Of a stretch of DNA of 64,000 nt, positions 1 to 64,000 are shown in pieces. Within the stretch, counting starts at the first letter, position 1, and every line of letters begins with the position of its first letter. Below the pieces are notes generated by a model. It worked only from the letters and a program-made list of their open reading frames with translations. It did not search any database and had not been told where the DNA came from. The DNA is from Candidatus Nomurabacteria bacterium (lineage in GTDB: Bacteria; Patescibacteriota; Minisyncoccia; Phycocordibacterales; UBA9973). Made by a program: the position numbers and the translations under genes. The stretch spans positions 7,208 through 71,207 of the forward strand of contig JANYAX010000036.1 of the NCBI GenBank assembly GCA_025361085.1, in the 5' to 3' direction.

Positions 1-85
1 TTCTAAAAATTATAAATTATTATTTAAAATAAAAAATTGCGTCGCGCTAAAAGGACGATTGCGCGACATGATTTCGTAAAATCAT

Positions 86-2020
86 ATGTCAAAAATCATA
101 GGTATAGATTTGGGTACAACAAATAGTGCGGTTGCGATCATCGAAGGTGGTCAACCAAAAATTATAGAAAATATAGAAGGTGCACGAACAACTCCTTCGG
201 TTGTTACTATTGCAAAAAACGGTGACAGAATGGTTGGGCTTCTTGCAAAACGTCAAGCGGTTACCAACCCAGAAAATACAGTTTATGGAATTAAAAGATT
301 TATCGGTCACTTGTATGATGATCCAGAAATTCAGAAAGATGAGAAAACTATTCCATACAAAATTCAAAAAGGTTCAACTGGTGGAGTTGAAGTTAAAATG
401 GCAGACCAGTGGCTTCGTCCCGAAGAAATTTCGGCTAAAATTTTAGCAAAGATTAAAGCCGATGTCGAAGCAAAACTCGGAGAGAAAATTACTGAGGCCG
501 TTATCACTGTCCCAGCATATTTCAATGACGCTCAAAGAAAAGCAACAAAAGACGCTGGAGTTATTGCTGGGCTCGATGTAAAAAGAATTATTAATGAACC
601 AACGGCTGCTGCTCTTGCTTATGGTTTCAACACAAAGAAAAATGAAAAGATAGTCGTCTATGACTTTGGGGGTGGAACATTCGATGTCTCAGTTCTTGAA
701 GTTGGGGATGATGTTATCGAAGTAAAATCTACCGATGGTGATTCACACATGGGTGGTGAAGATATTGATCAAAAGATTGTGAAGTGGATTGCCGATGAAT
801 ACAAAAAAGAATCTGGTATCGATGTCACAAAAGACATGCTTGCGCTTCAGCGCTTGAAAGAAGCAGCTGAAAAGACAAAGCACGAACTTTCTACAACGAT
901 GGAATCAGAAATAAATATTCCATTCATTACTTCCGATGCGCAAGGTCCCAAACATTTACTTCTAAAAATGACACGAGCCACTCTAGAATCACTTGCTGAA
1001 GAATATGTAACTCGCTCAATCGAAATTACAAAGCGAGCACTTGAAGCTTCTCCATTTAAAATGGGAGAGATAAATGAAATTATTCTCGTCGGTGGGCAAA
1101 CCAGAATGCCTATGATCGTTGAAGCAGTCAAGAAACTTTTTGGAAAAGAACCAAATCGTTCTATCAATCCAGACGAAGTTGTAGCTCTTGGTGCGGCTGT
1201 CCAAGCTGGAGTCTTGCAAGGTGATGTGCGTGATGTTCTACTTCTTGATGTTATTCCTCTTTCACTTGGAATTGAAACACTAGGTGGCGTTTCTACAAAA
1301 TTAGTAGATCGCAACACAACAATCCCAAGCTCAAAATCACAAACATTCTCAACTGCCGCCGATAATCAAACTTCTGTTGAGATTCATATTACTCAAGGAG
1401 AAAGACCGATGGCAGGTGACAACAAATCACTTGGTAGATTTATTCTTGATGGTATTCCACCTGCACCAAGAGGTATGCCACAAATCGAAGTTACTTTCGA
1501 TGTAGATGCTAATGGAATTCTGAACGTTAAGGCGAAAGACAAAGCCTCAGGCAAAGAACAATCAATTCGCATTGAAGCAAGTTCTGGCCTTACAGATGCC
1601 GATATCAAGAAGATGAAAGATGAAGCTGAAGTTCACGCCGAAGAAGATGCAAAGAAAAAAGAATTAGCTGATGAAAAGAATACTGCTGAGATGATGATCT
1701 TCACAGCTGAAAAATCATTAAAAGAATATGGTGATAAAATTCCTGCTGATGTTAAAAAAGGAGTTGAAGATAAAATTGCAGATGTCAGAAAAGCAAAAGA
1801 TGGTAGTGATTTACAATCTATTAAAACTGCGCTTGAGAGTTTGTCTACAGAACTTTCTAAAGTTGGAGAAATAATGAATAAGGCAAATGCTGAAGCTGCT
1901 CAAAACCCAAATCCTACTCCAGAAACTCAAGGAGAAGAAATCAAAGATGCCGAAACTACTGAAAGTAGTACAGGTGCCGACAACGGAGGTGCAGAAGTAA
2001 AAGAAGAAGGAAGTAAATAA
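86..2020 (+). CDS. dnaK: Molecular chaperone DnaK (Hsp70)
   Basis: 644 aa; N-terminal IDLGTTNS ATPase motif, DLGGGTFD, C-terminal lid with acidic tail; canonical Hsp70 throughout. Confidence 0.95.
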
Positions 2021-2154
2021 AGTATGGCTTCTTTCCGAATAGCTCTTCCCAGAGGGTACGAAAATTTTTTGCTAAAAATTTTCTCGGTTCTCGCTCCGTC
2101 GAGCTCCAAAGCCCCTCTGGTAAGACTATTCAGAAATACGCCTACAATACAACT

Positions 2155-3243
2155 ATGTCAAAAGATTATTACAATACACTTGGTGTTGACAAGAGTGCTT
2201 CGAAGGAAGAAATCAAGAAAGCATTTCACAAGCAAGCTCATAAATATCACCCCGATAAAAATAAAGGTGATGATAGTAAATTCAAGGAAGTGAATGAAGC
2301 TTACCAGGTTCTTTCTGATGACCAGAAACGTGCAAGATATGACCAATTCGGTTCTACCGATGGCCCAATGGGTGGTGGTTATGGTGGAGGTCAGCAAGGT
2401 GGATTTGGTGGATTTGACTTTTCAGGTTTTCAGAATGGTCAAGGTTTCGATATGGGAGATCTCGGAGATATTTTCGGAGATTTCTTTGGTGGCGGAATGG
2501 GGCGAGGTACAAAAAATGTACGTCGTGGAAGAGATATCCAAACTGAAATTGATTTAACTTTCGAAGAATCAGTTTTTGGCGTTAATAAGAATATTTCAAT
2601 CACTAAACAATCTACTTGCGATATTTGTAAAGGAACTGGTGGAAAAGTTGGTACGAAAATGAATACTTGTAAAACTTGTAATGGACAAGGGAAAGTGCGT
2701 GAAGTTCGTCGCTCGATACTTGGTTCATTTGAAACTACTAAAACTTGTGAGACTTGTTTAGGTTCAGGCAAAGTTTCATCAGAGAAATGTTCTAACTGTC
2801 ATGGCATAGGTGTTCTAAGAAAGCAATCAGAAATAAATATCGGCGTTCCATCTGGAATAAATGATGGGGAGATGCTAAAGATGGCAGGTGCGGGTGAAGA
2901 TATTCAAGGTGGTAAATCTGGTGATTTATATATAAAAGTAAGAGTTAAACCTCATGCAATTTATAAGCGAGATAGTCTTAATCTGACGATGGATTTGCCA
3001 ATTAAACTTACCGATGCACTTCTTGGTATGGTTTATAATTTGAAAACATTGGAAGGGAACACGATCGAAGTTAAAATTCCTGAAGGTATAAATCATAATG
3101 AATTACTTAGAGTTAGAGGCAGAGGTGTGCCATCGAGCCGTGGACGCGGTGATATAATAATTCGTATTCAAGTCAAAATGCCGACAAAACTTTCACGAAG
3201 AGAAAAAGAATTAATTGAAAAATTAAAAGAAGAAGGCCTCTAA
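2155..3243 (+). CDS. dnaJ: Chaperone DnaJ (Hsp40)
   Basis: J-domain with HPD (KYHPDKN); Gly/Phe-rich linker; four CxxCxGxG zinc-finger repeats; directly downstream of dnaK. Confidence 0.93.
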   Translation: MSKDYYNTLGVDKSASKEEIKKAFHKQAHKYHPDKNKGDDSKFKEVNEAYQVLSDDQKRARYDQFGSTDGPMGGGYGGGQQGGFGGFDFSGFQNGQGFDMGDLGDIFGDFFGGGMGRGTKNVRRGRDIQTEIDLTFEESVFGVNKNISITKQSTCDICKGTGGKVGTKMNTCKTCNGQGKVREVRRSILGSFETTKTCETCLGSGKVSSEKCSNCHGIGVLRKQSEINIGVPSGINDGEMLKMAGAGEDIQGGKSGDLYIKVRVKPHAIYKRDSLNLTMDLPIKLTDALLGMVYNLKTLEGNTIEVKIPEGINHNELLRVRGRGVPSSRGRGDIIIRIQVKMPTKLSRREKELIEKLKEEGL

Positions 3244-3245
3244 TT

Positions 3246-3276
3246 CTCCAGATAGTGGCAAGGCCACTATCTGGAG
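3246..3276. repeat. Perfect palindromic hairpin CTCCAGATAGTGG-CAAGG-CCACTATCTGGAG, 3 nt after dnaJ stop; member of a 2-copy family (second copy 20186..20218)
   Basis: 27-nt core ccagatagtggcaaggccactatctgg identical at both loci; outer stem bases differ but stay complementary (ctc/gag vs ccc/ggg); no U-tract follows. Confidence 0.6.
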
Positions 3277-3363
3277 GAGGGAAAACCTTTACTTATCGCT
3301 CATTTTTGCTATGATTGTTAATATTATTATTTATTACAGGTCGTAGACCTGATATATAAAGAG

Positions 3364-4755
3364 ATGAATAAAAGTTCTAAGGCTGCAAAGAAGCTCTGGA
3401 AAATTGGTTCTAAAGATTTCAACACTCAATATTTTGATTACAATAAAGAGGGTGATTTAATTATTAAAGAAGGACACAATATTTATAATGTTCGTTATTT
3501 GGCAGAGAAATTCGGCACTTCACTAGAAATTCTCATGCCTTTTGTTATTGAGGAGAGATTAGAAGATTTTCTAGATCTTGCCGCGGCCATATCAAAGAAA
3601 GTAGAATTTAAAGGTAAATTCTTTTATAACTACCCGATGAAGGTCAATCAAAGCAAGGAGATAGTCATGTCTGTTGTTGGTGAAGGAGCACACCTTGAAA
3701 CGTCATCATACAATGAACTTTGGATGGTTAAAAAAATGCTAGAACAAGAAAAGTTCAATCCGAACATTCGTATACTTTGTTCAGGTCCAAAAACTGATAG
3801 CTATATAAATCTTATCGATGAATTACAACATAAAGGTGTAAAAATTTTTCCTTTGATCGAAGGACCAAACGAATTAAAGTTTTTACAATATTCTAAATAT
3901 GATGTCGGTATACGTCTCGATATCCCAGTGAAAGCAAGTTCTAGATGGAATAAACCAGTAGACAGATTTGGTTTCTCAGCAAAAGAAATTTTGGACATGG
4001 GATCGTTTAAGAATTTGAAAATTCTTCACTATCATGTTGGATCGCAAATTGAAAAACTTAATGATGTTTTGATTCCGATTAAATATGCGCTTGATGTTTA
4101 CTTCAAACTCAAAGAAAAAAATCCATCGCTTGATACTCTTGATATCGGAGGAGGGATGCCGATACCTTACGAGAGAACAAAAGGTTATCCTGTCGAAAAG
4201 TTAATGGAAAGAATACTTAAATTAGTCAAAACAGAATCAGAAAAGCGCGGGCTTCCACATCCAAATTTGATTTGTGAATGGGGTAGATATATGGTTGCTC
4301 CAGCGCAAATTACAGTTTACAAAGTTATTGATACAAAAAGAATAAAACATAAAGCCAGTCCTGCCACAAAATGGTATGTTATTGATGGTAGTTTTATGAA
4401 TGATCTTCCAGACACTTGGGCCATCGATCAAAAATGGGCAATTGCTCCTGTAAATAATAAAAGAGACGGTAATCTAAATGAAGTTTGGCTTGCTGGCTCC
4501 TCCTGTGATTCTGATGATATATATAAAGGATTGAAAGAAACTCTCACCTTACCAGTATTCGATATGAACGGTGAAAATGACGGTGCTGGACCAATGTATA
4601 TTGTTGTGTTTGATACAGGTGCTTATCAGACATCTCTTGCTGCACAACATTGCATGCTATCATCACCGATGAAAATAGTGGTAGAAAATGGCCACATCGT
4701 CGTTGTAAAAAAACGTGAGTCAGCTGAAGATGTTGGTAAAACTTTCGGATGGTAA
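3364..4755 (+). CDS. PLP-dependent group IV (alanine-racemase fold) basic amino acid decarboxylase; likely arginine decarboxylase given neighbours
   Basis: 463 aa; YPMKVN PLP-lysine region, GGGMP, HYHVGSQ, EWGRY, CDSDD motifs typical of the Orn/DAP/Arg decarboxylase family. Confidence 0.7.
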   Translation: MNKSSKAAKKLWKIGSKDFNTQYFDYNKEGDLIIKEGHNIYNVRYLAEKFGTSLEILMPFVIEERLEDFLDLAAAISKKVEFKGKFFYNYPMKVNQSKEIVMSVVGEGAHLETSSYNELWMVKKMLEQEKFNPNIRILCSGPKTDSYINLIDELQHKGVKIFPLIEGPNELKFLQYSKYDVGIRLDIPVKASSRWNKPVDRFGFSAKEILDMGSFKNLKILHYHVGSQIEKLNDVLIPIKYALDVYFKLKEKNPSLDTLDIGGGMPIPYERTKGYPVEKLMERILKLVKTESEKRGLPHPNLICEWGRYMVAPAQITVYKVIDTKRIKHKASPATKWYVIDGSFMNDLPDTWAIDQKWAIAPVNNKRDGNLNEVWLAGSSCDSDDIYKGLKETLTLPVFDMNGENDGAGPMYIVVFDTGAYQTSLAAQHCMLSSPMKIVVENGHIVVVKKRESAEDVGKTFGW

Positions 4756-4796
4756 TTAATTAGGTTCTAGTACCTAGTTTCTAGGAGTTAGAAAAA

Positions 4797-4904
4797 GGGG
4801 TAGCATTATGAAAAATTATGAGTAGGTGTGGGCGCGCCGGAGCCTCGAGTGTACTCACGAGAGGTGGAGAGGGATAAGCGAATAATTTTTCATAATGCTA
4901 CCCC
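4797..4904. repeat. GC-rich approximately 66-nt core flanked by perfect 21-bp inverted repeats (GGGGTAGCATTATGAAAAATT / AATTTTTCATAATGCTACCCC); candidate structured RNA or MITE-like element
   Basis: Inverted repeat read directly; core gagtaggtgtgggcgcgccggagcctcgagtgtactcacgagaggtggagagggataagcg is far more GC-rich than its surroundings and contains the internal hairpin CTCG-AGTGTACTCA-CGAG. Confidence 0.5.
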
Positions 4905-4941
4905 TTTTATTATAAAATCATTGTGATAAAATATATACATT

Positions 4942-5961
4942 ATGAATACAAATTTAAACACTTTAGAATTTATTCTAAAAAATTATAAGAATTTCAATGC
5001 ACGTGCGACGAAAGACGCAACTATTTCGTATTGGCGTCATATTGAAAAGGGTGGAAAAATGTTTTGGGCCATGGGTGGGGCGATGTCTTCTGCTCAGCTT
5101 GGAATAACACTTGCGCCTGCAATCCGAAGTGGTTTGATTTCGGGAATGTCTGTGACAGGAGCGAACCTCGAAGAATCACTCTTCCGTCTTGTTGCTCACA
5201 AGAGTTACAAAGATTTTCCTGATTATCGATATTTTACTAAAGAAGATGACACAAAAATTCTCGAAGACCGCATGCGTCGCGTGACAGATACAAGTATCCC
5301 AGAAGATGAAGCATTTCGTGTTGTCGAGAAACAAATTGTCCCTACTTGGAAGACAGCCACAGTAGATGGCACAAGAAAGTTTTGGCATGAATATTTCTAC
5401 GAGCTTATTCAATCGATTGATAAAGAAAAGCACGAAGGAAGTGCCGATGAATGTTGGTTACTTGCAGCAGCCGAGAAAAATATTCCAATTGTAGTTCCTG
5501 GATATGAAGATTCAACTTTTGGAAATATTTTTGCTTCATATGTAAAGACTGGTGAATGCAGTGCAAATATTGCAAAATCCGGAGTTGAATACATGTGTGC
5601 TTGGTATGACCAATATCAGAAATTATCCGAAGGTCAGGGTGTCGGGTTCTTCCAAATTGGTGGTGGTATATCTGGGGATTTTCCAATCTGTGTAGTCCCT
5701 TCTATCAAATATGATCTGCAAAAAGATGTTAAACCATGGGCATATTTCTGCCAAATTTCTGATTCGACAACTTCATATGGTTCATATTCAGGGGCAACTC
5801 CAAATGAGAAAATTACTTGGGATAAACTTACAAAAGACACTCCAATGTTTGTCATCGAATCCGATGCAACTATCGTCGTTCCTCTAGTACTAAATGCACT
5901 TATGGAATGCCAAGCAAACCCAGCTGAAGCAAATAAATTAATAGAAAAGTACACAGCATAA
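4942..5961 (+). CDS. Deoxyhypusine synthase-like protein (DHS family; possible aminobutyl transferase / homospermidine-type synthase)
   Basis: 339 aa, DHS-typical length; VTGANLEES resembles the DHS VTTAGG-EED NAD-region motif; sits between a decarboxylase and an agmatinase-family gene. Confidence 0.6.
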   Translation: MNTNLNTLEFILKNYKNFNARATKDATISYWRHIEKGGKMFWAMGGAMSSAQLGITLAPAIRSGLISGMSVTGANLEESLFRLVAHKSYKDFPDYRYFTKEDDTKILEDRMRRVTDTSIPEDEAFRVVEKQIVPTWKTATVDGTRKFWHEYFYELIQSIDKEKHEGSADECWLLAAAEKNIPIVVPGYEDSTFGNIFASYVKTGECSANIAKSGVEYMCAWYDQYQKLSEGQGVGFFQIGGGISGDFPICVVPSIKYDLQKDVKPWAYFCQISDSTTSYGSYSGATPNEKITWDKLTKDTPMFVIESDATIVVPLVLNALMECQANPAEANKLIEKYTA

Positions 5962-5973
5962 ATAATTTTTGAA

Positions 5974-7026
5974 ATGGACAACAAAAAAATTATAGAAAAA
6001 AAAATATCAAATTTTAACCCAAATGAAAGTGGTGAACTTCATGAGGGAATTTTTGGTTTGCCATTTAGTGTAAATGAATCTAAATTAATTCTTGTACCGG
6101 TGCCATGGGAAGCAACAACTACTTATGGTGATGGAGCCTCATATGGTCCTAAATCAATATTAGAAGCCTCACAGCAAATAGATTTATATGATTCAATATA
6201 TCCAGATGGTTGGAAGGAGGGAATTGCGATGCAAGATATTCCGATGAATATATTTAAAAAGAGTGAAGAAATTGGCGAAAAGACAAATGAATATGTAAGA
6301 AAATATAACGAAAGACAAATTGATAAAACATTACAAAATGAAATAAATAAAGCGGGTGAAGAATTAAATAAATATGTTAAACAAGTTACTTCCGATTTTT
6401 TAAATAAAGACAAGATTGTTGGAGTTATTGGAGGGGAACATAGTGTTCCACTTGGGTATATTGAAGCTTTGTCAGAAAAATATGAAGATTTTGGTATTTT
6501 GCACATTGACGCACATTCTGATCTCAGAGAAGCATATCAAGGTCTTACTTATTCTCATGCGTCTATATTTTATAATGTTTTAAAAATTAAAAATGTCTCT
6601 AGTCTTGTTCAGTTCGGTGTTCGAGATTTTTGTGAAGATGAATTCAATCTTATTCAAAAAAATGAAAAACGTATATTTCTTTTCACTGATTATGAAATAA
6701 AGAAAAAAATATTTAGAGGAACGACAATAAAAAAAGAATTTAATGAAATAATTAAAAAACTTCCCCAAAATGTATATGTCTCTTTTGATATCGATGGCCT
6801 TATTCCTTATCTAAGTCCTAATACTGGTACGCCTGTAGTGGGTGGTTTCACTATTGAAGAAGTTGTCTTTTTGATTGAAGAAGTTGTTAATTCTGGTAGA
6901 AAAATAATAGGCTTTGATTTGTGTGAGGTTTCCCCAGGAGAAAATATCAATAATAAATGGGATGGAAACGTTGGGGCAAGAGTTTTGTATAAGCTTTGTC
7001 AGCTTACATTAAAAAGCCAGAAGTAG
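5974..7026 (+). CDS. Arginase/agmatinase-family ureohydrolase (agmatinase-like)
   Basis: 350 aa; Mn-binding motifs GGEHS, HIDAHSDL, SFDIDGL..P..GTP characteristic of the ureohydrolase family. Confidence 0.75.
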   Translation: MDNKKIIEKKISNFNPNESGELHEGIFGLPFSVNESKLILVPVPWEATTTYGDGASYGPKSILEASQQIDLYDSIYPDGWKEGIAMQDIPMNIFKKSEEIGEKTNEYVRKYNERQIDKTLQNEINKAGEELNKYVKQVTSDFLNKDKIVGVIGGEHSVPLGYIEALSEKYEDFGILHIDAHSDLREAYQGLTYSHASIFYNVLKIKNVSSLVQFGVRDFCEDEFNLIQKNEKRIFLFTDYEIKKKIFRGTTIKKEFNEIIKKLPQNVYVSFDIDGLIPYLSPNTGTPVVGGFTIEEVVFLIEEVVNSGRKIIGFDLCEVSPGENINNKWDGNVGARVLYKLCQLTLKSQK

Positions 7027-7083
7027 AAATTATAAATCAACTCACTGTATCACACAGCAAGAACCAAATTTGTAAAAAAATAT

Positions 7084-7114
7084 AAGGCGTACAAATAATG
7101 TACGCCTTTTATTT
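7084..7114. terminator. Bidirectional rho-independent terminator hairpin (AAGGCGTACA-aataa-TGTACGCCTT) between convergent genes
   Basis: 10-bp perfect stem flanked by A-run upstream and T-run downstream. Confidence 0.55.
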
Positions 7115-7512
7115 TAATAATTGTTGTCATTGAGAACCTTCATCAAACCGACAGGCACTCCAATGCATCCAAATATTCCCCACGCAACATAAATTGGGGT
7201 TATTGATTTTATCATAAAACCAAAAATTACCCCCAGAATTGTTGCACCAACGAAGAGTATTAAATATATTATTACTAATTCTTTTAATACTTTTTTCCAA
7301 ACTTTTTCTCTTTTCATTGTTTCCTCCTTTTTGTTTGCTCTCTCATCCTTTTTACGAAGATAAAGAAGACTCATGGATCTTCTTGCTTTTTGTTTTGCTG
7401 TCAGTCTCATCTTTTGATTGTTTTTAAGATTAATTGAATTGTGTTTACCTCCGACAAAAGTTGGGGACAAAAATAATTTAACTAATAAATGAAAAGAATT
7501 TTCAAGGAACAA
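7114..7512 (-). CDS. Small membrane protein (2 TM at C-terminus); true start probably an internal Met
   Basis: ORF with basic N-terminal region and hydrophobic C-terminal half; no recognisable family. Confidence 0.35.
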   Translation of the reverse strand: MFLENSFHLLVKLFLSPTFVGGKHNSINLKNNQKMRLTAKQKARRSMSLLYLRKKDERANKKEETMKREKVWKKVLKELVIIYLILFVGATILGVIFGFMIKSITPIYVAWGIFGCIGVPVGLMKVLNDNNY

Positions 7513-7647
7513 TTAATTCTGTGTGAAGTATAGCACAATACATAATACATGTCAAGTATTTTGAGTAATATGAATTGACTTTATTAAATATATCAAGTAA
7601 AATATATTTAGTTTGATAAGTTTTATTATTATTAAATTAAAATATTT

Positions 7648-8232
7648 ATGAGAATTGCAAGAAGTGAACAGATCGCGTTTTCAAGTATACTCTTTGATTC
7701 ATTGTTTGGGCTAGTACTTTTTTTTAGTATTGATTCTATTCTTGATATAAAGAATCCGACCAGTTTGTTTTTCTATTTATTTAGTATTATTATTTTGGCT
7801 CATTGGTGGCTAATGTTTAAATCATGCGATGACGCTTATAATGAAGAAGTTACCAACTCCGCACTCGATTTAATCATCGGTGTTGTTCAATTGATATTTA
7901 TTGAGTTTATAGTACTTGCATCACGCTCATCTGACTACATTTTGGCTACAAAATTTCTATTAGCGTTATTTATAATTGATTTGTTGTGGGCAGTAATTTG
8001 GCTTTATATAGGTAAATGGAGAACAGCAGATATTTCAAAAATTCATTTAATGGAAAAAGAATTAAAGTATAACATCTTAATTGATTCAATCGCTGTTGTT
8101 TTGTTCTTGCTGTTTATGTTTTTCTTTCAGTCGTTTATGCCAATATTTTTTGTTATTGGATTTGTAATAATCTATTTAATATACATAATTCTTTCTTTTA
8201 AATATAAAATTATTGATATAGATATATTCTAA
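7648..8232 (+). CDS. Polytopic membrane protein, unknown function
   Basis: 194 aa, 4-5 hydrophobic segments; sits upstream of SET-domain gene with a 10-nt gap. Confidence 0.4.
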   Translation: MRIARSEQIAFSSILFDSLFGLVLFFSIDSILDIKNPTSLFFYLFSIIILAHWWLMFKSCDDAYNEEVTNSALDLIIGVVQLIFIEFIVLASRSSDYILATKFLLALFIIDLLWAVIWLYIGKWRTADISKIHLMEKELKYNILIDSIAVVLFLLFMFFFQSFMPIFFVIGFVIIYLIYIILSFKYKIIDIDIF

Positions 8233-8241
8233 AAAGTTAAA

Positions 8242-8706
8242 ATGAATTATAAAAAAATTCTTAATCAAGTCAAAAAAAGGCCTCGTGTTCACGGTTATAT
8301 CTCTCCCAATACTGAAACAAAATTGAGCCTAATTCATGGATTAGGGTTGTTTTCAAAGAGAGTTATAAATAAGAACGAAATAGTTGCTGTGTGGGGTGGA
8401 TGTATTGCAACAAAAAACGAGATAGAAAAATTACCCAAAGATATTGGTTACGAATATGCACTTGAGATATATCCAGGGTATTATCTTGCTGAGGTGAAAG
8501 AGTCAGAATTAGATTCTTCTGACTTTGTAAATCATTCTTGCTCACCAAACTGTAAAATTGTAAATAAATTTACAATGATATCAAAACGAAAAATTAAAAA
8601 GGGGGAAGAACTAACGTCAGATTTTTCTAACCATAAAATGAACGGGCATAATTTCTTATGTAATTGTGGTGCCAAAAATTGTAAAAAAAAGACCTTTTTT
8701 AATTAA
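8242..8706 (+). CDS. Minimal SET-domain protein (putative protein-lysine methyltransferase)
   Basis: 154 aa; GLGLFS (GxG), NHSCSPNC (NHSCxPN), EELTSDF (ELxxDY-like) and post-SET CNCGAKNC (CxCx4C) all present in canonical order. Confidence 0.7.
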   Translation: MNYKKILNQVKKRPRVHGYISPNTETKLSLIHGLGLFSKRVINKNEIVAVWGGCIATKNEIEKLPKDIGYEYALEIYPGYYLAEVKESELDSSDFVNHSCSPNCKIVNKFTMISKRKIKKGEELTSDFSNHKMNGHNFLCNCGAKNCKKKTFFN

Positions 8707-8732
8707 AAGAGTAGATATGCTATAATACATAT

Positions 8733-9656
8733 ATGTCATGGTTTTTTATTGCACTGATTGGTCCATTTCTATATGCTTTAACAAATTATATAGATAAAAT
8801 TCTTTTAGAAAAATATTTTAAAGAAAGTGGTATTGGAACTATCTTGTTGTTTTCTTCGTTGATATCTATGTTTGCGCTACCTATTTTTCTGATTATAGAT
8901 AATACAGTTTTAGATGTTAATATAATAAATATTCTCATTCTCGCATTAAAAGGGACATTGGGGGTGGGAGTATTGTGGTTTTATTTAATGGCCTTAAAAA
9001 ATGAAGAGGCTTCAGTTGTTATTGTTTTTTATCAGCTTGTGCCAGTGTTTGGAGCAATATTAGGCTATTTTTTTCTTGGTGAAATACTAACAAAAATGCA
9101 AGTAATCTCTATGGCTATAATTATTTTAGGGACAATGATTATATCATTTGAAATAGATTCAGATAATCATTTTAGATTAAGAAAGAAAAACACTATTATC
9201 CCAATGATCGGAGCCTCTTTATTTTGGGCGACAGGAGGAGTTATTTTCAAATCTGTTGCGCTTAAAGAAAACTTATGGCGGTCATTATTTTGGGAACATG
9301 TAATGTTAGTGTTAGTTGGCATAATTATTTTTATTTTTGTAAGGTCATATCGCAATAGTTTTATTTTAGCGCTAAAAAATAATTCTAAAAATATTTTATC
9401 ACTCAATATTATAAATGAATTTATATATATATCTGGAAATGTTGCTGTAGCTTATGCGTATTTACTTGCTCCAATTGGACTTGTATTACTCACAGAATCT
9501 TTTCAACCGATCTTTGTTTTAATTATTGGAGTGATTTTAACTGCTTTATTCCCTAAAATTATAACCGAAAAAATGCAAGCAAAACATCTTTGGCAGAAAG
9601 TTATTGCTATTAGTATAACGGCACTAGGTACATATCTTTTGCTTTTTTATAAATAA
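8733..9656 (+). CDS. EamA/DMT-superfamily transporter (10 TM)
   Basis: 307 aa, two repeated 5-TM halves; typical drug/metabolite transporter topology. Confidence 0.65.
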   Translation: MSWFFIALIGPFLYALTNYIDKILLEKYFKESGIGTILLFSSLISMFALPIFLIIDNTVLDVNIINILILALKGTLGVGVLWFYLMALKNEEASVVIVFYQLVPVFGAILGYFFLGEILTKMQVISMAIIILGTMIISFEIDSDNHFRLRKKNTIIPMIGASLFWATGGVIFKSVALKENLWRSLFWEHVMLVLVGIIIFIFVRSYRNSFILALKNNSKNILSLNIINEFIYISGNVAVAYAYLLAPIGLVLLTESFQPIFVLIIGVILTALFPKIITEKMQAKHLWQKVIAISITALGTYLLLFYK

Positions 9657-9667
9657 TTTTATTTATT

Positions 9668-10579
9668 ATGATTCCAGAATTTCCAAACTTTAAGAAGTTA
9701 GAATTATCTGATAAAGAAGAAATTGAAAAATTTGTATCTAATTTTCCACCTTATTCCGCTTTTAATTTTATTAATTTATTGATCTGGGATATAAAAAATA
9801 CACGTAAAATATCAAAATTAAATGATAACCTGGTAATATTTTTTACTGATTATGAGACAGATGAACCGTTTTTGTCTTTTTTGGGAAATAATAAATGCAA
9901 AGATACTATTTTAAAACTTGTTAGTTTTGCTCAAAAGGAAAAGATATCTACTAAACTTAGATTTATTACAGAAGAAATTATTTCTCAAATAAAATCTGAC
10001 AATTTAAATATTGAGGAAGATCGTGATAATTTTGATTATTTATTTTCTCCGTTTGAATTATCAAATTATACGGGAATTAAATTCAAAAAACATAGACATC
10101 TTGCCAAAAGATTTTTACAGGATTATCCAAATGCTATTTTTAAAATAGAAAATTTAAATAATGAAAAAAATAAAAATGATATTCATTCTGTATTGCGTAA
10201 ATGGGAGAATGGTAAAAAATTAGAAAATAAATTTTGTAATTTAAGTTACGAGGAGAAAGCTATTGATAACCTATTAAAAAATATTAGTGACAAAAAATTG
10301 ATTTTATCATATGTGCTTATAGATAACAAAATGATAGGATTCAGTATTGATGAAATATTACCAAATGAGGTCGTAATATCACACTTTGTTAAAGCCGATA
10401 ACTCTTTTAGGGGAATATATGAATTTTTAAATAAAAAATTAGCCAGTTATTTATTTACTTTAGGCATTAAAACATGGAATTGGCAACAAGATTTAAATAT
10501 TAAAAATTTAAGAGAGACAAAATTGGGATATAGACCTGTTTCTTTTTTAAAGAGATTTAGCGTGTCGTACAAGATTTAA
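9668..10579 (+). CDS. Hypothetical protein, possibly DUF2156-like (MprF C-terminal, GNAT-fold aminoacyl-transferase-like) domain
   Basis: 303 aa; N-terminal PPYSAFNFINLLIWD resembles the DUF2156 signature as recalled; assignment weak. Confidence 0.35.
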   Translation: MIPEFPNFKKLELSDKEEIEKFVSNFPPYSAFNFINLLIWDIKNTRKISKLNDNLVIFFTDYETDEPFLSFLGNNKCKDTILKLVSFAQKEKISTKLRFITEEIISQIKSDNLNIEEDRDNFDYLFSPFELSNYTGIKFKKHRHLAKRFLQDYPNAIFKIENLNNEKNKNDIHSVLRKWENGKKLENKFCNLSYEEKAIDNLLKNISDKKLILSYVLIDNKMIGFSIDEILPNEVVISHFVKADNSFRGIYEFLNKKLASYLFTLGIKTWNWQQDLNIKNLRETKLGYRPVSFLKRFSVSYKI

Positions 10580-10602
10580 GGAATATTGAAAAACAATATT
10601 TT

Positions 10603-10998
10603 ATGATGTATAATAGAAAGTACAATTATATGAAAACCAAACAACATTTTTATAATCATATATTTTTTTACATAATATCTTTTTTCCTTTTAGTGACAAT
10701 ATTTAATTCTTTCTATCGTTTTATTATTAAAAATGATTATATCGTTTATTATGAAGATAAATGTGATCCTTACACGGAGTCATGTTTTATGTCTTGTGAA
10801 GCAGACAGTTGTATTTATTATAAAAAGATACAAAAATATGCTTTAAATGTTTATACTGAATGTGGTAATAATATCACAAATTGTTACCAAGCAAGTGTTT
10901 GTTTAAAAAATGATAAAAATTGTTCTATAACATATTGCAATTTAAATATAGATTCTAATTGTGAATTTATTAATAATAGTCGTATCCAAAATAATTAA
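10603..10998 (+). CDS. Signal-anchored Cys-rich (12 Cys) secreted/surface protein
   Basis: N-terminal TM followed by Cys-rich domain; no family recognised. Confidence 0.35.
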   Translation: MMYNRKYNYMKTKQHFYNHIFFYIISFFLLVTIFNSFYRFIIKNDYIVYYEDKCDPYTESCFMSCEADSCIYYKKIQKYALNVYTECGNNITNCYQASVCLKNDKNCSITYCNLNIDSNCEFINNSRIQNN

Positions 10999-11022
10999 TT
11001 ACTAGCATAAAGAATAAATAAC

Positions 11023-12711
11023 ATGATTTGCTATTCATTTACAGAGCCACTTTATTTAATTTTTTCACCAGATCTTCCAGCATTATTTTATTATTCGCAT
11101 ATAGTTACAGCTATAGTTGCTATTTTTGTTGGTTTTTTTGTTTTAAAAAGTGGTAAAAAACTTTTACTAAATCGATTATTATTCGCCATTTCAATCTGTT
11201 TTTTCTTTTGGGTGGTTTCAAATATTATCTTGTGGACAAATATTCATAGTAATATTATGTTGTTTGTTTGGTCACTTCTTAGAATACTCTCTTCCATGAT
11301 GTCTATTTTGAGTATTTATTTTTTGTATGTTTTTTTAGAAAAAAAAGATATTTCCTTTTTTTTAAAAGGAATTTTTCTCGTTCTTATATTACCAGTTATA
11401 ATACTTGCTCCGACATATATTAATTTGAGCGGATTTAATCTTGCAACTTGTGATGCTTTTATGTTTGAAGGGGGTCTATTCCAATTCTATCGCGTTGCTT
11501 TTGGGATATTAGCGATGTTATGGATTTTAATTTTATTAATAAGAAGATATCACAAAGCAGATGTTAATTTTAAGAAACAAATATTACTTGTGGGTGTGGG
11601 CATTGAATTATTTTTGTTATCTTTTTTTATTGTGACATTTTTAGCAGCTTATTTTACTAAAATCGGATTACTTCCTGATTCTAGATTAGAATATTATGGG
11701 TTATTCGGAATAATTATTTTTGTAATATATTTGAGTATTCTTACTGTTAAATTTGGAGCTTTTAATATTAAATTATTGGCAAGTCAAGCATTAGTTTGGG
11801 GACTTGTGATATTAATTGGGGCACAATTCTTTTTTATAAAAATCACAGCTAATTTTGTCTTGAATGGAATAGCTTTTATTGGGATATTGATTGCTGGTCC
11901 ATTTCTTATAAAATCTGTAAAAAAAGAGGTTAATCAGCGAGAATTATTGGAATCATTGACGTTGAAACTCGAACAGTCAAATTCAAATTTTGCTGAAGCT
12001 AATGAAAAATTGAAAGGGTTGGATAAATTGAAAACAGAATTCGTTTCGCTCGCTTCTCATCAGTTGCGCAGTCCACTTACTGCTATTAAGGGTTACATTT
12101 CTATGTTGATCGAGGGAGATTATGGAGAAATTAATCCTAAAGCAAAAGAAATCGTTGATAGGGTTGCAGAATCAAGTAACAATCTAACACTCGTTGTTGA
12201 AGACCTGCTTAATGTTTCCAAAATTGAATCTGGTGGAATGAAATATGACATGGTTAAATTTGATTTTAGCGAACTTGTAAATAATACGGCAAAAGATTTG
12301 TCTATTACCGCTGAAAAGAAAGGGCTAAAACTTACTCATAAAATCGATATGAGCCATCAATACTTTGTGGATGGTGATAAAGAGAAACTAAGACAAGTTT
12401 TGATCAATTTGATTGACAATTCGATGAAGTATACTGAAAAAGGTAAGATCGAATTAGATTTGGATAATCAAGATGGCAAAATCACTTTGTCTGTCAAAGA
12501 TACAGGGGCAGGGGTTGACCCTGAGGTCGAAGATACAATTTTTGAGAAATTCTCAAGAGGTGAAGGTGCGAAGTTGAACGCTTCTGGGTCTGGACTTGGG
12601 CTTTACTTAGTTAAAGAAATAGTTGAAGCTCACCACGGGCGAGTCTGGGTGGAATCTCTTGGTGTGGGTAAGGGCTCAACATTCTTTGTGGAATTGAACG
12701 AAGTAAAATAA
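11023..12711 (+). CDS. Sensor histidine kinase with multi-TM N-terminal sensor domain
   Basis: 562 aa; 7-8 TM N-terminus, coiled coil, H-box SHQLRSPLTAIKGY, N/G1/G2 boxes (DNSMKY, DTGAGV, GSGLGL). Confidence 0.85.
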   Translation: MICYSFTEPLYLIFSPDLPALFYYSHIVTAIVAIFVGFFVLKSGKKLLLNRLLFAISICFFFWVVSNIILWTNIHSNIMLFVWSLLRILSSMMSILSIYFLYVFLEKKDISFFLKGIFLVLILPVIILAPTYINLSGFNLATCDAFMFEGGLFQFYRVAFGILAMLWILILLIRRYHKADVNFKKQILLVGVGIELFLLSFFIVTFLAAYFTKIGLLPDSRLEYYGLFGIIIFVIYLSILTVKFGAFNIKLLASQALVWGLVILIGAQFFFIKITANFVLNGIAFIGILIAGPFLIKSVKKEVNQRELLESLTLKLEQSNSNFAEANEKLKGLDKLKTEFVSLASHQLRSPLTAIKGYISMLIEGDYGEINPKAKEIVDRVAESSNNLTLVVEDLLNVSKIESGGMKYDMVKFDFSELVNNTAKDLSITAEKKGLKLTHKIDMSHQYFVDGDKEKLRQVLINLIDNSMKYTEKGKIELDLDNQDGKITLSVKDTGAGVDPEVEDTIFEKFSRGEGAKLNASGSGLGLYLVKEIVEAHHGRVWVESLGVGKGSTFFVELNEVK

Positions 12712-12720
12712 TTGTAAATA

Positions 12721-12758
12721 AAAAAGCTGAGCTAGGTCTTGCCTAGCTCAGCTTTTTA
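12721..12758. terminator. Bidirectional terminator hairpin AGCTGAGCTAGG-tcttg-CCTAGCTCAGCT flanked by A5/T5
   Basis: 12-bp perfect stem between convergent HK (+) and cysS (-). Confidence 0.65.
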
Positions 12759-12764
12759 TTTATC

Positions 12765-14120
12765 TTATAGTTTAGATATTTTTGATCCTGACTCTGTGTC
12801 TTTCACTTCGTAACCGAGATTATTTATTTTGTTTCTTATTTCGTCACTTTTTGCCCAATCTTTTTTCTCTCTAGCTTTTTCTCTTTCTTCGGCTAGTTTG
12901 TTTATTTCATCGGGGATTATTTCTTTTTGAATTTTATCTAATCCAAAACCTAAAACTTTATCAAAATTTAAAATTGTTGCGCGTTTATCTTTGATCGATA
13001 TATTTGTATTTTTTAATAATTCCCAGACAAGGGCAAGGGCTTGAGGGCTGTCTAGATTATTATCTAAATACTCAATAAATCGTGCCTTATACTCCATATT
13101 GACGACTCCAACATCCTCTCCAAGGGCTAAAAAGGCTTCTCTGAGACGCATAAGTGCGGTCTGGGCTCCTATTACTGACGTTATTGTAAAGTTCGTCCTC
13201 GTCGAATAATTCGAAGTATATAACCACAATCGAAAAGCAATAGGATCGATACCTTTCTTTATAATATCTTCTAGTGTGTAGAAATTACCAGCAGATTTCG
13301 CCATTTTGATTCCATCTACTAGAAGATGCTCATTGTGCATAAAATATTTTGCAAAATTTTTTCCAGTAGCACATTCAGACTGAGCTATTTCGTTCTCGTG
13401 ATGAGGAAAAATATTATCAACACCGCCAGTATGAATATCGAAGCTTTCGCCAAGATTTTTCATACTCATAGCCGAGCATTCGATATGCCAACCGGGGCGC
13501 CCTTTACCAAGAGCCGTTTCCCAAAATACGTTTCCATCTTCAGGAACCCATGCTTTCCATAATGCGAAATCTTCGGTATTATCTTTTTCGTATTCATCTC
13601 TCTTCATTCTTCCATCTGCGTTTTCTTTTAAATCTGAAAGTTTAAAATGTGAAAGTTTGCCGTATTCTTTGTCTTTATAAATATCAAAATATACAGAACC
13701 ATCTTCTGATTTATAGGCATAACCTTTATCTATCAAAGTTTGTATAATAACAACCATTTCGTTTATATAATCGGTTGCTTTAGTGTAAATATCGGCTGGC
13801 AATATATTCAGTAAATCTCGGTCTTTGAAAAATTCATCTGTGTAAAATTCAGTGAGTTCTTCTAAACTTTTATTTTGAGATTTGACTTCTCGAATGATTT
13901 TATCTTCAACATCAGTTATATTCATGATGTGTTTTACGTTGTATTTTTTATATTGAAGATATCTTTTCAATAAATCAGCAAAAATATACGCACGCCAGTT
14001 TCCGATATGAAGGTGATTGTAAACAGTTGGGCCACAAGTATAAAGACCAACTTCGCCCTCATTAATTGGTTCAAAAATTTCTTTTTCTCGTGATAATGTA
14101 TTAAATATTTGTAAAGACAT
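12765..14120 (-). CDS. cysS: Cysteinyl-tRNA synthetase
   Basis: 451 aa; HIGNWRAY (HIGH), KMAKSAGN (KMSKS), Zn-binding Cys; class I fold. Confidence 0.93.
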   Translation of the reverse strand: MSLQIFNTLSREKEIFEPINEGEVGLYTCGPTVYNHLHIGNWRAYIFADLLKRYLQYKKYNVKHIMNITDVEDKIIREVKSQNKSLEELTEFYTDEFFKDRDLLNILPADIYTKATDYINEMVVIIQTLIDKGYAYKSEDGSVYFDIYKDKEYGKLSHFKLSDLKENADGRMKRDEYEKDNTEDFALWKAWVPEDGNVFWETALGKGRPGWHIECSAMSMKNLGESFDIHTGGVDNIFPHHENEIAQSECATGKNFAKYFMHNEHLLVDGIKMAKSAGNFYTLEDIIKKGIDPIAFRLWLYTSNYSTRTNFTITSVIGAQTALMRLREAFLALGEDVGVVNMEYKARFIEYLDNNLDSPQALALVWELLKNTNISIKDKRATILNFDKVLGFGLDKIQKEIIPDEINKLAEEREKAREKKDWAKSDEIRNKINNLGYEVKDTESGSKISKL

Positions 14121-14652
14121 ATAAAATTATTATGACAATAATAGTAACTACCGCCCAAATCGTCAATGATTTTAATCGCTTATTATTTTTGATAATTTGT
14201 TCTCGAAGATTTTTGATTTTTGCGTCATGAGCGATTATTTGTTTATGAGAATTTACGTATAAACTTTTCAATAAATGAGCGAATAGCAATTTGTTGTCGC
14301 TGATACTTGCGTTGTTTTCATCCATAGTCCCAAGTTCCATTTCTTTCAAAAATGCACTTAAAGCTTGAATCGGTTCATTGTGAATACTGAAAATATATTT
14401 ATCACTTGCGATAAATATCAATTTATTATCAACGTTTTCGCTTTCTGCCACCTGCGGGAAGGAAAGAAATGCATAAATATAATCATTATATAATCTGATA
14501 ACATCGTCGTTCTTATTGGCTGACATCTCTTCTTTTATAATTGAAGGAATATTGTATTCTTCTAAAACGTAAGAAATCTCTGCATCTTTTGGAGCTTCCA
14601 GATCTATCCAAGCCAATTCTTTGTGACTATATTTTGATATCATAATGCCCAT
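14101..14652 (-). CDS. Hypothetical tail-anchored membrane protein (overlaps cysS start by 20 nt)
   Basis: 183 aa soluble domain plus single C-terminal TM; no family recognised. Confidence 0.35.
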   Translation of the reverse strand: MGIMISKYSHKELAWIDLEAPKDAEISYVLEEYNIPSIIKEEMSANKNDDVIRLYNDYIYAFLSFPQVAESENVDNKLIFIASDKYIFSIHNEPIQALSAFLKEMELGTMDENNASISDNKLLFAHLLKSLYVNSHKQIIAHDAKIKNLREQIIKNNKRLKSLTIWAVVTIIVIIILYVFTNI

Positions 14653-14748
14653 TATACCTTTACGCTTGCATTTTCGCCAGCTTTTGTGTATTATAGGTCT
14701 TATCCAGATATATGCAGTATTTCAATGATTTCTGGATATTTTAATATT

Positions 14749-15120
14749 ATGCCTAAAGCAACAACTACAACAAAAAAGACCAAAACAACAATTCCTGAAA
14801 GTAAGGAATTTGCCGTTATATTTACTGGTGGCAAGCAATACAAAGTTGCAGTTGGGGATGTTTTGAAAGTAGAAAAAATAGAAGGGGATTTCAAGATTGG
14901 AGATAAGGTTGTGTTTGATAAAGTCCTTCTTGTAGATGATGGTACAAATACAACAATCGGAACTCCATATATCGCAAATGCAAAAGTAGAATCACTATTT
15001 CAAAAAGTAGGGAAAGGTAAAACAGTTAAAGTGGTCAAATATAAACAAAAGAGCCGATACCTCAAACAAAACGGCCACCGCCAACCATTCCTCGAAGTCA
15101 AAATCTCATCAATCAAATAA
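14749..15120 (+). CDS. rplU: 50S ribosomal protein L21 with Lys/Thr-rich N-terminal extension
   Basis: FAVIFTGGKQYKVAVGDVLKVEKIEG matches the L21 core; start trimmed to Met22 of the track ORF; inverted repeat ATCCAGATAT..ATTTCTGGAT in the leader (14703..14739). Confidence 0.8.
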   Translation: MPKATTTTKKTKTTIPESKEFAVIFTGGKQYKVAVGDVLKVEKIEGDFKIGDKVVFDKVLLVDDGTNTTIGTPYIANAKVESLFQKVGKGKTVKVVKYKQKSRYLKQNGHRQPFLEVKISSIK

Positions 15121-15148
15121 AAAAATCCGTTATAAACGGATTTTTTTA
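15121..15148. terminator. Terminator hairpin ATCCGTTTATAAACGGAT followed by T7
   Basis: Perfect stem plus U-tract directly after rplU. Confidence 0.6.
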
Positions 15149-15760
15149 TGCGCGGTTTTTGAGGGCGTTTTTGATTGTTTCGGAATCGGAGTATTCGAGT
15201 TCGGTGCCGGTTGAAAGCCCACGGCCAAGAGAGACTATTTTGAAACCGTACTTTTCTTCCAGTGGTGACATTTTCTCACGCAAATACATATCGGTGTGTT
15301 CACCTTGAGGGTTTAAAGAAAGAGCGATAATTACTTCTTTCAAACCATCGTGCTTTGCGCGAGTTTCGATAGAATTCAATAACTCTTTTAATCTTAAAAA
15401 TGTTGGGGTATCTTTTGTGACTATTGGTGCAAGCCCTCCGAGAATAAAATACATTCCAGAATAATTTTTACTTCTTTTTATATTTTCATAATCTGCGTCT
15501 TTTTCAATAATCAGAAGGGAAGTTCGGTCAGTTTTTTTATCACTACAAGTCGCACAAAGCTCATCACGTTCATCTTCAAAAAACAAAAAACACGATGGGC
15601 ATTGGTGAATCAGATTTTTGAGCGAAAGCACACTATCGCCGAGTTCTTTTACATAATTTGGATTTTTATGAAGAAGAAAATATACAAAACGCTTCGATTG
15701 ACGTTCGCCAATTCCGGGAAATTCTTTAAAATATTGCGCTAATTTGTCGATTGGACTCAT
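15146..15760 (-). CDS. recR: Recombination protein RecR
   Basis: 204 aa; C4 zinc finger CPSC..CATC, Toprim domain, RecR-typical length. Confidence 0.85.
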   Translation of the reverse strand: MSPIDKLAQYFKEFPGIGERQSKRFVYFLLHKNPNYVKELGDSVLSLKNLIHQCPSCFLFFEDERDELCATCSDKKTDRTSLLIIEKDADYENIKRSKNYSGMYFILGGLAPIVTKDTPTFLRLKELLNSIETRAKHDGLKEVIIALSLNPQGEHTDMYLREKMSPLEEKYGFKIVSLGRGLSTGTELEYSDSETIKNALKNRA

Positions 15761-15879
15761 ATATTATGTCTATGCTTCATCAAAATATTCTTTTTTTCGG
15801 GTCCTCGGACGAGGGGGACGGGAGCCGGTGCCAGACCAGCTCAAAAAAGAACATTTTGATTTCGCTCATTTAATTAACA

Positions 15880-17262
15880 TTAAAACCCTCCTATATCATC
15901 CGACGAAGATGCACCGAAACTTGCTCCAGTTTTATCTATCGACATGAATGTCGTAGATTTCTCATCGAAGTATAGGTCAACTTTACCGACAGGACCATTT
16001 CTGTGTTTTTCAATCAAAATTTCGGCAATGTTTGTTTTCTCACTTTCATCTTTACCTTTATCTTCACGGTGAATAAACATCACGATGTCGGCGTCCTGCT
16101 CGATGGAACCTGAATCACGAAGGTCAGATAGTCTTGGGCGTCCACCACGAGATTCAACCGCACGAGAAAGCTGTGACAAGGCAACGACTGGTACGTCGAA
16201 CTCTTTTGCGAGAGCTTTCAATGATCTAGAAATTTCTGTTACCTGGTTGACCATATTGTCATAATTTTTCGAAGTAGACATAAGTTGTAGGTAATCGACA
16301 ATGATTAAACCAATTCCATGCTCAGCACGAATGCGACGACAAACTGAACGCATGCGAACAATATTGTTTCCAGCTAAATCGTCTACGAAGATTGGTGCTT
16401 TTGAAAGACTATCGAGCGAATCTCTGATTTTAGCGAATTCTCCTTCGGATGAGAGATTGCCAGTACGAAGATTCCAAGCATTTACTTTCGATTGTGCGGC
16501 CAAGAGTCTGTCGACGAGTTGCTGTGTACTCATTTCGAGTGAGAATATTACAGTCGGAGTTCCGTGATTGAGCGCAGCCTGGCGGGCAATATCTAGAGCA
16601 AGAGTAGTTTTACCCATAGAAGGTCGAGCAGCGAGGATGACAAGGTCTGATTTTTGAAGTCCAGATAAATATTGATCGAGATCGTGAAAACCGGTCGGAA
16701 CACCACGAAGTTCACCCTTGTTCTCGTGTAATTTTGCCAGTCTATCCCAAGCTTCGGGCAAACTATCTTTTAATGATTGGAATGCATGACCGCTAGTGCC
16801 TGTATTTATACCCATCATCTTTTTCTCGGCTTGATCGAGAATATCGAAAACATCTTCGACTTCTTCACGAAAACCAAGTTCCGAAATATGATCTCCGGCC
16901 TCGATTATTTTTCTTAAAATATGTTTTTTGTTTACGAGATCACCGTAGTATTTAATATTTGTCGAAGCAGGAACCGAATTCGTCAATTCACTCAAGTAAC
17001 TACTTCCACCGATTTGATCAAGTAAACCTTTTTCTTCGAGCTTGTGTGATACCGAAAGAATATCGATCGGGTCACCCTTACTCGAAAGCTCTATCATTAT
17101 TTTATAGATTTGTGCGTGTTTTGATGCGTAAAAAGAATCACCATTGATAACATCATTAATTTCATGAATAGCACCCGGGCGAAGCATTATAGAGCCCAAA
17201 ATAGCTTTTTCTGCCTCGATGCTTTGCGGTGGAATTCTAAGATTTGTTTTTTTATCTGCCAT
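15880..17262 (-). CDS. dnaB: Replicative DNA helicase DnaB
   Basis: 460 aa; N-terminal DnaB domain, Walker A GARPSMGKT, Walker B IIVDYLQL, arginine finger region; no intein. Confidence 0.93.
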   Translation of the reverse strand: MADKKTNLRIPPQSIEAEKAILGSIMLRPGAIHEINDVINGDSFYASKHAQIYKIMIELSSKGDPIDILSVSHKLEEKGLLDQIGGSSYLSELTNSVPASTNIKYYGDLVNKKHILRKIIEAGDHISELGFREEVEDVFDILDQAEKKMMGINTGTSGHAFQSLKDSLPEAWDRLAKLHENKGELRGVPTGFHDLDQYLSGLQKSDLVILAARPSMGKTTLALDIARQAALNHGTPTVIFSLEMSTQQLVDRLLAAQSKVNAWNLRTGNLSSEGEFAKIRDSLDSLSKAPIFVDDLAGNNIVRMRSVCRRIRAEHGIGLIIVDYLQLMSTSKNYDNMVNQVTEISRSLKALAKEFDVPVVALSQLSRAVESRGGRPRLSDLRDSGSIEQDADIVMFIHREDKGKDESEKTNIAEILIEKHRNGPVGKVDLYFDEKSTTFMSIDKTGASFGASSSDDIGGF

Positions 17263-17367
17263 ATGGTGTCATTGTATCAGCTATAATCGAAGTCTCAAAA
17301 TCGGTATTATGGATAAATGCGGGGATAAAATGTGCAAAACTAATCAATATTTGTTATTATATAGAAT

Positions 17368-18339
17368 ATGGCTAAAAAATTATTATCGGGAATACAACCA
17401 TCTGGGACTATACATATAGGTAACTATTTCGGAGCTATGAAGCAGTTTGTGGATTTGCAAGATAGTTATGATTCATACGTTTTTATCGCCGATTTACATG
17501 CAATCACGACAATACAAAACAGAGAAGAATTATCAAACAATATTCTAAACGTCGCTCTCGATTATTTAGGATGCGGGCTTGATCCCAAAAAAGTTTGTTT
17601 ATTCAAACAGTCCGATTTGATGGAAGTCACAGAACTCGCATGGTATTTTAATTGCATTACAACCATGCCATATCTCGAGAGAGCCACAGCGTATAAAGAT
17701 GCATATCAGAAAGCAAAAGAAGTGAATGTTGGCCTTTTCGATTATCCGATTTTAATGGCAGCAGATATTTTGATCCAAGATGCAGACGTTGTTCCTGTAG
17801 GTGCTGACCAGAAACAACACGTAGAATACGCACGTGACACAGCGCAGAAGTTCAACAATATTTATGGTGAGACATTTAAATTACCAGAGCCACTCATTTT
17901 AAAGAATATGGCAATTATTCCTGGTGTTGACGGCAGAAAGATGAGTAAGAGTTATAAAAATACGATCCCACTTTTCGGCACCGATGAAGAAATTAAAAAA
18001 GCAGTTATGAAAATTGTAACCGATTCAAAGACTCCAGAAGAATCGAAAGACCCAGACACTTGCAATATTTTCGCATTACATAAACTCTTTTTGGATGTAG
18101 AAGAATTAAAATATCTAAGAGAAAGATATGTGAAAGGAGGTTTGAGTTACAAAGAATCAAAAGAAATGTTGCTTGATGAAATATTAAAACTCATAAAGCC
18201 AATGAGAGAACGAAGAGAAATGTATGCTAAAGATATTGACTCAGTAAAAGAGATTCTTGCAAACGGTGCGAAAAAGGCTAAAATTATAGTGGCCGAGAAA
18301 ATGAATATTATTCGCGATAGAGTTGGAGTAAAAATATAA
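17368..18339 (+). CDS. trpS: Tryptophanyl-tRNA synthetase
   Basis: 323 aa; SGIQPSG..HIGNYFGA (HIGH), KMSKS present. Confidence 0.92.
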   Translation: MAKKLLSGIQPSGTIHIGNYFGAMKQFVDLQDSYDSYVFIADLHAITTIQNREELSNNILNVALDYLGCGLDPKKVCLFKQSDLMEVTELAWYFNCITTMPYLERATAYKDAYQKAKEVNVGLFDYPILMAADILIQDADVVPVGADQKQHVEYARDTAQKFNNIYGETFKLPEPLILKNMAIIPGVDGRKMSKSYKNTIPLFGTDEEIKKAVMKIVTDSKTPEESKDPDTCNIFALHKLFLDVEELKYLRERYVKGGLSYKESKEMLLDEILKLIKPMRERREMYAKDIDSVKEILANGAKKAKIIVAEKMNIIRDRVGVKI

Positions 18340-18343
18340 TTTT

Positions 18344-18556
18344 ATGAAATATGTATTTGCTGTAATTGTAGTTACCTTGAATCTCATAAATGTTCCGCTC
18401 AACATGCTTTATATGAAAGTGCAGAAATGGTATTTACCAATGTGGAAGAAAGACAAAATAGTATATTTTGCTTTCGCTCCTTTTTATTGGGTATTGGTGG
18501 TATTAACTTTTATATTTGGATATCCATGTGAACTATTGGCAAAATTCGTACATTAG
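18344..18556 (+). CDS. Small 2-TM membrane protein
   Basis: 70 aa hydrophobic ORF 4 nt after trpS; weak. Confidence 0.3.
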   Translation: MKYVFAVIVVTLNLINVPLNMLYMKVQKWYLPMWKKDKIVYFAFAPFYWVLVVLTFIFGYPCELLAKFVH

Positions 18557-18564
18557 TGGTATTA

Positions 18565-18752
18565 TATAAATAACCGATAATCCAGCTGACACTGGGGAGG
18601 TGAGAGAAGAAAACCATTACAAAATGGCCAGTAGAACTCTCCGTTGACCGCGAAAAGGTAAAAATGAAGTCGAGAAAGTAGGGTGGCACCGCGAACTAAA
18701 AATCGCCCCTGCAAATTTATCAATTAGATAAGTTTGAAGAGGCGATTTTTTG
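18565..18752 (+). promoter_or_regulatory. T-box riboswitch-like leader upstream of aspS (AGAGA box, GAC-containing candidate specifier region, T-box sequence GGGTGGCACCGCG, terminator hairpin plus U-tract)
   Basis: agtaGGGTGGCACCGCGaac matches the conserved T-box consensus; downstream AATCGCC..GGCGATT stem with nested CAAATTTATC/GATAAGTTTG pairing and T6. Confidence 0.55.
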
Positions 18753-18805
18753 TTACGATGATGATATAATTGTTGAACAATTGATAGCAACTTCGACTAA
18801 AATAT

Positions 18806-20155
18806 ATGAAAGGAAGAATATATATAAAAGAATTAAATAAGTGGATGGGCAAAGAAGTAATGATTGCTGGCTGGGTTGATGTCCGTCGCGATCAAGGGAA
18901 AATGATTTTCTTGGATTTTCGTGATATGACCGGAAAGGTGCAAGGTGTTATTTTACCCAATTACACCGAGACTCTTGAAGTTGGAAAAACTTTGCGTAAT
19001 GAATTTGTCGTAAAAGTAAAAGGAAAAGTAAATGAACGCCCAGAGCGCAACAAAAAAGCCGATACATTAAATGGTGAACTCGAACTTGAAATACTTGAGA
19101 TTGAGGTGCTTGCTGAAGCGGCTACTTTGCCTTTCGATATGTCACTTACTGGCTACAATCTCGAACTCACAACAGAGCTCGATAATAGAGCTTTAGTTAT
19201 GAGACAACCCAAAGTTCAAGCAATCTTCAAAGTTACTGAAACTATCATAGATTCGTTCCGCGAATTTATGAAAAATAATTCTTTCTTTGAATTCCAAGCT
19301 CCAAGTATCACTCCAGCGACAGCCGAAGGTGGAGCCGAAGTTTTTCAAGTAGATTATTTTGGTAAAAAAGCATATTTGTCGCAATCGCCACAACTTTACA
19401 AACAGATTGTAATGTCGGCATTCGAAAGATGTTTCTCTGTGAACAAAGTTTTTCGCGCTGAACCATCTTCAACCACTCGTCACTTGACTGAAGTTGTTTG
19501 TTTGGATGCTGAAATGGGCTTTATCGATTCGTGGCGCGATGTTCGCGATATGGCCGAAGAAACTTTCCGATATATACTTAAACAAGTTGAAACAAAAAAT
19601 GCCGAGCATCTTAAAATGCTCGGGGCTGATTTACCTGTAATGATCGACAAAACCCCGACTTATTCTTTACGTGAAGTTCAGCAAAAAATATTTGAAGTCT
19701 ACGGCAGAGACGTTCGTGGTGAGAAAGATACGAATCCGCAAGATGAACGTGAGATTTGCGAAATAGTCAAAAAGGAAACTGGTTCGGACTTCGTGTTTAT
19801 CTATGGTTACCCAACTCGCAAGAAGCCTTTCTATGTTTACCCAAATCCAGAAGAACCAGAATTCAACGAAGGAATGGACTTGATTTGTCGTGGAGTTGAA
19901 TGGCTCTCGGGCGGGCGAAGAATAAACAAATACGACCAGCTCGAAGAGCATGTGAAAATTTGGGGCATGGATCCAAATAAGATCAAAATGTTTTTGGAAG
20001 CATTCAAATACGGAGTTCCACCAGAAGGCGGGTTCTCATTTGGTGCTGAACGCATAACCATGCAACTTCTCAACCTAAAAAACATCCGCGAAGCTTGCAT
20101 GTTCCCACGCGACATGAACAGAATTGACGAACGTTTAAGTGAAGAAGGGTATTAA
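18806..20155 (+). CDS. aspS: Aspartyl-tRNA synthetase, archaeal/non-discriminating type (class IIb)
   Basis: 449 aa; OB anticodon-binding N-terminus, class II motifs, C-terminal GGFSFGAERITM; short length and gatB nearby favour the ND-AspRS type. Confidence 0.8.
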   Translation: MKGRIYIKELNKWMGKEVMIAGWVDVRRDQGKMIFLDFRDMTGKVQGVILPNYTETLEVGKTLRNEFVVKVKGKVNERPERNKKADTLNGELELEILEIEVLAEAATLPFDMSLTGYNLELTTELDNRALVMRQPKVQAIFKVTETIIDSFREFMKNNSFFEFQAPSITPATAEGGAEVFQVDYFGKKAYLSQSPQLYKQIVMSAFERCFSVNKVFRAEPSSTTRHLTEVVCLDAEMGFIDSWRDVRDMAEETFRYILKQVETKNAEHLKMLGADLPVMIDKTPTYSLREVQQKIFEVYGRDVRGEKDTNPQDEREICEIVKKETGSDFVFIYGYPTRKKPFYVYPNPEEPEFNEGMDLICRGVEWLSGGRRINKYDQLEEHVKIWGMDPNKIKMFLEAFKYGVPPEGGFSFGAERITMQLLNLKNIREACMFPRDMNRIDERLSEEGY

Positions 20156-20185
20156 AACACAAATTTTATTAAAGAATTCCCAAAT

Positions 20186-20218
20186 CCCCCAGATAGTGGC
20201 AAGGCCACTATCTGGGGG
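20186..20218. repeat. Second copy of the CCAGATAGTGG-CAAGG-CCACTATCTGG palindromic hairpin, about 30 nt after aspS stop
   Basis: Same 27-nt core as 3248..3274; extended here by CCC/GGG. Confidence 0.6.
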
Positions 20219-20542
20219 ATTGACTTTATGGGTTTTGAGATGTAGAGTGAAAGAAAAATTCAAACATTAATTAAATTAACAACAAAATGTATCCTGCGCA
20301 GCCGCAAAAGAACTGGAGGCTGATGGATATATAATTTCAAATATTCCGAGGAACAACGATGGGATTAAAAATAGAATCTCATGGGTGTAATAATGATGGA
20401 CCGTCGCAATCAGCGACGGTTTTCATTTGAAAAAGTAACTCTCACGAAAATGTTTTGTGTATCAGACACCTAGCAAGGGGTGCCTTTTCTACCTTTCAGT
20501 GGCCTTTTTTATATTAAATTTGCGTGTTATAATTGAAAGGTA

Positions 20543-21385
20543 ATGAAAAAAGAAATCATACGGTCACTTGTAAATAACTTTGAATCTTGTGCTAAAAAAA
20601 CCGAAGAAGGAATAGAATTTTGGCTTGCTCGTGATTTACAACAACTTTTAGGATATGACAAGTGGGATAATTTTTTAAATGTTATCTCAAAAGCAAAAAT
20701 ATCTTGTGAAAATAGCGGTAATAATGTTTCTGATCATTTTGCCGACGTCGGGAAAACGATCCAAATGCCTAAAGGTGCCCAAAAAGAAGTGCCAGATTTA
20801 ATGCTCACTCGTTATGCTTGTTATTTAATTGCCCAAAATGGTGATCCTCGAAAAGAAGAGATATCTTTTGCCCAAAATTATTTTGCAGTTCAAACAAGAA
20901 AATTTGAAATCATTGAAAAAAGAATTCAAGAATTTGAAAGAATAAAAGCTCGTCATAAACTTACAGAGACCGAGAAAGAATTATCAAGCGTTATTTTTCA
21001 GCAAACACACAGCGACAAAAATTTTGCCCTTATTCGGAGTAAAGGAGATAAAGCTTTATTTGGGTATGGAACAAGTGAAATGAAAACAAGATTGGGTATT
21101 CCACAAAGTAGAGCGCTTTCAGATTTTCAACCAACAATTCTCTTAAAAGCAAAAGATTTTGCAACAGAAATTACGATTTTTAATACAAAAGCAAAAGGGC
21201 TAAGGACTGAACAATTAATTTCAGATGAGCATATAACTAACAATCGAAGTGTGCGTAAAACACTTATTGAGCGTGGCATCCGTCCAGAAAGTTTACCAGT
21301 TGAAGAAGATATTAAAAAAGTAGAAAGAAAGCTGTCGTCAGATGCTAAGAAAAATTTTAAAAAGCCAATAAAACTTAAAAAATAA
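20543..21385 (+). CDS. dinD: DinD-family protein (DNA-damage-inducible protein D-like)
   Basis: 280 aa; EFWLARDL, SDHFAD, LTRYACYLIAQNGDP, YFAVQTRK and FALIRSKGDKALFGY match blocks recalled from E. coli DinD. Confidence 0.6.
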   Translation: MKKEIIRSLVNNFESCAKKTEEGIEFWLARDLQQLLGYDKWDNFLNVISKAKISCENSGNNVSDHFADVGKTIQMPKGAQKEVPDLMLTRYACYLIAQNGDPRKEEISFAQNYFAVQTRKFEIIEKRIQEFERIKARHKLTETEKELSSVIFQQTHSDKNFALIRSKGDKALFGYGTSEMKTRLGIPQSRALSDFQPTILLKAKDFATEITIFNTKAKGLRTEQLISDEHITNNRSVRKTLIERGIRPESLPVEEDIKKVERKLSSDAKKNFKKPIKLKK

Positions 21386-21432
21386 TTAAGATGTAAAGTA
21401 GAAGAATATTAATTAATAAATTTAAAAAAATT

Positions 21433-21822
21433 ATGGATGATTGTATTTTTTGTAAAATTGCAAAAGGGGAGATACTAAGTGAAAAAGTTTACGAAGATGA
21501 TGGTTTCTCTGCTTTTTTGGACATGAATCCTGTAGCTAAAGGCCACACTCTTCTAATACCCAAAAAACACGTAAGGTGGATGAAAGATTCTCCTGATGAA
21601 CTAATCAGTAATATTTTTATCCTCGCTAAAAATCTTATGATAAAAATCCAAGAAAAATTACAATGTGACTATGTCCAACTTTCCGTAGTTGGGGAAGAAA
21701 TAGGCCATTTTCATATACATTTAGTTCCTACATTTTTTAACCAAAAATTAGCAAAGTGGGATAAAACTAATTATGAATCAAAAGATGAAATGAAAAATTA
21801 TGCCCAAAAAATACGAGAATAA
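21433..21822 (+). CDS. HIT-family (histidine triad) nucleotide hydrolase
   Basis: 129 aa; HFHIHLVP histidine-triad motif. Confidence 0.8.
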   Translation: MDDCIFCKIAKGEILSEKVYEDDGFSAFLDMNPVAKGHTLLIPKKHVRWMKDSPDELISNIFILAKNLMIKIQEKLQCDYVQLSVVGEEIGHFHIHLVPTFFNQKLAKWDKTNYESKDEMKNYAQKIRE

Positions 21823-21824
21823 TT

Positions 21825-22604
21825 ATGTCTGAAATTGCTTCACAATATCAAATTAAACAGGGAACTTTCGAGGGGCCACTAGAGCTCCTACTTTCGCTTA
21901 TTGAACAAAGAAAGCTTTTTGTAAATGAGATATCGCTTGCCGAAGTTACAAATGATTATATCGCATATATTAAATCATTATCCGACGTTCCTAGCGACAA
22001 GCATATCGCGAATGTTTCGTATTTTATTTTGATCGCGGCAACTCTTATACTTATCAAATCAAAATCATTACTGCCCAATCTGGCGCTTACTGACGATGAG
22101 ACCGAGAAAATTTCTGATCTCGAGAATAGATTGAGGTTATACAAGGTTATAAAAAATGCGAGCGTTGAAATAAAAAATAATTTTGGAACGAAAATAATTT
22201 TCATGCCTAGTGAACGTATCTGGAGCGAGCCATTATTCTCACCAGATTCTACAATCACAATAAGTAGCATGAGCGATAGCATCAAAGATGTTCTTAATCA
22301 TGTTCCCAAAAAGGTTGAGAAGCTTCCTGAAATTGAAGTTAAGAAAATTATTAACATCGATGAAATAATAAATAGTCTGACCGACCGTATTCAAAATGCC
22401 ATGAATTTATCATTCAAAGCATTCACACAAAGTCAAGGTGCCGAAAATGTCGAGGAAGCAAAAGTCCATGTTATCGTTTCATTCCTTGCTATGTTAGAAT
22501 TGGTTAGAGAAGGAATAATAGACGTTATGCAGAATTCTTCTTTTGGAGATATAGAAATTAACAAACAACAAGTTCCCATAGGTCTGACCTATGGGCAGAA
22601 TTAA
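21825..22604 (+). CDS. scpA: Segregation and condensation protein A
   Basis: 259 aa; N-terminal FEGPLELLLSLIEQRKL typical of ScpA; followed by scpB. Confidence 0.8.
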   Translation: MSEIASQYQIKQGTFEGPLELLLSLIEQRKLFVNEISLAEVTNDYIAYIKSLSDVPSDKHIANVSYFILIAATLILIKSKSLLPNLALTDDETEKISDLENRLRLYKVIKNASVEIKNNFGTKIIFMPSERIWSEPLFSPDSTITISSMSDSIKDVLNHVPKKVEKLPEIEVKKIINIDEIINSLTDRIQNAMNLSFKAFTQSQGAENVEEAKVHVIVSFLAMLELVREGIIDVMQNSSFGDIEINKQQVPIGLTYGQN

Positions 22605-22634
22605 AAGAATAAGTCCATAGGTCAGACCTATGGG
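22575..22634. repeat. Two tandem copies of 21-bp perfect palindrome CCATAGGTC-N-GACCTATGG (22575..22595 inside scpA 3' end, 22614..22634 intergenic)
   Basis: cccataggtctgacctatggg and tccataggtcagacctatggg, 18 nt apart, immediately upstream of scpB. Confidence 0.55.
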
Positions 22635-22643
22635 AAAACAACC

Positions 22644-23198
22644 ATGTCCATTGAACTTGAGGCAAAAATAGAAGGATTACTTTTTTATAAAGGAGAAGAT
22701 GTTGAAGTCAAGAAGTTGGCCGAACTTTTAAAAGTTTCAGTCGAAGAAATGGAAGAAGCATTGAAAAAACTTGAGCAATCTTTGACTGGGCGTGGACTTG
22801 TGCTTGTTCGCAAAGATGATTCTGTAGTACTTGGTATAACCAGTGAATTAAGTTCTTTGATCGAATCCATTCGCAAAGATGAAATAACAAAAGAACTCAC
22901 AAAATCATCTCTTGAAACGCTGTCTATCATTTTATACAAGAATGGAGTATCCCGAAGTGAAATAGATTATATCCGCGGAGTGAATTCTAGTTTCATCCTT
23001 CGCAATTTACTCGTTCGCGGACTTATAGAAAAAATTACCGATCCAAAAGATAGTAGACGTTTCCTCTATAGACCAACATTCGATACTTTATCATTTATGG
23101 GAATTACTTCGATAAAAGAATTACCAAACTACGATGAAGTTTTAGCTCAATTACAAGAAGTTATAAAACAAGAAGAAAATCATGATCAACTCTCTTAA
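22644..23198 (+). CDS. scpB: Segregation and condensation protein B
   Basis: 184 aa; EGLLFYKGE N-terminus and tandem winged-helix layout typical of ScpB. Confidence 0.8.
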   Translation: MSIELEAKIEGLLFYKGEDVEVKKLAELLKVSVEEMEEALKKLEQSLTGRGLVLVRKDDSVVLGITSELSSLIESIRKDEITKELTKSSLETLSIILYKNGVSRSEIDYIRGVNSSFILRNLLVRGLIEKITDPKDSRRFLYRPTFDTLSFMGITSIKELPNYDEVLAQLQEVIKQEENHDQLS

Positions 23199-24240
23199 AA
23201 TATTTTTACCGGCTGTTATAAGTTTTATTATTGGGATATTGTTGACCCCCATTGCTACGCATTATTTTTTCAAATATAAAATGTGGCGCAGATGCTCTAG
23301 AAACGAGAATATTCCAGTCGAGAAATTAAGCGGTTTTGCTAAAATTCATGACGACAAAGCAGAAATATCTACTCCTCGCACTGGTGGTATAATTATTTGG
23401 GCTTCTGTGATTCTAACGCTTGCGGTTGTGTGGATTTTCGACTTTGTCTTTGATGGCGTCATCAGTACCAAATTATATTTTATTACTCGAAACCAGACAC
23501 TTCTTCCATTCTTCACTCTCATTGTTGCTTCACTTATAGGTCTTGGTGATGACTTTTTACAAATTTTTGGTCGTGGTAAGTGGACAACCGACCCAATAAT
23601 TTTGCGATATATAAAAATAGGAATTATTTTATTGTTAGGTCTTGTCATCGGTTTGTGGTTTTATTTTAAACTCGGTGTTACTGAATTATATATTCCATGG
23701 TATGGATTTATCAATCTCGGTTTTTTATTTATCCCCTTTTTTATTCTGGTCATGCTTTCTCTTTGGTCAACGAGTGTAATCGATGGTGTAGATGGCCTTT
23801 CTGGTGGAGTTCTCGCTTCGATATTCATGGCTTATACTATTATCGCTTTCTTTAATAATCAGGCCGATCTAGCAACATTTTGTGCGGTGATTACTGGTGG
23901 AATACTTGCTTTTTTGTGGTTCAATATTCCTCCTGCACGATTTTATATGGGAGAAACAGGCATGATTGGGCTTACCGTCACGCTGTCGGTTATCGCATTT
24001 ATGACCGATACAGTTTTACTTTTGCCGATAATTGCATTTCCGCTATTTATTACTGCACTTTCTGATGTAATTCAAATTGCCTCACGAAAGCTTCGCCATG
24101 GTAAAAAAGTTTTCTTATTTGCCCCACTCCATCATCACTTTGAAGCTATTGGTTGGTCAAAACCAAAAATTACTATGCGCTACTGGATCGTAGGGATCAT
24201 GACATCAATCATCGGAGTTATAATTTCGCTTATTAGTTAA
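23182..24240 (+). CDS. mraY: Phospho-N-acetylmuramoyl-pentapeptide transferase (GT4 MraY/WecA family)
   Basis: 352 aa polytopic; DD motifs and HHHFE near C-terminus; sits in mraY-ftsW-murG order. Confidence 0.75.
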   Translation: MINSLKIFLPAVISFIIGILLTPIATHYFFKYKMWRRCSRNENIPVEKLSGFAKIHDDKAEISTPRTGGIIIWASVILTLAVVWIFDFVFDGVISTKLYFITRNQTLLPFFTLIVASLIGLGDDFLQIFGRGKWTTDPIILRYIKIGIILLLGLVIGLWFYFKLGVTELYIPWYGFINLGFLFIPFFILVMLSLWSTSVIDGVDGLSGGVLASIFMAYTIIAFFNNQADLATFCAVITGGILAFLWFNIPPARFYMGETGMIGLTVTLSVIAFMTDTVLLLPIIAFPLFITALSDVIQIASRKLRHGKKVFLFAPLHHHFEAIGWSKPKITMRYWIVGIMTSIIGVIISLIS

Positions 24241-24253
24241 AACGAAAAGGTTA

Positions 24254-25369
24254 ATGAAGCAAAATAAAATTGATAAAGTATTTTTTGGTATTGTAATCGC
24301 TCTTGTTGTTATAGGGTTGATCGCTTTTACTTCTGCATCACTTGGGATATTGGCTAAAAGCGAAACAAAATTTTACAGTGTGATATTCAGCCAGTACGTA
24401 TTTGGATTTTTGGGTGGGTTAATCGCTCTTGTCATTGGGCTTAAAATCCCTTACAAACTATTGAGAAAGCATTCACTTGTTCTATTTATTCTTTCAATAA
24501 TATTAACTGGACTAGTCTTGGTTCCAGGTATTGGGCAGACGCACGGTGGCGCGCGCAGATGGGTAGAGATTTTTGGTTATTCATTCCAACCAGTTGAATT
24601 TCTAAAAATTGGATTTATTATTTATTTTGCGGCGTGGCTATCATGGGCAAAAGGAAAAGTTCGCGATCCTATTTTCAGTGTTTTACCTCTTGTGGTTATG
24701 CTCGGAGTTATCGCGGGGGTATTACTCAAACAGCCTGACACAAAAAGTATCATACTTATAACTATCACTGCTGCTGTTATGCTATTTGTCTCTGGAGCTC
24801 CGATCAAATATATTCTAGGAATTGTCGGGCTATCAATCATTGCGCTTGTGATACTTGTATCATTCAAACCTTATTTGAGAGAAAGAGTAAATACATTTCT
24901 AAATCCTGGCGAAAATAGTAGAACTTCATCATATCAACTTCAGCAATCACTCATTGCTGTTGGATCAGGTGGAATAATGGGGCGAGGACTAGGCCAGAGT
25001 ATTCAAAAGTTTAATTATTTACCTGAGCCACAAGGGGACTCGATCTTTGCTGTTTATGGCGAAGAAATGGGATTTGTAGGAACAGCAGTTTTGATTTGTC
25101 TTTATCTTGCCTTTGTTCTGCGCGGTTATCGAATCGCGATTCGCAATGCACCAGATTCATTTGCAAAATTGCTCGTAATCGGGATAGTGACCATCATCAC
25201 AGCTCAATCATTTATGAATATCGCCTCAATAATCGGGGTCTTTCCTCTGACGGGAGTGCCTCTTGTATTCATTTCTCAAGGAGGAACAGCATTACTTCTT
25301 TCGCTTGGTATGGTTGGGATAGTCTTAAACATTTCACGATTCCAGGTTAAAGCTATAGTGGAAAGATAA
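24254..25369 (+). CDS. ftsW: SEDS-family peptidoglycan glycosyltransferase FtsW/RodA
   Basis: 371 aa, 10 TM, SEDS-typical periplasmic loop; between mraY and murG. Confidence 0.8.
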   Translation: MKQNKIDKVFFGIVIALVVIGLIAFTSASLGILAKSETKFYSVIFSQYVFGFLGGLIALVIGLKIPYKLLRKHSLVLFILSIILTGLVLVPGIGQTHGGARRWVEIFGYSFQPVEFLKIGFIIYFAAWLSWAKGKVRDPIFSVLPLVVMLGVIAGVLLKQPDTKSIILITITAAVMLFVSGAPIKYILGIVGLSIIALVILVSFKPYLRERVNTFLNPGENSRTSSYQLQQSLIAVGSGGIMGRGLGQSIQKFNYLPEPQGDSIFAVYGEEMGFVGTAVLICLYLAFVLRGYRIAIRNAPDSFAKLLVIGIVTIITAQSFMNIASIIGVFPLTGVPLVFISQGGTALLLSLGMVGIVLNISRFQVKAIVER

Positions 25370-25395
25370 TCAAAAATACGATATAATTTGGGTAT

Positions 25396-26532
25396 ATGAA
25401 AATATTACTTACAGGAGGTGGAACAGGGGGGCATTTTTATCCGCTTATTGCTATTGCTGAAAAGCTTATAGAAGTTGCCGATAAAGAAAAAATCATTGAC
25501 TTAAAACTTTATTATATGTCAGACAAGCCGTATGATAAGCGTTTACTTTTCGAAAACAACATTCGTTTTGTTCAGATTCCTGCAGGTAAAATGCGCACAT
25601 ATTTCTCGGTTAGAAACTTTTTTGATATGTTCGCTACGGCAACTGGCGCATTTTTTGGTTTAATCAGCATGTTTTTTATTTATCCTGACGTGGTTATATC
25701 AAAAGGTGGTTATGCCGCTTTTCCAGCAGTTCTTGCTGCAAAGTTATTGAGAATCCCAGTCATAGTTCACGAATCCGATTCATACCCAGGAAGACAAAAT
25801 GTTTGGACAGCAAAGTTCGCTTGGCATGTCGCTATTTCTTGGCCAGAAGCAATCGAATATTTACCAAAAGAAAAAACAATTCTAACGGGGCAACCAATTC
25901 GTAAAGAAATTTTACACGGCGATCCAAATGGCGCGCTCGAATACTTCAAATTGAAATCAGATCTTCCTATTATTCTTGTCATCGGTGGTTCTCAAGGAGC
26001 AGAAATCATAAATAATATTATTGTCGACATACTCCCAACTCTTTTATCGAAGTACCAAATTATTCACCAGACTGGGCCTAATAATATCGAAGAAGTATTG
26101 GGGCGTTCAAAATTGTTAATGGAAAATAATCCAAATATCGATAGATATGCACCGATACCATACTTAAATAATCTTGCTACTCGTATGGCCGCTGGCTGTG
26201 CCAATCTTGTGATTTCGCGCGCCGGATCTGCAATCTTTGAAATCGCATCATGGGGGATTCCTTCTATTATTATTCCGATCACCAATTCAAATGGTGATCA
26301 CCAAAGGAAAAACGCATACAATTATGCTCGAAACGGTGCGTGTGAAGTCGTAGAAGAAGCAAACCTAACTTCTCATTTATTGGTAGCAGAAATTGATAAA
26401 ATTTTATCGTCTCCACAAAAAATGGCACAGATGAAGACCAATGCGCTTACTTTCGCTTCGCCTGACGCCGCCGATAAAATCGCAAAATCTGCCATTGATT
26501 TAGCACTTACTCATGAAGAAAAAGAAAATTAA
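25396..26532 (+). CDS. murG: UDP-GlcNAc:lipid I GlcNAc transferase MurG
   Basis: 378 aa; GGGTGGHFYPLIAIAEKL N-terminal glycine loop, GT28 fold. Confidence 0.85.
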   Translation: MKILLTGGGTGGHFYPLIAIAEKLIEVADKEKIIDLKLYYMSDKPYDKRLLFENNIRFVQIPAGKMRTYFSVRNFFDMFATATGAFFGLISMFFIYPDVVISKGGYAAFPAVLAAKLLRIPVIVHESDSYPGRQNVWTAKFAWHVAISWPEAIEYLPKEKTILTGQPIRKEILHGDPNGALEYFKLKSDLPIILVIGGSQGAEIINNIIVDILPTLLSKYQIIHQTGPNNIEEVLGRSKLLMENNPNIDRYAPIPYLNNLATRMAAGCANLVISRAGSAIFEIASWGIPSIIIPITNSNGDHQRKNAYNYARNGACEVVEEANLTSHLLVAEIDKILSSPQKMAQMKTNALTFASPDAADKIAKSAIDLALTHEEKEN

Positions 26533-26537
26533 TAAAC

Positions 26538-27983
26538 ATGGATACAAATTCAAACAAAAAAATAGTTACGCGTTTTGCTCCTTCACCGACAGGGTTTATG
26601 CATGTGGGGAATTTGAGAACAGCACTTTTTACATATTTGCTTGCAAAAAAGAATGATGGAACATTTATTTTAAGAATTGAAGATACTGATAAAGAAAGAG
26701 AGGTATCAGGAGCAACAGAACATATATTAAAAGTACTTAAATGGGTTGGAATAAGCTGGGATGAGGGTCCAGATATCGGAGGCCCAAATGCGCCATATAC
26801 TCAATCTGAAAGATTAAATATATATAAACAATATGCAGAAAAGTTAATTGAAAAGGGGCTAGCATATCCCGACCCATACACAGAAGAAGAAGTTGAGACA
26901 TTACGCAAAAAAGCAGAAAGCGAAAAACGACCATTTTTATATCGAGAATACCGACCTGAAACTTTTGGTATTTGGGATGGTAAAAAACCTTTGAGATATA
27001 AAGTTCCAGAGGTAAAAGTTTTTCGTTGGCACGATTTGGTGTTTGGTGATTTATCCGCGGGACCAGAAGCATTGGATGATTTCATCTTGATTAAAAGTGA
27101 TGGTTATCCTACTTACAATTTTTGTCATATTGTTGATGATATAGAAATGGGAATTACTCATGTTGTTCGGGGTCAAGAATATATTTCTTCTATTCCAAAA
27201 TATCTTTCTTTGTATGAATCCTTAGAGGTAACACCACCGTTTTATATTTGCATGCCTCATATAATGGGAAAGAATGGAATTAAAAAATTAGGTAAAAGAG
27301 ATGGAGCTAAAGATGTTCTCGATTATGAAAAAGAAGGATATTTACCTGCGGCAATGGTGAATTATTTAGCTTTGCTTGGTTGGCACCCAAGTGATGATAA
27401 GGAATTGTTTTCAATGGATGAATTAAAAAAAGTATTTGATGTAAATCGAGTTCAAAAATCAGGAGCGCAGTGGAATGATGAAAAACTTGATTGGATGAAT
27501 AAAGAATATATCAAACTTCTAGATAAAGAAACTCTTCAAAATAAAATTTTTGAACAATTACCAGAAGAATTAAAAAAAGAAAAGTTGGTACCAATCATCG
27601 CTGAACGAATTTCTAAATTTAGTGATATAAAGACAATGCTTGAAAATAAAGAGCTGGACTTTTTCTATAAGAAACCAGAATATCAAAAAGAAAAACTTTT
27701 ATTTAAAGATACTACTATTGAAAAAACGATTATCAATTTGAGCACAGCATTAGAATCATTCGAAAAATTTGGAAAAGACGATTATACAAAAGAGAAGATT
27801 AAGATAGCATTAATGGAGATCGCTGACCACGAAAAAAGTAGAGGGGAAGTGCTACACCCAGTAAGATTTGCATTATCAGGCCTCGATAAATCGCCAGATC
27901 CATTCATTTTAGCCGAAATACTTGGCAAAAATGAGACAATTTCACGTTTAAATGAGGCTATTAGATTATTAAAAACGCAATAA
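26538..27983 (+). CDS. gltX: Glutamyl-tRNA synthetase
   Basis: 481 aa; PSPTGFMHVGNLRTALF (HIGH), KLGKRDG (KMSKS variant). Confidence 0.9.
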   Translation: MDTNSNKKIVTRFAPSPTGFMHVGNLRTALFTYLLAKKNDGTFILRIEDTDKEREVSGATEHILKVLKWVGISWDEGPDIGGPNAPYTQSERLNIYKQYAEKLIEKGLAYPDPYTEEEVETLRKKAESEKRPFLYREYRPETFGIWDGKKPLRYKVPEVKVFRWHDLVFGDLSAGPEALDDFILIKSDGYPTYNFCHIVDDIEMGITHVVRGQEYISSIPKYLSLYESLEVTPPFYICMPHIMGKNGIKKLGKRDGAKDVLDYEKEGYLPAAMVNYLALLGWHPSDDKELFSMDELKKVFDVNRVQKSGAQWNDEKLDWMNKEYIKLLDKETLQNKIFEQLPEELKKEKLVPIIAERISKFSDIKTMLENKELDFFYKKPEYQKEKLLFKDTTIEKTIINLSTALESFEKFGKDDYTKEKIKIALMEIADHEKSRGEVLHPVRFALSGLDKSPDPFILAEILGKNETISRLNEAIRLLKTQ

Positions 27984-28005
27984 TGAGGTATAATACAAGA
28001 TATTA

Positions 28006-29280
28006 ATGAGAAAATTGATATTTTATATTATTTTAATAGCAATTATCGTCGCCTTTTTACCTGGTCAAGTTAAAGCTTTGACGGCAGAACAGGTACGCCA
28101 GCAAATCGAAGATACAAACAATCAAATCGACGCTCTTGATAAAGAGATAAAGCAATATCAATCACAAATATCTGAGACGAGTGCTCAATCAAACACGCTC
28201 GCAAATTTAATAAAAGAATTAACTCTTACTCGAAATAAGTTAATAGCAGAGAGAACACAAATACAGAAAAAAATTACAGCAACGGGTTTAGTAATCGAAA
28301 CACTCATAGGCGACATTAGTGACAAAGAAAAATCTATAGCGATTTTAAAACAATCTTTCAGTAAAATGATTAATGATCTTAATCAAAATGACAACACCTC
28401 GATTATTGAACGCCTTTTGACGATTGGAAATTTCTCTGACTTCAGTTATGACTATAACAATTTACTTACTCTTAATGAAAAAATTAAAGAGAATATAAAA
28501 AATATTTCCGAAGAAAAAGCACAATTACTTACTTCCAAAACAGAAAAGGAAGGCGAAAAACAAAATCTAGATACTCTCAAACAAAATCTAGTTCAAAAAG
28601 AGCAAGTAGTAGCGATTACAAAGAAAGAGAAAGATACATTATTTACAGAAACAAAAAACAAAGAAGCCGAGTACAAAAAACTTTTAGCTGAGAAAGAAAA
28701 AATTAAAGAATCTTTCGAGAAAGTTCTAGAAGATTACGAATCAAAACTTAAATTTATTCTAAACCCAAAACTTTTACCAAAAGAAGGTTCTGGGGTACTA
28801 TCTTGGCCACTCGACTATATTTTAGTCACATCTCCATATGGCTCAAGGTGGGGTAAATTCCACTATGGAATGGATTTCAGAGCCTCAGTTGGAACAAATG
28901 TCATGTCGATGGCTTCAGGAACGGTCATGGGCACTGGTGATACCGATATCGATTGTAAAAGTGCATCTTTTGGTAAATGGGTGTTCATTAAATATGATAA
29001 TGGACTTTCGAGTACATATGGGCACTTGTCGGTAATATCTACCAAGAAAGGACAAGTCGTAAAAACCGGTGACATCGTAGCACTTTCTGGAAATACTGGT
29101 TCATCAATGGGACCTCATTTACATGTAGCTGTTTACGCATCTGATGGAGTCAAAGTAGATACTGTTCCAAGTAAAAGTTGTAATGGAAAAATATTTACTC
29201 AACCGATAGCCGCGCTAACTGCATATCTTGACCCAACATTATATTTACCTAAAATTACGTCGGATATGATTAAAAAATAA
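28006..29280 (+). CDS. M23-family murein endopeptidase with N-terminal signal and long coiled coil (EnvC-like)
   Basis: 424 aa; HYGMDF and GPHLHVAVY metal-binding motifs in the C-terminal LytM domain. Confidence 0.8.
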   Translation: MRKLIFYIILIAIIVAFLPGQVKALTAEQVRQQIEDTNNQIDALDKEIKQYQSQISETSAQSNTLANLIKELTLTRNKLIAERTQIQKKITATGLVIETLIGDISDKEKSIAILKQSFSKMINDLNQNDNTSIIERLLTIGNFSDFSYDYNNLLTLNEKIKENIKNISEEKAQLLTSKTEKEGEKQNLDTLKQNLVQKEQVVAITKKEKDTLFTETKNKEAEYKKLLAEKEKIKESFEKVLEDYESKLKFILNPKLLPKEGSGVLSWPLDYILVTSPYGSRWGKFHYGMDFRASVGTNVMSMASGTVMGTGDTDIDCKSASFGKWVFIKYDNGLSSTYGHLSVISTKKGQVVKTGDIVALSGNTGSSMGPHLHVAVYASDGVKVDTVPSKSCNGKIFTQPIAALTAYLDPTLYLPKITSDMIKK

Positions 29281-29328
29281 TTATTGACTTGCGTATAAAC
29301 ATTATTAAGTGTTATAATAATATTATAT

Positions 29329-29646
29329 ATGGATAAAGATGAAAGAAAACCAAGATTACATATTCACATTGGGGGGTTAGTAATTATCATAATTATCGTT
29401 CTTGTTTTGTTCAAGTTTGATATCAAATCAAAAATTAATTCTCCTCAATTCCAGAAAAATGTCACATATGTTGAAGATCAGGTCAAAGGTTTATGGCAGA
29501 AATATATTTCTGGCCCACTAAGATCTAAAACCGGAGATATGTTTATAGATGTTACAAATCAAGGGCTTAAAAAAATTCAAGATAATTTTACAAATAATGT
29601 ATTCAAAACTCCAACAGAAGACACCGTAAATAAGATAACTAACTAA
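29329..29646 (+). CDS. Small signal-anchored hypothetical protein
   Basis: 105 aa with single N-terminal TM. Confidence 0.35.
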   Translation: MDKDERKPRLHIHIGGLVIIIIIVLVLFKFDIKSKINSPQFQKNVTYVEDQVKGLWQKYISGPLRSKTGDMFIDVTNQGLKKIQDNFTNNVFKTPTEDTVNKITN

Positions 29647-29765
29647 ACTCGGTAATGCCGAGTTTAGTCGTTGCACATTATAAGATATATGTTATACTTA
29701 TACACGTGTAAAGGCACATGAACCACGTCGAAGTTTCAAGCAAAAACTAATCTAATAAAAATCGT

Positions 29766-29963
29766 ATGACAGGAACAATCAAAACTCTTACAGATAAAGG
29801 ATTTGGGTTTATAGCTCGTGAAGGCGAAGCTAAAGATCTCTTCTTCCATTCCAAAGAGCTAGTTGGTGTTACTTATGATGAACTAAAAGTAGGCGACGCA
29901 GTCACTTTTGAAGTTACTCAAAGTGAAAAAGGCCCAGCTGCTACAAAAGTATCTCTCGCGTAG
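29766..29963 (+). CDS. cspA: Cold-shock protein (CspA family)
   Basis: 65 aa; GTIKTLTDKGFGFI RNP1-like motif, FFH RNP2-like motif. Confidence 0.88.
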   Translation: MTGTIKTLTDKGFGFIAREGEAKDLFFHSKELVGVTYDELKVGDAVTFEVTQSEKGPAATKVSLA

Positions 29964-30014
29964 TCAAAACTAAAAATACTCTCACTGTTATGTGAGAGTA
30001 TTTTTAGTTTTGAC
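29963..30014 (+). terminator. Very long perfect terminator hairpin (GTCAAAACTAAAAATACTCTCAC-loop-GTGAGAGTATTTTTAGTTTTGAC)
   Basis: 22-bp stem directly after csp stop; the track ORF 29992..30213 begins inside this hairpin. Confidence 0.65.
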
Positions 30015-30063
30015 TTATCTTTTTATAAGATGTAACATTAAGGAAACTAAAAAAGGAGGCCAA

Positions 30064-30213
30064 ATGCCAACTAAAATTCAGAGCAAAAACAAACCCTTAC
30101 CCAAAAATAAAACAAGGAGGAGGGTTAGATTATTTTTCAGAGAAAAACTATCTCCGAGTGTATTTGCGAGAGAGCCAGTCGAATGGACTGGAAAAAAGAT
30201 TTACGACAAATAA
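30064..30213 (+). CDS. Small basic protein (50 aa), unknown
   Basis: Strong RBS AAGGAGG 6 nt upstream of ATG 30064; Lys/Arg-rich; track ORF start trimmed. Confidence 0.35.
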   Translation: MPTKIQSKNKPLPKNKTRRRVRLFFREKLSPSVFAREPVEWTGKKIYDK

Positions 30214-30252
30214 AATTGGCTACCTTATTTAGGTAGCCAATTCTATTTTATG

Positions 30253-30336
30253 TGCCCGGGGTGGGACTTGAACCCACACGCCATAAATGGCAAGAAATTT
30301 TAAGTCTCTCGTGGCTACCAATTACACCACCCGGGC
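30253..30336 (-). tRNA. tRNA-Leu (anticodon UAA)
   Basis: 84 nt; GCCCGGG/CCCGGGC acceptor stem, anticodon loop CUUAAAA, long variable arm, T-loop GTTCAAGTC; no CCA encoded. Confidence 0.85.
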
Positions 30337-30405
30337 AAATAAAAACTTACAGTTAATATAATTACATAATTTTCAATATTTTACAAATTTTGCTATACTA
30401 TTTCT

Positions 30406-31860
30406 ATGTCAAAAGAGTATTACACGACCATTGGTCTCGAAATTCATGCCGAGCTTAACACCAAATCAAAGATGTTTTGTGGTTGCAAAAACGATCCAGA
30501 TGAAGAAAAACCAAATGTAAATATTTGCCCTGTGTGTATGGCACACCCAGGTACTCTCCCTGTGATCAATAAAAAAGCAGTTGAAAATGTTATAAAAGTT
30601 GGGCTTGCACTCGGAGCCAACATTGCCGATTTTACAGAATTCGACCGCAAGAATTATTTTTACCCCGATATACCTAAGGCGTATCAGATTTCGCAATATA
30701 AATTTCCCATTGTCTCAGGTGGTAATCTAAAAGGTGTAGATATTACTCGCGTGCACCTAGAAGAAGATACTGCGACTTCCAAACACGACAGGGGGGATTA
30801 TTCTCTTGTAGATTTCAATCGCGCCGGAGTTCCTCTCATGGAACTTGTGACCGAACCTGTAATTCATTCTGCAAAGCAAGCAGGGGAATTTGGTCGTGAA
30901 CTCCAACTTTTGCTTCGCTATTTAGGAGTGTCTGAAGCAAACATGGAAAAGGGTGAAATGCGAGTAGAGCTTAATATTTCAATTTCAGAAGACCCAAAAG
31001 TTTTAGGTACAAAGGTTGAAGTGAAAAATATCAATTCATTCCGCGCCATGGAGCGTGCCGCCCTATATGAGACAAAACGAATGGCCAAACTTCTTGACGA
31101 AGGACGTGGTAATGAAATAATTCAAGAGACACGCGGTTGGGATGAGAATAAGCAATCAACATTTTCTCAACGCACGAAAGAAAATGCTAATGATTACCGT
31201 TATTTCCCAGATCCAGATTTACCGAAATTATTCTTGAATAAAATATTTGATATCAAAAAGATGCAAAGTGAATTGCCTGAACTTCCAGAGCAAAGAAGAA
31301 ATCGCTACCGTAATGATTATAGAATAAAAGATGAAGATATTGAAAGTTATATAACAGATAAAGAATTAGGTGATTGGTTTGAAAAAGTAGCCACTGTATT
31401 TTTGCAAGGTATTTCCTCGAGTGGTGAAGCGGAGAGAGATGATTCCTTAGCAAAAATACGTACCGCTTCCAACTACATAACTTCTGATTACTTGGGTCTT
31501 AAAAAGAATAATATGGAAGTCCGACTTCCAAGTGAAGAAAATTTTGCTGAACTTATAAACATGGTAAATGATAATAAAATTTCTTCAAGAGGAGCAAAAG
31601 ATATATTGGTTATGATTGTGTTAAACGATGAATCACCAAAGAAAATAGCCGAAGAAAAAGGAATGATTCAGAATCACGACGAAGGAACACTTAAAGAAAT
31701 CGTCCAAAAAGTTATAGACGCAAATCCAAACGTCGTCGCCACATATAAAAGTGGCAAAGAAAATGCTATAATGTCATTAGTTGGTCAAATTATGAAAGAA
31801 TCAAAGGGGTCGGCAAACCCACAACTTGTTCAGAAATTATTAAAAGAATTAATAAAATAA
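30406..31860 (+). CDS. gatB: Asp-tRNA(Asn)/Glu-tRNA(Gln) amidotransferase subunit B
   Basis: 484 aa; N-terminal GLEIHAEL, CGC..CPVC cluster, C-terminal GatB/YqeY domain. Confidence 0.9.
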   Translation: MSKEYYTTIGLEIHAELNTKSKMFCGCKNDPDEEKPNVNICPVCMAHPGTLPVINKKAVENVIKVGLALGANIADFTEFDRKNYFYPDIPKAYQISQYKFPIVSGGNLKGVDITRVHLEEDTATSKHDRGDYSLVDFNRAGVPLMELVTEPVIHSAKQAGEFGRELQLLLRYLGVSEANMEKGEMRVELNISISEDPKVLGTKVEVKNINSFRAMERAALYETKRMAKLLDEGRGNEIIQETRGWDENKQSTFSQRTKENANDYRYFPDPDLPKLFLNKIFDIKKMQSELPELPEQRRNRYRNDYRIKDEDIESYITDKELGDWFEKVATVFLQGISSSGEAERDDSLAKIRTASNYITSDYLGLKKNNMEVRLPSEENFAELINMVNDNKISSRGAKDILVMIVLNDESPKKIAEEKGMIQNHDEGTLKEIVQKVIDANPNVVATYKSGKENAIMSLVGQIMKESKGSANPQLVQKLLKELIK

Positions 31861-31864
31861 ATAT

Positions 31865-32893
31865 ATGGATAAAAAATTACGGGTTGCGGTGAATGGTTTT
31901 GGGAGAATCGGTCGGGCATTTTTGAAAATCGCTTGGGAAAGAGATGATATTGAAATAGTCGCAGTTAATGATTTGGGCTCTATAGAGAGCTTGGCATATT
32001 TGCTTCGTCACGACACTGTTTACAGAAACTTGAATCACAAAGTAGAAACAAAAGAAGGAGCTCTTGTTATTGATAGCAAAGAAGTTAAATTCATTTCCGA
32101 GAAAGATACAACCAAGTTGCCTTGGAAAGATTTAAATATTGACGTGGTTGTTGAATCGACAGGTCTCTTTACTTCATTTGATAAAGCAAAATTCCACATT
32201 GATTGCGGAGCTAAAAAGGTTGTTATATCTGCTCCTTCTAAGGGGGCCGAAAGCACAGTTCACGGCGAAACAATATTGCTCGGCATCAATGAAGAAAAGT
32301 TTGGCACTTGTGATATCACTTCAAACGCATCATGTACGACAAATGCTGCGAGCCCACTTATCGCTATTTTGCATGAATCAATCGGCATAGAGAAAGCAAT
32401 TCTAAACACTGTTCATGGGTACACAGCGACTCAAGCCCTCGTAGACGGCCCAAGCAAGAAAGACCTTCGTGAGGGTCGTGCTGCAGCCCAAAACATCATT
32501 CCAAGCTCAACTGGCGCCGCTATCGCCGTTACAGAAGCCTTTCCAGTCTTAAAAGGACTTTTCGATGGTATCTCTATTCGCGTTCCAGTCCCTGCTGGCT
32601 CGATTGTAGATATTACTTTCATCGCCAAAAGAGAAACCACCAAAGAAGAAGTAAATGAAATTTTGAAAAAAGCATCGCAAGATGCACGTTGGAACAAATT
32701 ATTTACTGTCACTACCGATAATCTAGTTTCGTCTGACATTCTCGGTGAATCACACCCATGCATAGCCGACCTTGAAATGACTCGCGTCGTTGGTGGCAAC
32801 CTCGTCAAAGTTCTCGGCTGGTATGACAATGAGATGGGGTATACAGCGACCCTCGTCGAACATGTAATCAAAACGGGGAGAACAATAATATAA
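31865..32893 (+). CDS. gap: Glyceraldehyde-3-phosphate dehydrogenase; last approximately 25 codons appear phage-supplied (see prophage)
   Basis: 342 aa; NGFGRIGR Rossmann motif, ASCTTN catalytic Cys, C-terminal WYDNEMGY. Confidence 0.9.
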   Translation: MDKKLRVAVNGFGRIGRAFLKIAWERDDIEIVAVNDLGSIESLAYLLRHDTVYRNLNHKVETKEGALVIDSKEVKFISEKDTTKLPWKDLNIDVVVESTGLFTSFDKAKFHIDCGAKKVVISAPSKGAESTVHGETILLGINEEKFGTCDITSNASCTTNAASPLIAILHESIGIEKAILNTVHGYTATQALVDGPSKKDLREGRAAAQNIIPSSTGAAIAVTEAFPVLKGLFDGISIRVPVPAGSIVDITFIAKRETTKEEVNEILKKASQDARWNKLFTVTTDNLVSSDILGESHPCIADLEMTRVVGGNLVKVLGWYDNEMGYTATLVEHVIKTGRTII

Positions 32894-32919
32894 AAATAGT
32901 TTTCTAGTAATTAGAAAAA

Positions 32920-32948
32920 GCTCTGCTAAATATAGCAGGGCTTTTTTT
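32920..32948 (+). terminator. Terminator hairpin GCTCTGCT-aaatat-AGCAGGGC plus T7 after gap
   Basis: 8-bp stem (one G-U) followed by U-tract. Confidence 0.55.
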
Positions 32949-33101
32949 ATGGCCTGCTCGTCAATCAAACAGGTCGAATTATTAGAAACTAATTAAAGAG
33001 AAATAACATGTTAAAAGAAATTATAACTACTCTCGGAATTAGCAATGTGATCATAACCATCGCACTTTTAGGAATCATATTCTTTCTAGCTGCTAACTGG
33101 T

Positions 33102-33479
33102 TTGTTTACTTCATCGCTAGGTCTTGGAGCAAGGGAATCATGGCAGGTAAAAACTCTTACTAATTTTATGCTCACAAGAGAAAAGTTAGATGGATGGTTC
33201 AATGATAGAAACAAAATCAGTTTAAAAATTGATTTAAAAAGCAAAGTTGAATGTGACCATATGTGTTCCGGAAATTGTAGACGAGTTGGTTGCAATTGTG
33301 AATGCGGAGAATGGCACAAAGAAAGTGATGTTTGTGAGATGTGCGGAGGTACCGGAGAAGTCAGCTGTGACGAAAGAGACAGGGACGGAAACTGGGAACG
33401 AGGTACAGGAACACAAATGTGCGAATGCAGACTTGATAACGAAATAGATATGAGCGGTGCTAGTGAGGGGGATAGATAA
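33102..33479 (+). CDS. Cys-rich small protein with DnaJ-like CxxCGGTG zinc-finger motif (start uncertain)
   Basis: 12 Cys in about 60 aa; first prophage ORF after attL; a 51-aa 2-TM ORF (33008..33163) lies just upstream. Confidence 0.3.
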   Translation: MFTSSLGLGARESWQVKTLTNFMLTREKLDGWFNDRNKISLKIDLKSKVECDHMCSGNCRRVGCNCECGEWHKESDVCEMCGGTGEVSCDERDRDGNWERGTGTQMCECRLDNEIDMSGASEGDR

Positions 33480-33577
33480 AATTATTCGTCGAAAAATAAT
33501 TAATTAATAGACTTACGCCCATACACAGCACCTCATTTGCTCTGAATAAGAGCTACCACTCGTAAGTCGGTAAAGGG

Positions 33578-34138
33578 ATGAGGTGTGTTGCATGGGGAAC
33601 TAAATGTATGACAAAAATTATAAAGAAAAAAGAGAAAGGGATCAGTAGACACTGGAAAAACTTTCTAGATAAAGATTACTTAGGTTCTCACAATTTAGAA
33701 ATTGGAGAAGAACTACTCGTGACAATCGCAAAGTTTGAGGGAGAAGAAGAGGTTAGAAACACAAAAGGAGGAACAAGTGCAAAGCAGGTTGTTTATTTTA
33801 AAGAAGAGGTCCCAAAAATGATAATGAACATTACAAACGGCAACACAATTGCATCTTTGTATGGTTCACATCCGGATAAATGGATTGGAAAGCAAATACA
33901 GATTTACAGTACACAGGTACCATTCGGTAAAAAACAAGTTGATGCTCTTAGAGTGAGAGATGTGATTCCAAAAATTAACGTCAACGCAGATGCTCACATC
34001 ACAGTGCTTGAAGCAGCGACAACAATTGATGAACTAAAAGAAGCTTTCAAATCTCTTCCGGTATCAGCACAGAAGAATGCTGATGTAGTCGCAAGAAAGG
34101 ATGCTCTAAAAATAAAATTAACAACTAACACTCAATAA
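33578..34138 (+). CDS. Hypothetical phage early protein (candidate single-strand annealing partner of YqaJ exonuclease)
   Basis: 186 aa directly upstream of and 2 nt from YqaJ-like gene; no motif recognised, function guessed from position only. Confidence 0.3.
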   Translation: MRCVAWGTKCMTKIIKKKEKGISRHWKNFLDKDYLGSHNLEIGEELLVTIAKFEGEEEVRNTKGGTSAKQVVYFKEEVPKMIMNITNGNTIASLYGSHPDKWIGKQIQIYSTQVPFGKKQVDALRVRDVIPKINVNADAHITVLEAATTIDELKEAFKSLPVSAQKNADVVARKDALKIKLTTNTQ

Positions 34139-34140
34139 TC

Positions 34141-34887
34141 ATGAAAATAATTAAAGGACTAGAACAAGGGACACAAGAATGGTTAGAATCTCGCAGATGT
34201 ATGGTAACAGGTACAAAAATGGACAGTGTTATGGGTACACCTCTAGATCAATTAATGCTTATTTGTGAATTAATTGCAGAAGAAGCAACAGAGCAGACAA
34301 AAGCTTTCAAATCTACACCAGAAATGGAGAGAGGAACAGCTGAGGAAGTTTTCGCTAGAAAACATTTTGAGCAGTTAACAGACAAGAAAGTGACTCAACT
34401 AGGATTCTGTATCTCAGATGAATTCAAGTATCTAGGTATCTCTGGCGATGGATGGATTAAAAACAAAAAAGGAGTTTACGAAGAAGCATTCGAGAACAAA
34501 TCTCCAGATAGTAAAAATGCTATTTTCTATCAACTCGCAGATAAAATACCTGCACAAGAATTAGGACTTGGAACATGGTCCAAACCTACAAAAACAGAGC
34601 CAGAGCCAGTCTTTAAAGAGTCTGCTAAAGCTCCATTCTTAGGCATACCCGCTCAATACAAGTGGCAAGTAGTAACTTACTTCATCGTGAACACAGATCT
34701 AAAGACTTTATACTTCTCAGTTTATGATGCTCGTTTCATCGATGACGAAACTAAAATGCACATCATTAAAGTTGAACGCAGTAATCCATTAATGCAGGAT
34801 GCGATCGCAGAAGCAATAGCAGAATTAATCGTCTTTCGTAAGAAGTGGCTCAAGTATAAAGACGCAGTATTAACAACTAATTTCTAA
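34141..34887 (+). CDS. YqaJ-like viral recombinase-family exonuclease (lambda Exo-like, PD-(D/E)XK)
   Basis: 248 aa; N-terminal QGTQEWLESRRCMVTGTKMDSVMG matches the YqaJ signature (QGS.eW...R.G..TaS). Confidence 0.65.
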   Translation: MKIIKGLEQGTQEWLESRRCMVTGTKMDSVMGTPLDQLMLICELIAEEATEQTKAFKSTPEMERGTAEEVFARKHFEQLTDKKVTQLGFCISDEFKYLGISGDGWIKNKKGVYEEAFENKSPDSKNAIFYQLADKIPAQELGLGTWSKPTKTEPEPVFKESAKAPFLGIPAQYKWQVVTYFIVNTDLKTLYFSVYDARFIDDETKMHIIKVERSNPLMQDAIAEAIAELIVFRKKWLKYKDAVLTTNF

Positions 34888-34896
34888 TTATTATTT

Positions 34897-35211
34897 ATGG
34901 CTAACGAAAAAATCTTTGCTGATGGTATGCACTTCCAAAAAAGAGATGGTGCTCCTACCTTTGTGGTAGGGCAAGTCTCTTTCAAAGTACCGGAAGTTAT
35001 ACCGTTCTTAAACAAGCATCAGAATAATGCCGGATACGTCAATGTAGACATCAAAATAAGCCAAGGTGGCAAGTATTACATGGAATTAAACACATACAAG
35101 CCTACTAATAATGTAGTTAAGCAAGAAGAGAGAAATCAAAGTGAATTAAATAACCTAGATACGATCGAGTATCCGGAGGAACAAATTAACCCAGAGGATA
35201 TTCCTTTTTAA
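34897..35211 (+). CDS. ssb: Short single-stranded DNA-binding protein (OB fold) with acidic C-terminal DIPF tip
   Basis: 104 aa; C-terminus EEQINPEDIPF mirrors the SSB DDDIPF protein-interaction tail. Confidence 0.5.
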   Translation: MANEKIFADGMHFQKRDGAPTFVVGQVSFKVPEVIPFLNKHQNNAGYVNVDIKISQGGKYYMELNTYKPTNNVVKQEERNQSELNNLDTIEYPEEQINPEDIPF

Positions 35212-35214
35212 TCT

Positions 35215-35919
35215 ATGGCTAACCAATGGTTTAAATTTTATGGCGGAGAATATTTGTCGGATCCAAAGATCCTGCAACTTACCGCTCAAGAACGTAGCTG
35301 TTGGGTTACCCTTTTGTGTCTCGCAAATCAGAGTGAAAATGGAGTGGTTAAGTTTTTATCAGAGAAGCAGTTACTTGCATTATCTGGTATCACAGAGCCA
35401 CTCCATAACATTCTGGAAAAATTCAAAGATTTAGAGATGATACGGATTTGTAACGGAGTTGTAACGATAAAGAATTGGGAAAAGAGACAGATGTCTGAAT
35501 CATATTCTAGGGTAAAGAATTTTAGGAAACGCCAGAGTAACGCCAATGATAACGATAGAAGAGAAGAGAAGAGAATAGAAGAGAATAAGAAAGAGATAGA
35601 GTTACCTATTTGGATAAATAAAAATGCATGGAATGCATGGGTGCAGTATAGGAAAGAAAAAAAGAAAACACTCACACCAACATCTATCAAATTGCAATTA
35701 AAGTTTTTAGAAGAGAATCAGAAAGACCACGCACAGATCATCAAAAATTCAATAACGAACGGATGGACCGGATTATTTGCCTTAAAAGATGAATCAAAAG
35801 GCAACAAAAGAACTCCTCCACGATTAACAGAGCCAAATACAAGTAAGGAGGATAATGACAGAAGAAATTTTTTGGATAAACAGTCGAGAGATTTAGCAAG
35901 TAACATGAGTGTGAATTAA
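35215..35919 (+). CDS. Phage replisome organizer-like / replication initiation protein
   Basis: 234 aa; N-terminal WFKFYGGEYLSDPKI...LLCLAN resembles phage replisome organiser N-terminal domain; basic C-terminal half. Confidence 0.45.
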   Translation: MANQWFKFYGGEYLSDPKILQLTAQERSCWVTLLCLANQSENGVVKFLSEKQLLALSGITEPLHNILEKFKDLEMIRICNGVVTIKNWEKRQMSESYSRVKNFRKRQSNANDNDRREEKRIEENKKEIELPIWINKNAWNAWVQYRKEKKKTLTPTSIKLQLKFLEENQKDHAQIIKNSITNGWTGLFALKDESKGNKRTPPRLTEPNTSKEDNDRRNFLDKQSRDLASNMSVN

Positions 35920-35922
35920 TTT

Positions 35923-36204
35923 ATGACAATGACAATGAATATTCAACAAACATCACTATTTGCCTATATCAACGAAGTAAAGCCAACACTAGGACATAGA
36001 CAAAAGGTTATATACGAAGCATTTGGAACTAGAGACAATTTTACAAACTCAGAGATGTCCGCTTATCTTAATTGGCCTATCAATACAGTAGTCCCAAGGG
36101 TAAATGAATTGCGAAAGGTTGGTCTAGTAAGACAATCGTGCATCAGAACGTGCAAAGTTACAGGTCGAAATGTTATCGCATGGGAAGTAGGAAAGATTGT
36201 ATGA
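35923..36204 (+). CDS. Winged-helix DNA-binding protein
   Basis: 93 aa; predicted HTH around SEMSAYLNWPINTVVPRVNELRKVGLV. Confidence 0.35.
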   Translation: MTMTMNIQQTSLFAYINEVKPTLGHRQKVIYEAFGTRDNFTNSEMSAYLNWPINTVVPRVNELRKVGLVRQSCIRTCKVTGRNVIAWEVGKIV

Positions 36205-36362
36205 AAAAGAAGATGAAACATTTTTGCAGGTTATATAAATACATCTGCGTAATGTGTGGAAAGGAAAGACACAAGAGACATTTTGTTCAAGAGGGAGAAA
36301 TTTGTACAAGTTGCGAGAGATTAAGAGTCAGCGATAATCAACAACAATTATTTAATTAAAAC

Positions 36363-36929
36363 ATGACAAGCTATCCTAACAAATCGAAATCAATCCCCAC
36401 TTACGAATCACAACACTTTAGTGGACTCGTAGTGGTCCATCCGGATACAGGCAAGAATGCTATCCGGATCAATGATGAGAAAGGATACTACTATTTTTTA
36501 AGTCAGAAATGCAAAGTTGGAGATACCATATCGGTTTACTACACGAACAAGAAGCCCAAGAGAACAGATTCGCAGAATAGATACCTACATGAATATCTAT
36601 CGCTTATATCACTCTCATGCGGTCATACAGTCGAAGAGTTAAAGATATGGATTAAAGGGAAGTTTCTATCGAAAGGAATTACAGAAGTATTTGGAGAGAA
36701 AGTAAGAAAGGTTAAAGGCACATCGGAGTTAAACATAAGTGAGTTTGCAGAATTGATTGAAAGGATTGAAGAGACAACAGAGATACCGGCACCAGAAACA
36801 GATTTATTTAAGATGCCTCATTCAAATCAAGAACACGAGAGACTCAAACGAGAGCAAATATCACATTATTCAAGTTTAAAACCAAGTCGAGCATTAACAC
36901 ATATTCAACACAAAGCAAATGTCAACTGA
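36363..36929 (+). CDS. Hypothetical phage early protein
   Basis: 188 aa; no family recognised; overlaps next gene (translational coupling). Confidence 0.35.
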   Translation: MTSYPNKSKSIPTYESQHFSGLVVVHPDTGKNAIRINDEKGYYYFLSQKCKVGDTISVYYTNKKPKRTDSQNRYLHEYLSLISLSCGHTVEELKIWIKGKFLSKGITEVFGEKVRKVKGTSELNISEFAELIERIEETTEIPAPETDLFKMPHSNQEHERLKREQISHYSSLKPSRALTHIQHKANVN

Positions 36930-37401
36930 TTCATACAAATTAAAGGGCGACATAGTTTCAAAAATCTACGACAGCATATGCGAGGGTCTCACAGATGTTC
37001 AGATAGCAAAGAAGTACAACATAGATCATTCAACTGTTTATTATTACAGGAAAAAAGAATTTAACCTCAGACATAATCTAGGTCCAGTCAGAGAAAAAAA
37101 GATTATAAAACCAGTATCTAAAAAAGTGCATCACATCTTTACTCCGACAATGCCTAAGCTTAAGAAAATACACGAGAGCAAGAGAGACCTAGAAGATCAT
37201 GAACCTAAGCACACAACAAAAACCTATATGGAAATACAGCAAGAAGAAGAGGATAAAAGATTGAGTCGTATATCGCATTGTGATCACGTTCATTGGATAC
37301 GAAGATGCTCAAGTTGCGGAGTGATACTTGAAAGCGATGCACAGGTCAATGAGCATTATTTTAATAAAGAAAAGCCACACGTTAAAGAGATAATTTTATG
37401 A
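36919..37401 (+). CDS. HTH protein with C-terminal Cys/His cluster (paralog of 37398..37751)
   Basis: 160 aa; N-terminal IYDSICEGLTDVQIAKKYNIDHSTVYYYRKK HTH (sigma-70 region 4 / homeodomain-like); CDHVHW..CSSCG. Confidence 0.4.
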   Translation: MSTDSYKLKGDIVSKIYDSICEGLTDVQIAKKYNIDHSTVYYYRKKEFNLRHNLGPVREKKIIKPVSKKVHHIFTPTMPKLKKIHESKRDLEDHEPKHTTKTYMEIQQEEEDKRLSRISHCDHVHWIRRCSSCGVILESDAQVNEHYFNKEKPHVKEIIL

Positions 37402-37751
37402 CAGAGCAGAGAACAATGAAAAATGTTCCTATGGAGGAAAGAAAAAAGATTCTCCTAGATTTACAAATAATGAAGTCTAGAGATGTGAGGGAAAAATATA
37501 ACATCACAAACAACACTCTCGGACATATCAGATTCTTTTATGGAAAATCAAACGCAGTTGCAGGAGGATACTTTCATAAAGATTTATTACAAGGTGCAGT
37601 GAATCCATTAGTTGAAAAAATAAGAGAGTTAAAACGCAAAGGTAGGAATTCATTAGAAGTAGCGAGAGAGTTGAGAGTCGACCTCGCTACGATAAATAAA
37701 AATTGGGTAGATGAAATTCAACATGAAGAAGAAATGCAAATGTGTATTTGA
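37398..37751 (+). CDS. HTH protein (paralog of 36919..37401)
   Basis: 117 aa; KKILLDLQIMKSRDVREKYNITNNTLGHIRFF parallels the upstream gene HTH; overlapping start/stop. Confidence 0.4.
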   Translation: MTEQRTMKNVPMEERKKILLDLQIMKSRDVREKYNITNNTLGHIRFFYGKSNAVAGGYFHKDLLQGAVNPLVEKIRELKRKGRNSLEVARELRVDLATINKNWVDEIQHEEEMQMCI

Positions 37752-37863
37752 GAATGGAAAGCTTTTGATGAGATGTGCCGAGTGTAGAAAAGAATTTAAT
37801 AAGCCGAAGTCTTGTCCGACTTGTCATGCTGATTTACCACCTAACCATCCTTTGAGGAAATAA
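37723..37863 (+). CDS. 46-aa C4 zinc-ribbon protein (not in ORF track)
   Basis: MKKKCKCVFENGKLLMRCAECRKEFNKPKSCPTCHADLPPNHPLRK read from sequence; overlaps end of previous gene. Confidence 0.3.
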   Translation: MKKKCKCVFENGKLLMRCAECRKEFNKPKSCPTCHADLPPNHPLRK

Positions 37864-37869
37864 AAAGTC

Positions 37870-38100
37870 ATGAAATTAGAAATAACATTTTACGCCGACA
37901 CATTCAGACATACTGAAATAGAGATAGACGATATTATTGACAAACAACTTCCACTATGTAGCTGCAATCTTATAAGCATGGGAGATCACTACTGCCAAAG
38001 AGGAAAAATGATACAAAACTGGTTGGCAGAAAAAATGCATGAACAATTTTATTATACAGGGAAAATTATGTTAATAACTGGTAAAAAAATAAACATATGA
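37870..38100 (+). CDS. Hypothetical phage protein
   Basis: 76 aa ORF in tightly packed + strand array. Confidence 0.3.
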   Translation: MKLEITFYADTFRHTEIEIDDIIDKQLPLCSCNLISMGDHYCQRGKMIQNWLAEKMHEQFYYTGKIMLITGKKINI

Positions 38101-38297
38101 CCAACAAAACAAAAAGACAAATGATTGAGGAAACAAATCAATTCTTGCGTGATAGGTCTTGGGATTTTAGAGTCAGCAGCTTATCCGGTGCAATACGAGT
38201 AAAGAGAACATTGTCGTTTAAGTTGTGGGCGTTAAGGAAAGCATGGGATGAATTAATGGTCGTGATTATAAACGCATTTAAGAATCTAAAAAAATGA
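38097..38297 (+). CDS. Hypothetical phage protein
   Basis: 66 aa, overlapping starts/stops with neighbours. Confidence 0.3.
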   Translation: MTNKTKRQMIEETNQFLRDRSWDFRVSSLSGAIRVKRTLSFKLWALRKAWDELMVVIINAFKNLKK

Positions 38298-38719
38298 CAA
38301 GACTAGAAATCATATTTGAGTTAGCAAAGTATTGTCCATCAGTGATCTACCAAAAGATACTCCACTGGCCGACAGAAGAATTGAATCTACTCCTAGAAAT
38401 ATATAAAAACGATTCAAGAAATCTAGAGACATTACTAAATATATTTAAGAGGTTAGATAAGGTCTTTGAAAAAATAGAAAAAGAAACACCAAAAGAGTTT
38501 GAACTATTTGAAATATCGTTGGTGCCAGTAGACAAAACAAGTGGCTACAAAATGGACTTATGGAGTTATTTATCAGAATTTTTTGGAGGCACATCTGTAT
38601 CAATCCCCAAGCACTGCAAACTTTGTGGAATAGAGAGAAAAGGTACTTTTATAACTGGCTATTACTTCGATTGTGAATGGATGCATAACATTGATGAATT
38701 AATAAAATCATGCAAGTAA
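38294..38719 (+). CDS. Hypothetical phage protein with C-terminal Cys/His cluster
   Basis: 141 aa; HCKLCG..CEWMH. Confidence 0.3.
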   Translation: MTRLEIIFELAKYCPSVIYQKILHWPTEELNLLLEIYKNDSRNLETLLNIFKRLDKVFEKIEKETPKEFELFEISLVPVDKTSGYKMDLWSYLSEFFGGTSVSIPKHCKLCGIERKGTFITGYYFDCEWMHNIDELIKSCK

Positions 38720-39105
38720 TTAATTTCACAGTCTCCGGCAATCAAGAAGATCCAAAAGGAAACCCTCTCGGCTACCACAGGACCACACAGAAAGCGAAAT
38801 GGGCACCATCACATCAACGATATGAGAAATGGAAAGGCCACGTCATACAAGCATTCAATCGCACCGGATACAGAGATAATAAAAATCTAAATGTAAAACC
38901 TATCGCAATATCGAAAGAACATCCGGCCAGAGTAGACATAGACATCGAATACGCAAACGAGATACGGCCAGATAATGACAATGTTCTAAAGGGGGTATTA
39001 GATGCATTGTTTGTGAATGATAAATTCGTTATGGCAGGAAGTTTCAAATCATTAATAGCACCCGATAGAGTCGGTCGGGTTAAGGTAAAAGTGACACTTT
39101 ATTAA
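38710..39105 (+). CDS. rusA: RusA-like Holliday junction resolvase
   Basis: 131 aa; RPDNDNVLKGVLDALFVN matches the RusA catalytic D-x-DN..K..DAL block. Confidence 0.55.
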   Translation: MQVINFTVSGNQEDPKGNPLGYHRTTQKAKWAPSHQRYEKWKGHVIQAFNRTGYRDNKNLNVKPIAISKEHPARVDIDIEYANEIRPDNDNVLKGVLDALFVNDKFVMAGSFKSLIAPDRVGRVKVKVTLY

Positions 39106-39394
39106 GATGGAAGAAATGGAATTGATTAATGCTTATTGTTTCGGATTGATAAAAAGAGCAAAAGAAACAGAAGCACAAAAAATGACAATCACGCAGGAAA
39201 ATGTGAAGTATCTAGATGAGGAATTAGGAGACTGGAAAATCACAGTTGAAAAAATAAATAATTAATAATAACCGAGGATCATCTCTACCAACCAAACCGA
39301 TACCACTCCGCAAGGAGAGTTATAAAGTTACCGCTTGATTTGTGCCATTATTTCGACCAATGGCAGGGGGACCAAGCAGAAAGGACATCGGTGA

Positions 39395-39793
39395 TTGGTA
39401 AAGGTGATTCTCAAAAAACAAAAACCAATGAATACACATAAACAAAAAATGCTTAATGAGTTAGATGAAGAATTATTCCGTTTGAAGTTTAATATCGCAC
39501 ACGATGCTCCATATGTAACGGAACTTGAATCACTAAAGCAAGTTAAGGTAAAAGAATCAGAAGAAGCCAGAGCAGAGATTGATACGATGAATGCTGTAAC
39601 TGGTCCTGCAGGTAAGAAGAAAGAACACAGAGATACATTAAAAATAAAATTGTCTGCCTATGGAAAACTTATCAATGCTATCAAAGACTACGATACAACC
39701 ATCGGTCAACTTAAAGGAAAGATTGAAGTAGCAGAAAACAAAGTTGAAATAACTAAGAAGAAAATAGAATTCTTAACTGCATACGAGGGATAA
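39395..39793 (+). CDS. Hypothetical coiled-coil phage protein
   Basis: 132 aa; start possibly at internal Met (39428). Confidence 0.3.
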   Translation: MVKVILKKQKPMNTHKQKMLNELDEELFRLKFNIAHDAPYVTELESLKQVKVKESEEARAEIDTMNAVTGPAGKKKEHRDTLKIKLSAYGKLINAIKDYDTTIGQLKGKIEVAENKVEITKKKIEFLTAYEG

Positions 39794-39800
39794 ATAAACG

Positions 39801-40454
39801 ATGGCAAAATACTCAGATGAAAAAAGAATAGAACACAAGGAATTAGTCAAAGACGCTCTGGTCCAAAAACCCAGAGCTTCCTTGCGTGAACTTTCTATAC
39901 TGATTGATAAAAATGTCGGCCAGAAATTTGACCCTCATTACATTTTAAAAATTGTCTCTGAGGTAAGAGATGAGAGACGAAAGCGATATTCAGATGATCC
40001 AGAAGTGCAGGAAAGAATCGCAGAGATGGAGGACAAGATGAGAAGATTGCAAGAAGAGATGTGGAAAATTGTTCTTGATGAATCGGTTTACTTGACTGGT
40101 TCAGAAATAGGACATCCAAAGACATCGAACTCATCGAAGATTAAAGCTGCACTCGCTATTATAAAATCTGAAAAAGATTTACTCGAAGCGCAGATGGATG
40201 CAGGAGTCTTTGAAAGAAAACTGGGAACGATTGATGTTGATGCAGATGCCGGAGAATATCAACCAATCTTAAATGCAATGTTTAATCTTGGAATGATTAA
40301 AGACAATGTGCCGAGCGCGAAATATGTTGAAGCAAAAGAAGTGAAAACAAAACAAATCAATGGACCAACTACTACAAAAAAACAATCCAATACTTCAAAA
40401 GGCAGTGATGGAAAGAAACTTCCGTCGAAATCTCGTAAAGGAGGGAGGGCTTAA
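39801..40454 (+). CDS. Putative terminase small subunit (HTH N-terminus)
   Basis: 217 aa directly upstream of and overlapping terminase large subunit; assignment mainly positional. Confidence 0.4.
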   Translation: MAKYSDEKRIEHKELVKDALVQKPRASLRELSILIDKNVGQKFDPHYILKIVSEVRDERRKRYSDDPEVQERIAEMEDKMRRLQEEMWKIVLDESVYLTGSEIGHPKTSNSSKIKAALAIIKSEKDLLEAQMDAGVFERKLGTIDVDADAGEYQPILNAMFNLGMIKDNVPSAKYVEAKEVKTKQINGPTTTKKQSNTSKGSDGKKLPSKSRKGGRA

Positions 40455-41793
40455 AGGATTCTGCGCTGCTTATCTTCCACACTATTTCACACTTCCACAG
40501 GCAGACTTCCATCCGGAACTAATACATGATCTAGATGATTGGAGCGAAGAGAATCAATATCTTGCTAGAGAGGGATTCAGAGGATCTGCTAAAAGCTCTC
40601 TCGCTGTTACTGCTCTCATTCTCTATGCCGCACTTGAAGATAAAACAAAATTTATTATTCCAATCAACGAAACAGATGATGTTGTTAAGCTAACCATTGC
40701 CGGACTTCGTGAAGAGCTAGAAAGAAATCAGAATATAAAAAAAGACTATGGCGATTTAATTAAAAAAAATGCATCACGACAAACTGCTTTCAATGAAAAA
40801 AATATCGTGCTTCAAAATGGATGTCGTGTTATGGGCCGTTCACGTGGTCAAAAGATTCGTGGATTAAAACATAATCAGCATCGTGTTGGGCTAGTAGTAG
40901 CAGACGACATCGAAGAAGCCGAGAGAGTAGCTAAAAAAGAATATCGAGATAAAACAGAGAGATGGCTACGAGGTACTGTCATCCCTGCAATCGAAGAGGG
41001 AAAGGGTCGCTTAGTTGTTTTAGGAAATAAACTTCACACTGATGCGATTATGGAAAGATTGAAGAAGATTCCTATTTTTAAATACCGAGAATATCCACTG
41101 ATTGACCCTATAACGAACGAATGCACATGGAAAGGGAAATACCCTACTCAAGAGAGTTTAGATCGTCAGAGGGCGAAAGTAGGCGAGGCAATGTGGCAAA
41201 GAGAGTATCTCCTCAAAGTATTACCACCAGAGGGACAAGATGTAAAAGCAGATTGGATCCAATACTACGATGATATTCCAGTAGAGGCAGAGGTAGGATT
41301 ACATGGGACTGGTGTTGACCTTGCTATCAGTCAGAAAGAAACAGCAGACTATACGACGATGGTATCCGGTGTCACTGCGATGATTAATGATCTGCCAAAG
41401 ATTTATATTAAGCCATTCCCAATCAATGCTCATCTTACATTCCACGAAACGATAGAGACGGCCAAGAACATGGCACAACTTAACCCTTTATCAATTTTCT
41501 TTGTTGAACAAGTCGCCTATCAGTTAGCAGCAATTCAAGAAATGGAAAGACAGATGATTCCAGTTGTACCAATGCAAGCCGGTGGAGACAAGAGAGCAAG
41601 ACTTCGTGCAATCGCAATTTACATTCAGAATGGGACAATCCAATTCCCTAGATATGGATGTGAAGATTTAATCACACAACTTCTAGGTTTCGGAATTGAA
41701 TCACATGATGACCTAGTAGATGCATTCGTTTATTTAATTCTGGGACTGGTCCAGCAGAATATGCAAAACCCAGAGGTTAGAGGACTATTTTAA
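40360..41793 (+). CDS. terL: Terminase large subunit (start likely at Met17, nt 40408)
   Basis: 477 aa; ATPase N-domain (GSAKSS P-loop-like, VVADDIEE Walker B-like) and RNaseH-like nuclease C-domain. Confidence 0.75.
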   Translation: MDQLLQKNNPILQKAVMERNFRRNLVKEGGLKGFCAAYLPHYFTLPQADFHPELIHDLDDWSEENQYLAREGFRGSAKSSLAVTALILYAALEDKTKFIIPINETDDVVKLTIAGLREELERNQNIKKDYGDLIKKNASRQTAFNEKNIVLQNGCRVMGRSRGQKIRGLKHNQHRVGLVVADDIEEAERVAKKEYRDKTERWLRGTVIPAIEEGKGRLVVLGNKLHTDAIMERLKKIPIFKYREYPLIDPITNECTWKGKYPTQESLDRQRAKVGEAMWQREYLLKVLPPEGQDVKADWIQYYDDIPVEAEVGLHGTGVDLAISQKETADYTTMVSGVTAMINDLPKIYIKPFPINAHLTFHETIETAKNMAQLNPLSIFFVEQVAYQLAAIQEMERQMIPVVPMQAGGDKRARLRAIAIYIQNGTIQFPRYGCEDLITQLLGFGIESHDDLVDAFVYLILGLVQQNMQNPEVRGLF

Positions 41794-41796
41794 AAT

Positions 41797-41988
41797 ATGC
41801 TACCTATCAACCATCTAAGCCCACAGTGGCAAAAATTAATAAGGGAAATTGTAGGAGCTGCACCAAAGCTAGATTTTGCAGACATTGTCATCAAAGTGCA
41901 AAATAAACAACCGGCAATTACAGAGTACACAATCAAACGAAAGCCAGAGAATATCGATGCTCTCACAGTGACAGGATTGTTTGATTAA
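41797..41988 (+). CDS. Hypothetical small phage protein
   Basis: 63 aa ORF, 4 nt after terL. Confidence 0.3.
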   Translation: MLPINHLSPQWQKLIREIVGAAPKLDFADIVIKVQNKQPAITEYTIKRKPENIDALTVTGLFD

Positions 41989-42100
41989 TCTGTGGATGGT
42001 TTGTGTTGATGGTGGAAAGCAAATATACTTATATTATAAATTTTAATATTACTCGCCTGAGCGAACAACGCAGGGCCATACTTCAATCGAAAGATGAAAA

Positions 42101-44311
42101 GTGTGGCCCTGTTTTTTTATAAAAATGTCAATCATTGATAAAGCATTAAACGCAATAGGTCTCACTAAAAAAGCAAATGCTGACATACCGTTATCATCCG
42201 GAGTCTCACAAAGTGGGTTCGGACTTTTTAATTTATCGGGAACAAAAATATCAGCTGCTAAAGCAATGGGTGCATATAACGCATGGACCTATGCTTGTGT
42301 TCGTGCTATTGCAGAAGAACTCGCAAAGACACATTTTAAATTATACAAAGTCAAAAAAGATAAAGATAAAAATATCTATGAAGAAATAAGCGAACATCCA
42401 ATCCTAGATTTGCTTGATGGAGTCAATCCATATCAAACAGGATATGAACTTAAATATTTAACTGGTAGTCATCTAGAACTAACAGGAAACTCTTATTGGT
42501 TACTTGATGGAGTAACTGACGAAAAGAGTCAGCCAAAAGCACTCTACATTTTAAATCCAAAATACATCAAAGTTATACCTGCTCCACTACCAGAATTTAT
42601 CAAAGGATATTCTTATATTGTTGATGGAGTTGAAAAGACATATAAACCTTACGAGATTCTACATCACAAATACCCAGACCCAAATAATCCTTATGAGGGT
42701 ATTGGAACTGTTCAAGCAATCGCAGAATGGATTGATGCCGATAATGCAGCAACAACAATGAACGGAAAATATTTCACTAATGGCGCTCGTCTTGGTGGAA
42801 TCATTACTGCAGAGACTGCAATAACTGACGGACAAATGAAAGTTATGCGTTCATCTTTTGAGAGTTTATACAAAGGAAAAAATAATGCATACCAAGTTGG
42901 CATTTTACCAAAGGGAGCAAAGTATGAAGAGACATCCGCTACTCCAAAAGATATGGACTTCTCAACACTTCAACAAGTGATGAGAGATAAAATCCTTGGA
43001 GCATTTAGAGTACCCAAAACAATTCTCGGAACTGCCGAGAGTGAAACAAATCGCGCCACAGCTGAGACAGCTAATTATATTTTCTCAGAGCGCACCATTA
43101 AACCAAAGCTAGAACAGATCGTGCAGTACCTCAACGAATTCCTTGTACCACGATACGGCGACGATCTCGTTCTAGACTTTGAATCTCCAACACCTGCAGA
43201 CAGAGTCGCACTTATGGCAGAACTTACCGCAGCACTTGGAACAGGCCAAGCATCAATGAGTGTAAACGAAGCACGCGCACAATTCTTTGACTTACCTCCA
43301 ATTTCAAACGGAGATGAAGTCATGACATCTTTTAATTCTGTACCACTCGGAGCACCAGAGAAAAAAGAAAATACATCTATCTCGTCAAAGGGAACTACAA
43401 AGAGACCATCAGTCCGTTACGCAAAAAATGCAAAGGCAAGAAAATCTATGGCCACAGATATTGCAGAAAGAATCGCAAAAGGAATTGATGATATTCAAAC
43501 AAAGGAAAAAGAAATCAAAGAAACATCTTTAAATAAAATTAAGTCTTTAACAAAAGAGGATTATAGCGTTATGTATAAAGCCTTTTTTAACCGCGTTACT
43601 CCATACGAAAAACTTATTGCAACTGCCGTACGCAAAATGAATAAGGACCAGAAAGAAGAAGTGTTAAAAAATTTAGGAGATAACTCAAAAGCAAATATTA
43701 AATCTCCTGTCCTTGATACAGCAAAGTATGTATCCGTCTTAATTGATTTAGTCACTCCAATATTTACAGATTTATTCAGTAAAGAAGCAGACAGTGCAGC
43801 AAAGTTTATCGGTACAACATTCACACTTTCAAAACCGGTCCAAGATGCAATCAAAAGAAGTGCCGAGCTTATGTCTCAAAGTTATAACGAAACGACAGTC
43901 GCAGACATTACAGCAGTTATATCACAGGCACAACTAGAGGGAGCAAGTCTTGACCAAGTCTCAGACAGAATCTCACAAATTTATGAAGTAGCCGATGGAA
44001 TGAGAGCTGACAGAGTAGCAAGGACAGAAACATTCAGAGTTGGAAATGATGCCACGAAAGAAGCATGGAAACAGTCAGAAGTAGTTAAAACAATCAAATG
44101 GTATACGGCAGAGGATGAAGCAGTTTGTCCTTACTGTGGACCAGAAGATGGAAAAGTTATCGATATTGAAAGCGACTTCTACTCAAAGGGCGACACAGTG
44201 GTCGGAAGTGATGGCCAAGAACTCGCAATTGACTATTCAGACGTTGGAGCGCCTCCCTTACATGTTAACTGTCGATGTTACATAAGACCAGAGGATATAA
44301 GCACTGATTAA
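42101..44311 (+). CDS. Portal protein fused to a Mu F-like (SPP1 gp7-family) minor head protein domain
   Basis: 736 aa; N-terminal portal-like region; C-terminal RVARTETFRVGNDATKEAW..CPYCGP matches the Phage_Mu_F motif. Confidence 0.7.
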   Translation: MWPCFFIKMSIIDKALNAIGLTKKANADIPLSSGVSQSGFGLFNLSGTKISAAKAMGAYNAWTYACVRAIAEELAKTHFKLYKVKKDKDKNIYEEISEHPILDLLDGVNPYQTGYELKYLTGSHLELTGNSYWLLDGVTDEKSQPKALYILNPKYIKVIPAPLPEFIKGYSYIVDGVEKTYKPYEILHHKYPDPNNPYEGIGTVQAIAEWIDADNAATTMNGKYFTNGARLGGIITAETAITDGQMKVMRSSFESLYKGKNNAYQVGILPKGAKYEETSATPKDMDFSTLQQVMRDKILGAFRVPKTILGTAESETNRATAETANYIFSERTIKPKLEQIVQYLNEFLVPRYGDDLVLDFESPTPADRVALMAELTAALGTGQASMSVNEARAQFFDLPPISNGDEVMTSFNSVPLGAPEKKENTSISSKGTTKRPSVRYAKNAKARKSMATDIAERIAKGIDDIQTKEKEIKETSLNKIKSLTKEDYSVMYKAFFNRVTPYEKLIATAVRKMNKDQKEEVLKNLGDNSKANIKSPVLDTAKYVSVLIDLVTPIFTDLFSKEADSAAKFIGTTFTLSKPVQDAIKRSAELMSQSYNETTVADITAVISQAQLEGASLDQVSDRISQIYEVADGMRADRVARTETFRVGNDATKEAWKQSEVVKTIKWYTAEDEAVCPYCGPEDGKVIDIESDFYSKGDTVVGSDGQELAIDYSDVGAPPLHVNCRCYIRPEDISTD

Positions 44312-44336
44312 AAATAAAAATAATAAACAAAATCAA

Positions 44337-45512
44337 ATGGAGCAATATAAAAAATTAACCGAAGAGATAGCAGCAAAGATTGCAGAGAGTCTAGCAACTG
44401 ATGCAATCGCTGATTCAATCAAATCAACGAAAGCCTCAGAAGACACTGGGACTTTCAATGTTGTTATTTCAAACTCAACAAAAGATAGACAAGGGGAAAT
44501 CGTAGATCAAAACGGATGGGATTTAACAAATTACAAAAACAATCCAGTCGTTCTATGGGCGCACAATTACTCAACCTTACCCGTTGGAGTATGTGACAGC
44601 ATCGAAGTAATCAATGGTGAACTTACTGCAAAAGGTAGATTCGCTCCTCATGCATTCGCTCAAGATGTTCGCAAATTATATGAAGCAGGAATGTTACCAG
44701 CAACATCTGTCGGATTTATCGCAAAAGAGATGGAGGGAAATAAAATTTTAAAAGCAGAACTTCTAGAATTTTCATTCGTACCGGTCCCTGCAAATCCTGC
44801 TGTTAGAGACTTAGCAAAAACTCTTAACCTTAATCTTGAAGAAATGATCACCAAAGGAATTTTTACAAAATCAGAAACAGAAGATGAGATAGTAGAAACT
44901 CCCGAAGAAAAGAAAGACGAAGAGACAATTGAAATACCAGAAGAAAAAGGAGCCGTTCTAGATGCTCTTGATGAACAGGACCAGAGAGAAGCAAAGTGGG
45001 AAAACCTAGACGAAGTATTTGAAATATTTAACGCATTCTTAGATACATACTTAGATGAAAATACTCCTGCCGACCAATTCTCAACATTACTAACTGAGAC
45101 AGCACAACTGCTCGCAGACTTTGCAAAGAATCCAGTAGACGATGATGTTGCAGGAAAAATGTTGAAAGCAAAATCAAAAATTAAAACTTCTTTATTTGAG
45201 AAATTAATGTCTCAGCAAGTAGAGAAATCCGGAAAAGTATTGTCTGCTAAAAACGCAGAAATAATCAAATCAGCAATCGATGGCATGAAAGCCGCGTCCG
45301 TAACCTTAGAGGAGCTACTCACTGCTTCCGAGGGTGACGGGGAGAGTAAATCGCAAGAGATACCCTCCGAAAAAGATAATGGGTCGATAAAGGTAGCAGG
45401 ACAAAACGAAATTGTCGAAGCTTTGAAAATAAGCAACGATAGCCGACAGGTCTTGAAACTTATTGCAACCGTAGTGGGTAAATCATTAGAAAACTTTAAT
45501 AAGAAAAAATAA
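44337..45512 (+). CDS. Prohead protease (HK97 gp4-like, S78) fused to coiled-coil scaffold domain
   Basis: 391 aa; protease block VVLWAHNY..GELTAKGRF..SVGF; acidic coiled-coil C-terminal half. Confidence 0.65.
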   Translation: MEQYKKLTEEIAAKIAESLATDAIADSIKSTKASEDTGTFNVVISNSTKDRQGEIVDQNGWDLTNYKNNPVVLWAHNYSTLPVGVCDSIEVINGELTAKGRFAPHAFAQDVRKLYEAGMLPATSVGFIAKEMEGNKILKAELLEFSFVPVPANPAVRDLAKTLNLNLEEMITKGIFTKSETEDEIVETPEEKKDEETIEIPEEKGAVLDALDEQDQREAKWENLDEVFEIFNAFLDTYLDENTPADQFSTLLTETAQLLADFAKNPVDDDVAGKMLKAKSKIKTSLFEKLMSQQVEKSGKVLSAKNAEIIKSAIDGMKAASVTLEELLTASEGDGESKSQEIPSEKDNGSIKVAGQNEIVEALKISNDSRQVLKLIATVVGKSLENFNKKK

Positions 45513-45521
45513 TTTAAACCA

Positions 45522-46709
45522 ATGAACAAAGAAACTTTAGATCAAATCAAATCAATGCTCGGCGAAACAGTCGAGTCAGTGATGGAAGCAAAACTTGCTG
45601 AGGCAGTATCTCCAATGGTAGCTTCACAAGTTAAAAGCATTGTAGACGGCCTTAAAATGGAACGTGCAATGTTCGGTAAAGACAAGACAGGATTATCAGA
45701 TGAACAAAAATCAATGTTTGTAGACACTGTTAAAGTGGCTGCAAAGATTGGTAAGACAAAGGCTAACGAAGCTTTAATTGAAGAAACAGATAACCGCGGA
45801 GGTTACCTTGTTGCTGTTGAAGTAGAAAAGGCAATTCTTAGAATTGCTGCATCAGTTGGTCTTATTCTTTCACAGGCTCAGATGTGGCCTATGGGTACCG
45901 ATAAAAAAGGTATTCCTAATTACACCGGTGCATTCCTAGAGGGCGAATTCCTAGGAGTAGATGCAGCAGGTGTACCAACAGGATTAACTTTTGGTCAAGC
46001 AATTCTTGATACTCAGAAGTGGCAACTTGCATTCATTCTCGGAAACGACTTGATTGCAGATTCCGACATCCAATTAGCAGACTGGTTACTTGCTCTTGCT
46101 GCTGAATCAATAGCAAACATGACAGATAAGCAAGGATTTATCGGCTCTGGCGCTCCATTTAACGGAATACTACCACACGCAAGTGCAACAGTAGTAACTC
46201 TTGCAACAACAAAGACAAGCTTCGATAAGTTTGATGTTGTCGCAGATGCTGCAACAGTTATTGCAAATCTTGAAGAGTCATTACTCGATGGTGCTGCTTG
46301 GTATATGTCTAGAACTGTCTGGGCATCTCTACGTACACAGAAAGATACTGGTGGAAACTTCATCTTGCCACAAGCAGGAGCTGCATCCGCAGGAGTCTTA
46401 TCTCAAAACCCAACTGGGGGTGGTGTAAAAATCGCAGGAGAAATCGGTGGATTCCCAGTATTCACATCTCGTCACTTACCTGCATTGTCAGCAACTGCAA
46501 TCTCAACTAAATATATTATTTTTGGAAACATGAAGTGTTTAGCGTTCGGAGATAAAGGCTCAATGACAGTGTCTCAATTTGAGTCCGGTGCATTCGGTGG
46601 AAAAGAAATTGCATTGTCTGATCAACGCGCTCTAGTCTACAAGAAACGTTTTGCATTAGTCGTTGCATTACCTGCTGGCTTCGTTGTTGTTAGAACATCA
46701 GCGTCTTAA
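45522..46709 (+). CDS. Major capsid protein, HK97 fold
   Basis: 395 aa; position after protease/scaffold; N-terminal delta-like coiled region then capsid-like domain. Confidence 0.7.
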   Translation: MNKETLDQIKSMLGETVESVMEAKLAEAVSPMVASQVKSIVDGLKMERAMFGKDKTGLSDEQKSMFVDTVKVAAKIGKTKANEALIEETDNRGGYLVAVEVEKAILRIAASVGLILSQAQMWPMGTDKKGIPNYTGAFLEGEFLGVDAAGVPTGLTFGQAILDTQKWQLAFILGNDLIADSDIQLADWLLALAAESIANMTDKQGFIGSGAPFNGILPHASATVVTLATTKTSFDKFDVVADAATVIANLEESLLDGAAWYMSRTVWASLRTQKDTGGNFILPQAGAASAGVLSQNPTGGGVKIAGEIGGFPVFTSRHLPALSATAISTKYIIFGNMKCLAFGDKGSMTVSQFESGAFGGKEIALSDQRALVYKKRFALVVALPAGFVVVRTSAS

Positions 46710-46732
46710 TCTTAACTTAGAAATTTTAATTT

Positions 46733-46924
46733 ATGAGTAAAGAATTAAACAAGTACACAGTACTTAAACCAATCGGAGTCTATGGAGAACGCTACGAGAA
46801 AGGTGCTGAGGTAAAACTCACATCTGACGAAGCGGAGAACATCGGCGACGAATATGTGAAGCTCTCGAAAGGTGAAACTACTGACGAAGTAGCAACAACT
46901 AAGAAAGCAAACAAAAAGGCCTAA
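46733..46924 (+). CDS. Small head-associated protein
   Basis: 63 aa ORF between capsid and connector genes. Confidence 0.3.
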   Translation: MSKELNKYTVLKPIGVYGERYEKGAEVKLTSDEAENIGDEYVKLSKGETTDEVATTKKANKKA

Positions 46925-46947
46925 GTCTCGGCTCTGCTCCCAAGCAA

Positions 46948-47613
46948 TTGGGAGCAGGAACGGGGACTTATAAAATATCCTCGAAAAATATTATGCCTAC
47001 ACCACAAGAAACAATAGTATCGTATGCACTTACAACAGTGCAGAGAGTAAAAGATAGACTCGTAATAGACAACACAAATTTTGATGTGTTATTTGCTCGT
47101 TTAATAAGCTCTGTAACTGATTTTATTGAGAGTCAATGTGACATACATTTTAAAGAAACAGTTTATACCAACGAAGCATACTCCGTTTTAAATCATCAAA
47201 AAGAACTCATTTTAAAAAATATACCAGTAAGCGAAGTTACATCATTTCAATATCGAGCAGGGGTCAAATCTAATCCTTGTTGGACCGATTATCAAATTGA
47301 TTCATGGGAGCTCCTACCGGATGAGGGAATCATCTACGTCCATGGTGGGATGGTTGCGGGGATTAACACAGCACAGGTCACTTATAAAGCCGGATACAAG
47401 ATTGATTTTGCAAATGCAGGGACATCAACTCATACACTACCAGCCGATCTATCAGAATTATGCGAGAGATTGGTAATCAGAACATTCAAGCGTCGAGATG
47501 CAGAGGGAAAAGAATCAGAAGCATTTGATAGGTCGACAATTAAATTCTTAACGGATCTAACCGAAGAGGACAAATCAATAATAAATAAATACTCTAGAGT
47601 TACGTTCAGATAA
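46948..47613 (+). CDS. Head-tail connector (gp6-like)
   Basis: 221 aa, positional. Confidence 0.4.
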   Translation: MGAGTGTYKISSKNIMPTPQETIVSYALTTVQRVKDRLVIDNTNFDVLFARLISSVTDFIESQCDIHFKETVYTNEAYSVLNHQKELILKNIPVSEVTSFQYRAGVKSNPCWTDYQIDSWELLPDEGIIYVHGGMVAGINTAQVTYKAGYKIDFANAGTSTHTLPADLSELCERLVIRTFKRRDAEGKESEAFDRSTIKFLTDLTEEDKSIINKYSRVTFR

Positions 47614-47616
47614 AAA

Positions 47617-47985
47617 ATGATAGAAATTAATGTCGAAATTAAAAACCTAAACACACTTACAGATAGATTTAAAAGGTATCCGGAGATAAGCACACCAATA
47701 CTTCAAAAGGCAGTTAATGCGGCATCGGTCTATCTAGGAAAGTATTCAGTCAGAGGGGTTGTGCCTTGGAAATCAGGAAATCTAATGCACTCGTTCAGAT
47801 TAAACATTGGAGACTTGCAAGCAGAATGGACACCGACCGCATATTACGCAATTTTTGTAAACAACGGGACGATAAAACAGAGAGCAAATCCATTTATGCA
47901 AAGAGTAAGAGACTTAGCTAAACCGGAAATAGATAAAGTGTTTGAAAATGCTTTGGAGAAGATAACAAAAGAAATAATGCAATAA
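47617..47985 (+). CDS. HK97 gp10-like tail component
   Basis: 122 aa; N-terminus resembles the HK97 gp10 family. Confidence 0.45.
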   Translation: MIEINVEIKNLNTLTDRFKRYPEISTPILQKAVNAASVYLGKYSVRGVVPWKSGNLMHSFRLNIGDLQAEWTPTAYYAIFVNNGTIKQRANPFMQRVRDLAKPEIDKVFENALEKITKEIMQ

Positions 47986-47989
47986 ATAT

Positions 47990-48430
47990 ATGTCATTAAT
48001 TACAAATATAAAAAATCAAATAAAAATAAAACTTGATGCGTTAGTTACAGCACACACACTTGGAGAGGTTCAAGTAGACGATTTTAAAAATGGATTGTTT
48101 GATAGAGATTATGGCAAATTCCCAGTCGCAATAGTAACGACTCCATCAGTTGAGGGAAGCTATCTAACAAATTGCCAAAATGAAAGATTATATACATACG
48201 AAATAATCGTTATACAGAAAGGTGAAAATGTGACATCACCGACAGAGACAGAAGAGTTAATTGAATCATTACTCGATGCTTTCGATAATGATCCAACCCT
48301 TAATGGAAAAGCTGACGGAGGAGTCGAACCGTCATCATCGACGCCACAAGCGGTGTCATCGAGAGACAAAACATATATTGCTTTCTCGATAATATTAAAA
48401 GCCAAAGCAGTTAAAGACCTAATATATTAA
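47990..48430 (+). CDS. Tail completion/terminator-like protein
   Basis: 146 aa, positional. Confidence 0.3.
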   Translation: MSLITNIKNQIKIKLDALVTAHTLGEVQVDDFKNGLFDRDYGKFPVAIVTTPSVEGSYLTNCQNERLYTYEIIVIQKGENVTSPTETEELIESLLDAFDNDPTLNGKADGGVEPSSSTPQAVSSRDKTYIAFSIILKAKAVKDLIY

Positions 48431-48638
48431 ATATTTATGATAGAAAAATCAACAAATAAATCAATGGGCGATAAAAAAGAACTTAAAACAAAAGAGGAAT
48501 ATCACTTCGCAGGTGGAACAGAATACAAACCAATCACTATCGAAGCAGAGAGCAAGGAAGAAGCAGAAAAAATTTACAAAGAAAAAAGAGAAAAAGTCGC
48601 TTAATAAAATTATTAATAATTAAATTTAAAAAAATAAC

Positions 48639-49625
48639 ATGAGTAAAGGAATTGGAAGATTAATGAGTGCAGGGATAGCAAAAGAAAGTGTTCGTGGAAC
48701 TGCAGAAACAGCCGCAACATTTTATATCCCATTTAGTGAAGCAAACTTTATACCTAAAGACGACAAAATAACTGATGAGCAGTCATATGGAGTTATTGAA
48801 GATAGTATCGCACAGTCAATCGTAAAAGAATGGTCCGAGATTGAACTAGGTGCACCGTTAACAGATAAAAGTTTTGGTTTGATATTACTCGCAGCTCTTG
48901 GATCAGTAAATACAGCATCAAATCCAGATGCAGGTGGTAACGTAAAAGACCATACATTTACAGTTTCTCAGTCATCACAGCATCAATCTTTGACAATGTT
49001 CTTGGATGATCCAATTGGTGCAGCAGACTACAAATTCGCTCTTGGAGCATTGAGTAGTCTTGAAATTAGTTATGAACTAGGTAAATACGTGACATATAAG
49101 GCAAAGTTTATGGCAAAAAAAGGAGCAAGTGCAACCCTTACTCCATCAACAACAGTCGAAAATCGTTTCTTACCTCAAAACCTTACATTCAAACTTGCTA
49201 CAAATCTAGCAGGCTTAACAGCTGCAAGTGCAGTCGCTATAAAAAAAGTCAATATCACTATTGAAAAGAATTTGGAATCAGATGATGTCTTGGGTTCAAC
49301 AACTCCTGCAGACTTCTTAAATAAACAATTCTCAATCAAAGGATCACTTGAAGCGATCTGGCAAAACGAAGCAGACTTTAAAACTGCAGCTTTAGCAGGT
49401 ACAGCTCAAGCAATGAGAATTGATTTAATAAGTGCAGTAACAATCGGAACAGCTGCACATCCACAGATTACGATAGATCTTGCAAAGATAATATTTAGTG
49501 ATCACTCTGACCCAATCAAACTAAACAACATCATGACTCAGACATTATCATTTAAGGCTTTATATAGCACAACTGATTCAAAATTAGTAACAATCAAGTT
49601 AACTAACCTACAAACTTCATATTAA
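48639..49625 (+). CDS. Major tail protein
   Basis: 328 aa immediately upstream of chaperone and tape measure. Confidence 0.5.
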   Translation: MSKGIGRLMSAGIAKESVRGTAETAATFYIPFSEANFIPKDDKITDEQSYGVIEDSIAQSIVKEWSEIELGAPLTDKSFGLILLAALGSVNTASNPDAGGNVKDHTFTVSQSSQHQSLTMFLDDPIGAADYKFALGALSSLEISYELGKYVTYKAKFMAKKGASATLTPSTTVENRFLPQNLTFKLATNLAGLTAASAVAIKKVNITIEKNLESDDVLGSTTPADFLNKQFSIKGSLEAIWQNEADFKTAALAGTAQAMRIDLISAVTIGTAAHPQITIDLAKIIFSDHSDPIKLNNIMTQTLSFKALYSTTDSKLVTIKLTNLQTSY

Positions 49626-49629
49626 TTTT

Positions 49630-49929
49630 ATGGAAAGACCAACAATAAATTTTTCTCTTCCTTTTACAAAAAAGGAAATCATATGCAAAGAATGGCTAAC
49701 AGGTAGAGAGTATGAGAATACTCAAGAGCCATTTTATCAAAATTATAAAACTGGCCAAGAAAATAGGATAGATGTAAAAGGACTAACTCACAAGATGTTG
49801 GAATCTTACATCGTATCTATCGATGGAAAGACGGAAAATATTGTCGATACGATTATAGATCTACCATTCCCAGATTATGATTTCATCATTCAAAAGATAA
49901 ACGAGATTAAAAAAAAAGAATTGATATAG
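49630..49929 (+). CDS. Tail assembly chaperone (G-like); -1 frameshift at A9 run 49903..49911 predicted to extend into 49934..50063 (GT-like product)
   Basis: 99 aa ORF ending just past an A9 slippery run; the -1 frame continues for about 48 more codons to 50063, immediately before tape measure. Confidence 0.5.
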   Translation: MERPTINFSLPFTKKEIICKEWLTGREYENTQEPFYQNYKTGQENRIDVKGLTHKMLESYIVSIDGKTENIVDTIIDLPFPDYDFIIQKINEIKKKELI

Positions 49930-50075
49930 ATGACATGACGGTTGTGTGCATAAAAATGGGATGGGATTATTTCACTTTTATGGCACAACCTACATGGTTC
50001 GTTGACCAAATCATCCTCTACTATCAAAAAGAGTACGAAGAAATTAAAAAAGCAAATAGATAAACATATATCATC

Positions 50076-52211
50076 ATGGCACAAGACCTAGAAATTGTAA
50101 TAAAAGCAGTCAATCAATCTAAGGCACAGATTGATGAAGTTACGCGTGGTCTTGATGGAGTAAAATCATCAATGGATAAAGTGAAAGCTTCTTCCGAATC
50201 TCAAGCAACATCAGTTTTCAAAGGTGCTGCCATGTATGATGTATTAAGGCAATCACTTGATGCAGTTGTCGGATTTTTTAAAGAATCAATAACATCTAGT
50301 CTAGAGGCAGACAGAATAATGACTCAAGTTGCAACCAACGTAAAAAACGCTGGATTTTCTTATTCTGAATTAAGTCCAAAAATTGAAGAAGCAAGCAAGA
50401 GGGCTAAACAACTAGGATTCGATGATGAAGATTCTGCTCAAAGTCTTTCAAAACTTCTCCTCGTTACTAAAGATTTTAGCCAAGCACAAGCATTAAATAA
50501 CTTGGCTATGGATCTTGCTCGTAATAAAAATATCGACTTAGATAGTGCGACAAAAATGGTAACACTTGCTACTCAAGGAAATGTTAAAGAACTAAAACTT
50601 CTAGGTATAAATTTGAGCGAAAATGCATCAACTGCAGAGAATATGATAAGCATGCAGAATCAACTAGCAGACTCTGCAACAAACTATTCTAATACAACAG
50701 GCGGACATCTTAAAACAATGGAAATCGCTTGGGATGATTTAAAGAAAAAAATCGGAAACGAGATGATGCCAGAGATGGAAAAAATGTTTAGTCTTATTCT
50801 TGAAAATCAATCAACAATCGAAGCCCTCGCAAATGGTCTTATCTTTTTAGGCAAGAGTGTTGCATATGTAGCAAAAGGATTTGTTGATTTTGGAAAAATA
50901 TTTGCTACTGGTATAAGCTCGGTCGCAGAAAAAGCAACATCTGACTTAAGTACAGTAACATGGGCATTAAATAAAATAGGTCTAGCAAGTGATGATGCTG
51001 TAAAGAAAAATGATGCTCTTGCTCAATCGTGGAAAGATACCACAAAAGAATTAGTGGCTGACACTATGGGAGATAATGAACCTACTCTGGTAAAGGCAAC
51101 TAAACAATCAACAACCGCCTTGAAAGATTTGAGAGATACATCATCTAAGTCGTTGGCGGCTATAAAAAATGCAGCTGATGATCTTCTTAAACTTAAAGAT
51201 TCTGTTGCAAGTGCAAAGCAAGGATATAAAGATTTCAATGCCTCAGTAAATGAAACACTTACAGGGTTAGAAGATAGCCATAGGTCAACTATGGAGACTC
51301 TAAGTAATGATATAAAAAAGGTCAAAGCCAGTATGCAAGATCTTTCTTCAACATATCAGAAAAGTGTCGCTGATATAAATAATTCGTTTAATAGTGTCAG
51401 AGTATCAGATGATAAAAGTATGGCCGAGAAAATAGTGGCCAACGAAGACAAGATAGCAGAACTCCAAAAAGAAAAAGCTGCAGGAGTAACTGCTGACAGA
51501 TTAGCAATACTTCAAAAAGAGTTAGATGGAAGAATGTTGGCAGAAACACAAAATGCTGATTTCATAGCACAATTTGCAACACAAATTGCAGATGTAAAAA
51601 GATTTAATGGTCTTAGTGAATTACAACAAGAGATAGAAAACTATAATCAAAAGAGAGCATTAGCACAGCAAGATTTAAACGAAAAATTATCAAATCTTGC
51701 AATAGAATACAACGCAAAACAAAATGCATTAAAACAAGAACTAGCAGACATAAAGCAGAAACAAAAAGATGAGGATGCTATATATGCAGACAGAAAAGTA
51801 TTTATTTTATCTGAACAAGCAAAGGCATTAGAAGTCAATAAAGCTTTTGCGGCCGCAAATCTAAAAGTAACCGCAGCACAAGTCAAATCAGAGATAGATT
51901 ATTATAACCAACTTGCATCAGCTATTAAGGCTTCAAGAAGTGGGGGACAAAGTAGTTTTTCAAATATTAAAGACAGTGTTAACTCTATTACAGTATCTAT
52001 ACCAAAGTTAGCATCCGGTGGGATTGTAGATAGACCAACACTAGCAATGATCGGAGAAGCAGGGCCAGAGGCAGTCGTACCACTTGGAAAAGGTGGCGGA
52101 TTTGGAGGTGTCACTGTGATTATAAATGGAGGAAATTTCTTGTCAGAGGATGTCGCCACTGATATAGGAGACTTAATCTTTAAAAAATTAAAGCTTTCTA
52201 ATCAATTATGA
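50076..52211 (+). CDS. Tail tape measure protein
   Basis: 711 aa, highly alpha-helical, Ala/Gln/Lys-rich with glycine-rich C-terminus; follows the chaperone pair. Confidence 0.8.
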   Translation: MAQDLEIVIKAVNQSKAQIDEVTRGLDGVKSSMDKVKASSESQATSVFKGAAMYDVLRQSLDAVVGFFKESITSSLEADRIMTQVATNVKNAGFSYSELSPKIEEASKRAKQLGFDDEDSAQSLSKLLLVTKDFSQAQALNNLAMDLARNKNIDLDSATKMVTLATQGNVKELKLLGINLSENASTAENMISMQNQLADSATNYSNTTGGHLKTMEIAWDDLKKKIGNEMMPEMEKMFSLILENQSTIEALANGLIFLGKSVAYVAKGFVDFGKIFATGISSVAEKATSDLSTVTWALNKIGLASDDAVKKNDALAQSWKDTTKELVADTMGDNEPTLVKATKQSTTALKDLRDTSSKSLAAIKNAADDLLKLKDSVASAKQGYKDFNASVNETLTGLEDSHRSTMETLSNDIKKVKASMQDLSSTYQKSVADINNSFNSVRVSDDKSMAEKIVANEDKIAELQKEKAAGVTADRLAILQKELDGRMLAETQNADFIAQFATQIADVKRFNGLSELQQEIENYNQKRALAQQDLNEKLSNLAIEYNAKQNALKQELADIKQKQKDEDAIYADRKVFILSEQAKALEVNKAFAAANLKVTAAQVKSEIDYYNQLASAIKASRSGGQSSFSNIKDSVNSITVSIPKLASGGIVDRPTLAMIGEAGPEAVVPLGKGGGFGGVTVIINGGNFLSEDVATDIGDLIFKKLKLSNQL

Positions 52212-53626
52212 TCCTTACAATTAACGGCGTAGACAAAACAGCTTACGTCAAAACAAATTCCATAAACAAAACAGACAACCTAAATTCACAGGTTGATAAT
52301 TTAACTTTTCAGATAGATAACTTTGAGTCGACAGTATACAAACCATCTCTTAACGATGAAGTCATCATCACAAATGGAGCAATAAGAATATTCGGAGGGG
52401 TCATTGTAAAAATAGATGAAAAAATCAGTGCATCTCGTGTCATTAATTACACAATCACTTGCAATGACTATTCTCAATATCTTAAAAAAAGCTTGGTAAC
52501 CAAGCGTTTTACTGGTACAACCTTGGTCGCATTGATTCAATACCTTGTCACAAACTACACGACTGGATTCACTTGTGTAAATATAGCCGGAGATATTACA
52601 GTCACATCCTTTGCTTTTAATCGATTGAATGTCGCTGACTGTTTACAAAAACTCGCAGATGCAATCTCATATGTTTGGTATGTGGACTATAACAAAGACA
52701 TTCACTTCTTCCCACAAAATACAGAATCAGCACCATTTAATTTAAGCGACACATCAAACAATTTTATAACTGATTCACTAACAATAAGTGAAGATCTAAC
52801 ACAAATAAGAAATTCAATTCTAGTGCAAGGTGGGAATGCAATTAGTGCAGCACCAATCACAGAATATATCATCACTGATGGACTAAACAAATCATATCCT
52901 CTTGTGAATAAATTTTCTGATATACCTACAATTATTTTGAATGGAGTCACTCAGGTAGTGGGAGCAGAAAACGTCGAACAAGATTCCGGTCACGATGTGA
53001 TGTGGAACTATACATCAAAATCAATCCGTTTTATTTCATTACCTGCAGGGAGTCTCCAAGTTTCAATTGCAGGATTATATGAATATCCAATTTTGGTCAA
53101 TATTAAAAATCCTTTATCTGTCGGACAATTTGGTAAATATGAATTTGCTATCACTGACAAATCAATAACATCTTCAAATGAGGCCATCGAAAGAGCAAAA
53201 GCAGAACTCAAATCATACCAAAATCAGATATATGACGGCTCATTCAGAACATACACAGATGGACTCCGTTCGGGGATGGTTATAAATATTAACTCTACAA
53301 AAAGAAATAGAAATATAAATGTTTTGATCCAAGCTGTTACTACAACAATGAGAGATCCAACCGGAACAAAGTTTGAATACGCAATAAAATACGCAACATT
53401 AAAATCAATAGGAATCATTCAATACTTGCAGGACCAATTAAGAGATAGAGAAATAATCGCAGATGCAAGTCAGTCACTACTCAACTACATCGAACTTCCA
53501 TCAGATAGTCTCAGTGTAAGCGATAACATGGCCACACCAACAAAAACGAGTGGACCATACAAATGGTCAAATGACGCAGGGTCGACAGTGAACAAATTAA
53601 AGTGGGGGTTGGGAACATGGGCATAA
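52208..53626 (+). CDS. Distal tail / baseplate protein
   Basis: 472 aa overlapping tape measure stop; positional. Confidence 0.45.
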   Translation: MILTINGVDKTAYVKTNSINKTDNLNSQVDNLTFQIDNFESTVYKPSLNDEVIITNGAIRIFGGVIVKIDEKISASRVINYTITCNDYSQYLKKSLVTKRFTGTTLVALIQYLVTNYTTGFTCVNIAGDITVTSFAFNRLNVADCLQKLADAISYVWYVDYNKDIHFFPQNTESAPFNLSDTSNNFITDSLTISEDLTQIRNSILVQGGNAISAAPITEYIITDGLNKSYPLVNKFSDIPTIILNGVTQVVGAENVEQDSGHDVMWNYTSKSIRFISLPAGSLQVSIAGLYEYPILVNIKNPLSVGQFGKYEFAITDKSITSSNEAIERAKAELKSYQNQIYDGSFRTYTDGLRSGMVININSTKRNRNINVLIQAVTTTMRDPTGTKFEYAIKYATLKSIGIIQYLQDQLRDREIIADASQSLLNYIELPSDSLSVSDNMATPTKTSGPYKWSNDAGSTVNKLKWGLGTWA

Positions 53627-54111
53627 AAAATATGAATAAACAAATTAAAAAAGAAATAGGGAGAGACACGATGGACTTAAAAGGAGTCCTTACAATTACC
53701 AAGTTTAAAGATGGCAAAAAGATAAGTGAAGAAAGTCATCATAATTTAGTGATGAGTGGAGCCACCGGATACGGTAAAAATGTGATTCTTAGAAAACTAT
53801 CAAATGATAATACTTATTCTCAATACATTACGACAATGTCACTTGGAGATGGAACAGCAGCACCAACTGAGGCAGATACTGCACTTGGAAATTCACTTGT
53901 TGCAAATATCCCAATCACTACATGGCAAATATCCGGTAATTCTTTAGTTATGAGTATATTCTGTGCCAGTGCAAATTTAGCCAATGGAACTTATAAAGAA
54001 GCGGGATTCTTTACAAGTGATTCAAGAATTTTCTCGCACATTCTCTTTACTGGTAACTATGTCAAGGCTACTGGGGAGGATACATTATTCACTTATACCT
54101 TAAATATTTAA
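53602..54111 (+). CDS. Tail-associated protein
   Basis: 169 aa. Confidence 0.3.
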   Translation: MGVGNMGIKNMNKQIKKEIGRDTMDLKGVLTITKFKDGKKISEESHHNLVMSGATGYGKNVILRKLSNDNTYSQYITTMSLGDGTAAPTEADTALGNSLVANIPITTWQISGNSLVMSIFCASANLANGTYKEAGFFTSDSRIFSHILFTGNYVKATGEDTLFTYTLNI

Positions 54112-54112
54112 T

Positions 54113-55093
54113 ATGATACAACAAGGACAAGATGCAAAGGCATCGGACTTCATAAATAAAACAACAAAAGATGCAACACCTACAAATAATGTGGGCAAGG
54201 TTCCATTACTTGAGAGTAATGGTTTACTTGATGGAGATTTTTTACCAAACAAAGTAATAAAAAAAGTTTATTCTTTTTCATCAGTTGGAGATTCAACAAC
54301 ATCAATCGATGTGACTGTTCCAGTCGCAGGAACTACTCGTTACACATGGAATGGAACTGGAACAAACCCAAACATCAATGCTTCTACATTCCCAGTTGGA
54401 GCGCAAGTTTCTATATACACACCAAACTTCGCAAACCTCGGTGATAATTTTGTCGGAGTTGTGACAGCAAGTGGAGCAAACTATTTTGAAGTAGCAAACG
54501 GAAGTGGAGTTGCAGAAGCAACAAATACTCTTTCGGACGGATATTTGAAAGTCAATAAAAACGTAATTTGGACTAAAACAGCCGGATTGAAGGCTTGTAT
54601 TGTAAAACTAGTAGGAGGTGGAGCAGGTGGAGCTAGATCAAATACTACCTCAAAAGCGTTTGGCGGAGGTGGAGGGTCATATGCTGAAAAAACATTTTTA
54701 GCGTCAGATTTAAATGCAACTGAAACGATTTCTGTTGGTGCTGGAGGGAAAAGAGGTAACTATTCACCAGTAAGTGATGCAGGTGCTGGTGCAACAAGTA
54801 CATTCAAAAGTATATCGGCTGGAGGTGGTAATTTTGTTGTATATTCGTCGGGTGTACCGGGAACTGGAGGGGTTGCAACTGGTGGAGATATAAATATAAA
54901 TGGCGGTACGTCTTTTCCTGCTAAAGGAACCTCAACTGCAGGTGGAAACTCTTTATTTGGCTTCGGTGCACAAAGTAGGTCAGAAAATGCCGGAAATTAT
55001 GGAGGGGGTGGAGCAGGTAGTGATAATGCTTCAACTGGTGACCAAGGATCACACGGAGGAGATGGAGTAATTATTATTGAAGAATTTTATTAA
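54113..55093 (+). CDS. Glycine-rich tail fiber / receptor-binding protein
   Basis: 326 aa with repeated GGGAGG / GGGGGS / GAGGG runs. Confidence 0.45.
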   Translation: MIQQGQDAKASDFINKTTKDATPTNNVGKVPLLESNGLLDGDFLPNKVIKKVYSFSSVGDSTTSIDVTVPVAGTTRYTWNGTGTNPNINASTFPVGAQVSIYTPNFANLGDNFVGVVTASGANYFEVANGSGVAEATNTLSDGYLKVNKNVIWTKTAGLKACIVKLVGGGAGGARSNTTSKAFGGGGGSYAEKTFLASDLNATETISVGAGGKRGNYSPVSDAGAGATSTFKSISAGGGNFVVYSSGVPGTGGVATGGDININGGTSFPAKGTSTAGGNSLFGFGAQSRSENAGNYGGGGAGSDNASTGDQGSHGGDGVIIIEEFY

Positions 55094-55107
55094 AAAACCA
55101 ATTAATT

Positions 55108-55392
55108 ATGGAGAATCAACAACAAAAAGATCATGACCTACTAATTAAAATAAGCACAGTGCTTGATGGGTTAGTAAATGATGTCAAAGATATTAAAACC
55201 AACACAGTTGGACGTATTGAGGATCTAGAAGTTTCAAGGGCCACAAAAGATGAATTAAAAAATGTTAGTGACAAAGTTGAAAATATAGAAAAAAAACAAG
55301 TTTCAAACGACACATATCTTAAACTTGCTGTCGCTCTTGGAGCATTAATTTTGAGTGTCTTAGTCTGGCACTTAACAGGTTACAAAATATAA
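55108..55392 (+). CDS. XhlA-like coiled-coil membrane protein (lysis-associated)
   Basis: 94 aa; coiled coil followed by single C-terminal TM, as in the PBSX XhlA family; precedes lysin. Confidence 0.4.
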   Translation: MENQQQKDHDLLIKISTVLDGLVNDVKDIKTNTVGRIEDLEVSRATKDELKNVSDKVENIEKKQVSNDTYLKLAVALGALILSVLVWHLTGYKI

Positions 55393-55399
55393 AAAATGT

Positions 55400-56551
55400 A
55401 TGGATACACAATATAAATTAGGAGCAAAAAAAGACCATGACGATTTGAGAAATATTCCTCTTGTTGCGGTACAAGCACCACTTCCAAAAGGATCTATCCC
55501 ATCGAAGTATATGACCGATGTTTCAATGATTCCGATACTCAATCAGAATCAAATCGGTGCATGTGTCGGACACGCAAAAGCAACTGTTCTATGTTATTTA
55601 AACTGGAAAGAGACAGGAAACATCATTTATCTTTCTCCTCGATTCTTGTATGCACTCGCAAAGGCTATCGACAATAATCCAAACGAGGGAACATATCCGG
55701 CTATTGTGGCCAAGATTGCAAAAGATATGGGATGTCCTACAACAAAGACAGTACCAAATGATACGCTTTTATCTCACAAGGACTACATAAATATCACAGT
55801 CACAGATGCAATCAAAGAGGATGCATACCCATTCAGGACTGGAGGATACGCAACTGTGAATGGAGGGATAGCAGACGCTCTTAAAAATGCCATTGTGCAA
55901 AATGGTGTTATTGATGTGACTATCTCAGTTGGAAATTATACAAGTCCAATGAGAAAAGGTACTGATGGACTTCATAGAATCGTCCTTTATGGTTTTGATG
56001 GAGATACTTTTTACTTCATCAATAGTTGGGGAGAATCTTGGGGAGATAAAGGAAAAGGATATTTTTATTTCAAGCAGCAAGAAGTAACAGATGCACTTGC
56101 AACAGTAGATATTCCAAACGAAATATTAAAAAAAGTGCAATCACTTCCTACTGCTGTGCTCACTCGCCAACCATCTACAAAGACAGAGACACTGGGTGAA
56201 ATGGTGGCCACATACAACGGACTATCAAAGACATTTAAAACACTCGAAAGACCAGACTTAGGAAACAAGCCAAACATCTCATGTATTCCAAAAGGAAAAT
56301 ATGTCTGCAAGAGAATCTTCTCATTAAAGTTTTTGGGCTATGTCTATCAATTACAGAACGTCACTGGACGCTCTGGCATTTATATTCATGCCGGTAACTA
56401 TTACAGAGATGTACAAGGATGCATCATCTTGGGTAGTGCTTTCTCTGACATCGATAGAGACGGAAACTTGGATGTGATCAATTCAAAGATCTCATGCAAA
56501 GCGTTGTTTGATTTTTTCAACAATCAATCATTCACGCTCATTATTAAATAG
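55400..56551 (+). CDS. Putative endolysin: papain-like (peptidase C1-like) domain fused to a YkuD (L,D-transpeptidase-fold) C-terminal domain
   Basis: NQIGACVGHA (Cys region), GLHRIVLYGFD (His) and INSWGESWGDKGKGYF (NSWG..WG..GY) papain hallmarks; C-terminal IYIHAGNYYRDVQGCIILG resembles the YkuD H..G....GCI motif. Confidence 0.55.
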   Translation: MDTQYKLGAKKDHDDLRNIPLVAVQAPLPKGSIPSKYMTDVSMIPILNQNQIGACVGHAKATVLCYLNWKETGNIIYLSPRFLYALAKAIDNNPNEGTYPAIVAKIAKDMGCPTTKTVPNDTLLSHKDYINITVTDAIKEDAYPFRTGGYATVNGGIADALKNAIVQNGVIDVTISVGNYTSPMRKGTDGLHRIVLYGFDGDTFYFINSWGESWGDKGKGYFYFKQQEVTDALATVDIPNEILKKVQSLPTAVLTRQPSTKTETLGEMVATYNGLSKTFKTLERPDLGNKPNISCIPKGKYVCKRIFSLKFLGYVYQLQNVTGRSGIYIHAGNYYRDVQGCIILGSAFSDIDRDGNLDVINSKISCKALFDFFNNQSFTLIIK

Positions 56552-56584
56552 GTTCGATTATCAATTTAATACATATAAAAATAT

Positions 56585-56776
56585 ATGAACATCATAAGTA
56601 AATCAGCAAGTAAGTTTGTTTTTGTAACAATGACACTAGCATTAATTGCAGCATTGTTCACAGGTAAAATTTCTGGGGAGCAGTTCATGTCACTAGCAAC
56701 AATGACATTCGCTTTCTATTTTGGGACTCGTGCCAAGAGTGATACACAAGACACGACAACTACGGTGGCGAAGTAA
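56585..56776 (+). CDS. Holin-like 2-TM protein
   Basis: 63 aa, two hydrophobic segments, charged C-terminus; between two cell-wall hydrolases. Confidence 0.4.
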   Translation: MNIISKSASKFVFVTMTLALIAALFTGKISGEQFMSLATMTFAFYFGTRAKSDTQDTTTTVAK

Positions 56777-56810
56777 GCCAACATTTTTGTGGTTTCAAAA
56801 ACCACGCACC

Positions 56811-57302
56811 ATGAAAAAAATATATATAGCAGTCAGCACTTTGTTCATCACAGGAATGATCATCGCATTCTCGGTCCCATCAGTTACTAAAGTTGAAATA
56901 CCATACGACGATAGAGCAGATAGGATTGATTCTTATTTCAAGAGTAAGGGAATGCCACTCGCAGGATACGGTCATGAATTTGTAGAACAAGCGGACAAGA
57001 ACGGAATTGATTGGAGACTATTACCGGCAATATCAATCAAGGAGCAATCCGGTGGTCTACGCAAACCATATAACTGTCCTAACAAGACAATTAATTATAA
57101 CTGGTTTGGATGGGCAAGTGCACGAATATGTTTTCATTCGATAGATGAGGCAATTAAAACAGTCTCGGAAAATCTCGGGGGAAACAATCCAAGAACGCAA
57201 TCATATTATAAAGGTGACACAAGAGAGAAATTGCATTCATACAATGGGACAGTAGATCCAAAGTATCCAAGTGCAGTGATTGAAATTATGGAGAAGTTTT
57301 GA
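56811..57302 (+). CDS. Signal-anchored GH73-like N-acetylglucosaminidase
   Basis: Start trimmed to MKKIYIA; AISIKEQSGG and NYNWFGW resemble the GH73 ESGWG and NYNLFG motifs. Confidence 0.45.
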   Translation: MKKIYIAVSTLFITGMIIAFSVPSVTKVEIPYDDRADRIDSYFKSKGMPLAGYGHEFVEQADKNGIDWRLLPAISIKEQSGGLRKPYNCPNKTINYNWFGWASARICFHSIDEAIKTVSENLGGNNPRTQSYYKGDTREKLHSYNGTVDPKYPSAVIEIMEKF

Positions 57303-57336
57303 AAGCAGGTCCGCGGAAATTACGCGGACCAATATC

Positions 57337-57405
57337 GCGGGTTAGTGTAATGGTCGCACGTTTGGCTCATGCCCAAACGGACTCGGTTCGATTCCGAGGC
57401 CCGCA
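57337..57405 (+). tRNA. tRNA-like element, anticodon CAU (Met/Ile2-type), non-canonical acceptor/D junction; preceded by hairpin GGTCCGCG-gaaatta-CGCGGACC (57308..57330)
   Basis: D-stem GTGT/GCAC, anticodon stem TTTGG/CCAAA with loop CUCAUGC, T-arm CTCGG-TTCGATT-CCGAG, acceptor GCGGG/CCCGC; only one nucleotide between acceptor and D stem. Confidence 0.35.
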
Positions 57406-57439
57406 ACAAGTAATGTTCTTTAAAAGAAAGGAGACCAAT

Positions 57440-57664
57440 ATGGCAAGGAATGATCCGGAACAAGTCACACGCCATCACATCATCCCATCATCTAGGATAC
57501 AAGGAAAACCTATAACTGGGATCTGCAAAGTTAAGCGATGGCTGCATGAACTGTATCACAATCTTTTTGGTAATATGACACCGTACGAAATAGGCCAGTG
57601 GCTCAATGAGACATTTTGGAACTGTGAGTATGAGATCACTATTAGAAGAAAGAGAAATTTTTAA
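57440..57664 (+). CDS. Small His-rich protein (possible His-Me finger/HNH-like)
   Basis: 74 aa; strong RBS AAAGGAG 7 nt upstream; RHHIIP..WLHELYH pattern; track ORF 57299.. trimmed because its 5' part is the tRNA-like element. Confidence 0.35.
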   Translation: MARNDPEQVTRHHIIPSSRIQGKPITGICKVKRWLHELYHNLFGNMTPYEIGQWLNETFWNCEYEITIRRKRNF

Positions 57665-57760
57665 AAGGGGACTTCGGTCTCCTTTTTCTTATGCACTAGA
57701 CAAAATAACAATATTGCTTTATAATTTCGCTATTAATATATTCAACTAATATTTCAATTT

Positions 57761-58225
57761 ATGAGTGAACAAACAATCAAAAAAGAAAGTGGTCTCACAT
57801 TCAAGAAAGGTTTTTTAAATAGTTTCAGAGGCAGTCTTGTTTTAACATCATCAGAATTATATTTTGAATCAAAAGATAAGAAAGTTTTCAGTGTTTTAAT
57901 CAGTGACATTGAAAATTCTAGAGCTAAAAAGGGAATCGGAAATGGCCTTGATTATTTAGTTATTGAATACAAAGAGGATGGCAAGTCAAAGAAAACAGAA
58001 TTCGAGCACATGGCTTTTGTCAGTGGTCTTGCTATGGGTAATATGTCACAACTCCGAGAGACTTATTTTAAGTCGTGGGAAACAATCATCGAAGAAACAC
58101 GCATGGGCAAAAACAAAAAAGCTAGTGGATTGGATGATATAGAAAAACTCGCAGATCTAAAAGCCAAAGGTCACATTACAGAGGCAGAATACGAAGCAAA
58201 GAAAAAACAAATTTTAGGATTATAA
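57761..58225 (+). CDS. Bacterial PH-like (GRAM/YokE-type) domain protein with C-terminal SHOCT motif
   Basis: 154 aa; C-terminus DIEKLADLKAKGHITEAEYEAKKKQILGL fits the SHOCT pattern. Confidence 0.45.
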   Translation: MSEQTIKKESGLTFKKGFLNSFRGSLVLTSSELYFESKDKKVFSVLISDIENSRAKKGIGNGLDYLVIEYKEDGKSKKTEFEHMAFVSGLAMGNMSQLRETYFKSWETIIEETRMGKNKKASGLDDIEKLADLKAKGHITEAEYEAKKKQILGL

Positions 58226-58247
58226 TTTATCATTAATAATTACATAT

Positions 58248-58802
58248 ATGAATGAAAATATAAAAATAAAAAAGTGTCCTCATTGTATAAAAGAAGTAGA
58301 TGTTGAAGCCAGTCGTTGTCCTCATTGTCAGGGTAAAATCTTTGTATGGACTAGGGGAAGAAAAATTCTAGCAGGATTTATTATCTTTACAGTCTTTATT
58401 TTGGTTATTTCTGGTAGCTCAAACAGCAACAAAACACCTACAACATCATCGAATACAACATCAAATACGGTCACAGCGACAGGTCCACAACTTGAACTGC
58501 TTAGCTACAACTGCGACAAAGAATATGGATATTTTACAATTAGCGGACAGGTTAAAAATATAAGTGGTAATTCTTTGAAGAATGTGACGGCCGTTGGATC
58601 TACTTATGCCAAAGACAAAACATTTATAAATTCAGAATCTACTTTGATTGAATACAACCCAATTCTTCCAAATCAAACATCTCCGTTTAAAGTAATGATG
58701 ACAGAGAATCCACAAATGAGTAAGTGTAATGTTGATTTTAAGTATTTGATTGGTGGAAGTATAGAATTTAAAGATAGTAGCAACGTAGTTACTAAAAAAT
58801 AA
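58248..58802 (+). CDS. Zinc-ribbon, single-TM, Ser/Thr-linker, beta-rich ectodomain membrane protein (candidate superinfection-exclusion/moron)
   Basis: 184 aa; CPHC..CPHC ribbon, TM, STTSSNTTSNT linker; located next to the integrase. Confidence 0.4.
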   Translation: MNENIKIKKCPHCIKEVDVEASRCPHCQGKIFVWTRGRKILAGFIIFTVFILVISGSSNSNKTPTTSSNTTSNTVTATGPQLELLSYNCDKEYGYFTISGQVKNISGNSLKNVTAVGSTYAKDKTFINSESTLIEYNPILPNQTSPFKVMMTENPQMSKCNVDFKYLIGGSIEFKDSSNVVTKK

Positions 58803-59012
58803 CAACCACCGAAGAGATTAAGGCACATTTTTACAAATGTGCTTTTTCTTTACCTGTTCATAACTTTTATTGACATATTGTCAAGTTAGTTGTATAACTC
58901 CCTTGTGAGTCATTAACAACAACTTAATTAAAGCCATTGTTCCGAAAGGAATCGTCTGTGAAAACAGATTGATGCTACCAATGTCTTGTGAAAGTATTTA
59001 TATAATCCTTTT

Positions 59013-60077
59013 TTGGATGTATACTATAACTATCTCTGTCAAGTACAGAGTAGCAATTCCGCAAGGAGTTACGCACAAGTCCATCGAGTAGCATCGATGG
59101 ATTTCGTGTTTATGAAATTTGACGATGCAATAGAAAAGTTTACGAATTGGAGACAATTCAAAGTGTGCGGAGAAACGGTAAAAAGGTACGACAAAGTGCT
59201 ACGCATTTTTTGTTTGTATCTACATAATCCGGATATAGAAAAAATAACGGTCGACCAAGTATTAAAATATCTAGGAGAGATGCAAACACTTGGATGGAAA
59301 AAGAATGGATTAAATATTGTTTGTATTGGGTTGAGAAAATTCTTTGAGTTTTATGAGATGCAAGGCTATAAAGTTATCAAAGCTGAATTAGTCCCAATAC
59401 TTAAAAAAGAATTTAAACTTCCGAGAATTGCGACGGAGGATGGATATGATGCTCTGCTTGAACAATTTCCTGCAGACTCAAACGATCCGCACCACATCCG
59501 CAATCGTGCCATCGCTATGCTCTTGTGGGATACAGGAGCCAGAAATGGAGAGATATTATCGCTCGATGTCGATGATCTAAACTTAGAAGAAAGGAAAGCA
59601 ATAATCAAAACAGAGAAGTCGCGAGGACGTAGACCAATTCGCGAAATATTCTGGCAAGAAAAAACAAACAAGGCTCTCAAAAATTGGATTGAGAAAAGAA
59701 AATATTTGATGAACATTATGAAGTTTCAAGACCAGAACGCTCTATTTATTTCAATTGCAACGTGTAATAAAAGTGTAAGGGGTGGAAGATTAAAAGTTTG
59801 TGGACTAGCAGAGATTTTGAGGACTGCATCGAATAGGGCAGGGATTCCAACTTTGAATGCTCACTCAATGAGACATTTTATGGGAAGAAGTATTATTGAA
59901 CAGGGAGGCTCAAACTCCGATGTTTCAAATATTCTTGGTCACTCATCCATGGACTCATCATGGATATATACGATGATGGCCGGACCGCAATTGCAAAAAC
60001 GATGGTCACATTTTAAAGAGGTAGCCGTCAAAGCTGTCACCGTAAAAACAGGGCGGTTCGGGAAGATGAGAATATAG
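59013..60077 (+). CDS. int: Tyrosine recombinase / phage integrase
   Basis: 354 aa; catalytic R..HxxR..Y signature (ARNGE, HSMRHF, LGHSS..WIYT); adjacent to attR; true start may be an internal Met near 59097. Confidence 0.85.
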   Translation: MDVYYNYLCQVQSSNSARSYAQVHRVASMDFVFMKFDDAIEKFTNWRQFKVCGETVKRYDKVLRIFCLYLHNPDIEKITVDQVLKYLGEMQTLGWKKNGLNIVCIGLRKFFEFYEMQGYKVIKAELVPILKKEFKLPRIATEDGYDALLEQFPADSNDPHHIRNRAIAMLLWDTGARNGEILSLDVDDLNLEERKAIIKTEKSRGRRPIREIFWQEKTNKALKNWIEKRKYLMNIMKFQDQNALFISIATCNKSVRGGRLKVCGLAEILRTASNRAGIPTLNAHSMRHFMGRSIIEQGGSNSDVSNILGHSSMDSSWIYTMMAGPQLQKRWSHFKEVAVKAVTVKTGRFGKMRI

Positions 60078-60123
60078 TCGTTGATAAATTGACTTTATCG
60101 TTTACATATGTAAACATAGATAT

Positions 60124-60594
60124 ATGACTAAAAGAGAACAATTAGAGGAGAAAGTTAAAGAAATGACCAAAACACATGGCCGTAATGACTATAAAATTAT
60201 TGAATGTTTAGCATGTGGAAATGAATTTGTTGGTGGTACTACTGGCAAAAGATGTGATGACTGTAGTTTAGAAAACTCAAAAAAGAGAATGACCGGATTA
60301 AGTAAGTCAAAAATTGCAATCAAAAATAATGCTGTTGAAAGGAAGTGTTTCTTTTGCTCAAAAACAGAAAATACTCAAATACACCACATAGATAAAGATA
60401 AATTGAATAATGACATAAGCAATTTATTAATATTATGTAAAGGGTGTCATCTAAAATTACATGGCAAAATATACAATCCTCTTTTAAAGAGAGTATTTGC
60501 AATTCTCACAGAAGAGAGATTTTCTTATGAAGAGATTGGGGAGATGTTCGGGACTACTAGACAAAACGTCTATAAGTTGTTAAAAACCAAGTAG
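60124..60594 (+). CDS. HNH endonuclease with N-terminal zinc ribbon and C-terminal sigma-70 region-4-like HTH
   Basis: 156 aa; CLACG..CDDC, HNH block CFFC..IHHIDKDKLNN..LCKGCHLKLH, C-terminal FSYEEIGEMFGTTRQNVYKLLK. Confidence 0.7.
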   Translation: MTKREQLEEKVKEMTKTHGRNDYKIIECLACGNEFVGGTTGKRCDDCSLENSKKRMTGLSKSKIAIKNNAVERKCFFCSKTENTQIHHIDKDKLNNDISNLLILCKGCHLKLHGKIYNPLLKRVFAILTEERFSYEEIGEMFGTTRQNVYKLLKTK

Positions 60595-60779
60595 TTTACA
60601 TTTGTAAAGTTATCCACAGGTTAAGGGGTTTACGTTTGTAATAGTAGAGTGTATAATGTTTAGAGTAGTTTGAAAGATGAATAAAAATATTTTGCTTGTC
60701 AGTAGAGAGTGTGAAAATATTCGCAACTTCTACCGACGAGCAAAGGCAGAGCAAGTTTTTATAAAAAAATATCCTTGCA

Positions 60780-60855
60780 TGGTATCGTAACGAAATGGGG
60801 TATACCTACACGCTCGTAGATCATGTAGTAAAAACAGGGAATAGTATAAAATAAA
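60780..60855 (+). pseudogene. gap: Displaced original 3' end of gap (25 codons, WYRNEMGYTYTLVDHVVKTGNSIK*), attR-side remnant
   Basis: About 75 percent identical at nt level and collinear with 32819..32893; no start codon or upstream coding context; rpiB begins 4 nt downstream. Confidence 0.6.
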
Positions 60856-60859
60856 AAAC

Positions 60860-61312
60860 ATGAAAATATACATAGGTTCAGACCACGCTGGTTACGAATT
60901 AAAAGAAAAACTAAAGATATTTTTAAAAGAATCTGGTCACGAAGTGACAGATAAGGGTGCTTTCAAATTAGATAGTGATGATGATTTCCCAGATTTTATT
61001 ATTCCAGTTGCAGAAGCTGTCGCCGAAGGTCCTGAGCTAGAAGAGCGAAGGGGAATTATTCTCGGTGGAAGTGGTGAAGGAGAAGCAATGTCTGCTAATA
61101 GAATTGATGGTGTAAGGGCTACAGAATACTACGGAGGTGATCCAGAAATAATAAAAGTCTCACGAGAACACAACGATGCCAATATTTTATCGCTCGGCGC
61201 ACGTTTTGTAACTGAAGAAGAAGCCGAAGAAGCTGTTCGATTGTTCCTCGAAACAAAATTTTCTGGCGATGAACGACACATTAGAAGACTAAAGAAGCTA
61301 GAAGCTGAATAA
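60860..61312 (+). CDS. rpiB: Ribose-5-phosphate isomerase B
   Basis: 150 aa; MKIYIGSDHAGYELKE N-terminus typical of RpiB/LacAB. Confidence 0.85.
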   Translation: MKIYIGSDHAGYELKEKLKIFLKESGHEVTDKGAFKLDSDDDFPDFIIPVAEAVAEGPELEERRGIILGGSGEGEAMSANRIDGVRATEYYGGDPEIIKVSREHNDANILSLGARFVTEEEAEEAVRLFLETKFSGDERHIRRLKKLEAE

Positions 61313-61313
61313 T

Positions 61314-62024
61314 ATGACAGAAATAACTCCAGCAGTGCTTGTTGAAAATTTTAGTGAATTGAATGAGAAATTGGCCAAATTTGTAAACATTACAAAAATG
61401 ATTCAGATCGATATTTGTGATGGTAAATTTGTTCCATCTACTTCTTGGCCTTTCGACGAGCTCAGGGCAGGCCAAGATAAGCACGCAGTGGGTAGTAATT
61501 TGAAAAAGATTCTCGATGAAGAGGAAGGAATGCCGTTTTGGAATAGTATAGATTTTGAGTTTGATTTGATGGTTTTAAATGCCCACAAACAATTTGAATT
61601 TTTTTCAAAGCTTGGAGCCAAAAGTTTAGTATTTCATGTTGAAGCAGAAGATGAATATAGTTTCAAAGAATTTTTGGAGTCACTCGACCCATATTGGCGA
61701 GACAATATTAAAATAGGCGTTGCTATCAATACTACAACAGACATCACAAAGTTAGAACCTTTAATAAATTGTGTGGATTTTGTACAGTGCATGGGAATAG
61801 AAAAAGTTGGATTTCAAGGAGAAGCATTTGATGAAAGAGTTTTAAAACAGATTAAAGATTTAAGATTAAAGTATACAGAATTAAGTATAAGTGTTGATGG
61901 TGCAGTCAATGAAGAAACCGCACCTCTTCTTTTAGAAGCTGGAGCAAATCGCCTTGTTATCGGTTCTGCTATTCTAAATAGCTATGATATGAGAGAAACT
62001 ATCCGCGAATTTGAAAGATTATAA
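61314..62024 (+). CDS. rpe: Ribulose-phosphate 3-epimerase-like (divergent)
   Basis: 236 aa; QIDICDGKFVP, FDLMVLNA, GFQGEAF and SVDGAVN..GSAIL parallel the RPE motifs HxDxMDGxFVPN, DVHLMV, GFGGQ, VDGGV; in pentose-phosphate operon. Confidence 0.65.
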   Translation: MTEITPAVLVENFSELNEKLAKFVNITKMIQIDICDGKFVPSTSWPFDELRAGQDKHAVGSNLKKILDEEEGMPFWNSIDFEFDLMVLNAHKQFEFFSKLGAKSLVFHVEAEDEYSFKEFLESLDPYWRDNIKIGVAINTTTDITKLEPLINCVDFVQCMGIEKVGFQGEAFDERVLKQIKDLRLKYTELSISVDGAVNEETAPLLLEAGANRLVIGSAILNSYDMRETIREFERL

Positions 62025-62069
62025 TTTTATCGATGGTTTTTGTGTTTAATATTTGCTAAAATATAAAAT

Positions 62070-62906
62070 ATGGAAATGCTAAGTGACAAAAAAGTTAAAG
62101 AGTTAAAAATAAAAGCGAAAAATATTCGCGCTAGTATCATCGAAATGCTCGCCGAAGCTGGTAGTGGGCACACAGCCGGCGCGCTCGGGATGGCAGATAT
62201 TTTCGCCTTACTTTATTTTCATACATTAAAACACGACCCCAAAAATCCACTGATGGAAAGTAGAGATAGATTGGTATTGTCGAATGGTCATATTTGCCCT
62301 GTCTTGTATGCAACCATGGCCGAAGCTGGATATTTTCCTAAAGAAGAATTACTCACTTTACGTAAATTTGGGTCACGATTGCAAGGCCACCCACACCGTG
62401 AATATATGCCGTGGCTCGAGACATCATCTGGTCCACTTGGTTCAGGACTTTCACAAGCTGTCGGTATGGCAATTTCAGAAAAAATTTACGGCGGAATAAA
62501 AAATATATATGCAATTCTTTCAGATGGCGAACACGACGAAGGTAATACTTGGGAAGCGATAATGCTTGCAGGTAAAGAGAAACTCGCAAATCTAATTGTG
62601 ATAGTAGATCGAAATCATATTCAAATAAGTGGCAATACCGAGCGCATTATGCCACTCGGTGATTTGAAACAAAAATACAAAGATTTCGGGTGGAACATTT
62701 TTGAAGTTGATGGTCATGATTTCTGGCAAGTAAACAATGCTATTTTTCTTGCAAACAGAAACAAAGTTTCTCCATCAGTCATCATAGCAAATACTATTCC
62801 TGGCAAAGGTGTCAAAGAATGGGAACAAGATTATCATTGGCATGGCAAAGCACCAACCAAAGAAGAAGCCGAATCTGCATTAGAAAAACTAGAACCTAGC
62901 CACTAG
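62070..62906 (+). CDS. Transketolase, N-terminal (TPP pyrophosphate-binding) subunit
   Basis: 278 aa; GHTAGALGMADI, GDGEHDEGNTWEA TPP-binding motif; split tkt arrangement. Confidence 0.85.
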   Translation: MEMLSDKKVKELKIKAKNIRASIIEMLAEAGSGHTAGALGMADIFALLYFHTLKHDPKNPLMESRDRLVLSNGHICPVLYATMAEAGYFPKEELLTLRKFGSRLQGHPHREYMPWLETSSGPLGSGLSQAVGMAISEKIYGGIKNIYAILSDGEHDEGNTWEAIMLAGKEKLANLIVIVDRNHIQISGNTERIMPLGDLKQKYKDFGWNIFEVDGHDFWQVNNAIFLANRNKVSPSVIIANTIPGKGVKEWEQDYHWHGKAPTKEEAESALEKLEPSH

Positions 62907-62925
62907 CTACTAGAACCTAATTATT

Positions 62926-63930
62926 ATGCTAAATCAAAAATTAAAATTAAATACAAAAGTGTTCAATAGAGATGTTGAGAAAGTATCTACTCGCCAAGGT
63001 TTTGGTGAAGGTCTTCTCCAGATTGGAGTTTCGAATGAAAATGTTGTTGCACTATCGGCTGACCTCAAAGAATCGACAAAAGTAGATCTTTTTGCTGAGA
63101 AATTTCCCGATAGATACATCGAGCTAGGAGTAGCTGAACAAAATCTCGCAAGCGTTGCAAGTGGAATCGCTTCCATGGGTAAAATTCCATTTATCGCTTC
63201 ATATGGCATATTTAATCCGGGCCGTAATTGGGAACAAATTCGCACCACGATATGTTACAACAATCAACCCGTAAAAATTATCGGCTCACACACTGGGCTC
63301 TCAGTAGGCCAAGACGGGGGGTCACACCAAATGCTTGAAGATATTGCACTCACACGATCGATACCAAACATGGTTGTTATCTCACCATGCGACTCTATCG
63401 AGGCTAAAAAGGCGACAATCGCATGTGCAAAAACAAAAGACCCTACATATATACGACTCGCAAGAAATAATACTCCGATAATTACAACCGCAGATACTCC
63501 ATTCGAAATAGGAAAAGCCGGACTAGTTTTTGTTCCTGAAATCGGGCTGGCTCACGTTGGGATAATCGCGACAGGGACGATTTTATATAAAGCTATAATG
63601 GCTGCACATGAACTTGAAAAGAAAGGGATCAAAGTAAAAGTTTTAAATTTATCTACAATAAAACCACTAGATACTGAAGCGATAATTTCACTTGCAAGAG
63701 AAACTCGCGCCATTGTGACCGCAGAAGATCACCAGATTGCCGGAGGTATGGGTAGTGCAGTTTCGGAATGTATTGCACAAGAATATCCGATCCCGATTGA
63801 ATTTGTTGGAGTAGATGATGAATTTGGCCAATCAGGCATACCAGAAGAACTCGAAAAACACTACGGAATCGACACAGAGAGTATCATAAAAAGAGTAGAG
63901 AAAGTATTAAAAAGAAAAACCGCTAAATAG
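62926..63930 (+). CDS. Transketolase, C-terminal (pyrimidine-binding) subunit
   Basis: 334 aa; pyrimidine-binding and C-terminal domains. Confidence 0.85.
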   Translation: MLNQKLKLNTKVFNRDVEKVSTRQGFGEGLLQIGVSNENVVALSADLKESTKVDLFAEKFPDRYIELGVAEQNLASVASGIASMGKIPFIASYGIFNPGRNWEQIRTTICYNNQPVKIIGSHTGLSVGQDGGSHQMLEDIALTRSIPNMVVISPCDSIEAKKATIACAKTKDPTYIRLARNNTPIITTADTPFEIGKAGLVFVPEIGLAHVGIIATGTILYKAIMAAHELEKKGIKVKVLNLSTIKPLDTEAIISLARETRAIVTAEDHQIAGGMGSAVSECIAQEYPIPIEFVGVDDEFGQSGIPEELEKHYGIDTESIIKRVEKVLKRKTAK

Positions 63931-63943
63931 TAGCGGTTTTTCT
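63916..63943 (+). terminator. Terminator hairpin ACCGCTA-aatag-TAGCGGT plus T5
   Basis: Stem overlaps tkt stop codon, followed by U-tract. Confidence 0.55.
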
Positions 63944-64000
63944 TAATTACTCTGTCTTTGTAGTTTTTTTTCTTTAAGTAATTTCATTTTATAATTTTCT

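Follow-up and report, generated by a model that had tools for sequence, protein, structure and literature searches.

The window analysed here, a stretch of 64,000 nucleotides from a Candidatus Nomurabacteria bacterium (Patescibacteriota), carries a run of six genes on the + strand between positions 7648 and 12711. They encode a membrane protein with a predicted six-helix, TMEM175-like fold (M194, 194 aa; 7648..8232), a predicted SET + post-SET methyltransferase of 154 aa (8242..8706), an EamA/DMT-superfamily transporter of 307 aa (8733..9656), a DUF2156/LPG_synthase_C protein of 303 aa (9668..10579), a cysteine-rich membrane-anchored protein of 131 aa (C131; 10603..10998) and a sensor histidine kinase (HK; 11023..12711). 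The initial annotation had described the SET, EamA and DUF2156 genes as tightly linked, and these three ORFs were found where it placed them, on the + strand and with short gaps (26 nt between SET and EamA, 11 nt between EamA and DUF2156). The membrane protein it reported ahead of SET is M194, whose stop codon lies 9 nt upstream of the SET start. TM-like segments are present in EamA, C131, HK and M194; none was found in SET or DUF2156.

The gene run is bordered upstream by a terminator-like hairpin (7084..7108, both strands; 10-pair stem including 5 GC pairs, with a T-run on either strand), which is preceded by an agmatinase gene on the + strand and a 132-aa ORF on the − strand. Its downstream border is a 17-pair terminator-like hairpin (12721..12757) situated between HK and the convergent CysRS gene. 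No terminator-like hairpin was identified between the SET, EamA and DUF2156 genes. A promoter-like site on the + strand (TTGACT-17 nt-TAAAAT; 7575..7603), which agrees with the consensus at 10 of 12 positions, is found 44 nt before the M194 gene; it is to be read as a consensus match only, the region having 42 promoter-like sites versus 37.8 expected from shuffled sequence, which is no excess. No riboswitch or other known RNA element was detected in the region, the Rfam matches being two tRNAs elsewhere in the window. The GC3 values of SET (0.25) and M194 (0.27) are typical of the window and those of EamA, DUF2156 and C131 are lower (0.16–0.21). A recent foreign acquisition of SET, judged by composition, was considered and set aside: a GC3 that is ordinary for the window is uninformative for this gene.

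Profile searches gave significant matches for each of the three families named in the initial annotation. The 154-aa protein matches the Pfam SET family (PF00856; E 9.5e-15, 55.3 bits versus a gathering threshold of 22.4) with residues 33–128 aligned to positions 1–104 of the 105-position model. The transporter matches EamA (PF00892; E 9.9e-17, 61.9 bits versus 28.2) over residues 2–138, that is, with one of the two usual repeats above threshold, and TM-like segments are distributed along all of its 307 amino acids. The 303-aa protein matches LPG_synthase_C (PF09924; E 2.8e-22, 79.6 bits versus 27.5) across its full length (model positions 10–296 of 298), in agreement with its proposed membership of the MprF C-terminal family. 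A look-up of database names for these three proteins yielded none. HK has HisKA (3.9e-15) and HATPase_c (1.5e-27) domains.

The 154-aa protein had been credited with every SET hallmark. This holds for G33-L-G35, N97-H-S-C100-S-P-N-C and the post-SET C140-N-C142-G-A-K-N-C147 but not for motif IV, E123-L-T-S-D-F128, in which F128 occupies the position of a tyrosine in MLL1 (ELTYDY). F128 is invariant in 22 of 22 clade members, as are G33, G35, Y72, N97-H-S-C100, E123-L-T, C140, C142 and C147. Motif I (GxG) and motif III (NH-x-C), which are the cofactor-binding motifs, are both present and align with their MLL1 counterparts. The conserved tyrosine pair of the lysine channel is incomplete, its motif II member (Y72) being retained throughout the clade and its motif IV member being absent. 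The Phe/Tyr switch position is S126 and is filled by Ser, Ala, Thr or Cys in the aligned clade members. The post-SET zinc-site motif CxCx4C (C140, C142, C147), together with C100 of NHSC, aligns at the sequence level with the MLL1 post-SET. An AlphaFold2 model of the protein (pLDDT 88.6) yielded 349 Foldseek matches in the PDB at E≤0.001; the top-ranked ones listed are all SET methyltransferases (MLL1, MLL4, ASH1L, NSD1; probability 1.0), with a TM score of ~0.67 to the SET domains of MLL1, MLL4 and ASH1L. The best solved relative by sequence is the MLL1 SET + post-SET (E 3.6e-14), the value for BurB being 3.5e-5. A BurB-like identity was rejected, as both the window SET and one SET embedded in the module described below are nearer to MLL-type enzymes than to BurB. 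The predicted assignment of the 154-aa protein is a soluble, MLL-like SET + post-SET protein of a Patescibacteria-specific clade that is without the C-terminal extension seen in the common ~170-aa bacterial SETs.

The view that SET proteins are rare in bacteria did not hold, with 107 clusters found at E≤1e-3 and relatives encoded in 194 metagenome stretches; this concurs with the report that SET genes are not especially rare among prokaryotes (PMC3980110). A viral (vSET) ancestry, one of the origins put forward for the gene, found no support: neither the IMG/VR contigs nor 50,697 phage records contained a relative and, contrary to the vSET type (a SET core without post-SET), the window protein has the post-SET cysteine motif. 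Regarding catalysis, yeast Set1 carrying the Y1054F substitution, at a position that aligns with F128, retains 45% of monomethylation, 28% of dimethylation and 3% of trimethylation (PMC3585878). BurB Y124F retains more than 60% activity (PMC12542666), Y124 being a residue that may correspond to F128. Since Set1 Y1054F keeps partial activity with little trimethylation, activity of the window SET is plausible but probably altered, and the Phe in place of the motif IV Tyr suggests that few methyl groups would be added (mono-/dimethylation).

Genes of the same SET clade were located in 18 distinct contexts (48–72% identity; DNA of 35–55% GC). EamA or DUF2156 adjoins SET in one of them, which is the window itself. 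The initial annotation regarded the three genes as apparently functionally coupled and named lack of co-conservation as one result that would refute this; for the SET of the window that result was obtained, the 17 other contexts being devoid of the module. The only recurrent neighbour of the window's SET clade is M194, in the closest relatives only. The ~170-aa SET family nearest to the main type embedded in the module behaves similarly, none of its 67 other metagenome loci having the module. Three loci that share the backbone of the window are informative. One (L035) carries DS, agmatinase, DUF2156, EamA, C131 and HK followed by CysRS on the opposite strand, that is, the module without SET. 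A second (L008) has M194, SET, other genes and HK, without EamA or DUF2156, and a third (L175) has M194 alone, with neither SET nor module. This distribution speaks for a SET that is autonomous of the module. Its association with EamA and DUF2156 does not represent one conserved cluster, given its occurrence in a single own-clade context and the presence of SET genes, all of other subfamilies, in 9 of 79 module loci.

The conserved unit at this locus is a module of DUF2156, EamA, C131 and HK, which is common to many CPR species. It was surveyed in 79 DUF2156-anchored loci, which are contig fragments. The most conserved partner of DUF2156 is an adjacent HK (69 loci). EamA adjoins DUF2156 on the same strand, in either order, in 35 loci and C131 accompanies DUF2156 in 32. 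All four genes, in two gene orders, are found in 30 loci, and the window also has all four. The literature searched yielded no published description of this module. The DUF2156 family comprises 397 homologues, the named ones mostly from CPR, with a length of ~300–330 aa throughout. Among solved structures, the single chain matched by its profile at E≤0.01 is PDB 2HQY (1.4e-34 over 296 residues). A basic segment in the middle of the protein ('GxKFxxKRHLAxRF'; G136, K140, R143) is conserved and aligns by sequence to 2HQY. C131 has a TM-like segment at residues ~16–42, forming an N-terminal anchor, and 10 cysteines; it has no Pfam match. Its gene is usually directly upstream of HK or overlaps the HK start (4-nt overlap in L018, L034 and L045). 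The N-terminal region of HK, of ~300 aa, is multi-TM, with TM-like segments extending to residue ~299, and no Pfam match was obtained for its first 319 aa. No response regulator partner for HK is encoded in the window; a receiver-only regulator directly follows HK in two of the 79 loci. A linkage of the module to aminoacyl-tRNA synthetases (a TrpRS-type gene in 14 loci; CysRS beside the window module) was examined and treated as backbone synteny. The window's own TrpRS-type gene is 5 kb away.

The module may have its own promoter upstream of EamA. A possible extended −10 box, TGCTATAAT, is found on the + strand at 8718..8726 and ends 6 nt before the EamA ATG, a layout as expected for a leaderless transcript. 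In locus L017, which has agmatinase upstream, TGTTATAAT occurs at the same −15 offset and in locus L016 TATAAT is found at −13. A general enrichment of TGNTATAAT was discarded as promoter evidence: the motif occurs 8 times in the window versus 4.7 ± 2.1 expected, which is not above chance, so that support for TGCTATAAT comes from its position and from the conservation in L017 and L016.

M194, the first gene of the run, belongs to an orphan CPR family with a predicted six-helix, TMEM175-like (potassium-channel) fold. Nineteen of its members matched no Pfam family at E≤5, scattered noise aside. An exhaustive profile search gathered 35 representatives; the matches listed are all ≤247 aa long and offer no sequence bridge to another family. 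In particular, a sequence link to DUF1211 was sought by Pfam and profile searches and none was found. M194 occurs without SET in loci L172–L179. An obligatory pairing of M194 with SET was also dismissed, M194 being present without SET in three other contexts.

SET ORFs of subfamilies other than that of the window are nevertheless found in 9 of the 79 loci, either within the module or next to it (7 distinct sequences, at least three subfamilies). In the 858 kb of DUF2156-anchored loci scanned, all nine lie within the module ± 700 bp, which represents 44% of the bases, and none was found in the flanks that make up the remaining 56%. The p value of the enrichment ranges from ~6e-4 to 0.016 according to what is counted as independent, the value for five arrangements being ~0.016. 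The embedded SET genes are on the module strand with gaps of 4–206 nt. At least four locations were seen: the EamA–C131 interval, immediately ahead of HK, behind HK and ahead of DUF2156. SET is the commonest and sole recurrent guest gene in the canonical module, the other guests being singletons. This presence of SETs of other subfamilies in or beside the module, and never in its flanks, would be compatible with a facultative SET-module link.

The explanation we favour, to which we assign about an even chance, is that an autonomous SET lysine methyltransferase lies beside an independent, uncharacterised module. The segment 7648–12711 would then be a mosaic of three independent units (M194, SET and the four-gene module) assembled in a slot between a polyamine operon (DS + agmatinase) and cysS; that this slot is variable is indicated by the loci with the same backbone that hold the module only, M194-SET-others-HK or M194 only. 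SET would be a cytoplasmic, SAM-dependent enzyme that most likely methylates lysine of the cell's own protein(s), a target proposed by analogy with cpnSET, which acts on Hc1, and Go1-SET, which acts on MC1-alpha. Judging from distant relatives, DUF2156 most likely catalyses a tRNA-dependent aminoacylation, with a membrane lipid or some other component of the envelope as acceptor, and the DMT protein would move the substrate or the product across the membrane. The module would thereby resemble a split MprF (synthase + flippase), genetically tied to a sensor kinase and a cysteine-rich partner. As there is no terminator between them, read-through may place SET and the module on one transcript, without SET depending on the module. 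Against independence, the embedded SETs argue for some functional link, the gap between SET and EamA has no terminator and the internal promoter is statistically insecure by itself.

The same facts feed a competing reading, possible though doubtful, in which SET serves the module as a facultative accessory, being co-expressed with it and methylating one of its proteins (e.g., HK or DUF2156) or otherwise tuning its output, and the window is another independent recruitment of this kind. The confinement of nine SET ORFs from at least three subfamilies to the module ± 700 bp, in at least four positions, the status of SET as the only recurrent guest of the canonical module and the terminator-free 26 nt separating the window SET from EamA all speak for it. 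They are to be weighed against the 70 of 79 module loci that have no SET, the 17 of 18 own-clade contexts that have no module, the wide occurrence without the module of the broader family of the main embedded SET type, the possible separate promoter of the module and the enrichment, which is modest when shared ancestry is taken into account (p ~0.016, five arrangements). A more elaborate version, which we consider improbable, makes SETs recurrent optional parts of an as yet undescribed CPR envelope-remodelling system (freestanding DUF2156, DMT translocator, cysteine-rich co-sensor, HK) that act on the product of the system, for example by N-methylating the free amine of a lysyl-type lipid to fix its positive charge. 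If true, the natural substrate of a SET enzyme would here be a lipid or another non-protein amine.

More generally, SET could act on a non-protein amine or small molecule, candidates being the free amino group of a lipid aminoacylated by DUF2156 and a polyamine produced through the adjacent DS and agmatinase genes, the aminobutyl group of which resembles the lysine side chain. BurB sets a precedent as a bacterial SET that methylates free methionine (PMC12542666), and the small residue at the switch position (S126) and the replacement of the motif IV Tyr by Phe point in the same direction. Polyamine genes are near SET in the window, in L008, in L010 and in an ERZ1426829 contig, and in L164 a DS-like ORF directly follows a distant SET. 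This neighbourhood is, however, backbone synteny that is also seen without SET in L035 and L175, neither polyamine genes nor DUF2156 accompany SET in the majority of own-clade contexts, and the window SET is matched far better by protein-lysine methyltransferases (MLL1, 3.6e-14) than by BurB (3.5e-5). We therefore regard a small-molecule substrate as very improbable. The lowest weight is given to SET being an effector delivered into the host cell of a probable episymbiont and methylating host proteins as do NUE, RomA/LegAS4 and BaSET, which appears highly improbable. Many CPR bacteria are believed to live attached to host cells, and the clade is patchy across DNA of 35–55% GC, as would suit an effector; the hosts of CPR are, however, generally thought to be prokaryotic and to have no histone tails. 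Hydrophobic segments of TM or signal type are absent from the SET protein, which also has no additional domains of the targeting or ankyrin type; no secretion genes adjoin its gene, and its contexts do not suggest a secretion locus. The characterised SET proteins of bacterial pathogens that inspire this reading act on host histones (PMC3980110).

The relation of the window proteins to known systems can be summarized as follows. The eukaryotic KMT2/MLL (SET1-family) catalytic core is the best match in sequence and fold and shares GxG, NHSCxPN, the motif II Tyr (Y72), ELT-x-D and the post-SET CxCx4C with a fourth Cys from NHSC. The window SET differs from it by being a stand-alone protein of 154 aa, with ~29% identity, F128, S126 and no partner-binding or chromatin-reader domains, in a bacterium without histones. 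Go1-SET of Methanosarcina (MC1-alpha) and cpnSET of Chlamydia (Hc1/Hc2), likened to the window SET by description only, are also small single-domain prokaryotic SETs; the window clade has the Tyr-to-Phe change. Both act on abundant basic cellular (nucleoid) proteins (PMC3980110). BurB, the methionine S-methyltransferase of Burkholderia thailandensis, is likewise a bacterial SET (~180 aa) that is active as a Y124F variant, but it matches weakly and only in the C-terminal region (E 3.5e-5), and its genomic context is unrelated.

In MprF, the two GNAT halves are separated by a positively charged helix that binds aminoacyl-tRNA, and DUF2156 domains aminoacylate lipids using aminoacyl-tRNA (PMC7334510). 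The 303-aa protein shares with MprF the full-length PF09924 domain; its conserved basic segment between the halves is a candidate counterpart of the MprF helix, and its multi-TM partner could translocate. It is, in contrast, freestanding and soluble, with no fused multi-TM flippase domain; its partner is a DMT/EamA protein rather than the MprF flippase, and the module adds a cysteine-rich protein and HK. The closest solved relative, 2HQY (a 'conserved hypothetical protein'), is also freestanding. ErdS, the fungal DUF2156 sterol aminoacyl transferase, differs by its fusion to an aminoacyl-tRNA synthetase, its isolated DUF2156 domain being poorly active (PMC7334510). Neither 2HQY nor ErdS is described with a module of EamA, cysteine-rich protein and kinase.

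The interesting unit at this locus is the four-gene module and not the SET gene, and the case teaches that close spacing in compact genomes alone does not indicate a functional operon. The SET clade, being compact and naturally carrying Phe at the motif IV position, could help to study how the number of methyl groups is controlled, and the repeated arrival of different SET genes in the module provides a lead towards a new SET substrate. The general view of CPR bacteria (Patescibacteria) is that their genomes are tiny, that many genes for lipid synthesis are missing and that they live on other cells. The module bears on the modification of their envelope, a largely obscure area. Should lipid aminoacylation be its role, these bacteria, which are thought to obtain their lipids by scavenging, would possess a split counterpart of MprF that is linked to a sensor.

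The three ORFs that the initial annotation proposed to be a functionally coupled operon lie on the forward strand exactly where it placed them, and Pfam searches confirmed their families: a 154-aa SET-domain methyltransferase (SET; 8242-8706; E 9.5e-15; 55 bits, cut-off 22.4), an EamA-type DMT transporter (EamA; 8733-9656; E 9.9e-17) and the 303-aa LPG_synthase_C/DUF2156 protein (9668-10579; 2.8e-22, full-length, model positions 10-296 of 298). NCBIfam added nothing specific for these ORFs. The SET-EamA gap is 26 nt and the EamA-DUF2156 gap 11 nt. The membrane protein reported upstream of SET is M194, a 194-aa TMEM175-like protein (7648-8232, +) whose stop lies 9 nt 5′ of SET. The plus-strand run is longer than initially described: it starts with M194 and continues after DUF2156 with a Cys-rich 131-aa protein (C131; 10603-10998, +) and a 562-aa histidine kinase (HK; 11023-12711, +). 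We name module the set EamA, DUF2156, C131 and HK. TM-like segments were found in EamA, C131, HK and M194 and none in SET and DUF2156. The only terminator-like hairpins around the run are at 7084-7108 and 12721-12757. It is flanked 5′ by a deoxyhypusine-synthase-like gene (DS) and an agmatinase-family gene, and 3′ by a convergent CysRS gene on the opposite strand. Public contigs carry identical proteins, the homologues are named Patescibacteria (CPR) or Parcubacteria, and the closest backbone genes are those of L035, a locus from a Candidatus Nomurabacteria MAG. Elsewhere in the window, a 121-aa ORF starting with TTG (57299-57664) overlaps a co-oriented tRNA-Met gene (57336-57407) and is probably spurious.

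The module was surveyed by scanning a DUF2156 alignment against one genome per GTDB species, which gave 79 loci, nearly all carrying CPR lineage labels, whose ORFs were searched with the window's proteins. HK adjoins DUF2156 in 69 of them: in 50 it follows on the same strand, and in 19 it lies upstream and divergent. EamA is its same-strand neighbour in 35/79, with DUF2156 first in 26 and EamA first, the window's order, in nine. C131 is present in 32 loci, frequently with a 4-nt overlap with the kinase start, and all four genes are found in 30. In a variant module a 275-aa membrane protein and a 93-aa protein take the place of EamA and C131. Its order is DUF2156, the 275-aa multi-TM protein, the 93-aa protein and a histidine kinase (L036, 6967-8094); it recurs in six more loci (L041, L046, L048, L054, L055, L064), and neither replacement protein has a Pfam match. 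The N-terminal ~300 aa of HK are multi-TM and match no Pfam family. The 64-kb window encodes no response regulator, and a receiver-only regulator lies directly 3′ of the kinase in just 2/79 loci.

Among solved structures the DUF2156 profile matched only the uncharacterised 2HQY protein. DUF2156 domains are aminoacyl-tRNA transferase modules that aminoacylate lipids (PMC7334510). Given this role and the adjoining DMT protein, the freestanding DUF2156 and its neighbour could act as a split MprF: synthase and translocator would be two distinct proteins, with genetic links to a membrane sensor kinase and to a Cys-rich partner. The module combines known families in a new architecture, and full-text searches (SET domain with Patescibacteria; DUF2156; CPR with MprF) returned no description of it.

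The SET-EamA gap contains TGCTATAAT at 8718-8726, ending 6 nt 5′ of the EamA ATG, a position suggestive of the layout of a leaderless transcript. In the related locus L017, TGTTATAAT occupies the same −15 offset, although its upstream gene is agmatinase, and L016 has TATAAT at −13. In 12/34 module loci a perfect TATAAT lies no more than 60 nt from the first module gene. The motif of the SET-EamA gap is not enriched across the whole window (8 versus 4.7 ± 2.1 in shuffles). Because no terminator follows SET, read-through into the module from a promoter-like site at 7575-7603 is possible. Rfam identified no regulatory RNA here.

By the refutation criterion that the initial annotation itself set, lack of co-conservation, the proposed coupling of the three genes does not hold for the window's SET. 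Its clade was found in 18 distinct contexts (seven from exact-protein look-ups and 11 further ones from a metagenome scan), spanning 35 to 55% GC. EamA, DUF2156 and C131 are nearby in the window only, and HK in the window and L008 only. All-against-all neighbour clustering identified M194 as the sole recurrent partner, beside SET in the closest relatives (L008/L009, L010 and, as a 196-aa protein, contig ERZ1426829). M194 is independent of SET, as it also occurs without it in the arrangements ProRS-M194-MsrB-MsrA, Pdf-M194-DUF218 and polyamine operon-M194-CysRS(−), the last with no further gene between. On ERZ1426829 the SET gene (5645-6109) is followed 27 nt downstream by an S-adenosylhomocysteine hydrolase gene (6137-7423), a single case and a sensible partner for a SAM-dependent methyltransferase. 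SET genes often form tandem pairs or triplets of different subfamilies (L010 4313-5292, L111, L141, L151, L155); in L010 a 169-aa SET is directly 5′ of the 154-aa clade member. On the low-GC contig L164 (76-1889) a distant SET, ~32% identical to the window's, lies ~100 nt 5′ of a DS-like ORF, reminiscent of the window, where SET and DS are also close.

SET genes of other subfamilies complicate this picture. A SET profile search across the DUF2156-anchored loci (858 kb) yielded nine SET ORFs, representing seven distinct sequences, and all nine lie within the module ±700 bp, or 44% of the bases (p ~6e-4 counting all nine hits, 3e-3 counting the distinct sequences, 0.016 counting five arrangement classes). 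They share the module's strand and are closely spaced: 15 nt 3′ of EamA (L034), 4-10 nt 5′ of HK (L074, L026), 27 nt 5′ of DUF2156 (L062) and 89 nt 3′ of HK (L053). SET is also the sole recurrent guest gene within the canonical module. However, 70/79 modules carry no SET, and the broad ~170-aa family to which the main embedded type belongs occurs at 67 other metagenome loci, none with the module. The embedded SETs represent at least three subfamilies, all different from the window's clade, and retain the motif-IV Tyr. We read the association as real but weak and facultative, and consider functional coupling unlikely; the evidence that the window's SET clade works independently is not overturned.

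Relatives sharing the window's backbone differ in what lies between the polyamine genes and cysS. L035 carries DS, agmatinase, DUF2156, EamA, C131, HK and CysRS(−) without M194 and SET; L017 has agmatinase, EamA, DUF2156, C131, HK and CysRS(−); L008 has M194, SET, two small ORFs, a PrmA-like methyltransferase and HK, and lacks EamA, DUF2156 and C131; L175 has M194 alone. The six-gene run is thus mosaic, made up of M194, SET and the four module genes. In L008, the nearest syntenic relative, the two small ORFs and the PrmA-like gene (8238-9077) lie between SET and HK, where the window has EamA, DUF2156 and C131; the PrmA-like product is a class-I methyltransferase of the ribosomal protein L11 methyltransferase family. 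EamA and DUF2156 of the window are more similar to Moraniibacteria-labelled homologues (62-64% identity, EamA-first order) than to those of L035. That relative provides the best match to DS and CysRS and a near-best match to HK, but its DUF2156 is ~46% identical and its gene order the opposite. This hints that the pair was replaced by a copy from another lineage. GC is 25-30% at 6000-12000 versus 35-39% elsewhere; GC3 is lowest in EamA (0.21), DUF2156 (0.18), C131 (0.16) and agmatinase (0.19), and higher in SET (0.25).

In many CPR genomes, polyamine genes immediately precede either the DUF2156 module or the slot for M194 and SET (window 4942-7026; L049 5514-5993; L027 5575-5961; L008 356-4743; L175 2450-6822), and within 2.5 kb upstream in 17/79 module loci. 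The window has DS-like and agmatinase genes; other loci have pyruvoyl arginine decarboxylase, AdoMet decarboxylase, or an arginine decarboxylase accompanied by DS, CN_hydrolase and agmatine deiminase. This proximity may be mere conserved backbone synteny (dnaK, dnaJ, polyamine genes, module, aaRS); a functional tie is conceivable.

The best solved relative of SET is the MLL1/KMT2A SET plus post-SET region (E 3.6e-14, residues 29-149). The AlphaFold2 model, for which 22 clade members (149-156 aa, 48-72% identity) were used, is confident (pLDDT 88.6) and matches the MLL1, MLL4, ASH1L and NSD SET domains in Foldseek (probability 1.0, TM ~0.67). G33, G35, Y72, N97-H-S-C100, E123-L-T125, F128, C140, C142 and C147 are invariant in the clade; motifs I-III and the four-Cys post-SET site are therefore intact. 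The initial claim of a complete set of SET hallmarks fails at motif IV, where the Tyr of MLL1 (ELTYDY) is replaced by Phe (F128) in every member. At the position aligned with the Phe/Tyr switch the window's protein has Ser, and the aligned clade members have Ser, Ala, Thr or Cys. The aligned yeast Set1 mutant Y1054F retains 45%, 28% and 3% of wild-type mono-, di- and trimethylation, and Y1054A is null (PMC3585878); the bacterial SET enzyme BurB keeps >60% activity as Y124F (PMC12542666), a change at a residue possibly equivalent to F128. On this basis the window's SET is expected to be an active enzyme adding few methyl groups. The nearest sequences beyond the clade are ~170-aa SET proteins of diverse bacteria (≤41% identity) with a C-terminal extension that the clade lacks; no viral relatives were found in IMG/VR or phage records. 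SET represents a new clade within a known family, in which Tyr is naturally replaced by Phe, an unusual substitution. It has no hydrophobic segment, and we infer that it would be a cytoplasmic lysine methyltransferase for the cell's own proteins, analogous to cpnSET acting on Hc1 and Go1-SET on MC1-alpha (PMC3980110).

Follow-up and report, generated by a model that had tools for sequence, protein, structure and literature searches.

A probable prophage in the last codons of the GAPDH gene of a Paceibacteria bacterium

At the 3' ends of tRNA or tmRNA genes, phages and islands integrate by means of an attP that includes this part of the target, so that the gene is regenerated. Prophages of streptococci and other Firmicutes also reside at the ends of protein-coding genes, 'active lysogeny' elements are known from comK and mutL, and the lambdoid phage 21 occupies the 3' end of icd, as does the element e14. 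An example of integration into a tRNA gene is DLP12 at argU (PMC6379469). In Escherichia coli K-12, e14 supplies a replacement 3' end that keeps the icd ORF intact, the other end of the element holds icdC, a C-terminal pseudogene of 163 bp left as an orphan, and excision yields a slightly different but functional protein (PMC13626634 and PMC6379469, both citing Hill et al., 1989).

Here, we analysed a stretch of 64,000 nt (the window) from Candidatus Nomurabacteria bacterium (GCA_025361085.1 JANYAX010000036.1:7208-71207), in which a temperate phage of the siphovirus type (27,961 bp) is very probably integrated in the last codons of gap, the GAPDH gene of a Paceibacteria (CPR/Patescibacteria) bacterium. 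This type of integration is known from e14 at icd; new are the gap target, the host phylum and the family of integrases sharing the site. As in e14/icd, the 3' end of a central-metabolism gene serves as the site, the ORF is regenerated and an orphan 3' fragment is left, but the target is gap, the host is a CPR bacterium and the mimic of the gene end is shorter (about 75 nt). The mimic in the window shows 73% identity with 6 of 16 residues changed, compared to two Asp-to-Glu changes for e14, and the relatives of the gap phage, unlike e14, have a conserved promoter and start codon before the mimic and a terminator behind it. With elements in tRNA and tmRNA genes the phage shares the use of a conserved host gene end as attB, regenerated by element-borne sequence; gap is protein-coding, however, and regeneration must preserve reading frame and stop codon. 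A protein-coding attB and possible effects on expression of the target operon are also found in the Firmicutes prophages and active lysogeny elements. As gap is not disrupted, unlike the targets of active lysogeny, no switch-like inactivation is implied, and a possible polar effect would fall on the downstream genes rpiB and rpe.

Anatomy of the gap-associated prophage

A preliminary description of the locus had noted two segments encoding a GAPDH C-terminus, about 75% identical, on either side of a block of phage genes. Both were recovered in silico: ungapped alignment of 32819-32893 with 60780-60854 (offset 27961) gave 55 of 75 identical nucleotides, whereas the best other match of the same 75-mer on either strand of the window reached 38 of 75. 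The coordinates of the upstream copy stood as described, but the downstream copy ends at 60854 and not at 60855. Its stop codon (60852-60854) is followed by rpiB, starting at 60860, after five nucleotides (AAAAC) instead of the four reported. The copies, translated as WYDNEMGYTATLVEHVIKTGRTII (upstream) and WYRNEMGYTYTLVDHVVKTGNSIK (downstream), are in direct orientation. While the former closes an intact gap ORF with both GAPDH Pfam domains, the latter is an orphan fragment of 25 codons with an in-frame stop five codons upstream of its Trp codon. Homology between the two begins inside gap at this Trp codon, not past the stop.

Alignment of both gap ends, suggested earlier as a means to find the crossover, located an 11-nt exact core, ATGGGGTATAC, which is the longest identical run and the only exact run of at least 7 nt common to both copies. 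At attL, the crossover would lie within GGGTATAC (32837-32844), around which inspection by eye revealed no convincing inverted core-type binding sites. At attR, the first 15-26 nt of the orphan copy are phage-derived (P arm) and not host sequence. Since the copies are unusually diverged for att sites at 73% identity, the argument for a crossover rests on the 11-nt core together with the analogy to relatives described below.

An arrangement of this kind could also arise if host and phage contigs were joined through a short shared sequence during assembly, and the NCBI MAG does split the prophage over two contigs. However, in an independent assembly (Logan SRR23617163), gap, the prophage and rpiB lie with the same spacing on a single contig of 35.7 kb, both junctions are base-identical in four assemblies (three runs and the NCBI MAG), and the same architecture recurs in unrelated samples, so that an assembly chimera is exceedingly improbable.

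The insert measures 27,961 bp from core to core. As described previously, the phage genes follow the upstream copy behind a terminator, and some 27.6 kb, all on the plus strand, are supported by PHROG and Pfam matches (Table 1). They form a siphovirus-type gene set with TerL, portal, an HK97-type capsid with protease, tail tube and tape measure all matched, and with the tyrosine integrase at the right end, adjoining the orphan fragment. All structural, packaging and recombination genes that could be recognised have full-length ORFs in co-linear order, and the insert is a complete-looking tailed prophage (Caudoviricetes, siphovirus-like). Neither a repressor nor an excisionase was recognised among the prophage genes by PHROGs and Pfam. 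Deposited phages gave remote matches only, the capsid being most similar to those of Streptococcus and Staphylococcus siphophages at about 25% identity. GC content, tried as a discriminator, did not distinguish prophage from host.

Table 1. Features of the gap locus and of the prophage (positions in the window; single numbers in brackets are gene positions).
Feature	Position	Strand	Evidence
gatB, first gene of the host unit gatB-gap-(rpiB-rpe)	30406..31860	+	Pfam GatB_N, GatB_Yqey
gap (GAPDH, 342 aa), putatively chimeric	31865..32893	+	Pfam Gp_dh_N and Gp_dh_C; tail analysis; L011/L104
attL, gap stretch homologous to the orphan copy	32819..32897	+	55/75 nt
Common core at attL	32834..32844	.	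Exact run; L011 vs L104 switch; four-way att alignment
Putative phage-supplied GAPDH replacement tail, ATLVEHVIKTGRTII*	32845..32893	+	Atypical residues; L104/L011 analogy
Predicted intrinsic terminator, phage P' arm, directly past the substitute stop	32912..32949	+	-21.9 kcal/mol, z = -3.9, U-tract
Early, recombination and replication module: 51-aa membrane ORF, YqaJ/RecE-like exonuclease (34141), replication organiser (35215), NinB-like gene (36363), RusA (38710)	33008..39265	+	PHROGs; Pfam
Packaging and head module	39801..46709	+	PHROGs; Pfam
Possible small terminase	39801	+	Position only
TerL	40360-41793	+	PHROG 1.8e-63
Portal fused to Mu-F-like domain	42101-44311	+	PHROG 1.1e-111
Protease/scaffold	44337-45512	+	PHROG protease/head 6e-23
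Major capsid protein	45522-46709	+	PHROG MCP 1.1e-27
Connector, tail and probable lysis genes: adaptor (46948), neck protein (47617), tail tube (48639; Phage_tube_2, PHROG tail 1.4e-28), distal tail proteins (52208, 53602), fibre (54113), Peptidase_C1+DUF5675 protein (55400)	46948..56551	+	PHROGs; Pfam
Tape measure protein	50076-52211	+	PHROG TMP 2.1e-07
Tyrosine integrase, 354 aa	59013..60077	+	Pfam Phage_integrase 87 bits; PHROG 1; clade B
HNH endonuclease gene between int and attR	60124..60594	+	Pfam; PHROGs
Candidate outward promoter TTTACG-17-TATAAT (10/12), toward orphan tail and rpiB	60629..60657	+	Scan
attR, orphan gap fragment	60780..60854	+	Copy comparison, tail analysis, att alignment
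Phage P-arm mimic within attR	60780-60794
Core within attR	60795-60805
Displaced host tail and stop within attR	60806-60854
rpiB and rpe, separated from the gatB-gap promoter by prophage and terminator	60860..62024	+	Pfam; synteny
Split transketolase, tktN and tktC	62070..63930	+	Pfam; promoter pattern

Origin of the gap tail

The upstream version of the gap end, TATLVEHVIKTGRTII*, and the displaced version were compared to the tails of the 120 nearest GAPDHs (83-92% identity), 95 of which were nearer to the displaced copy, 13 tied and 12 nearer to the upstream copy. Against the same set, the upstream tail is rare at A2 (2/120), E6 (7/120) and I16. The Asp of WYDNE was invariant in all 162 relatives read (42 of 45 genome loci and the 120 nearest GAPDHs), while the P-arm mimic in the orphan copy reads WYRNE with Arg in its place. 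Downstream of gap, rpiB was found in 39 of 45 Paceibacteria relatives and at most 70 nt away in 20 of those 39, which is in line with the order gap-rpiB-rpe-tkt previously taken as native, and the junction between the orphan copy and rpiB resembles these tight junctions. Uninterrupted gap-rpiB junctions, recommended earlier as a target for searches in related genomes, are present, though only in more distant relatives: in the two closest, gap and rpiB are separated by other genes and orphan tails are lacking, and no same-species GAPDH ending in the native tail was obtained by homology search, the nearest elsewhere being 92% identical. Judged from these comparisons, the displaced tail is the native, lineage-typical gap tail.

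Direct analogy comes from a pair of relatives. The viral contig L104 has the attP form, with int, gap mimic, terminator and early genes, whereas the Paceibacteria host genome L011 has the attL form, in which gap is fused to the same tail and followed by the same terminator and the same early genes (82.7% nucleotide identity over 4.77 kb). The two switch inside the tail, at GGGTACAC. In related phages, mimic and terminator are thus present in the attP state, as seen in silico. This pair, and for the window the typicality of the tails, suggests that the substitute tail and terminator were carried by the phage before integration. A second full bracket was identified in IMG/VR (UViG_3300014208_001117), a 40-kb prophage contig. 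One of its ends consists of gap and terminator, the other of a 53%-identical integrase together with an orphan fragment and rpiB, and its att homology starts at the same Trp codon as in the window.

If, in contrast, the upstream copy were the native gap end, the phage would lie downstream of an intact gene and no part of GAPDH would be phage-encoded. Tails of the same E type are indeed native in some relatives, among them L002, L003 and L012, and one GAPDH tail (P0101) is identical to the upstream copy at 14 of 16 residues. Glu versus Asp at tail position 6 was accordingly rejected as a marker of phage origin, as L002 has an E-type tail with dapF, and no phage DNA, downstream; as native E-type tails exist in relatives, tail type alone is not diagnostic. 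However, it is the downstream copy that abuts rpiB in the native tight arrangement and whose tail is the better fit to the lineage (95 of 120 relatives), the L104/L011 pair shows tail and terminator moving together with the phage, and homology between the copies starts within gap. We therefore consider a native upstream copy very unlikely. The favoured reading is that gap is chimeric, with the host sequence reaching up to the core and the last 16 codons plus stop probably derived from the phage. The earlier proposal that the phage supplies the GAPDH C-terminus is thereby upheld.

According to the proposed mechanism, the integrase would have recombined the phage attP with the 3' end of host gap. 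The attP would hold an imitation of this end of about 75 nt, which begins with the WYDNEMGY Trp codon and ends shortly after the stop, and strands would be exchanged in an overlap of about 8 nt, GGGTATAC (Gly-Tyr-Thr codons); the exact cleavage positions in the gap tail are those we infer from the alignment. At attL, this would join the host gap body to 16 phage codons, the phage stop and the phage intrinsic terminator. At attR, on the other side of the prophage, the original 16 codons and stop would still abut rpiB, and in front of them would stand the left half of the phage mimic, which is non-functional. The resulting chimeric GAPDH is presumably active.

Integrase family and attachment-site specificity

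The integrase matched PF00589 (E = 1.7e-24, 87 bits; cut-off 27.1) and PHROG 1 (E = 2.6e-31), with an N-terminal SAM-like domain scoring 22.2, just below the cut-off of 22.3. It is at most 30% identical to deposited phage integrases, and its catalytic residues R177, H284-x-x-R287, H310 and Y319 are invariant with respect to the 52%-identical integrase of L091, in which alignment the catalytic Lys was ambiguous. A single-protein scan of IMG/VR gave no match, and a two-sequence alignment was required to find relatives. Within the resulting family of gap-associated integrases, that of the window belongs to clade B. A gap mimic was present in all nine loci of clades A and B, about 400-700 nt past int, but in none of the five loci of sister clade C, demonstrating in silico that gap-tail specificity tracks the integrase phylogeny and that the target was kept across two clades. 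This agrees with the previous view that integration occurred into a protein-coding 3' end rather than a tRNA gene. A tRNA as alternative target was also considered and rejected, as a scan of ten integrase loci (those of clade C and unassigned ones without detectable gap fragment) revealed no tRNA gene.

The distance from int to the fragment is about 360-420 nt in clade B relatives compared to 703 nt in the window, where an HNH gene lies in between. A tblastn search of related loci with the HNH protein returned one weak match in L097, upstream of the portal gene, and none in L102-L125. As the relatives checked have no such gene at this place, it was probably inserted into the P arm.

The two copies might instead stem from ordinary duplication or homologous recombination independent of an integrase, the phage having landed between them later. 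Short insertions bracketed by gap tails but without integrase do occur in two loci (L020 and L028). Yet the spacing between int and the mimic is fixed in 9/9 loci of the two clades, including an unintegrated phage genome, and 7 of 10 phage-side copies have lost the otherwise invariant Asp in the left part, which would be expected of non-coding recombinase-site DNA. Such a duplication is hence highly improbable, and integrase-mediated integration is preferred.

Terminator, outward promoter and implications for the operon

The terminator previously placed between gap and rpiB is supported by a predicted hairpin and U-tract, bidirectional in form, and a terminator is found behind 5/5 phage-borne tails in relatives. 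It had been suggested that it uncouples rpiB-rpe-tkt from gap. While gatB has a leaderless-type promoter box (TGCTATACT) 6 nt upstream of its ATG by pattern scan, tktN/tktC have one of their own (TGCTAAAAT, 7 nt upstream of the ATG); the tkt genes should thus be independent of gap transcription, and only rpiB and rpe would be cut off. These two genes are now probably transcribed from phage-side signals.

Relatives were searched for a TGnTAnAAT-like box located 5-9 nt upstream of an ATG that shares the reading frame of the gap mimic. Such a leaderless-type promoter with in-frame start codon was present just before the mimic in 9/9 relatives (eight with TG and one with CG before the -10 hexamer; background 0.023 per 120 nt), oriented toward the genes cut off by the phage terminator, for which it may compensate. 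As a tentative reading, which we hold to be slightly less probable than its opposite, attP in this phage family would be a three-part 'operon patch' of gap tail, insulating terminator and outward promoter re-starting rpiB-rpe. The terminator would insulate the phage early genes from gap transcription, and the other arm would carry the host-style leaderless promoter and its start codon in frame with the mimic. After integration, both transcription and translation would start anew from there and run across the displaced tail into rpiB-rpe. As the transcript in the free phage would be a dead end of 25-46 codons at the phage's own terminator, the host operon would be the sole productive target of this promoter. 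If the site were used serially, the C-terminal helix of GAPDH would evolve by phage-mediated replacement, leaving stacks of displaced tails such as the four found in L112.

The canonical promoter and in-frame mini-ORF are absent from the P arm in the window, as confirmed in four assemblies, and the nearest ATG (60677) is one base out of frame. A candidate outward promoter was detected by scanning, but promoter-like sites in this P arm do not exceed those in shuffled sequences, making it weak evidence. This P arm, unlike those of all relatives with its inserted HNH gene and its missing or frameshifted promoter and mini-ORF, would fit a grounded remnant that can no longer be excised or induced and merely records a past integration. 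The diverged att copies and the unrecognised excisionase and repressor point in the same direction, as does the finding of the integrated form alone in the four assemblies. All contigs carrying the exact rpiB, gap, int, HNH or first phage ORF have this form, and neither exact-protein look-ups nor homology searches yielded an empty attB, or a circular or attP contig, of this phage or strain. Assemblies, however, seldom report minor excised forms, the integrase has retained its catalytic residues, both ends share the 11-nt core without a mismatch, as a tyrosine recombinase needs, and the recognisable ORFs have kept their length and order. A grounded remnant is therefore possible but unlikely, and the prophage may still be able to excise.

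The phage biology of CPR/Patescibacteria has almost wholly been inferred from metagenomes. Our literature search found neither an attachment site described for phages of this group nor gap linked to a phage attB. The present analysis defines an attB (gap tail, core GGGTAYAC), the architecture of attP and a family of integrases comprising at least two clades whose specificity is conserved. The gap attB provides a rule for assigning such phages to hosts, orphan gap tails located between gap and rpiB serve as a marker of past lysogeny, and the integrase/att pair is a candidate for genetic tools in a phylum with few. In a minimal-genome organism, a glycolytic enzyme would have a phage-encoded C-terminal helix, and the conserved promoter and mini-ORF suggest that temperate phages may repair operon polarity of their own making.

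The two gap tails and their surroundings

An earlier, preliminary description of the stretch had placed two segments encoding a GAPDH C-terminus at the ends of a prophage. Both were recovered in an ungapped alignment at an offset of 27961, in which the identity, put at about 75 percent, was measured as 55 of 75 positions, while elsewhere in the window, with both strands scanned, this 75-mer matched at no more than 38/75. Copy 1 closes a 342-aa ORF, which is intact and has both GAPDH domains, and the orphan copy 2 is preceded by an in-frame stop 5 codons upstream of its Trp codon; the homology between the copies reaches from the Trp codon of WYDNEMGY to 4 bases past the stop codon. The stop of copy 2 is followed by 5 bases (AAAAC), rather than the 4 nt given before, and then by rpiB, rpe and a split transketolase. 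A strong hairpin with U-tract (-21.9 kcal/mol, z = -3.9) is predicted after copy 1, where a terminator had been noted, and aligning the copies, as proposed for finding the crossover core, yielded an 11-nt longest exact run.

All credible ORFs from 33008 to 60594 lie on the plus strand, in line with the approximately 27 kb of phage genes described initially, and make up a complete-looking siphovirus-type genome; the element measures 27,961 bp from core to core. The integrase scores above the Pfam threshold and carries R177, H284-x-x-R287, H310 and Y319. Among deposited phages no close one was found (integrase at most 30% identical, capsid at most 26%), and by GC content the prophage could not be distinguished from its flanks. 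Only the window's phage has an HNH gene between int, the tyrosine integrase gene, and attR, and the C-terminus of the HNH product (...EEIGEMFGTTRQNVYKLLKTK) is helix-turn-helix-like in appearance. In the host part of the window, a low-GC stretch (~7000-12500; 25-30% vs 35-40% elsewhere) may be an acquired island.

An assembly chimera was considered as a source of the arrangement. As a single 35.7-kb contig covers gap, prophage and rpiB, and four assemblies (MAG GCA_043723505.1 and Logan SRR23617162-64) are base-identical at both junctions, this explanation is excluded.

Features of the window and of related loci (Paceibacteria genomes, viral or metagenomic contigs)
Feature	Locus	Position	Strand	Remark
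Start codons with host promoter box	window	4942, 8733, 20543, 29329, 30406 (gatB), 62070 (tktN)	+	long host ORFs
Start codon with host promoter box	window	17262	-	long host ORF
SET-domain protein	window	8242-8706		low-GC stretch
EamA transporter	window			low-GC stretch
LPG_synthase_C-domain protein	window			low-GC stretch
Histidine kinase	window	11023-12711		low-GC stretch
Intact gap ORF	window	31865-32893
Copy 1 (attL)	window	32819-32893
Copy 2 (attR)	window	60780-60854
Longest exact run of both copies	window	32834-32844 / 60795-60805		ATGGGGTATAC
Reconstructed attB junction	window			TCAAAGTTCTCGGCTGGTATGACAATGAGATGGGGTATACCTACACGCTCGTAGATCATGTAGTAAAAACAGGGAATAGTATAAAATAAAAAACATG
Reconstructed attP junction	window			AAAATATCCTTGCATGGTATCGTAACGAAATGGGGTATACAGCGACCCTCGTCGAACATGTAATCAAAACGGGGAGAACAATAATATAAAAATAGTT
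Putative core stretch in reconstructed attP and attB	window			GGGTATAC
Hairpin + U-tract	window	32912-32949
First phage ORF	window	33008-33163	+	51-aa membrane protein
Early genes	window	from 33008	+	YqaJ/RecE-like exonuclease, replication organiser, NinB-like, RusA
Head genes	window		+	TerL, portal fused to Mu-F-like domain, protease/scaffold, HK97-type major capsid protein
Tail genes	window		+	adaptor, neck, tail tube, tape measure, distal tail proteins, fibre
Peptidase_C1+DUF5675 protein	window		+	possible lysin
Tyrosine integrase	window	59013-60077	+	right end; 354 aa
HNH endonuclease	window	60124-60594	+	right end, between int and attR
Promoter-like site	window	60629-60657		TTTACG-17-TATAAT
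38-codon ORF	window	60677-60793		ends inside orphan fragment
A7 run	window	60765-60771
P-arm box + mini-ORF region	L104	7560-7690		upstream of mimic
P-arm box + mini-ORF region	L103	7438-7570		upstream of mimic
P-arm box + mini-ORF region	L108, L110, L112, L113, L116			upstream of each mimic
79-aa HTH-like ORF	L104	7185-7424
Four stacked gap tails	L112	4233-5401
Insertion after gap	L020	5108-5393
Insertion after gap	L028	7021-7352
Conserved clade C block	L118	~7225-7253		GAAGATGGTGGTGTCATAGAGTTTA
Y1 transposase gene	L081	19536-20210		IS200/IS605-type

Three lines of evidence agree in pointing to the tail of copy 2 as the host's own. The nearest genomes are Paceibacteria/Paceibacterota MAGs, the closest GAPDHs reaching 88% identity in the collection of species representatives and 92% in the protein database. 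Of 45 Paceibacteria relatives, 39 have rpiB downstream of gap (20 of them with at most 70 nt in between), in keeping with the native operon context ascribed to copy 2. The search for uninterrupted gap-rpiB junctions returned tight ones, often with 1-4 nt (e.g., the related loci L007 and L025) and similar to the copy 2-rpiB junction; spacer length is highly variable, also among the closest relatives. The last 16 residues of the 120 nearest GAPDHs (83-92% identity) are nearer to copy 2 in 95 cases and to copy 1 in 12, with 13 ties. The tail of copy 1 contains rare residues, i.e., Ala at position 2 (2/120), Glu at position 6 (7/120) and Ile at position 16, and 6 of 16 residues are changed between the gap mimic, the phage's imitation of the gap tail, and the host tail. 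All 162 relatives in which the tail was read (42 of the 45 genome loci and the 120 nearest GAPDHs) share the Asp of WYDNE, and copy 2 has Arg instead, as expected if the attR bases left of the core are phage-derived and never translated as GAPDH. The proposed replacement of the GAPDH end by phage sequence is supported, with the comparison to native tails covering the last 16 residues, not the roughly 25 proposed.

Attachment sites and integrase clades in related phages

A pattern scan of IMG/VR with the gap-tail motif identified one viral contig with the motif at both ends, UViG_3300014208_001117 (40.5 kb). On its left, a terminator and phage DNA come after a full gap that is 58% identical to that of the window; on its right, an orphan gap fragment and then rpiB come after an integrase with 53% identity to the window integrase. 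The two gap copies share ~58 nt that are identical but for one T/C mismatch left of the core, and their homology starts from the same Trp codon as in the window. A query with the two integrases returned 5 viral and ~19 metagenomic relatives at 48-66% identity. In L104, located in the middle of a 59.9-kb viral contig, int is followed by a gap mimic, a terminator and early genes including a RusA homologue, an arrangement which is an attP. The Paceibacteria genome locus L011 (CAYOTK010000002.1) has an intact gap with the tail, terminator and early genes of L104 (82.7% nucleotide identity over 4.77 kb), and the two sequences, unrelated up to GGGTACAC within the tail, become near-identical precisely there. 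This pair supports the initial reading of site-specific integration into the 3' end of gap with a phage-supplied C-terminus. L116 shares the int side of L104 as far as the fragment and continues into host DNA, and therefore represents an attR. Taken together, the 11-nt core in the window, the switch point of the L011/L104 pair and the T/C mismatch left of the core in the UViG pair would place the crossover in GGGTAYAC (window 32837-32844). A further viral contig, L092 (IMGVR_UViG_3300025536_000189, 30.9 kb), starts inside a gap 73% identical to the window's, which ends in ...TLVEHVIKTGNTISH before its stop and is followed by a strong terminator within the first 3 kb; it is probably a third attL of the gap-tail kind.

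Target specificity belongs to the integrase lineage. Three integrase clades were distinguished, A (L103, L104, L112, L113, L116), B (window, L107, L108, L110) and C (L114, L115, L117-L122). All nine clade A and B loci carry a gap mimic ~360-700 nt downstream of int; of the clade C loci, the five in which the sequence after int extends for at least 880 nt displayed neither a gap mimic (0/5) nor a tRNA gene. Clade C members are 70-99% identical to each other, and a conserved block ~390 nt beyond int (L118; the same in L115, L120 and L122) marks the end of homology between their loci and is probably a different attachment core. The contigs of L107, L108, L110 and L113 (clades A and B) end 20-150 nt beyond the mimic, a pattern that would be compatible with assemblies breaking where both integrated and free forms are present. 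Clade A phages carry a conserved 79-aa HTH-like ORF at the position equivalent to the HNH gene, possibly an excisionase or regulator.

The site appears to have been used repeatedly. Between int and rpiB of L112, four gap tails are stacked, one frameshifted and two with their own promoter and start codon, as though integrations at one site had followed each other. In the gap loci L020 and L028, insertions of ~280-330 nt after gap comprise an ORF for a small membrane protein and, behind it, an orphan gap tail, and no integrase is located nearby; as the window's first phage ORF also encodes a membrane protein, they may be left-end remnants of deleted prophages. L005 possesses a frameshifted orphan tail, similar in its left part to the window's P arm, the side of the phage attachment site next to int and before the mimic, and L011 holds a prophage. 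These three loci with orphan tails and L011 indicate present or past occupancy in at least 4 of 45 related genomes in addition to the window. A Y1 transposase gene (L081) lies ~9 kb downstream of rpiB on the same MAG contig as the window.

Promoters and terminators around the attachment site

The host promoter type, TGnTAnA[AC]T with an ATG 4-10 nt on, occurs nine times in the window, seven times exactly at the start of a long ORF and never inside the prophage. Shine-Dalgarno sequences were absent from the host genes checked, and widespread leaderless or near-leaderless transcription in the host is suggested. Since such boxes precede gatB and tktN, the native units are probably gatB-gap-rpiB-rpe and tktN-tktC, and the phage terminator after gap is predicted to cut off only rpiB and rpe. 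The proposed uncoupling of rpiB-rpe-tkt from gap would hence apply to rpiB-rpe but not to tkt, which has its own promoter box at tktN.

In 9/9 relatives, the P arm contains an extended -10-like box and, 5-9 nt further on, an ATG that shares the mimic's reading frame and opens mini-ORFs of 25-46 codons (e.g., MKRSKQLTWYSNELGYTYTLVNHVIAAGRLV, then a stop). Eight of these boxes match TGnTAnAAT and that of L107 has CG instead of TG, at a background expectation of 0.023 per 120 nt. The box is the host's own leaderless promoter architecture, pointing outward from the phage. A terminator follows the phage-borne tail in all five cases examined, so that in the free phage this promoter would produce only a short dead-end transcript; upon integration, it would be directed across the displaced host tail at the host genes that follow. 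Judged from this layout, the promoter may compensate for the polarity caused by the phage.

The window is an exception, with the HNH gene between int and attR and no canonical box. Upstream of the mimic, the nearest ATG (60677) is shifted by one base relative to the mimic's frame; if the A7 run, which is present in all four assemblies, were one A shorter, the ORF of this ATG and the mimic would be fused into a 59-codon ORF. The P arm has a sole promoter-like site. Between HNH and rpiB the plus strand has no predicted terminator, and therefore read-through from phage genes is also possible.

Relation to known integration systems

The mechanism of the gap prophage is the one known for e14, and the window element shares its general mechanism with elements at tRNA gene ends. 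Phage 21 also integrates at icd in Escherichia coli, and e14 and phage 21 resemble the window element in targeting the 3' end of a central-metabolism gene with a replacement end. According to passages in two articles, e14 integrates inside the 3' end of icd, for which it provides a substitute, with a C-terminal pseudogene left behind (PMC13626634, PMC6379469, citing Hill et al., 1989). A full-text literature search found nothing linking gap to a phage attB, the empty host site, and the CPR/Patescibacteria phage literature it covered did not mention integration sites. The initial observation is confirmed, and the reading as site-specific integration into gap is supported with the refinements described. 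New here are the target gene, the host phylum and a target common to two integrase clades, and likewise the divergence of the mimic from the host tail in the window and the conserved promoter/mini-ORF/terminator architecture of the attP.

Follow-up and report, generated by a model that had tools for sequence, protein, structure and literature searches.

A putative endolysin joining a papain-family domain to a DUF5675 domain in a prophage of a Candidatus Nomurabacteria bacterium

A gene in a prophage of a Candidatus Nomurabacteria bacterium, one of the ultra-small Patescibacteria (CPR), encodes a protein with an N-terminal papain-type (C1) domain and a C-terminal DUF5675 domain. The stretch of DNA that was analysed, referred to here as the window, is 64,000 nucleotides long. 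The protein, referred to as the lysin, is probably a holin-dependent endolysin of a temperate tailed prophage that attacks the peptides of peptidoglycan with two thiol-peptidase sites. A broader proposal, toward which the evidence leans slightly, is that true papain-family (C1A, xylellain-type) domains are an unrecognised endolysin catalytic class that cuts peptidoglycan peptides and is joined here to DUF5675. If this is true, host lysis by this CPR prophage would depend on a pair of thiol peptidases, with neither a conventional amidase nor a muramidase domain involved. The possibility that such an unrecognised class exists is the main point of interest.

A preliminary description of this DNA had placed an open reading frame at 55400-56551 on the + strand and read it as a two-domain lysin. 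The frame is present exactly there, encodes 383 aa and contains all four of the motifs that were quoted for it, at aa 51-59 (Cys55), 190-200 (His192), 208-222 (Asn208, Trp210) and 327-345 (His330, Cys341), with the codons verified. The two-domain reading is supported overall by the domains, the conserved residues, the prophage lysis-cassette context and the fusion partners. The full-length AlphaFold2 (AF2) model has a pLDDT of 95.3 and a pTM of 0.89, and an NCBIfam scan of the lysin gave no match. A hydropathy scan of the 383 residues found neither a signal peptide nor a transmembrane (TM) segment. In the favoured reading the lysin, made without a signal peptide, would stay in the cytoplasm until the holin candidates gp94 and gp63 permeabilise the membrane, and would then reach the wall. 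The coordinates of the lysin, its motifs and its neighbours are collected in Table 1.

Table 1. Features of the lysin gene and of the neighbouring genes (window coordinates)
Feature	Position	Strand	Basis or remark
Lysin gene	55400..56551	+	ATG-started ORF, 383 aa
Papain-type (C1A, xylellain-type) cysteine-peptidase domain, aa 1-248	55400..56143	+	Pfam
Pfam Peptidase_C1 match, aa 43-228	55526..56083	+	
Gln49 (oxyanion hole, 55544-55546) to Cys55 (nucleophile, 55562-55564)	55544..55564	+	Motif NQNQIGACVGHA; roles predicted
His192 (55973-55975), Asn208 (56021-56023), Trp210 (56027-56029), remaining papain catalytic set	55973..56029	+	
DUF5675 domain with predicted YkuD (L,D-transpeptidase) fold, aa 250-383	56147..56548	+	Pfam, predicted fold
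Pfam DUF5675 match, aa 254-371	56159..56512	+	
His330 (56387-56389) to Cys341 (56420-56422), candidate catalytic dyad	56387..56422	+	Motif IH-AGNYYRDVQ-GCI
DxDxDG-type loop D350-I-D352-R-D354-G355-N-L-D358	56447..56473	+	Possible Ca2+ site
gp94, 94 aa, coiled-coil-like N-terminus, C-terminal TM (aa 68-92)	55108..55392	+	Hydropathy scan
gp63, 63 aa, strong TM (aa 7-30) and second weaker hydrophobic stretch	56585..56776	+	Hydropathy scan
gp163, 163 aa, N-terminal signal-anchor (aa 3-26)	56811..57302	+	ATG at 56811 within mechanical ORF 56721-57302

The papain-type domain and its partners

The preliminary description had assigned the N-terminal half of the lysin to the papain-like C1 peptidases from a Cys, a His and a third motif, and both the domain and the triad were borne out. 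The Pfam profile PF00112 matches the lysin over positions 14-206 of its 220 with 34.9 bits (E 2.2e-8), above the gathering score of 20.7. When the lysin sequence was searched against the PDB, ervatamin, cathepsin K, ficin and chymopapain were found at E values of 1e-6 to 1e-3. Cys55 is the equivalent of Cys25 of cathepsin K in the HMMER alignment, and His192 and the Asn-Ser-Trp segment fall on their catalytic counterparts in the PDB alignments with cathepsin K and ervatamin. The order Gln, Cys, His, Asn of the papain catalytic set is kept. An alignment of 20 relatives (A2) shows no variation at Gln49, Cys55, His192, Asn208, Ser209, Trp210 and Trp214. Among 118-150 representatives of up to 50% identity the catalytic Cys is invariant, and conservation of the Gln, His, Asn and Trp is 90% or higher. 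The domain has the two-lobe papain fold and contains only three cysteines. Because of the Pfam and PDB matches, the residue conservation and the confident AF2 model, it is a genuine papain-family domain and more than a distant thiol-peptidase fold. In the proposed mechanism Cys55 would be the nucleophile and His192 the base, with Asn208 orienting the His and Gln49 forming the oxyanion hole, and the site would cut an amide bond in the stem peptide or the cross-bridge.

Eukaryotic C1A enzymes typically have an I29-type propeptide and a secretion signal, which the short bacterial type does not require. Both are absent from the lysin, in which only ~42 residues lie ahead of the catalytic region. 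Short xylellain-type C1A peptidases have been described, and the N-domain of the lysin, without a propeptide, fits this type (PMC10380794). The N-terminal 42-residue segment is conserved, with Gly8, Asp15 and Arg17 invariant. The short pro-region of xylellain is said, in work of Leite et al. from 2013, to occupy the active-site cleft. By analogy, it is a possibility that the 42-residue segment could fill the C1 cleft and give a latent lysin. Xylellain itself (Xylella fastidiosa, PDB 3ois; MEROPS C1A, PF00112) is only ~20% identical to the C1 domain of the lysin. Unlike the xylellain-type C1A peptidases, the C1 domain described here is fused to a second peptidase domain and has no secretion signal, and the partners within its family are all peptidoglycan modules, which implies that the substrate is the wall and not a protein.

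With aa 1-244 as the query, HMMER found 1,822 proteins among 1.84 billion representatives at E <= 1e-3, of which 371 reach E <= 1e-10 and 58 reach E <= 1e-30. Of 118 relatives, 88 match Peptidase_C1 at E <= 1e-3. Nearly all of the proteins have the C1 domain at the N-terminus, with 100-250 more residues after it. In the Pfam annotation of the best 118 relatives its partner is PG_binding_1 in 72. Other partners in this set are Peptidase_M15_3 (16), DUF5675 (7), PG_binding_3 (7), Peptidase_M15_4 (6) and VanY (5), and the rarer ones are Phage_lysozyme (4), SLT (4), SLT_3 (3), GH108 (2) and Amidase_3 (1). All of these partners among the best 118 bind or cleave peptidoglycan, save one intein, and C1 is the sole catalytic module in most relatives. 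These two observations are the main argument that the C1 domain acts on the wall.

A C1A protease, Cwp84, reportedly processes the S-layer of Clostridioides, and the C1 domain of the lysin could likewise be a true protease that acts on an S-layer protein, another CPR envelope protein or a phage protein, with DUF5675 alone cutting peptidoglycan. This is improbable, however, as the joining of C1 to PG_binding_1 only, in the 72 relatives noted above, is the classic endolysin layout of a catalytic and a wall-binding domain. Also, no recognised partner of C1 is directed at proteins, the sole other partner being the intein of one member, and the genes for C1-type lysins occupy lysis-cassette positions. 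If the C1 domain truly cleaves peptidoglycan, as we favour, the lysin catalytic domains would gain a family so far known to cut proteins only, and the ~370 representatives, mostly PG-binding fusions, would be candidate enzymes.

Two relatives of the C1 type, P0129 (716 aa) and P0211 (713 aa), contain an intein of ~350 aa with a LAGLIDADG homing endonuclease. The insertion site is exactly the catalytic Cys, equivalent to Cys55, and the junctions, marked by a slash, read NQMRNGS/CFLPGT at the start of the intein and AVHN/CVGHA at its end. The C1 nucleophile is the +1 extein residue in both proteins, and therefore the unspliced intein should keep these lysins inactive until splicing. We know of no earlier description of an intein in the active site of a phage lysin.

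It had also been suggested that the architecture may be novel. The combination is indeed rare, but both modules are already present in databases. C1 joined to DUF5675 was found in 7 clusters among 5.8 billion proteins and in 3 IMG/VR contigs (L088-L090), and in 0 of 50,697 GenBank phage records. A homology search with a single domain as the query gave just 4 proteins. An exact look-up of contigs for the protein gave no record, and its clusters carried neither names nor taxonomy. A profile scan of genome contigs with the lysin alignment recovered no relative, and the source genome was likewise not recovered. The N-domain of the lysin is 56% identical to that of P0008, in which C1 is joined to M15_3, and the C-domain is 57% identical to that of P0041, in which DUF5675 follows an unknown N-domain. 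As each half has a close relative in another architecture, the lysin is a recent module shuffle.

The DUF5675 domain

Pfam PF18925 (DUF5675) matches the C-terminal domain over profile positions 2-110 of 114 (83.8 bits, gathering score 26.7, E 1e-23), and phrog_1501 of PHROGs, function unknown, matches it at E 1.2e-21. The domain was cut from 18 proteins and aligned, the full-length numbering of the lysin being the domain position + 244. Arg256, Glu283, Asn289, Ser294, Tyr301, Arg324, His330, Gly340-Cys341-Ile342 and Gly345 are invariant in these 18 domains. In the model of the domain (pLDDT 92.6) His330 closes one beta strand and Cys341 opens the next, which is the order seen in YkuD. A fold comparison matched the C-domain to known peptidoglycan L,D-carboxypeptidases, and the domain is predicted to have the YkuD beta-sandwich fold.

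The preliminary description had called this domain YkuD-like. The fold and the His/Cys dyad agree with this view, but DUF5675 is a separate sequence family to which neither the YkuD HMM nor the canonical motif could be fitted. Of the two HMM searches that had been proposed as a check, the one with Peptidase_C1 scored above the gathering score whereas the one with YkuD (PF03734) gave no match to the lysin at E <= 1. A Pfam scan of the 18 domains gave sub-threshold matches to Tlde1_dom in 8 (best E 0.0014) and to YkuD in 2 (E 0.019), and the Pfam alignment for the domain of the lysin itself (domain positions 73-102) covers the His-Cys segment. A PDB search with a profile of the 18 domains found no YkuD protein. 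The B. subtilis YkuD catalytic domain, 100% identical to 2mtz_A, was compared with DUF5675 by hhalign at a probability of 0.5%, which is not significant, and the only stretch in this non-significant alignment sets Gly-Cys341-Ile on the Gly-Cys-Ile of SKGCIRM in YkuD, with Cys341 on the YkuD Cys. A relation between DUF5675 and YkuD, as separate sequence families, is suggested by the modelled fold and the weak Tlde1 and YkuD HMM matches.

The canonical L,D-transpeptidase motif is H-x(14-17)-(S/T)-H-G-C-h (PMC9638812). This motif was not found in the 18 DUF5675 domains, where the His-Cys spacing is 11 and no Ser/Thr-His is conserved before Gly-Cys. The His and the Gly-Cys-hydrophobic part are retained, and the two positions before Gly-Cys are variable. 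In Tlde1a the spacing from H121 to C131 is 10, close to that of DUF5675. The Tlde1 proteins (Tlde1a, 7uma; PF10908) are T6SS effectors that are delivered into the periplasm of rivals and also exchange D-amino acids; unlike DUF5675, they keep the SHGC motif and have a capping subdomain and disulfides. Csd6 of H. pylori (4xzz) and Pgp2 of C. jejuni (6xj7) are L,D-carboxypeptidases of the YkuD fold that are 12-13% identical to DUF5675, with no relation at the HMM level. They are periplasmic cell-shape enzymes with extra domains, unlike DUF5675, which has a shorter His-Cys spacing and no (S/T)H before GC.

In the proposed reaction Cys341 and His330 would produce a thioester at the L-centre of residue 3, and water would resolve it, giving hydrolysis rather than transpeptidation. 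By analogy with Csd6, Pgp2 and Tlde1, the domain may be an L,D-carboxypeptidase or L,D-endopeptidase that splits 3-3 cross-links or the bond joining residue 3 to D-Ala. With a pI of 9.35 and a net charge of +7 the domain is basic, in contrast to the neutral N-domain, and because of this charge it probably also helps to hold the lysin on the wall.

The same charge contrast would fit an endolysin with one active site, in which C1 cuts and DUF5675 serves mainly in stem-peptide binding or wall targeting, with a minor catalytic role or none. PG_binding_1 or PG_binding_3 takes the C-terminal slot of DUF5675 in about two thirds of the relatives, and because this slot holds a wall-binding domain in most relatives DUF5675 may add little catalysis. 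The domain also lies C-terminal to other putative peptidase domains and is without the second His of the L,D-transpeptidase motif. However, His330 and Cys341 are invariant in 18 of 18 domains and would not be needed in a pure binding module. Clearly catalytic modules (M15, lysozyme, amidase) also occupy the C-terminal slot, and DUF5675 stands alone in many phages. A single active site is thus unlikely, and two thiol-peptidase sites are preferred.

The stand-alone form (~130 aa) is found in more than 100 phages (Vibrio, Cellulophaga, Ralstonia and others), where it is always annotated as hypothetical, and in Vibrio phage PJ32 its gene adjoins a gene for a TM protein. Apis mellifera associated microvirus 8 (L084, MH992181.1) has a complete genome of 4,893 nt with six genes, and the DUF5675 gene at 3009-3419 is the only non-core gene. 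This suggests that DUF5675 alone can serve as the lysis enzyme in this microvirus. In five other proteins of 309-327 aa (P0047, P0048, P0050, P0051 and P0053) DUF5675 comes after an unannotated N-domain of ~180 aa with an HExxH motif (NHEMFH, VHELMH). This N-domain had no significant Pfam match and, to judge from its motif, is possibly a zinc peptidase.

Directly after the Cys the 18 domains have a loop with the consensus DINKDGxxD, in which D354 and D358 are at least 90% conserved. The DxDxDG-type loop resembles calcium-binding loops and may be a Ca2+ site. It probably explains the weak Pfam matches to FG-GAP and Dockerin, which were seen in one member of the DUF5675 family each.

Relation to known lysins

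Bifunctional endolysins with two catalytic domains are known, for example those with CHAP and amidase domains in staphylococcal phages. In the roles proposed for it, the lysin would share with them two wall-cleaving modules in one polypeptide, release through a holin and the shuffling of modules. In contrast to them, each of its modules is a cysteine peptidase whose family has no established catalytic role in lysins, and there is no wall-binding domain of the SH3b, LysM or PG_binding kind as a separate unit. The searchable literature gave no case of a characterised endolysin that contains PF00112. Proteins with C1 and PG_binding domains are present in UniProt and BFVD under names such as 'Peptidoglycan binding-like', and xylellain-type C1A genes have already been catalogued in tailed phages (PMC10380794). 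The lysin is a rare reshuffling, in a CPR prophage, of already catalogued modules within the modular endolysins. It changes no concept, as lysins that combine two catalytic modules are familiar and databases already list both of the modules seen here.

In MEROPS, C82 is the L,D-transpeptidase family. From a structural comparison, the DUF5675 protein LysPd160 has been proposed to be a 'C82-like' lysin (bioRxiv 10.64898/2026.04.11.717860). LysPd160 belongs to the same Pfam family as the C-domain of the lysin and was tied to C82 by the same kind of structural comparison. It comes from an oral-microbiome phage, and the accessible part of that source describes neither a fusion to C1 nor an activity for it, whereas the lysin comes from a CPR prophage. 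The lysin supports this recent proposal, that DUF5675, widespread in phages, is a wall L,D-peptidase.

The lysis cassette, the prophage and the host

The lysin gene comes after the tail-fibre gene, at the end of the late operon and ahead of the lysogeny module, and the region is a lysis cassette. The gene for gp94 ends 7 nt upstream of the lysin start. gp94 had no family match in Pfam or PHROGs scans and is a candidate holin or lysis regulator. gp63, which matches phrog_13256 (function unknown) at E 2.4e-8, is a candidate holin; both assignments are based on size, hydrophobicity and position only. gp163 matches Pfam PF01832 (Glucosaminidase) at E 0.0012-0.0019, under the gathering score, and may be a second, glycosidic wall hydrolase. 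Two metagenomic contigs (L086 and L087) have a small SLT-domain protein in the slot equivalent to that of gp163, and no sequence similarity was found between gp163 and these SLT proteins. The relatives of the lysin hold the same position after the tail genes in six metagenomic phage contigs. A small protein with a TM segment and a coiled coil is encoded upstream in 5 of the 6, and small membrane proteins with one to three TM segments are encoded downstream in 4 of the 6.

A gene that lies directly after tail-fibre and baseplate genes could also encode a virion-associated lysin that opens the wall for DNA entry at infection and is not the lysis enzyme. Ralstonia jumbo phages do have DUF5675 within proteins exceeding 1,200 aa, and these proteins are probably components of the virion. 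For the lysin this role is very improbable, however, as it has no structural or tail-attachment domain, and small membrane proteins bracket it in its place between the rest of the late operon and the lysogeny module. The prophage also has no other endolysin candidate of like strength, there being only the weakly glucosaminidase-like gp163. The function proposed for the lysin is host lysis, and its region provides a concrete lysis cassette for a phage of CPR bacteria. To our knowledge the envelopes and phages of CPR bacteria are almost unstudied, and a search of the searchable literature for lysins of CPR phages found nothing.

A tRNA-Met (57336-57407, + strand), overlapped by the mechanical ORF 57299-57664, follows the lysis cassette and precedes the integrase module; it may be phage-borne or mark an old attachment site. 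The interval from this tRNA to the integrase (59013-60077) contains genes on the + strand for a SHOCT-domain protein (57761-58225) and for a zinc-ribbon protein with one TM segment (58248-58802). These two may be 'moron' genes expressed during lysogeny.

The window is a bacterial chromosome carrying the prophage, whose limits (~33 to 60.6 kb) were drawn from gene content alone, since only chance-like pairs turned up when its ends were searched for att direct repeats. The prophage encodes a YqaJ exonuclease, a replisome organiser, portal, capsid, tail tube, tail and baseplate proteins, a glycine-rich tail fibre and an integrase. A megablast search with 24 kb of it against GenBank phages gave no match. 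DnaK, aminoacyl-tRNA synthetases, DnaB, GatB and GAPDH are encoded to the left of the prophage, and RpiB, ribulose-phosphate epimerase and a split transketolase to the right. Candidatus Nomurabacteria/Paceibacteria MAGs contain DnaK proteins that are 88-93% identical to that of the host, and therefore the host is a Patescibacteria (CPR) bacterium.

Several features of the host DNA were observed in addition. A host protein with a coiled-coil N-terminus and a Peptidase_M23 domain, an EnvC-like layout, is encoded at 28006-29280 on the + strand, which indicates that conventional wall-remodelling enzymes exist in this CPR host. The transketolase is split into two genes on the + strand, one for the N-terminal half (62070-62906) and one for the pyrimidine-binding and C-terminal half (62926-63930). 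A stretch of host DNA at ~8000-12000 has a G+C content of 25-27%, compared to 35-39% elsewhere. Its genes encode a SET-domain protein (8242-8706), an EamA transporter (8733-9656) and an LPG_synthase_C-like protein (9668-10579), and a histidine kinase gene (11023-12711) adjoins them.
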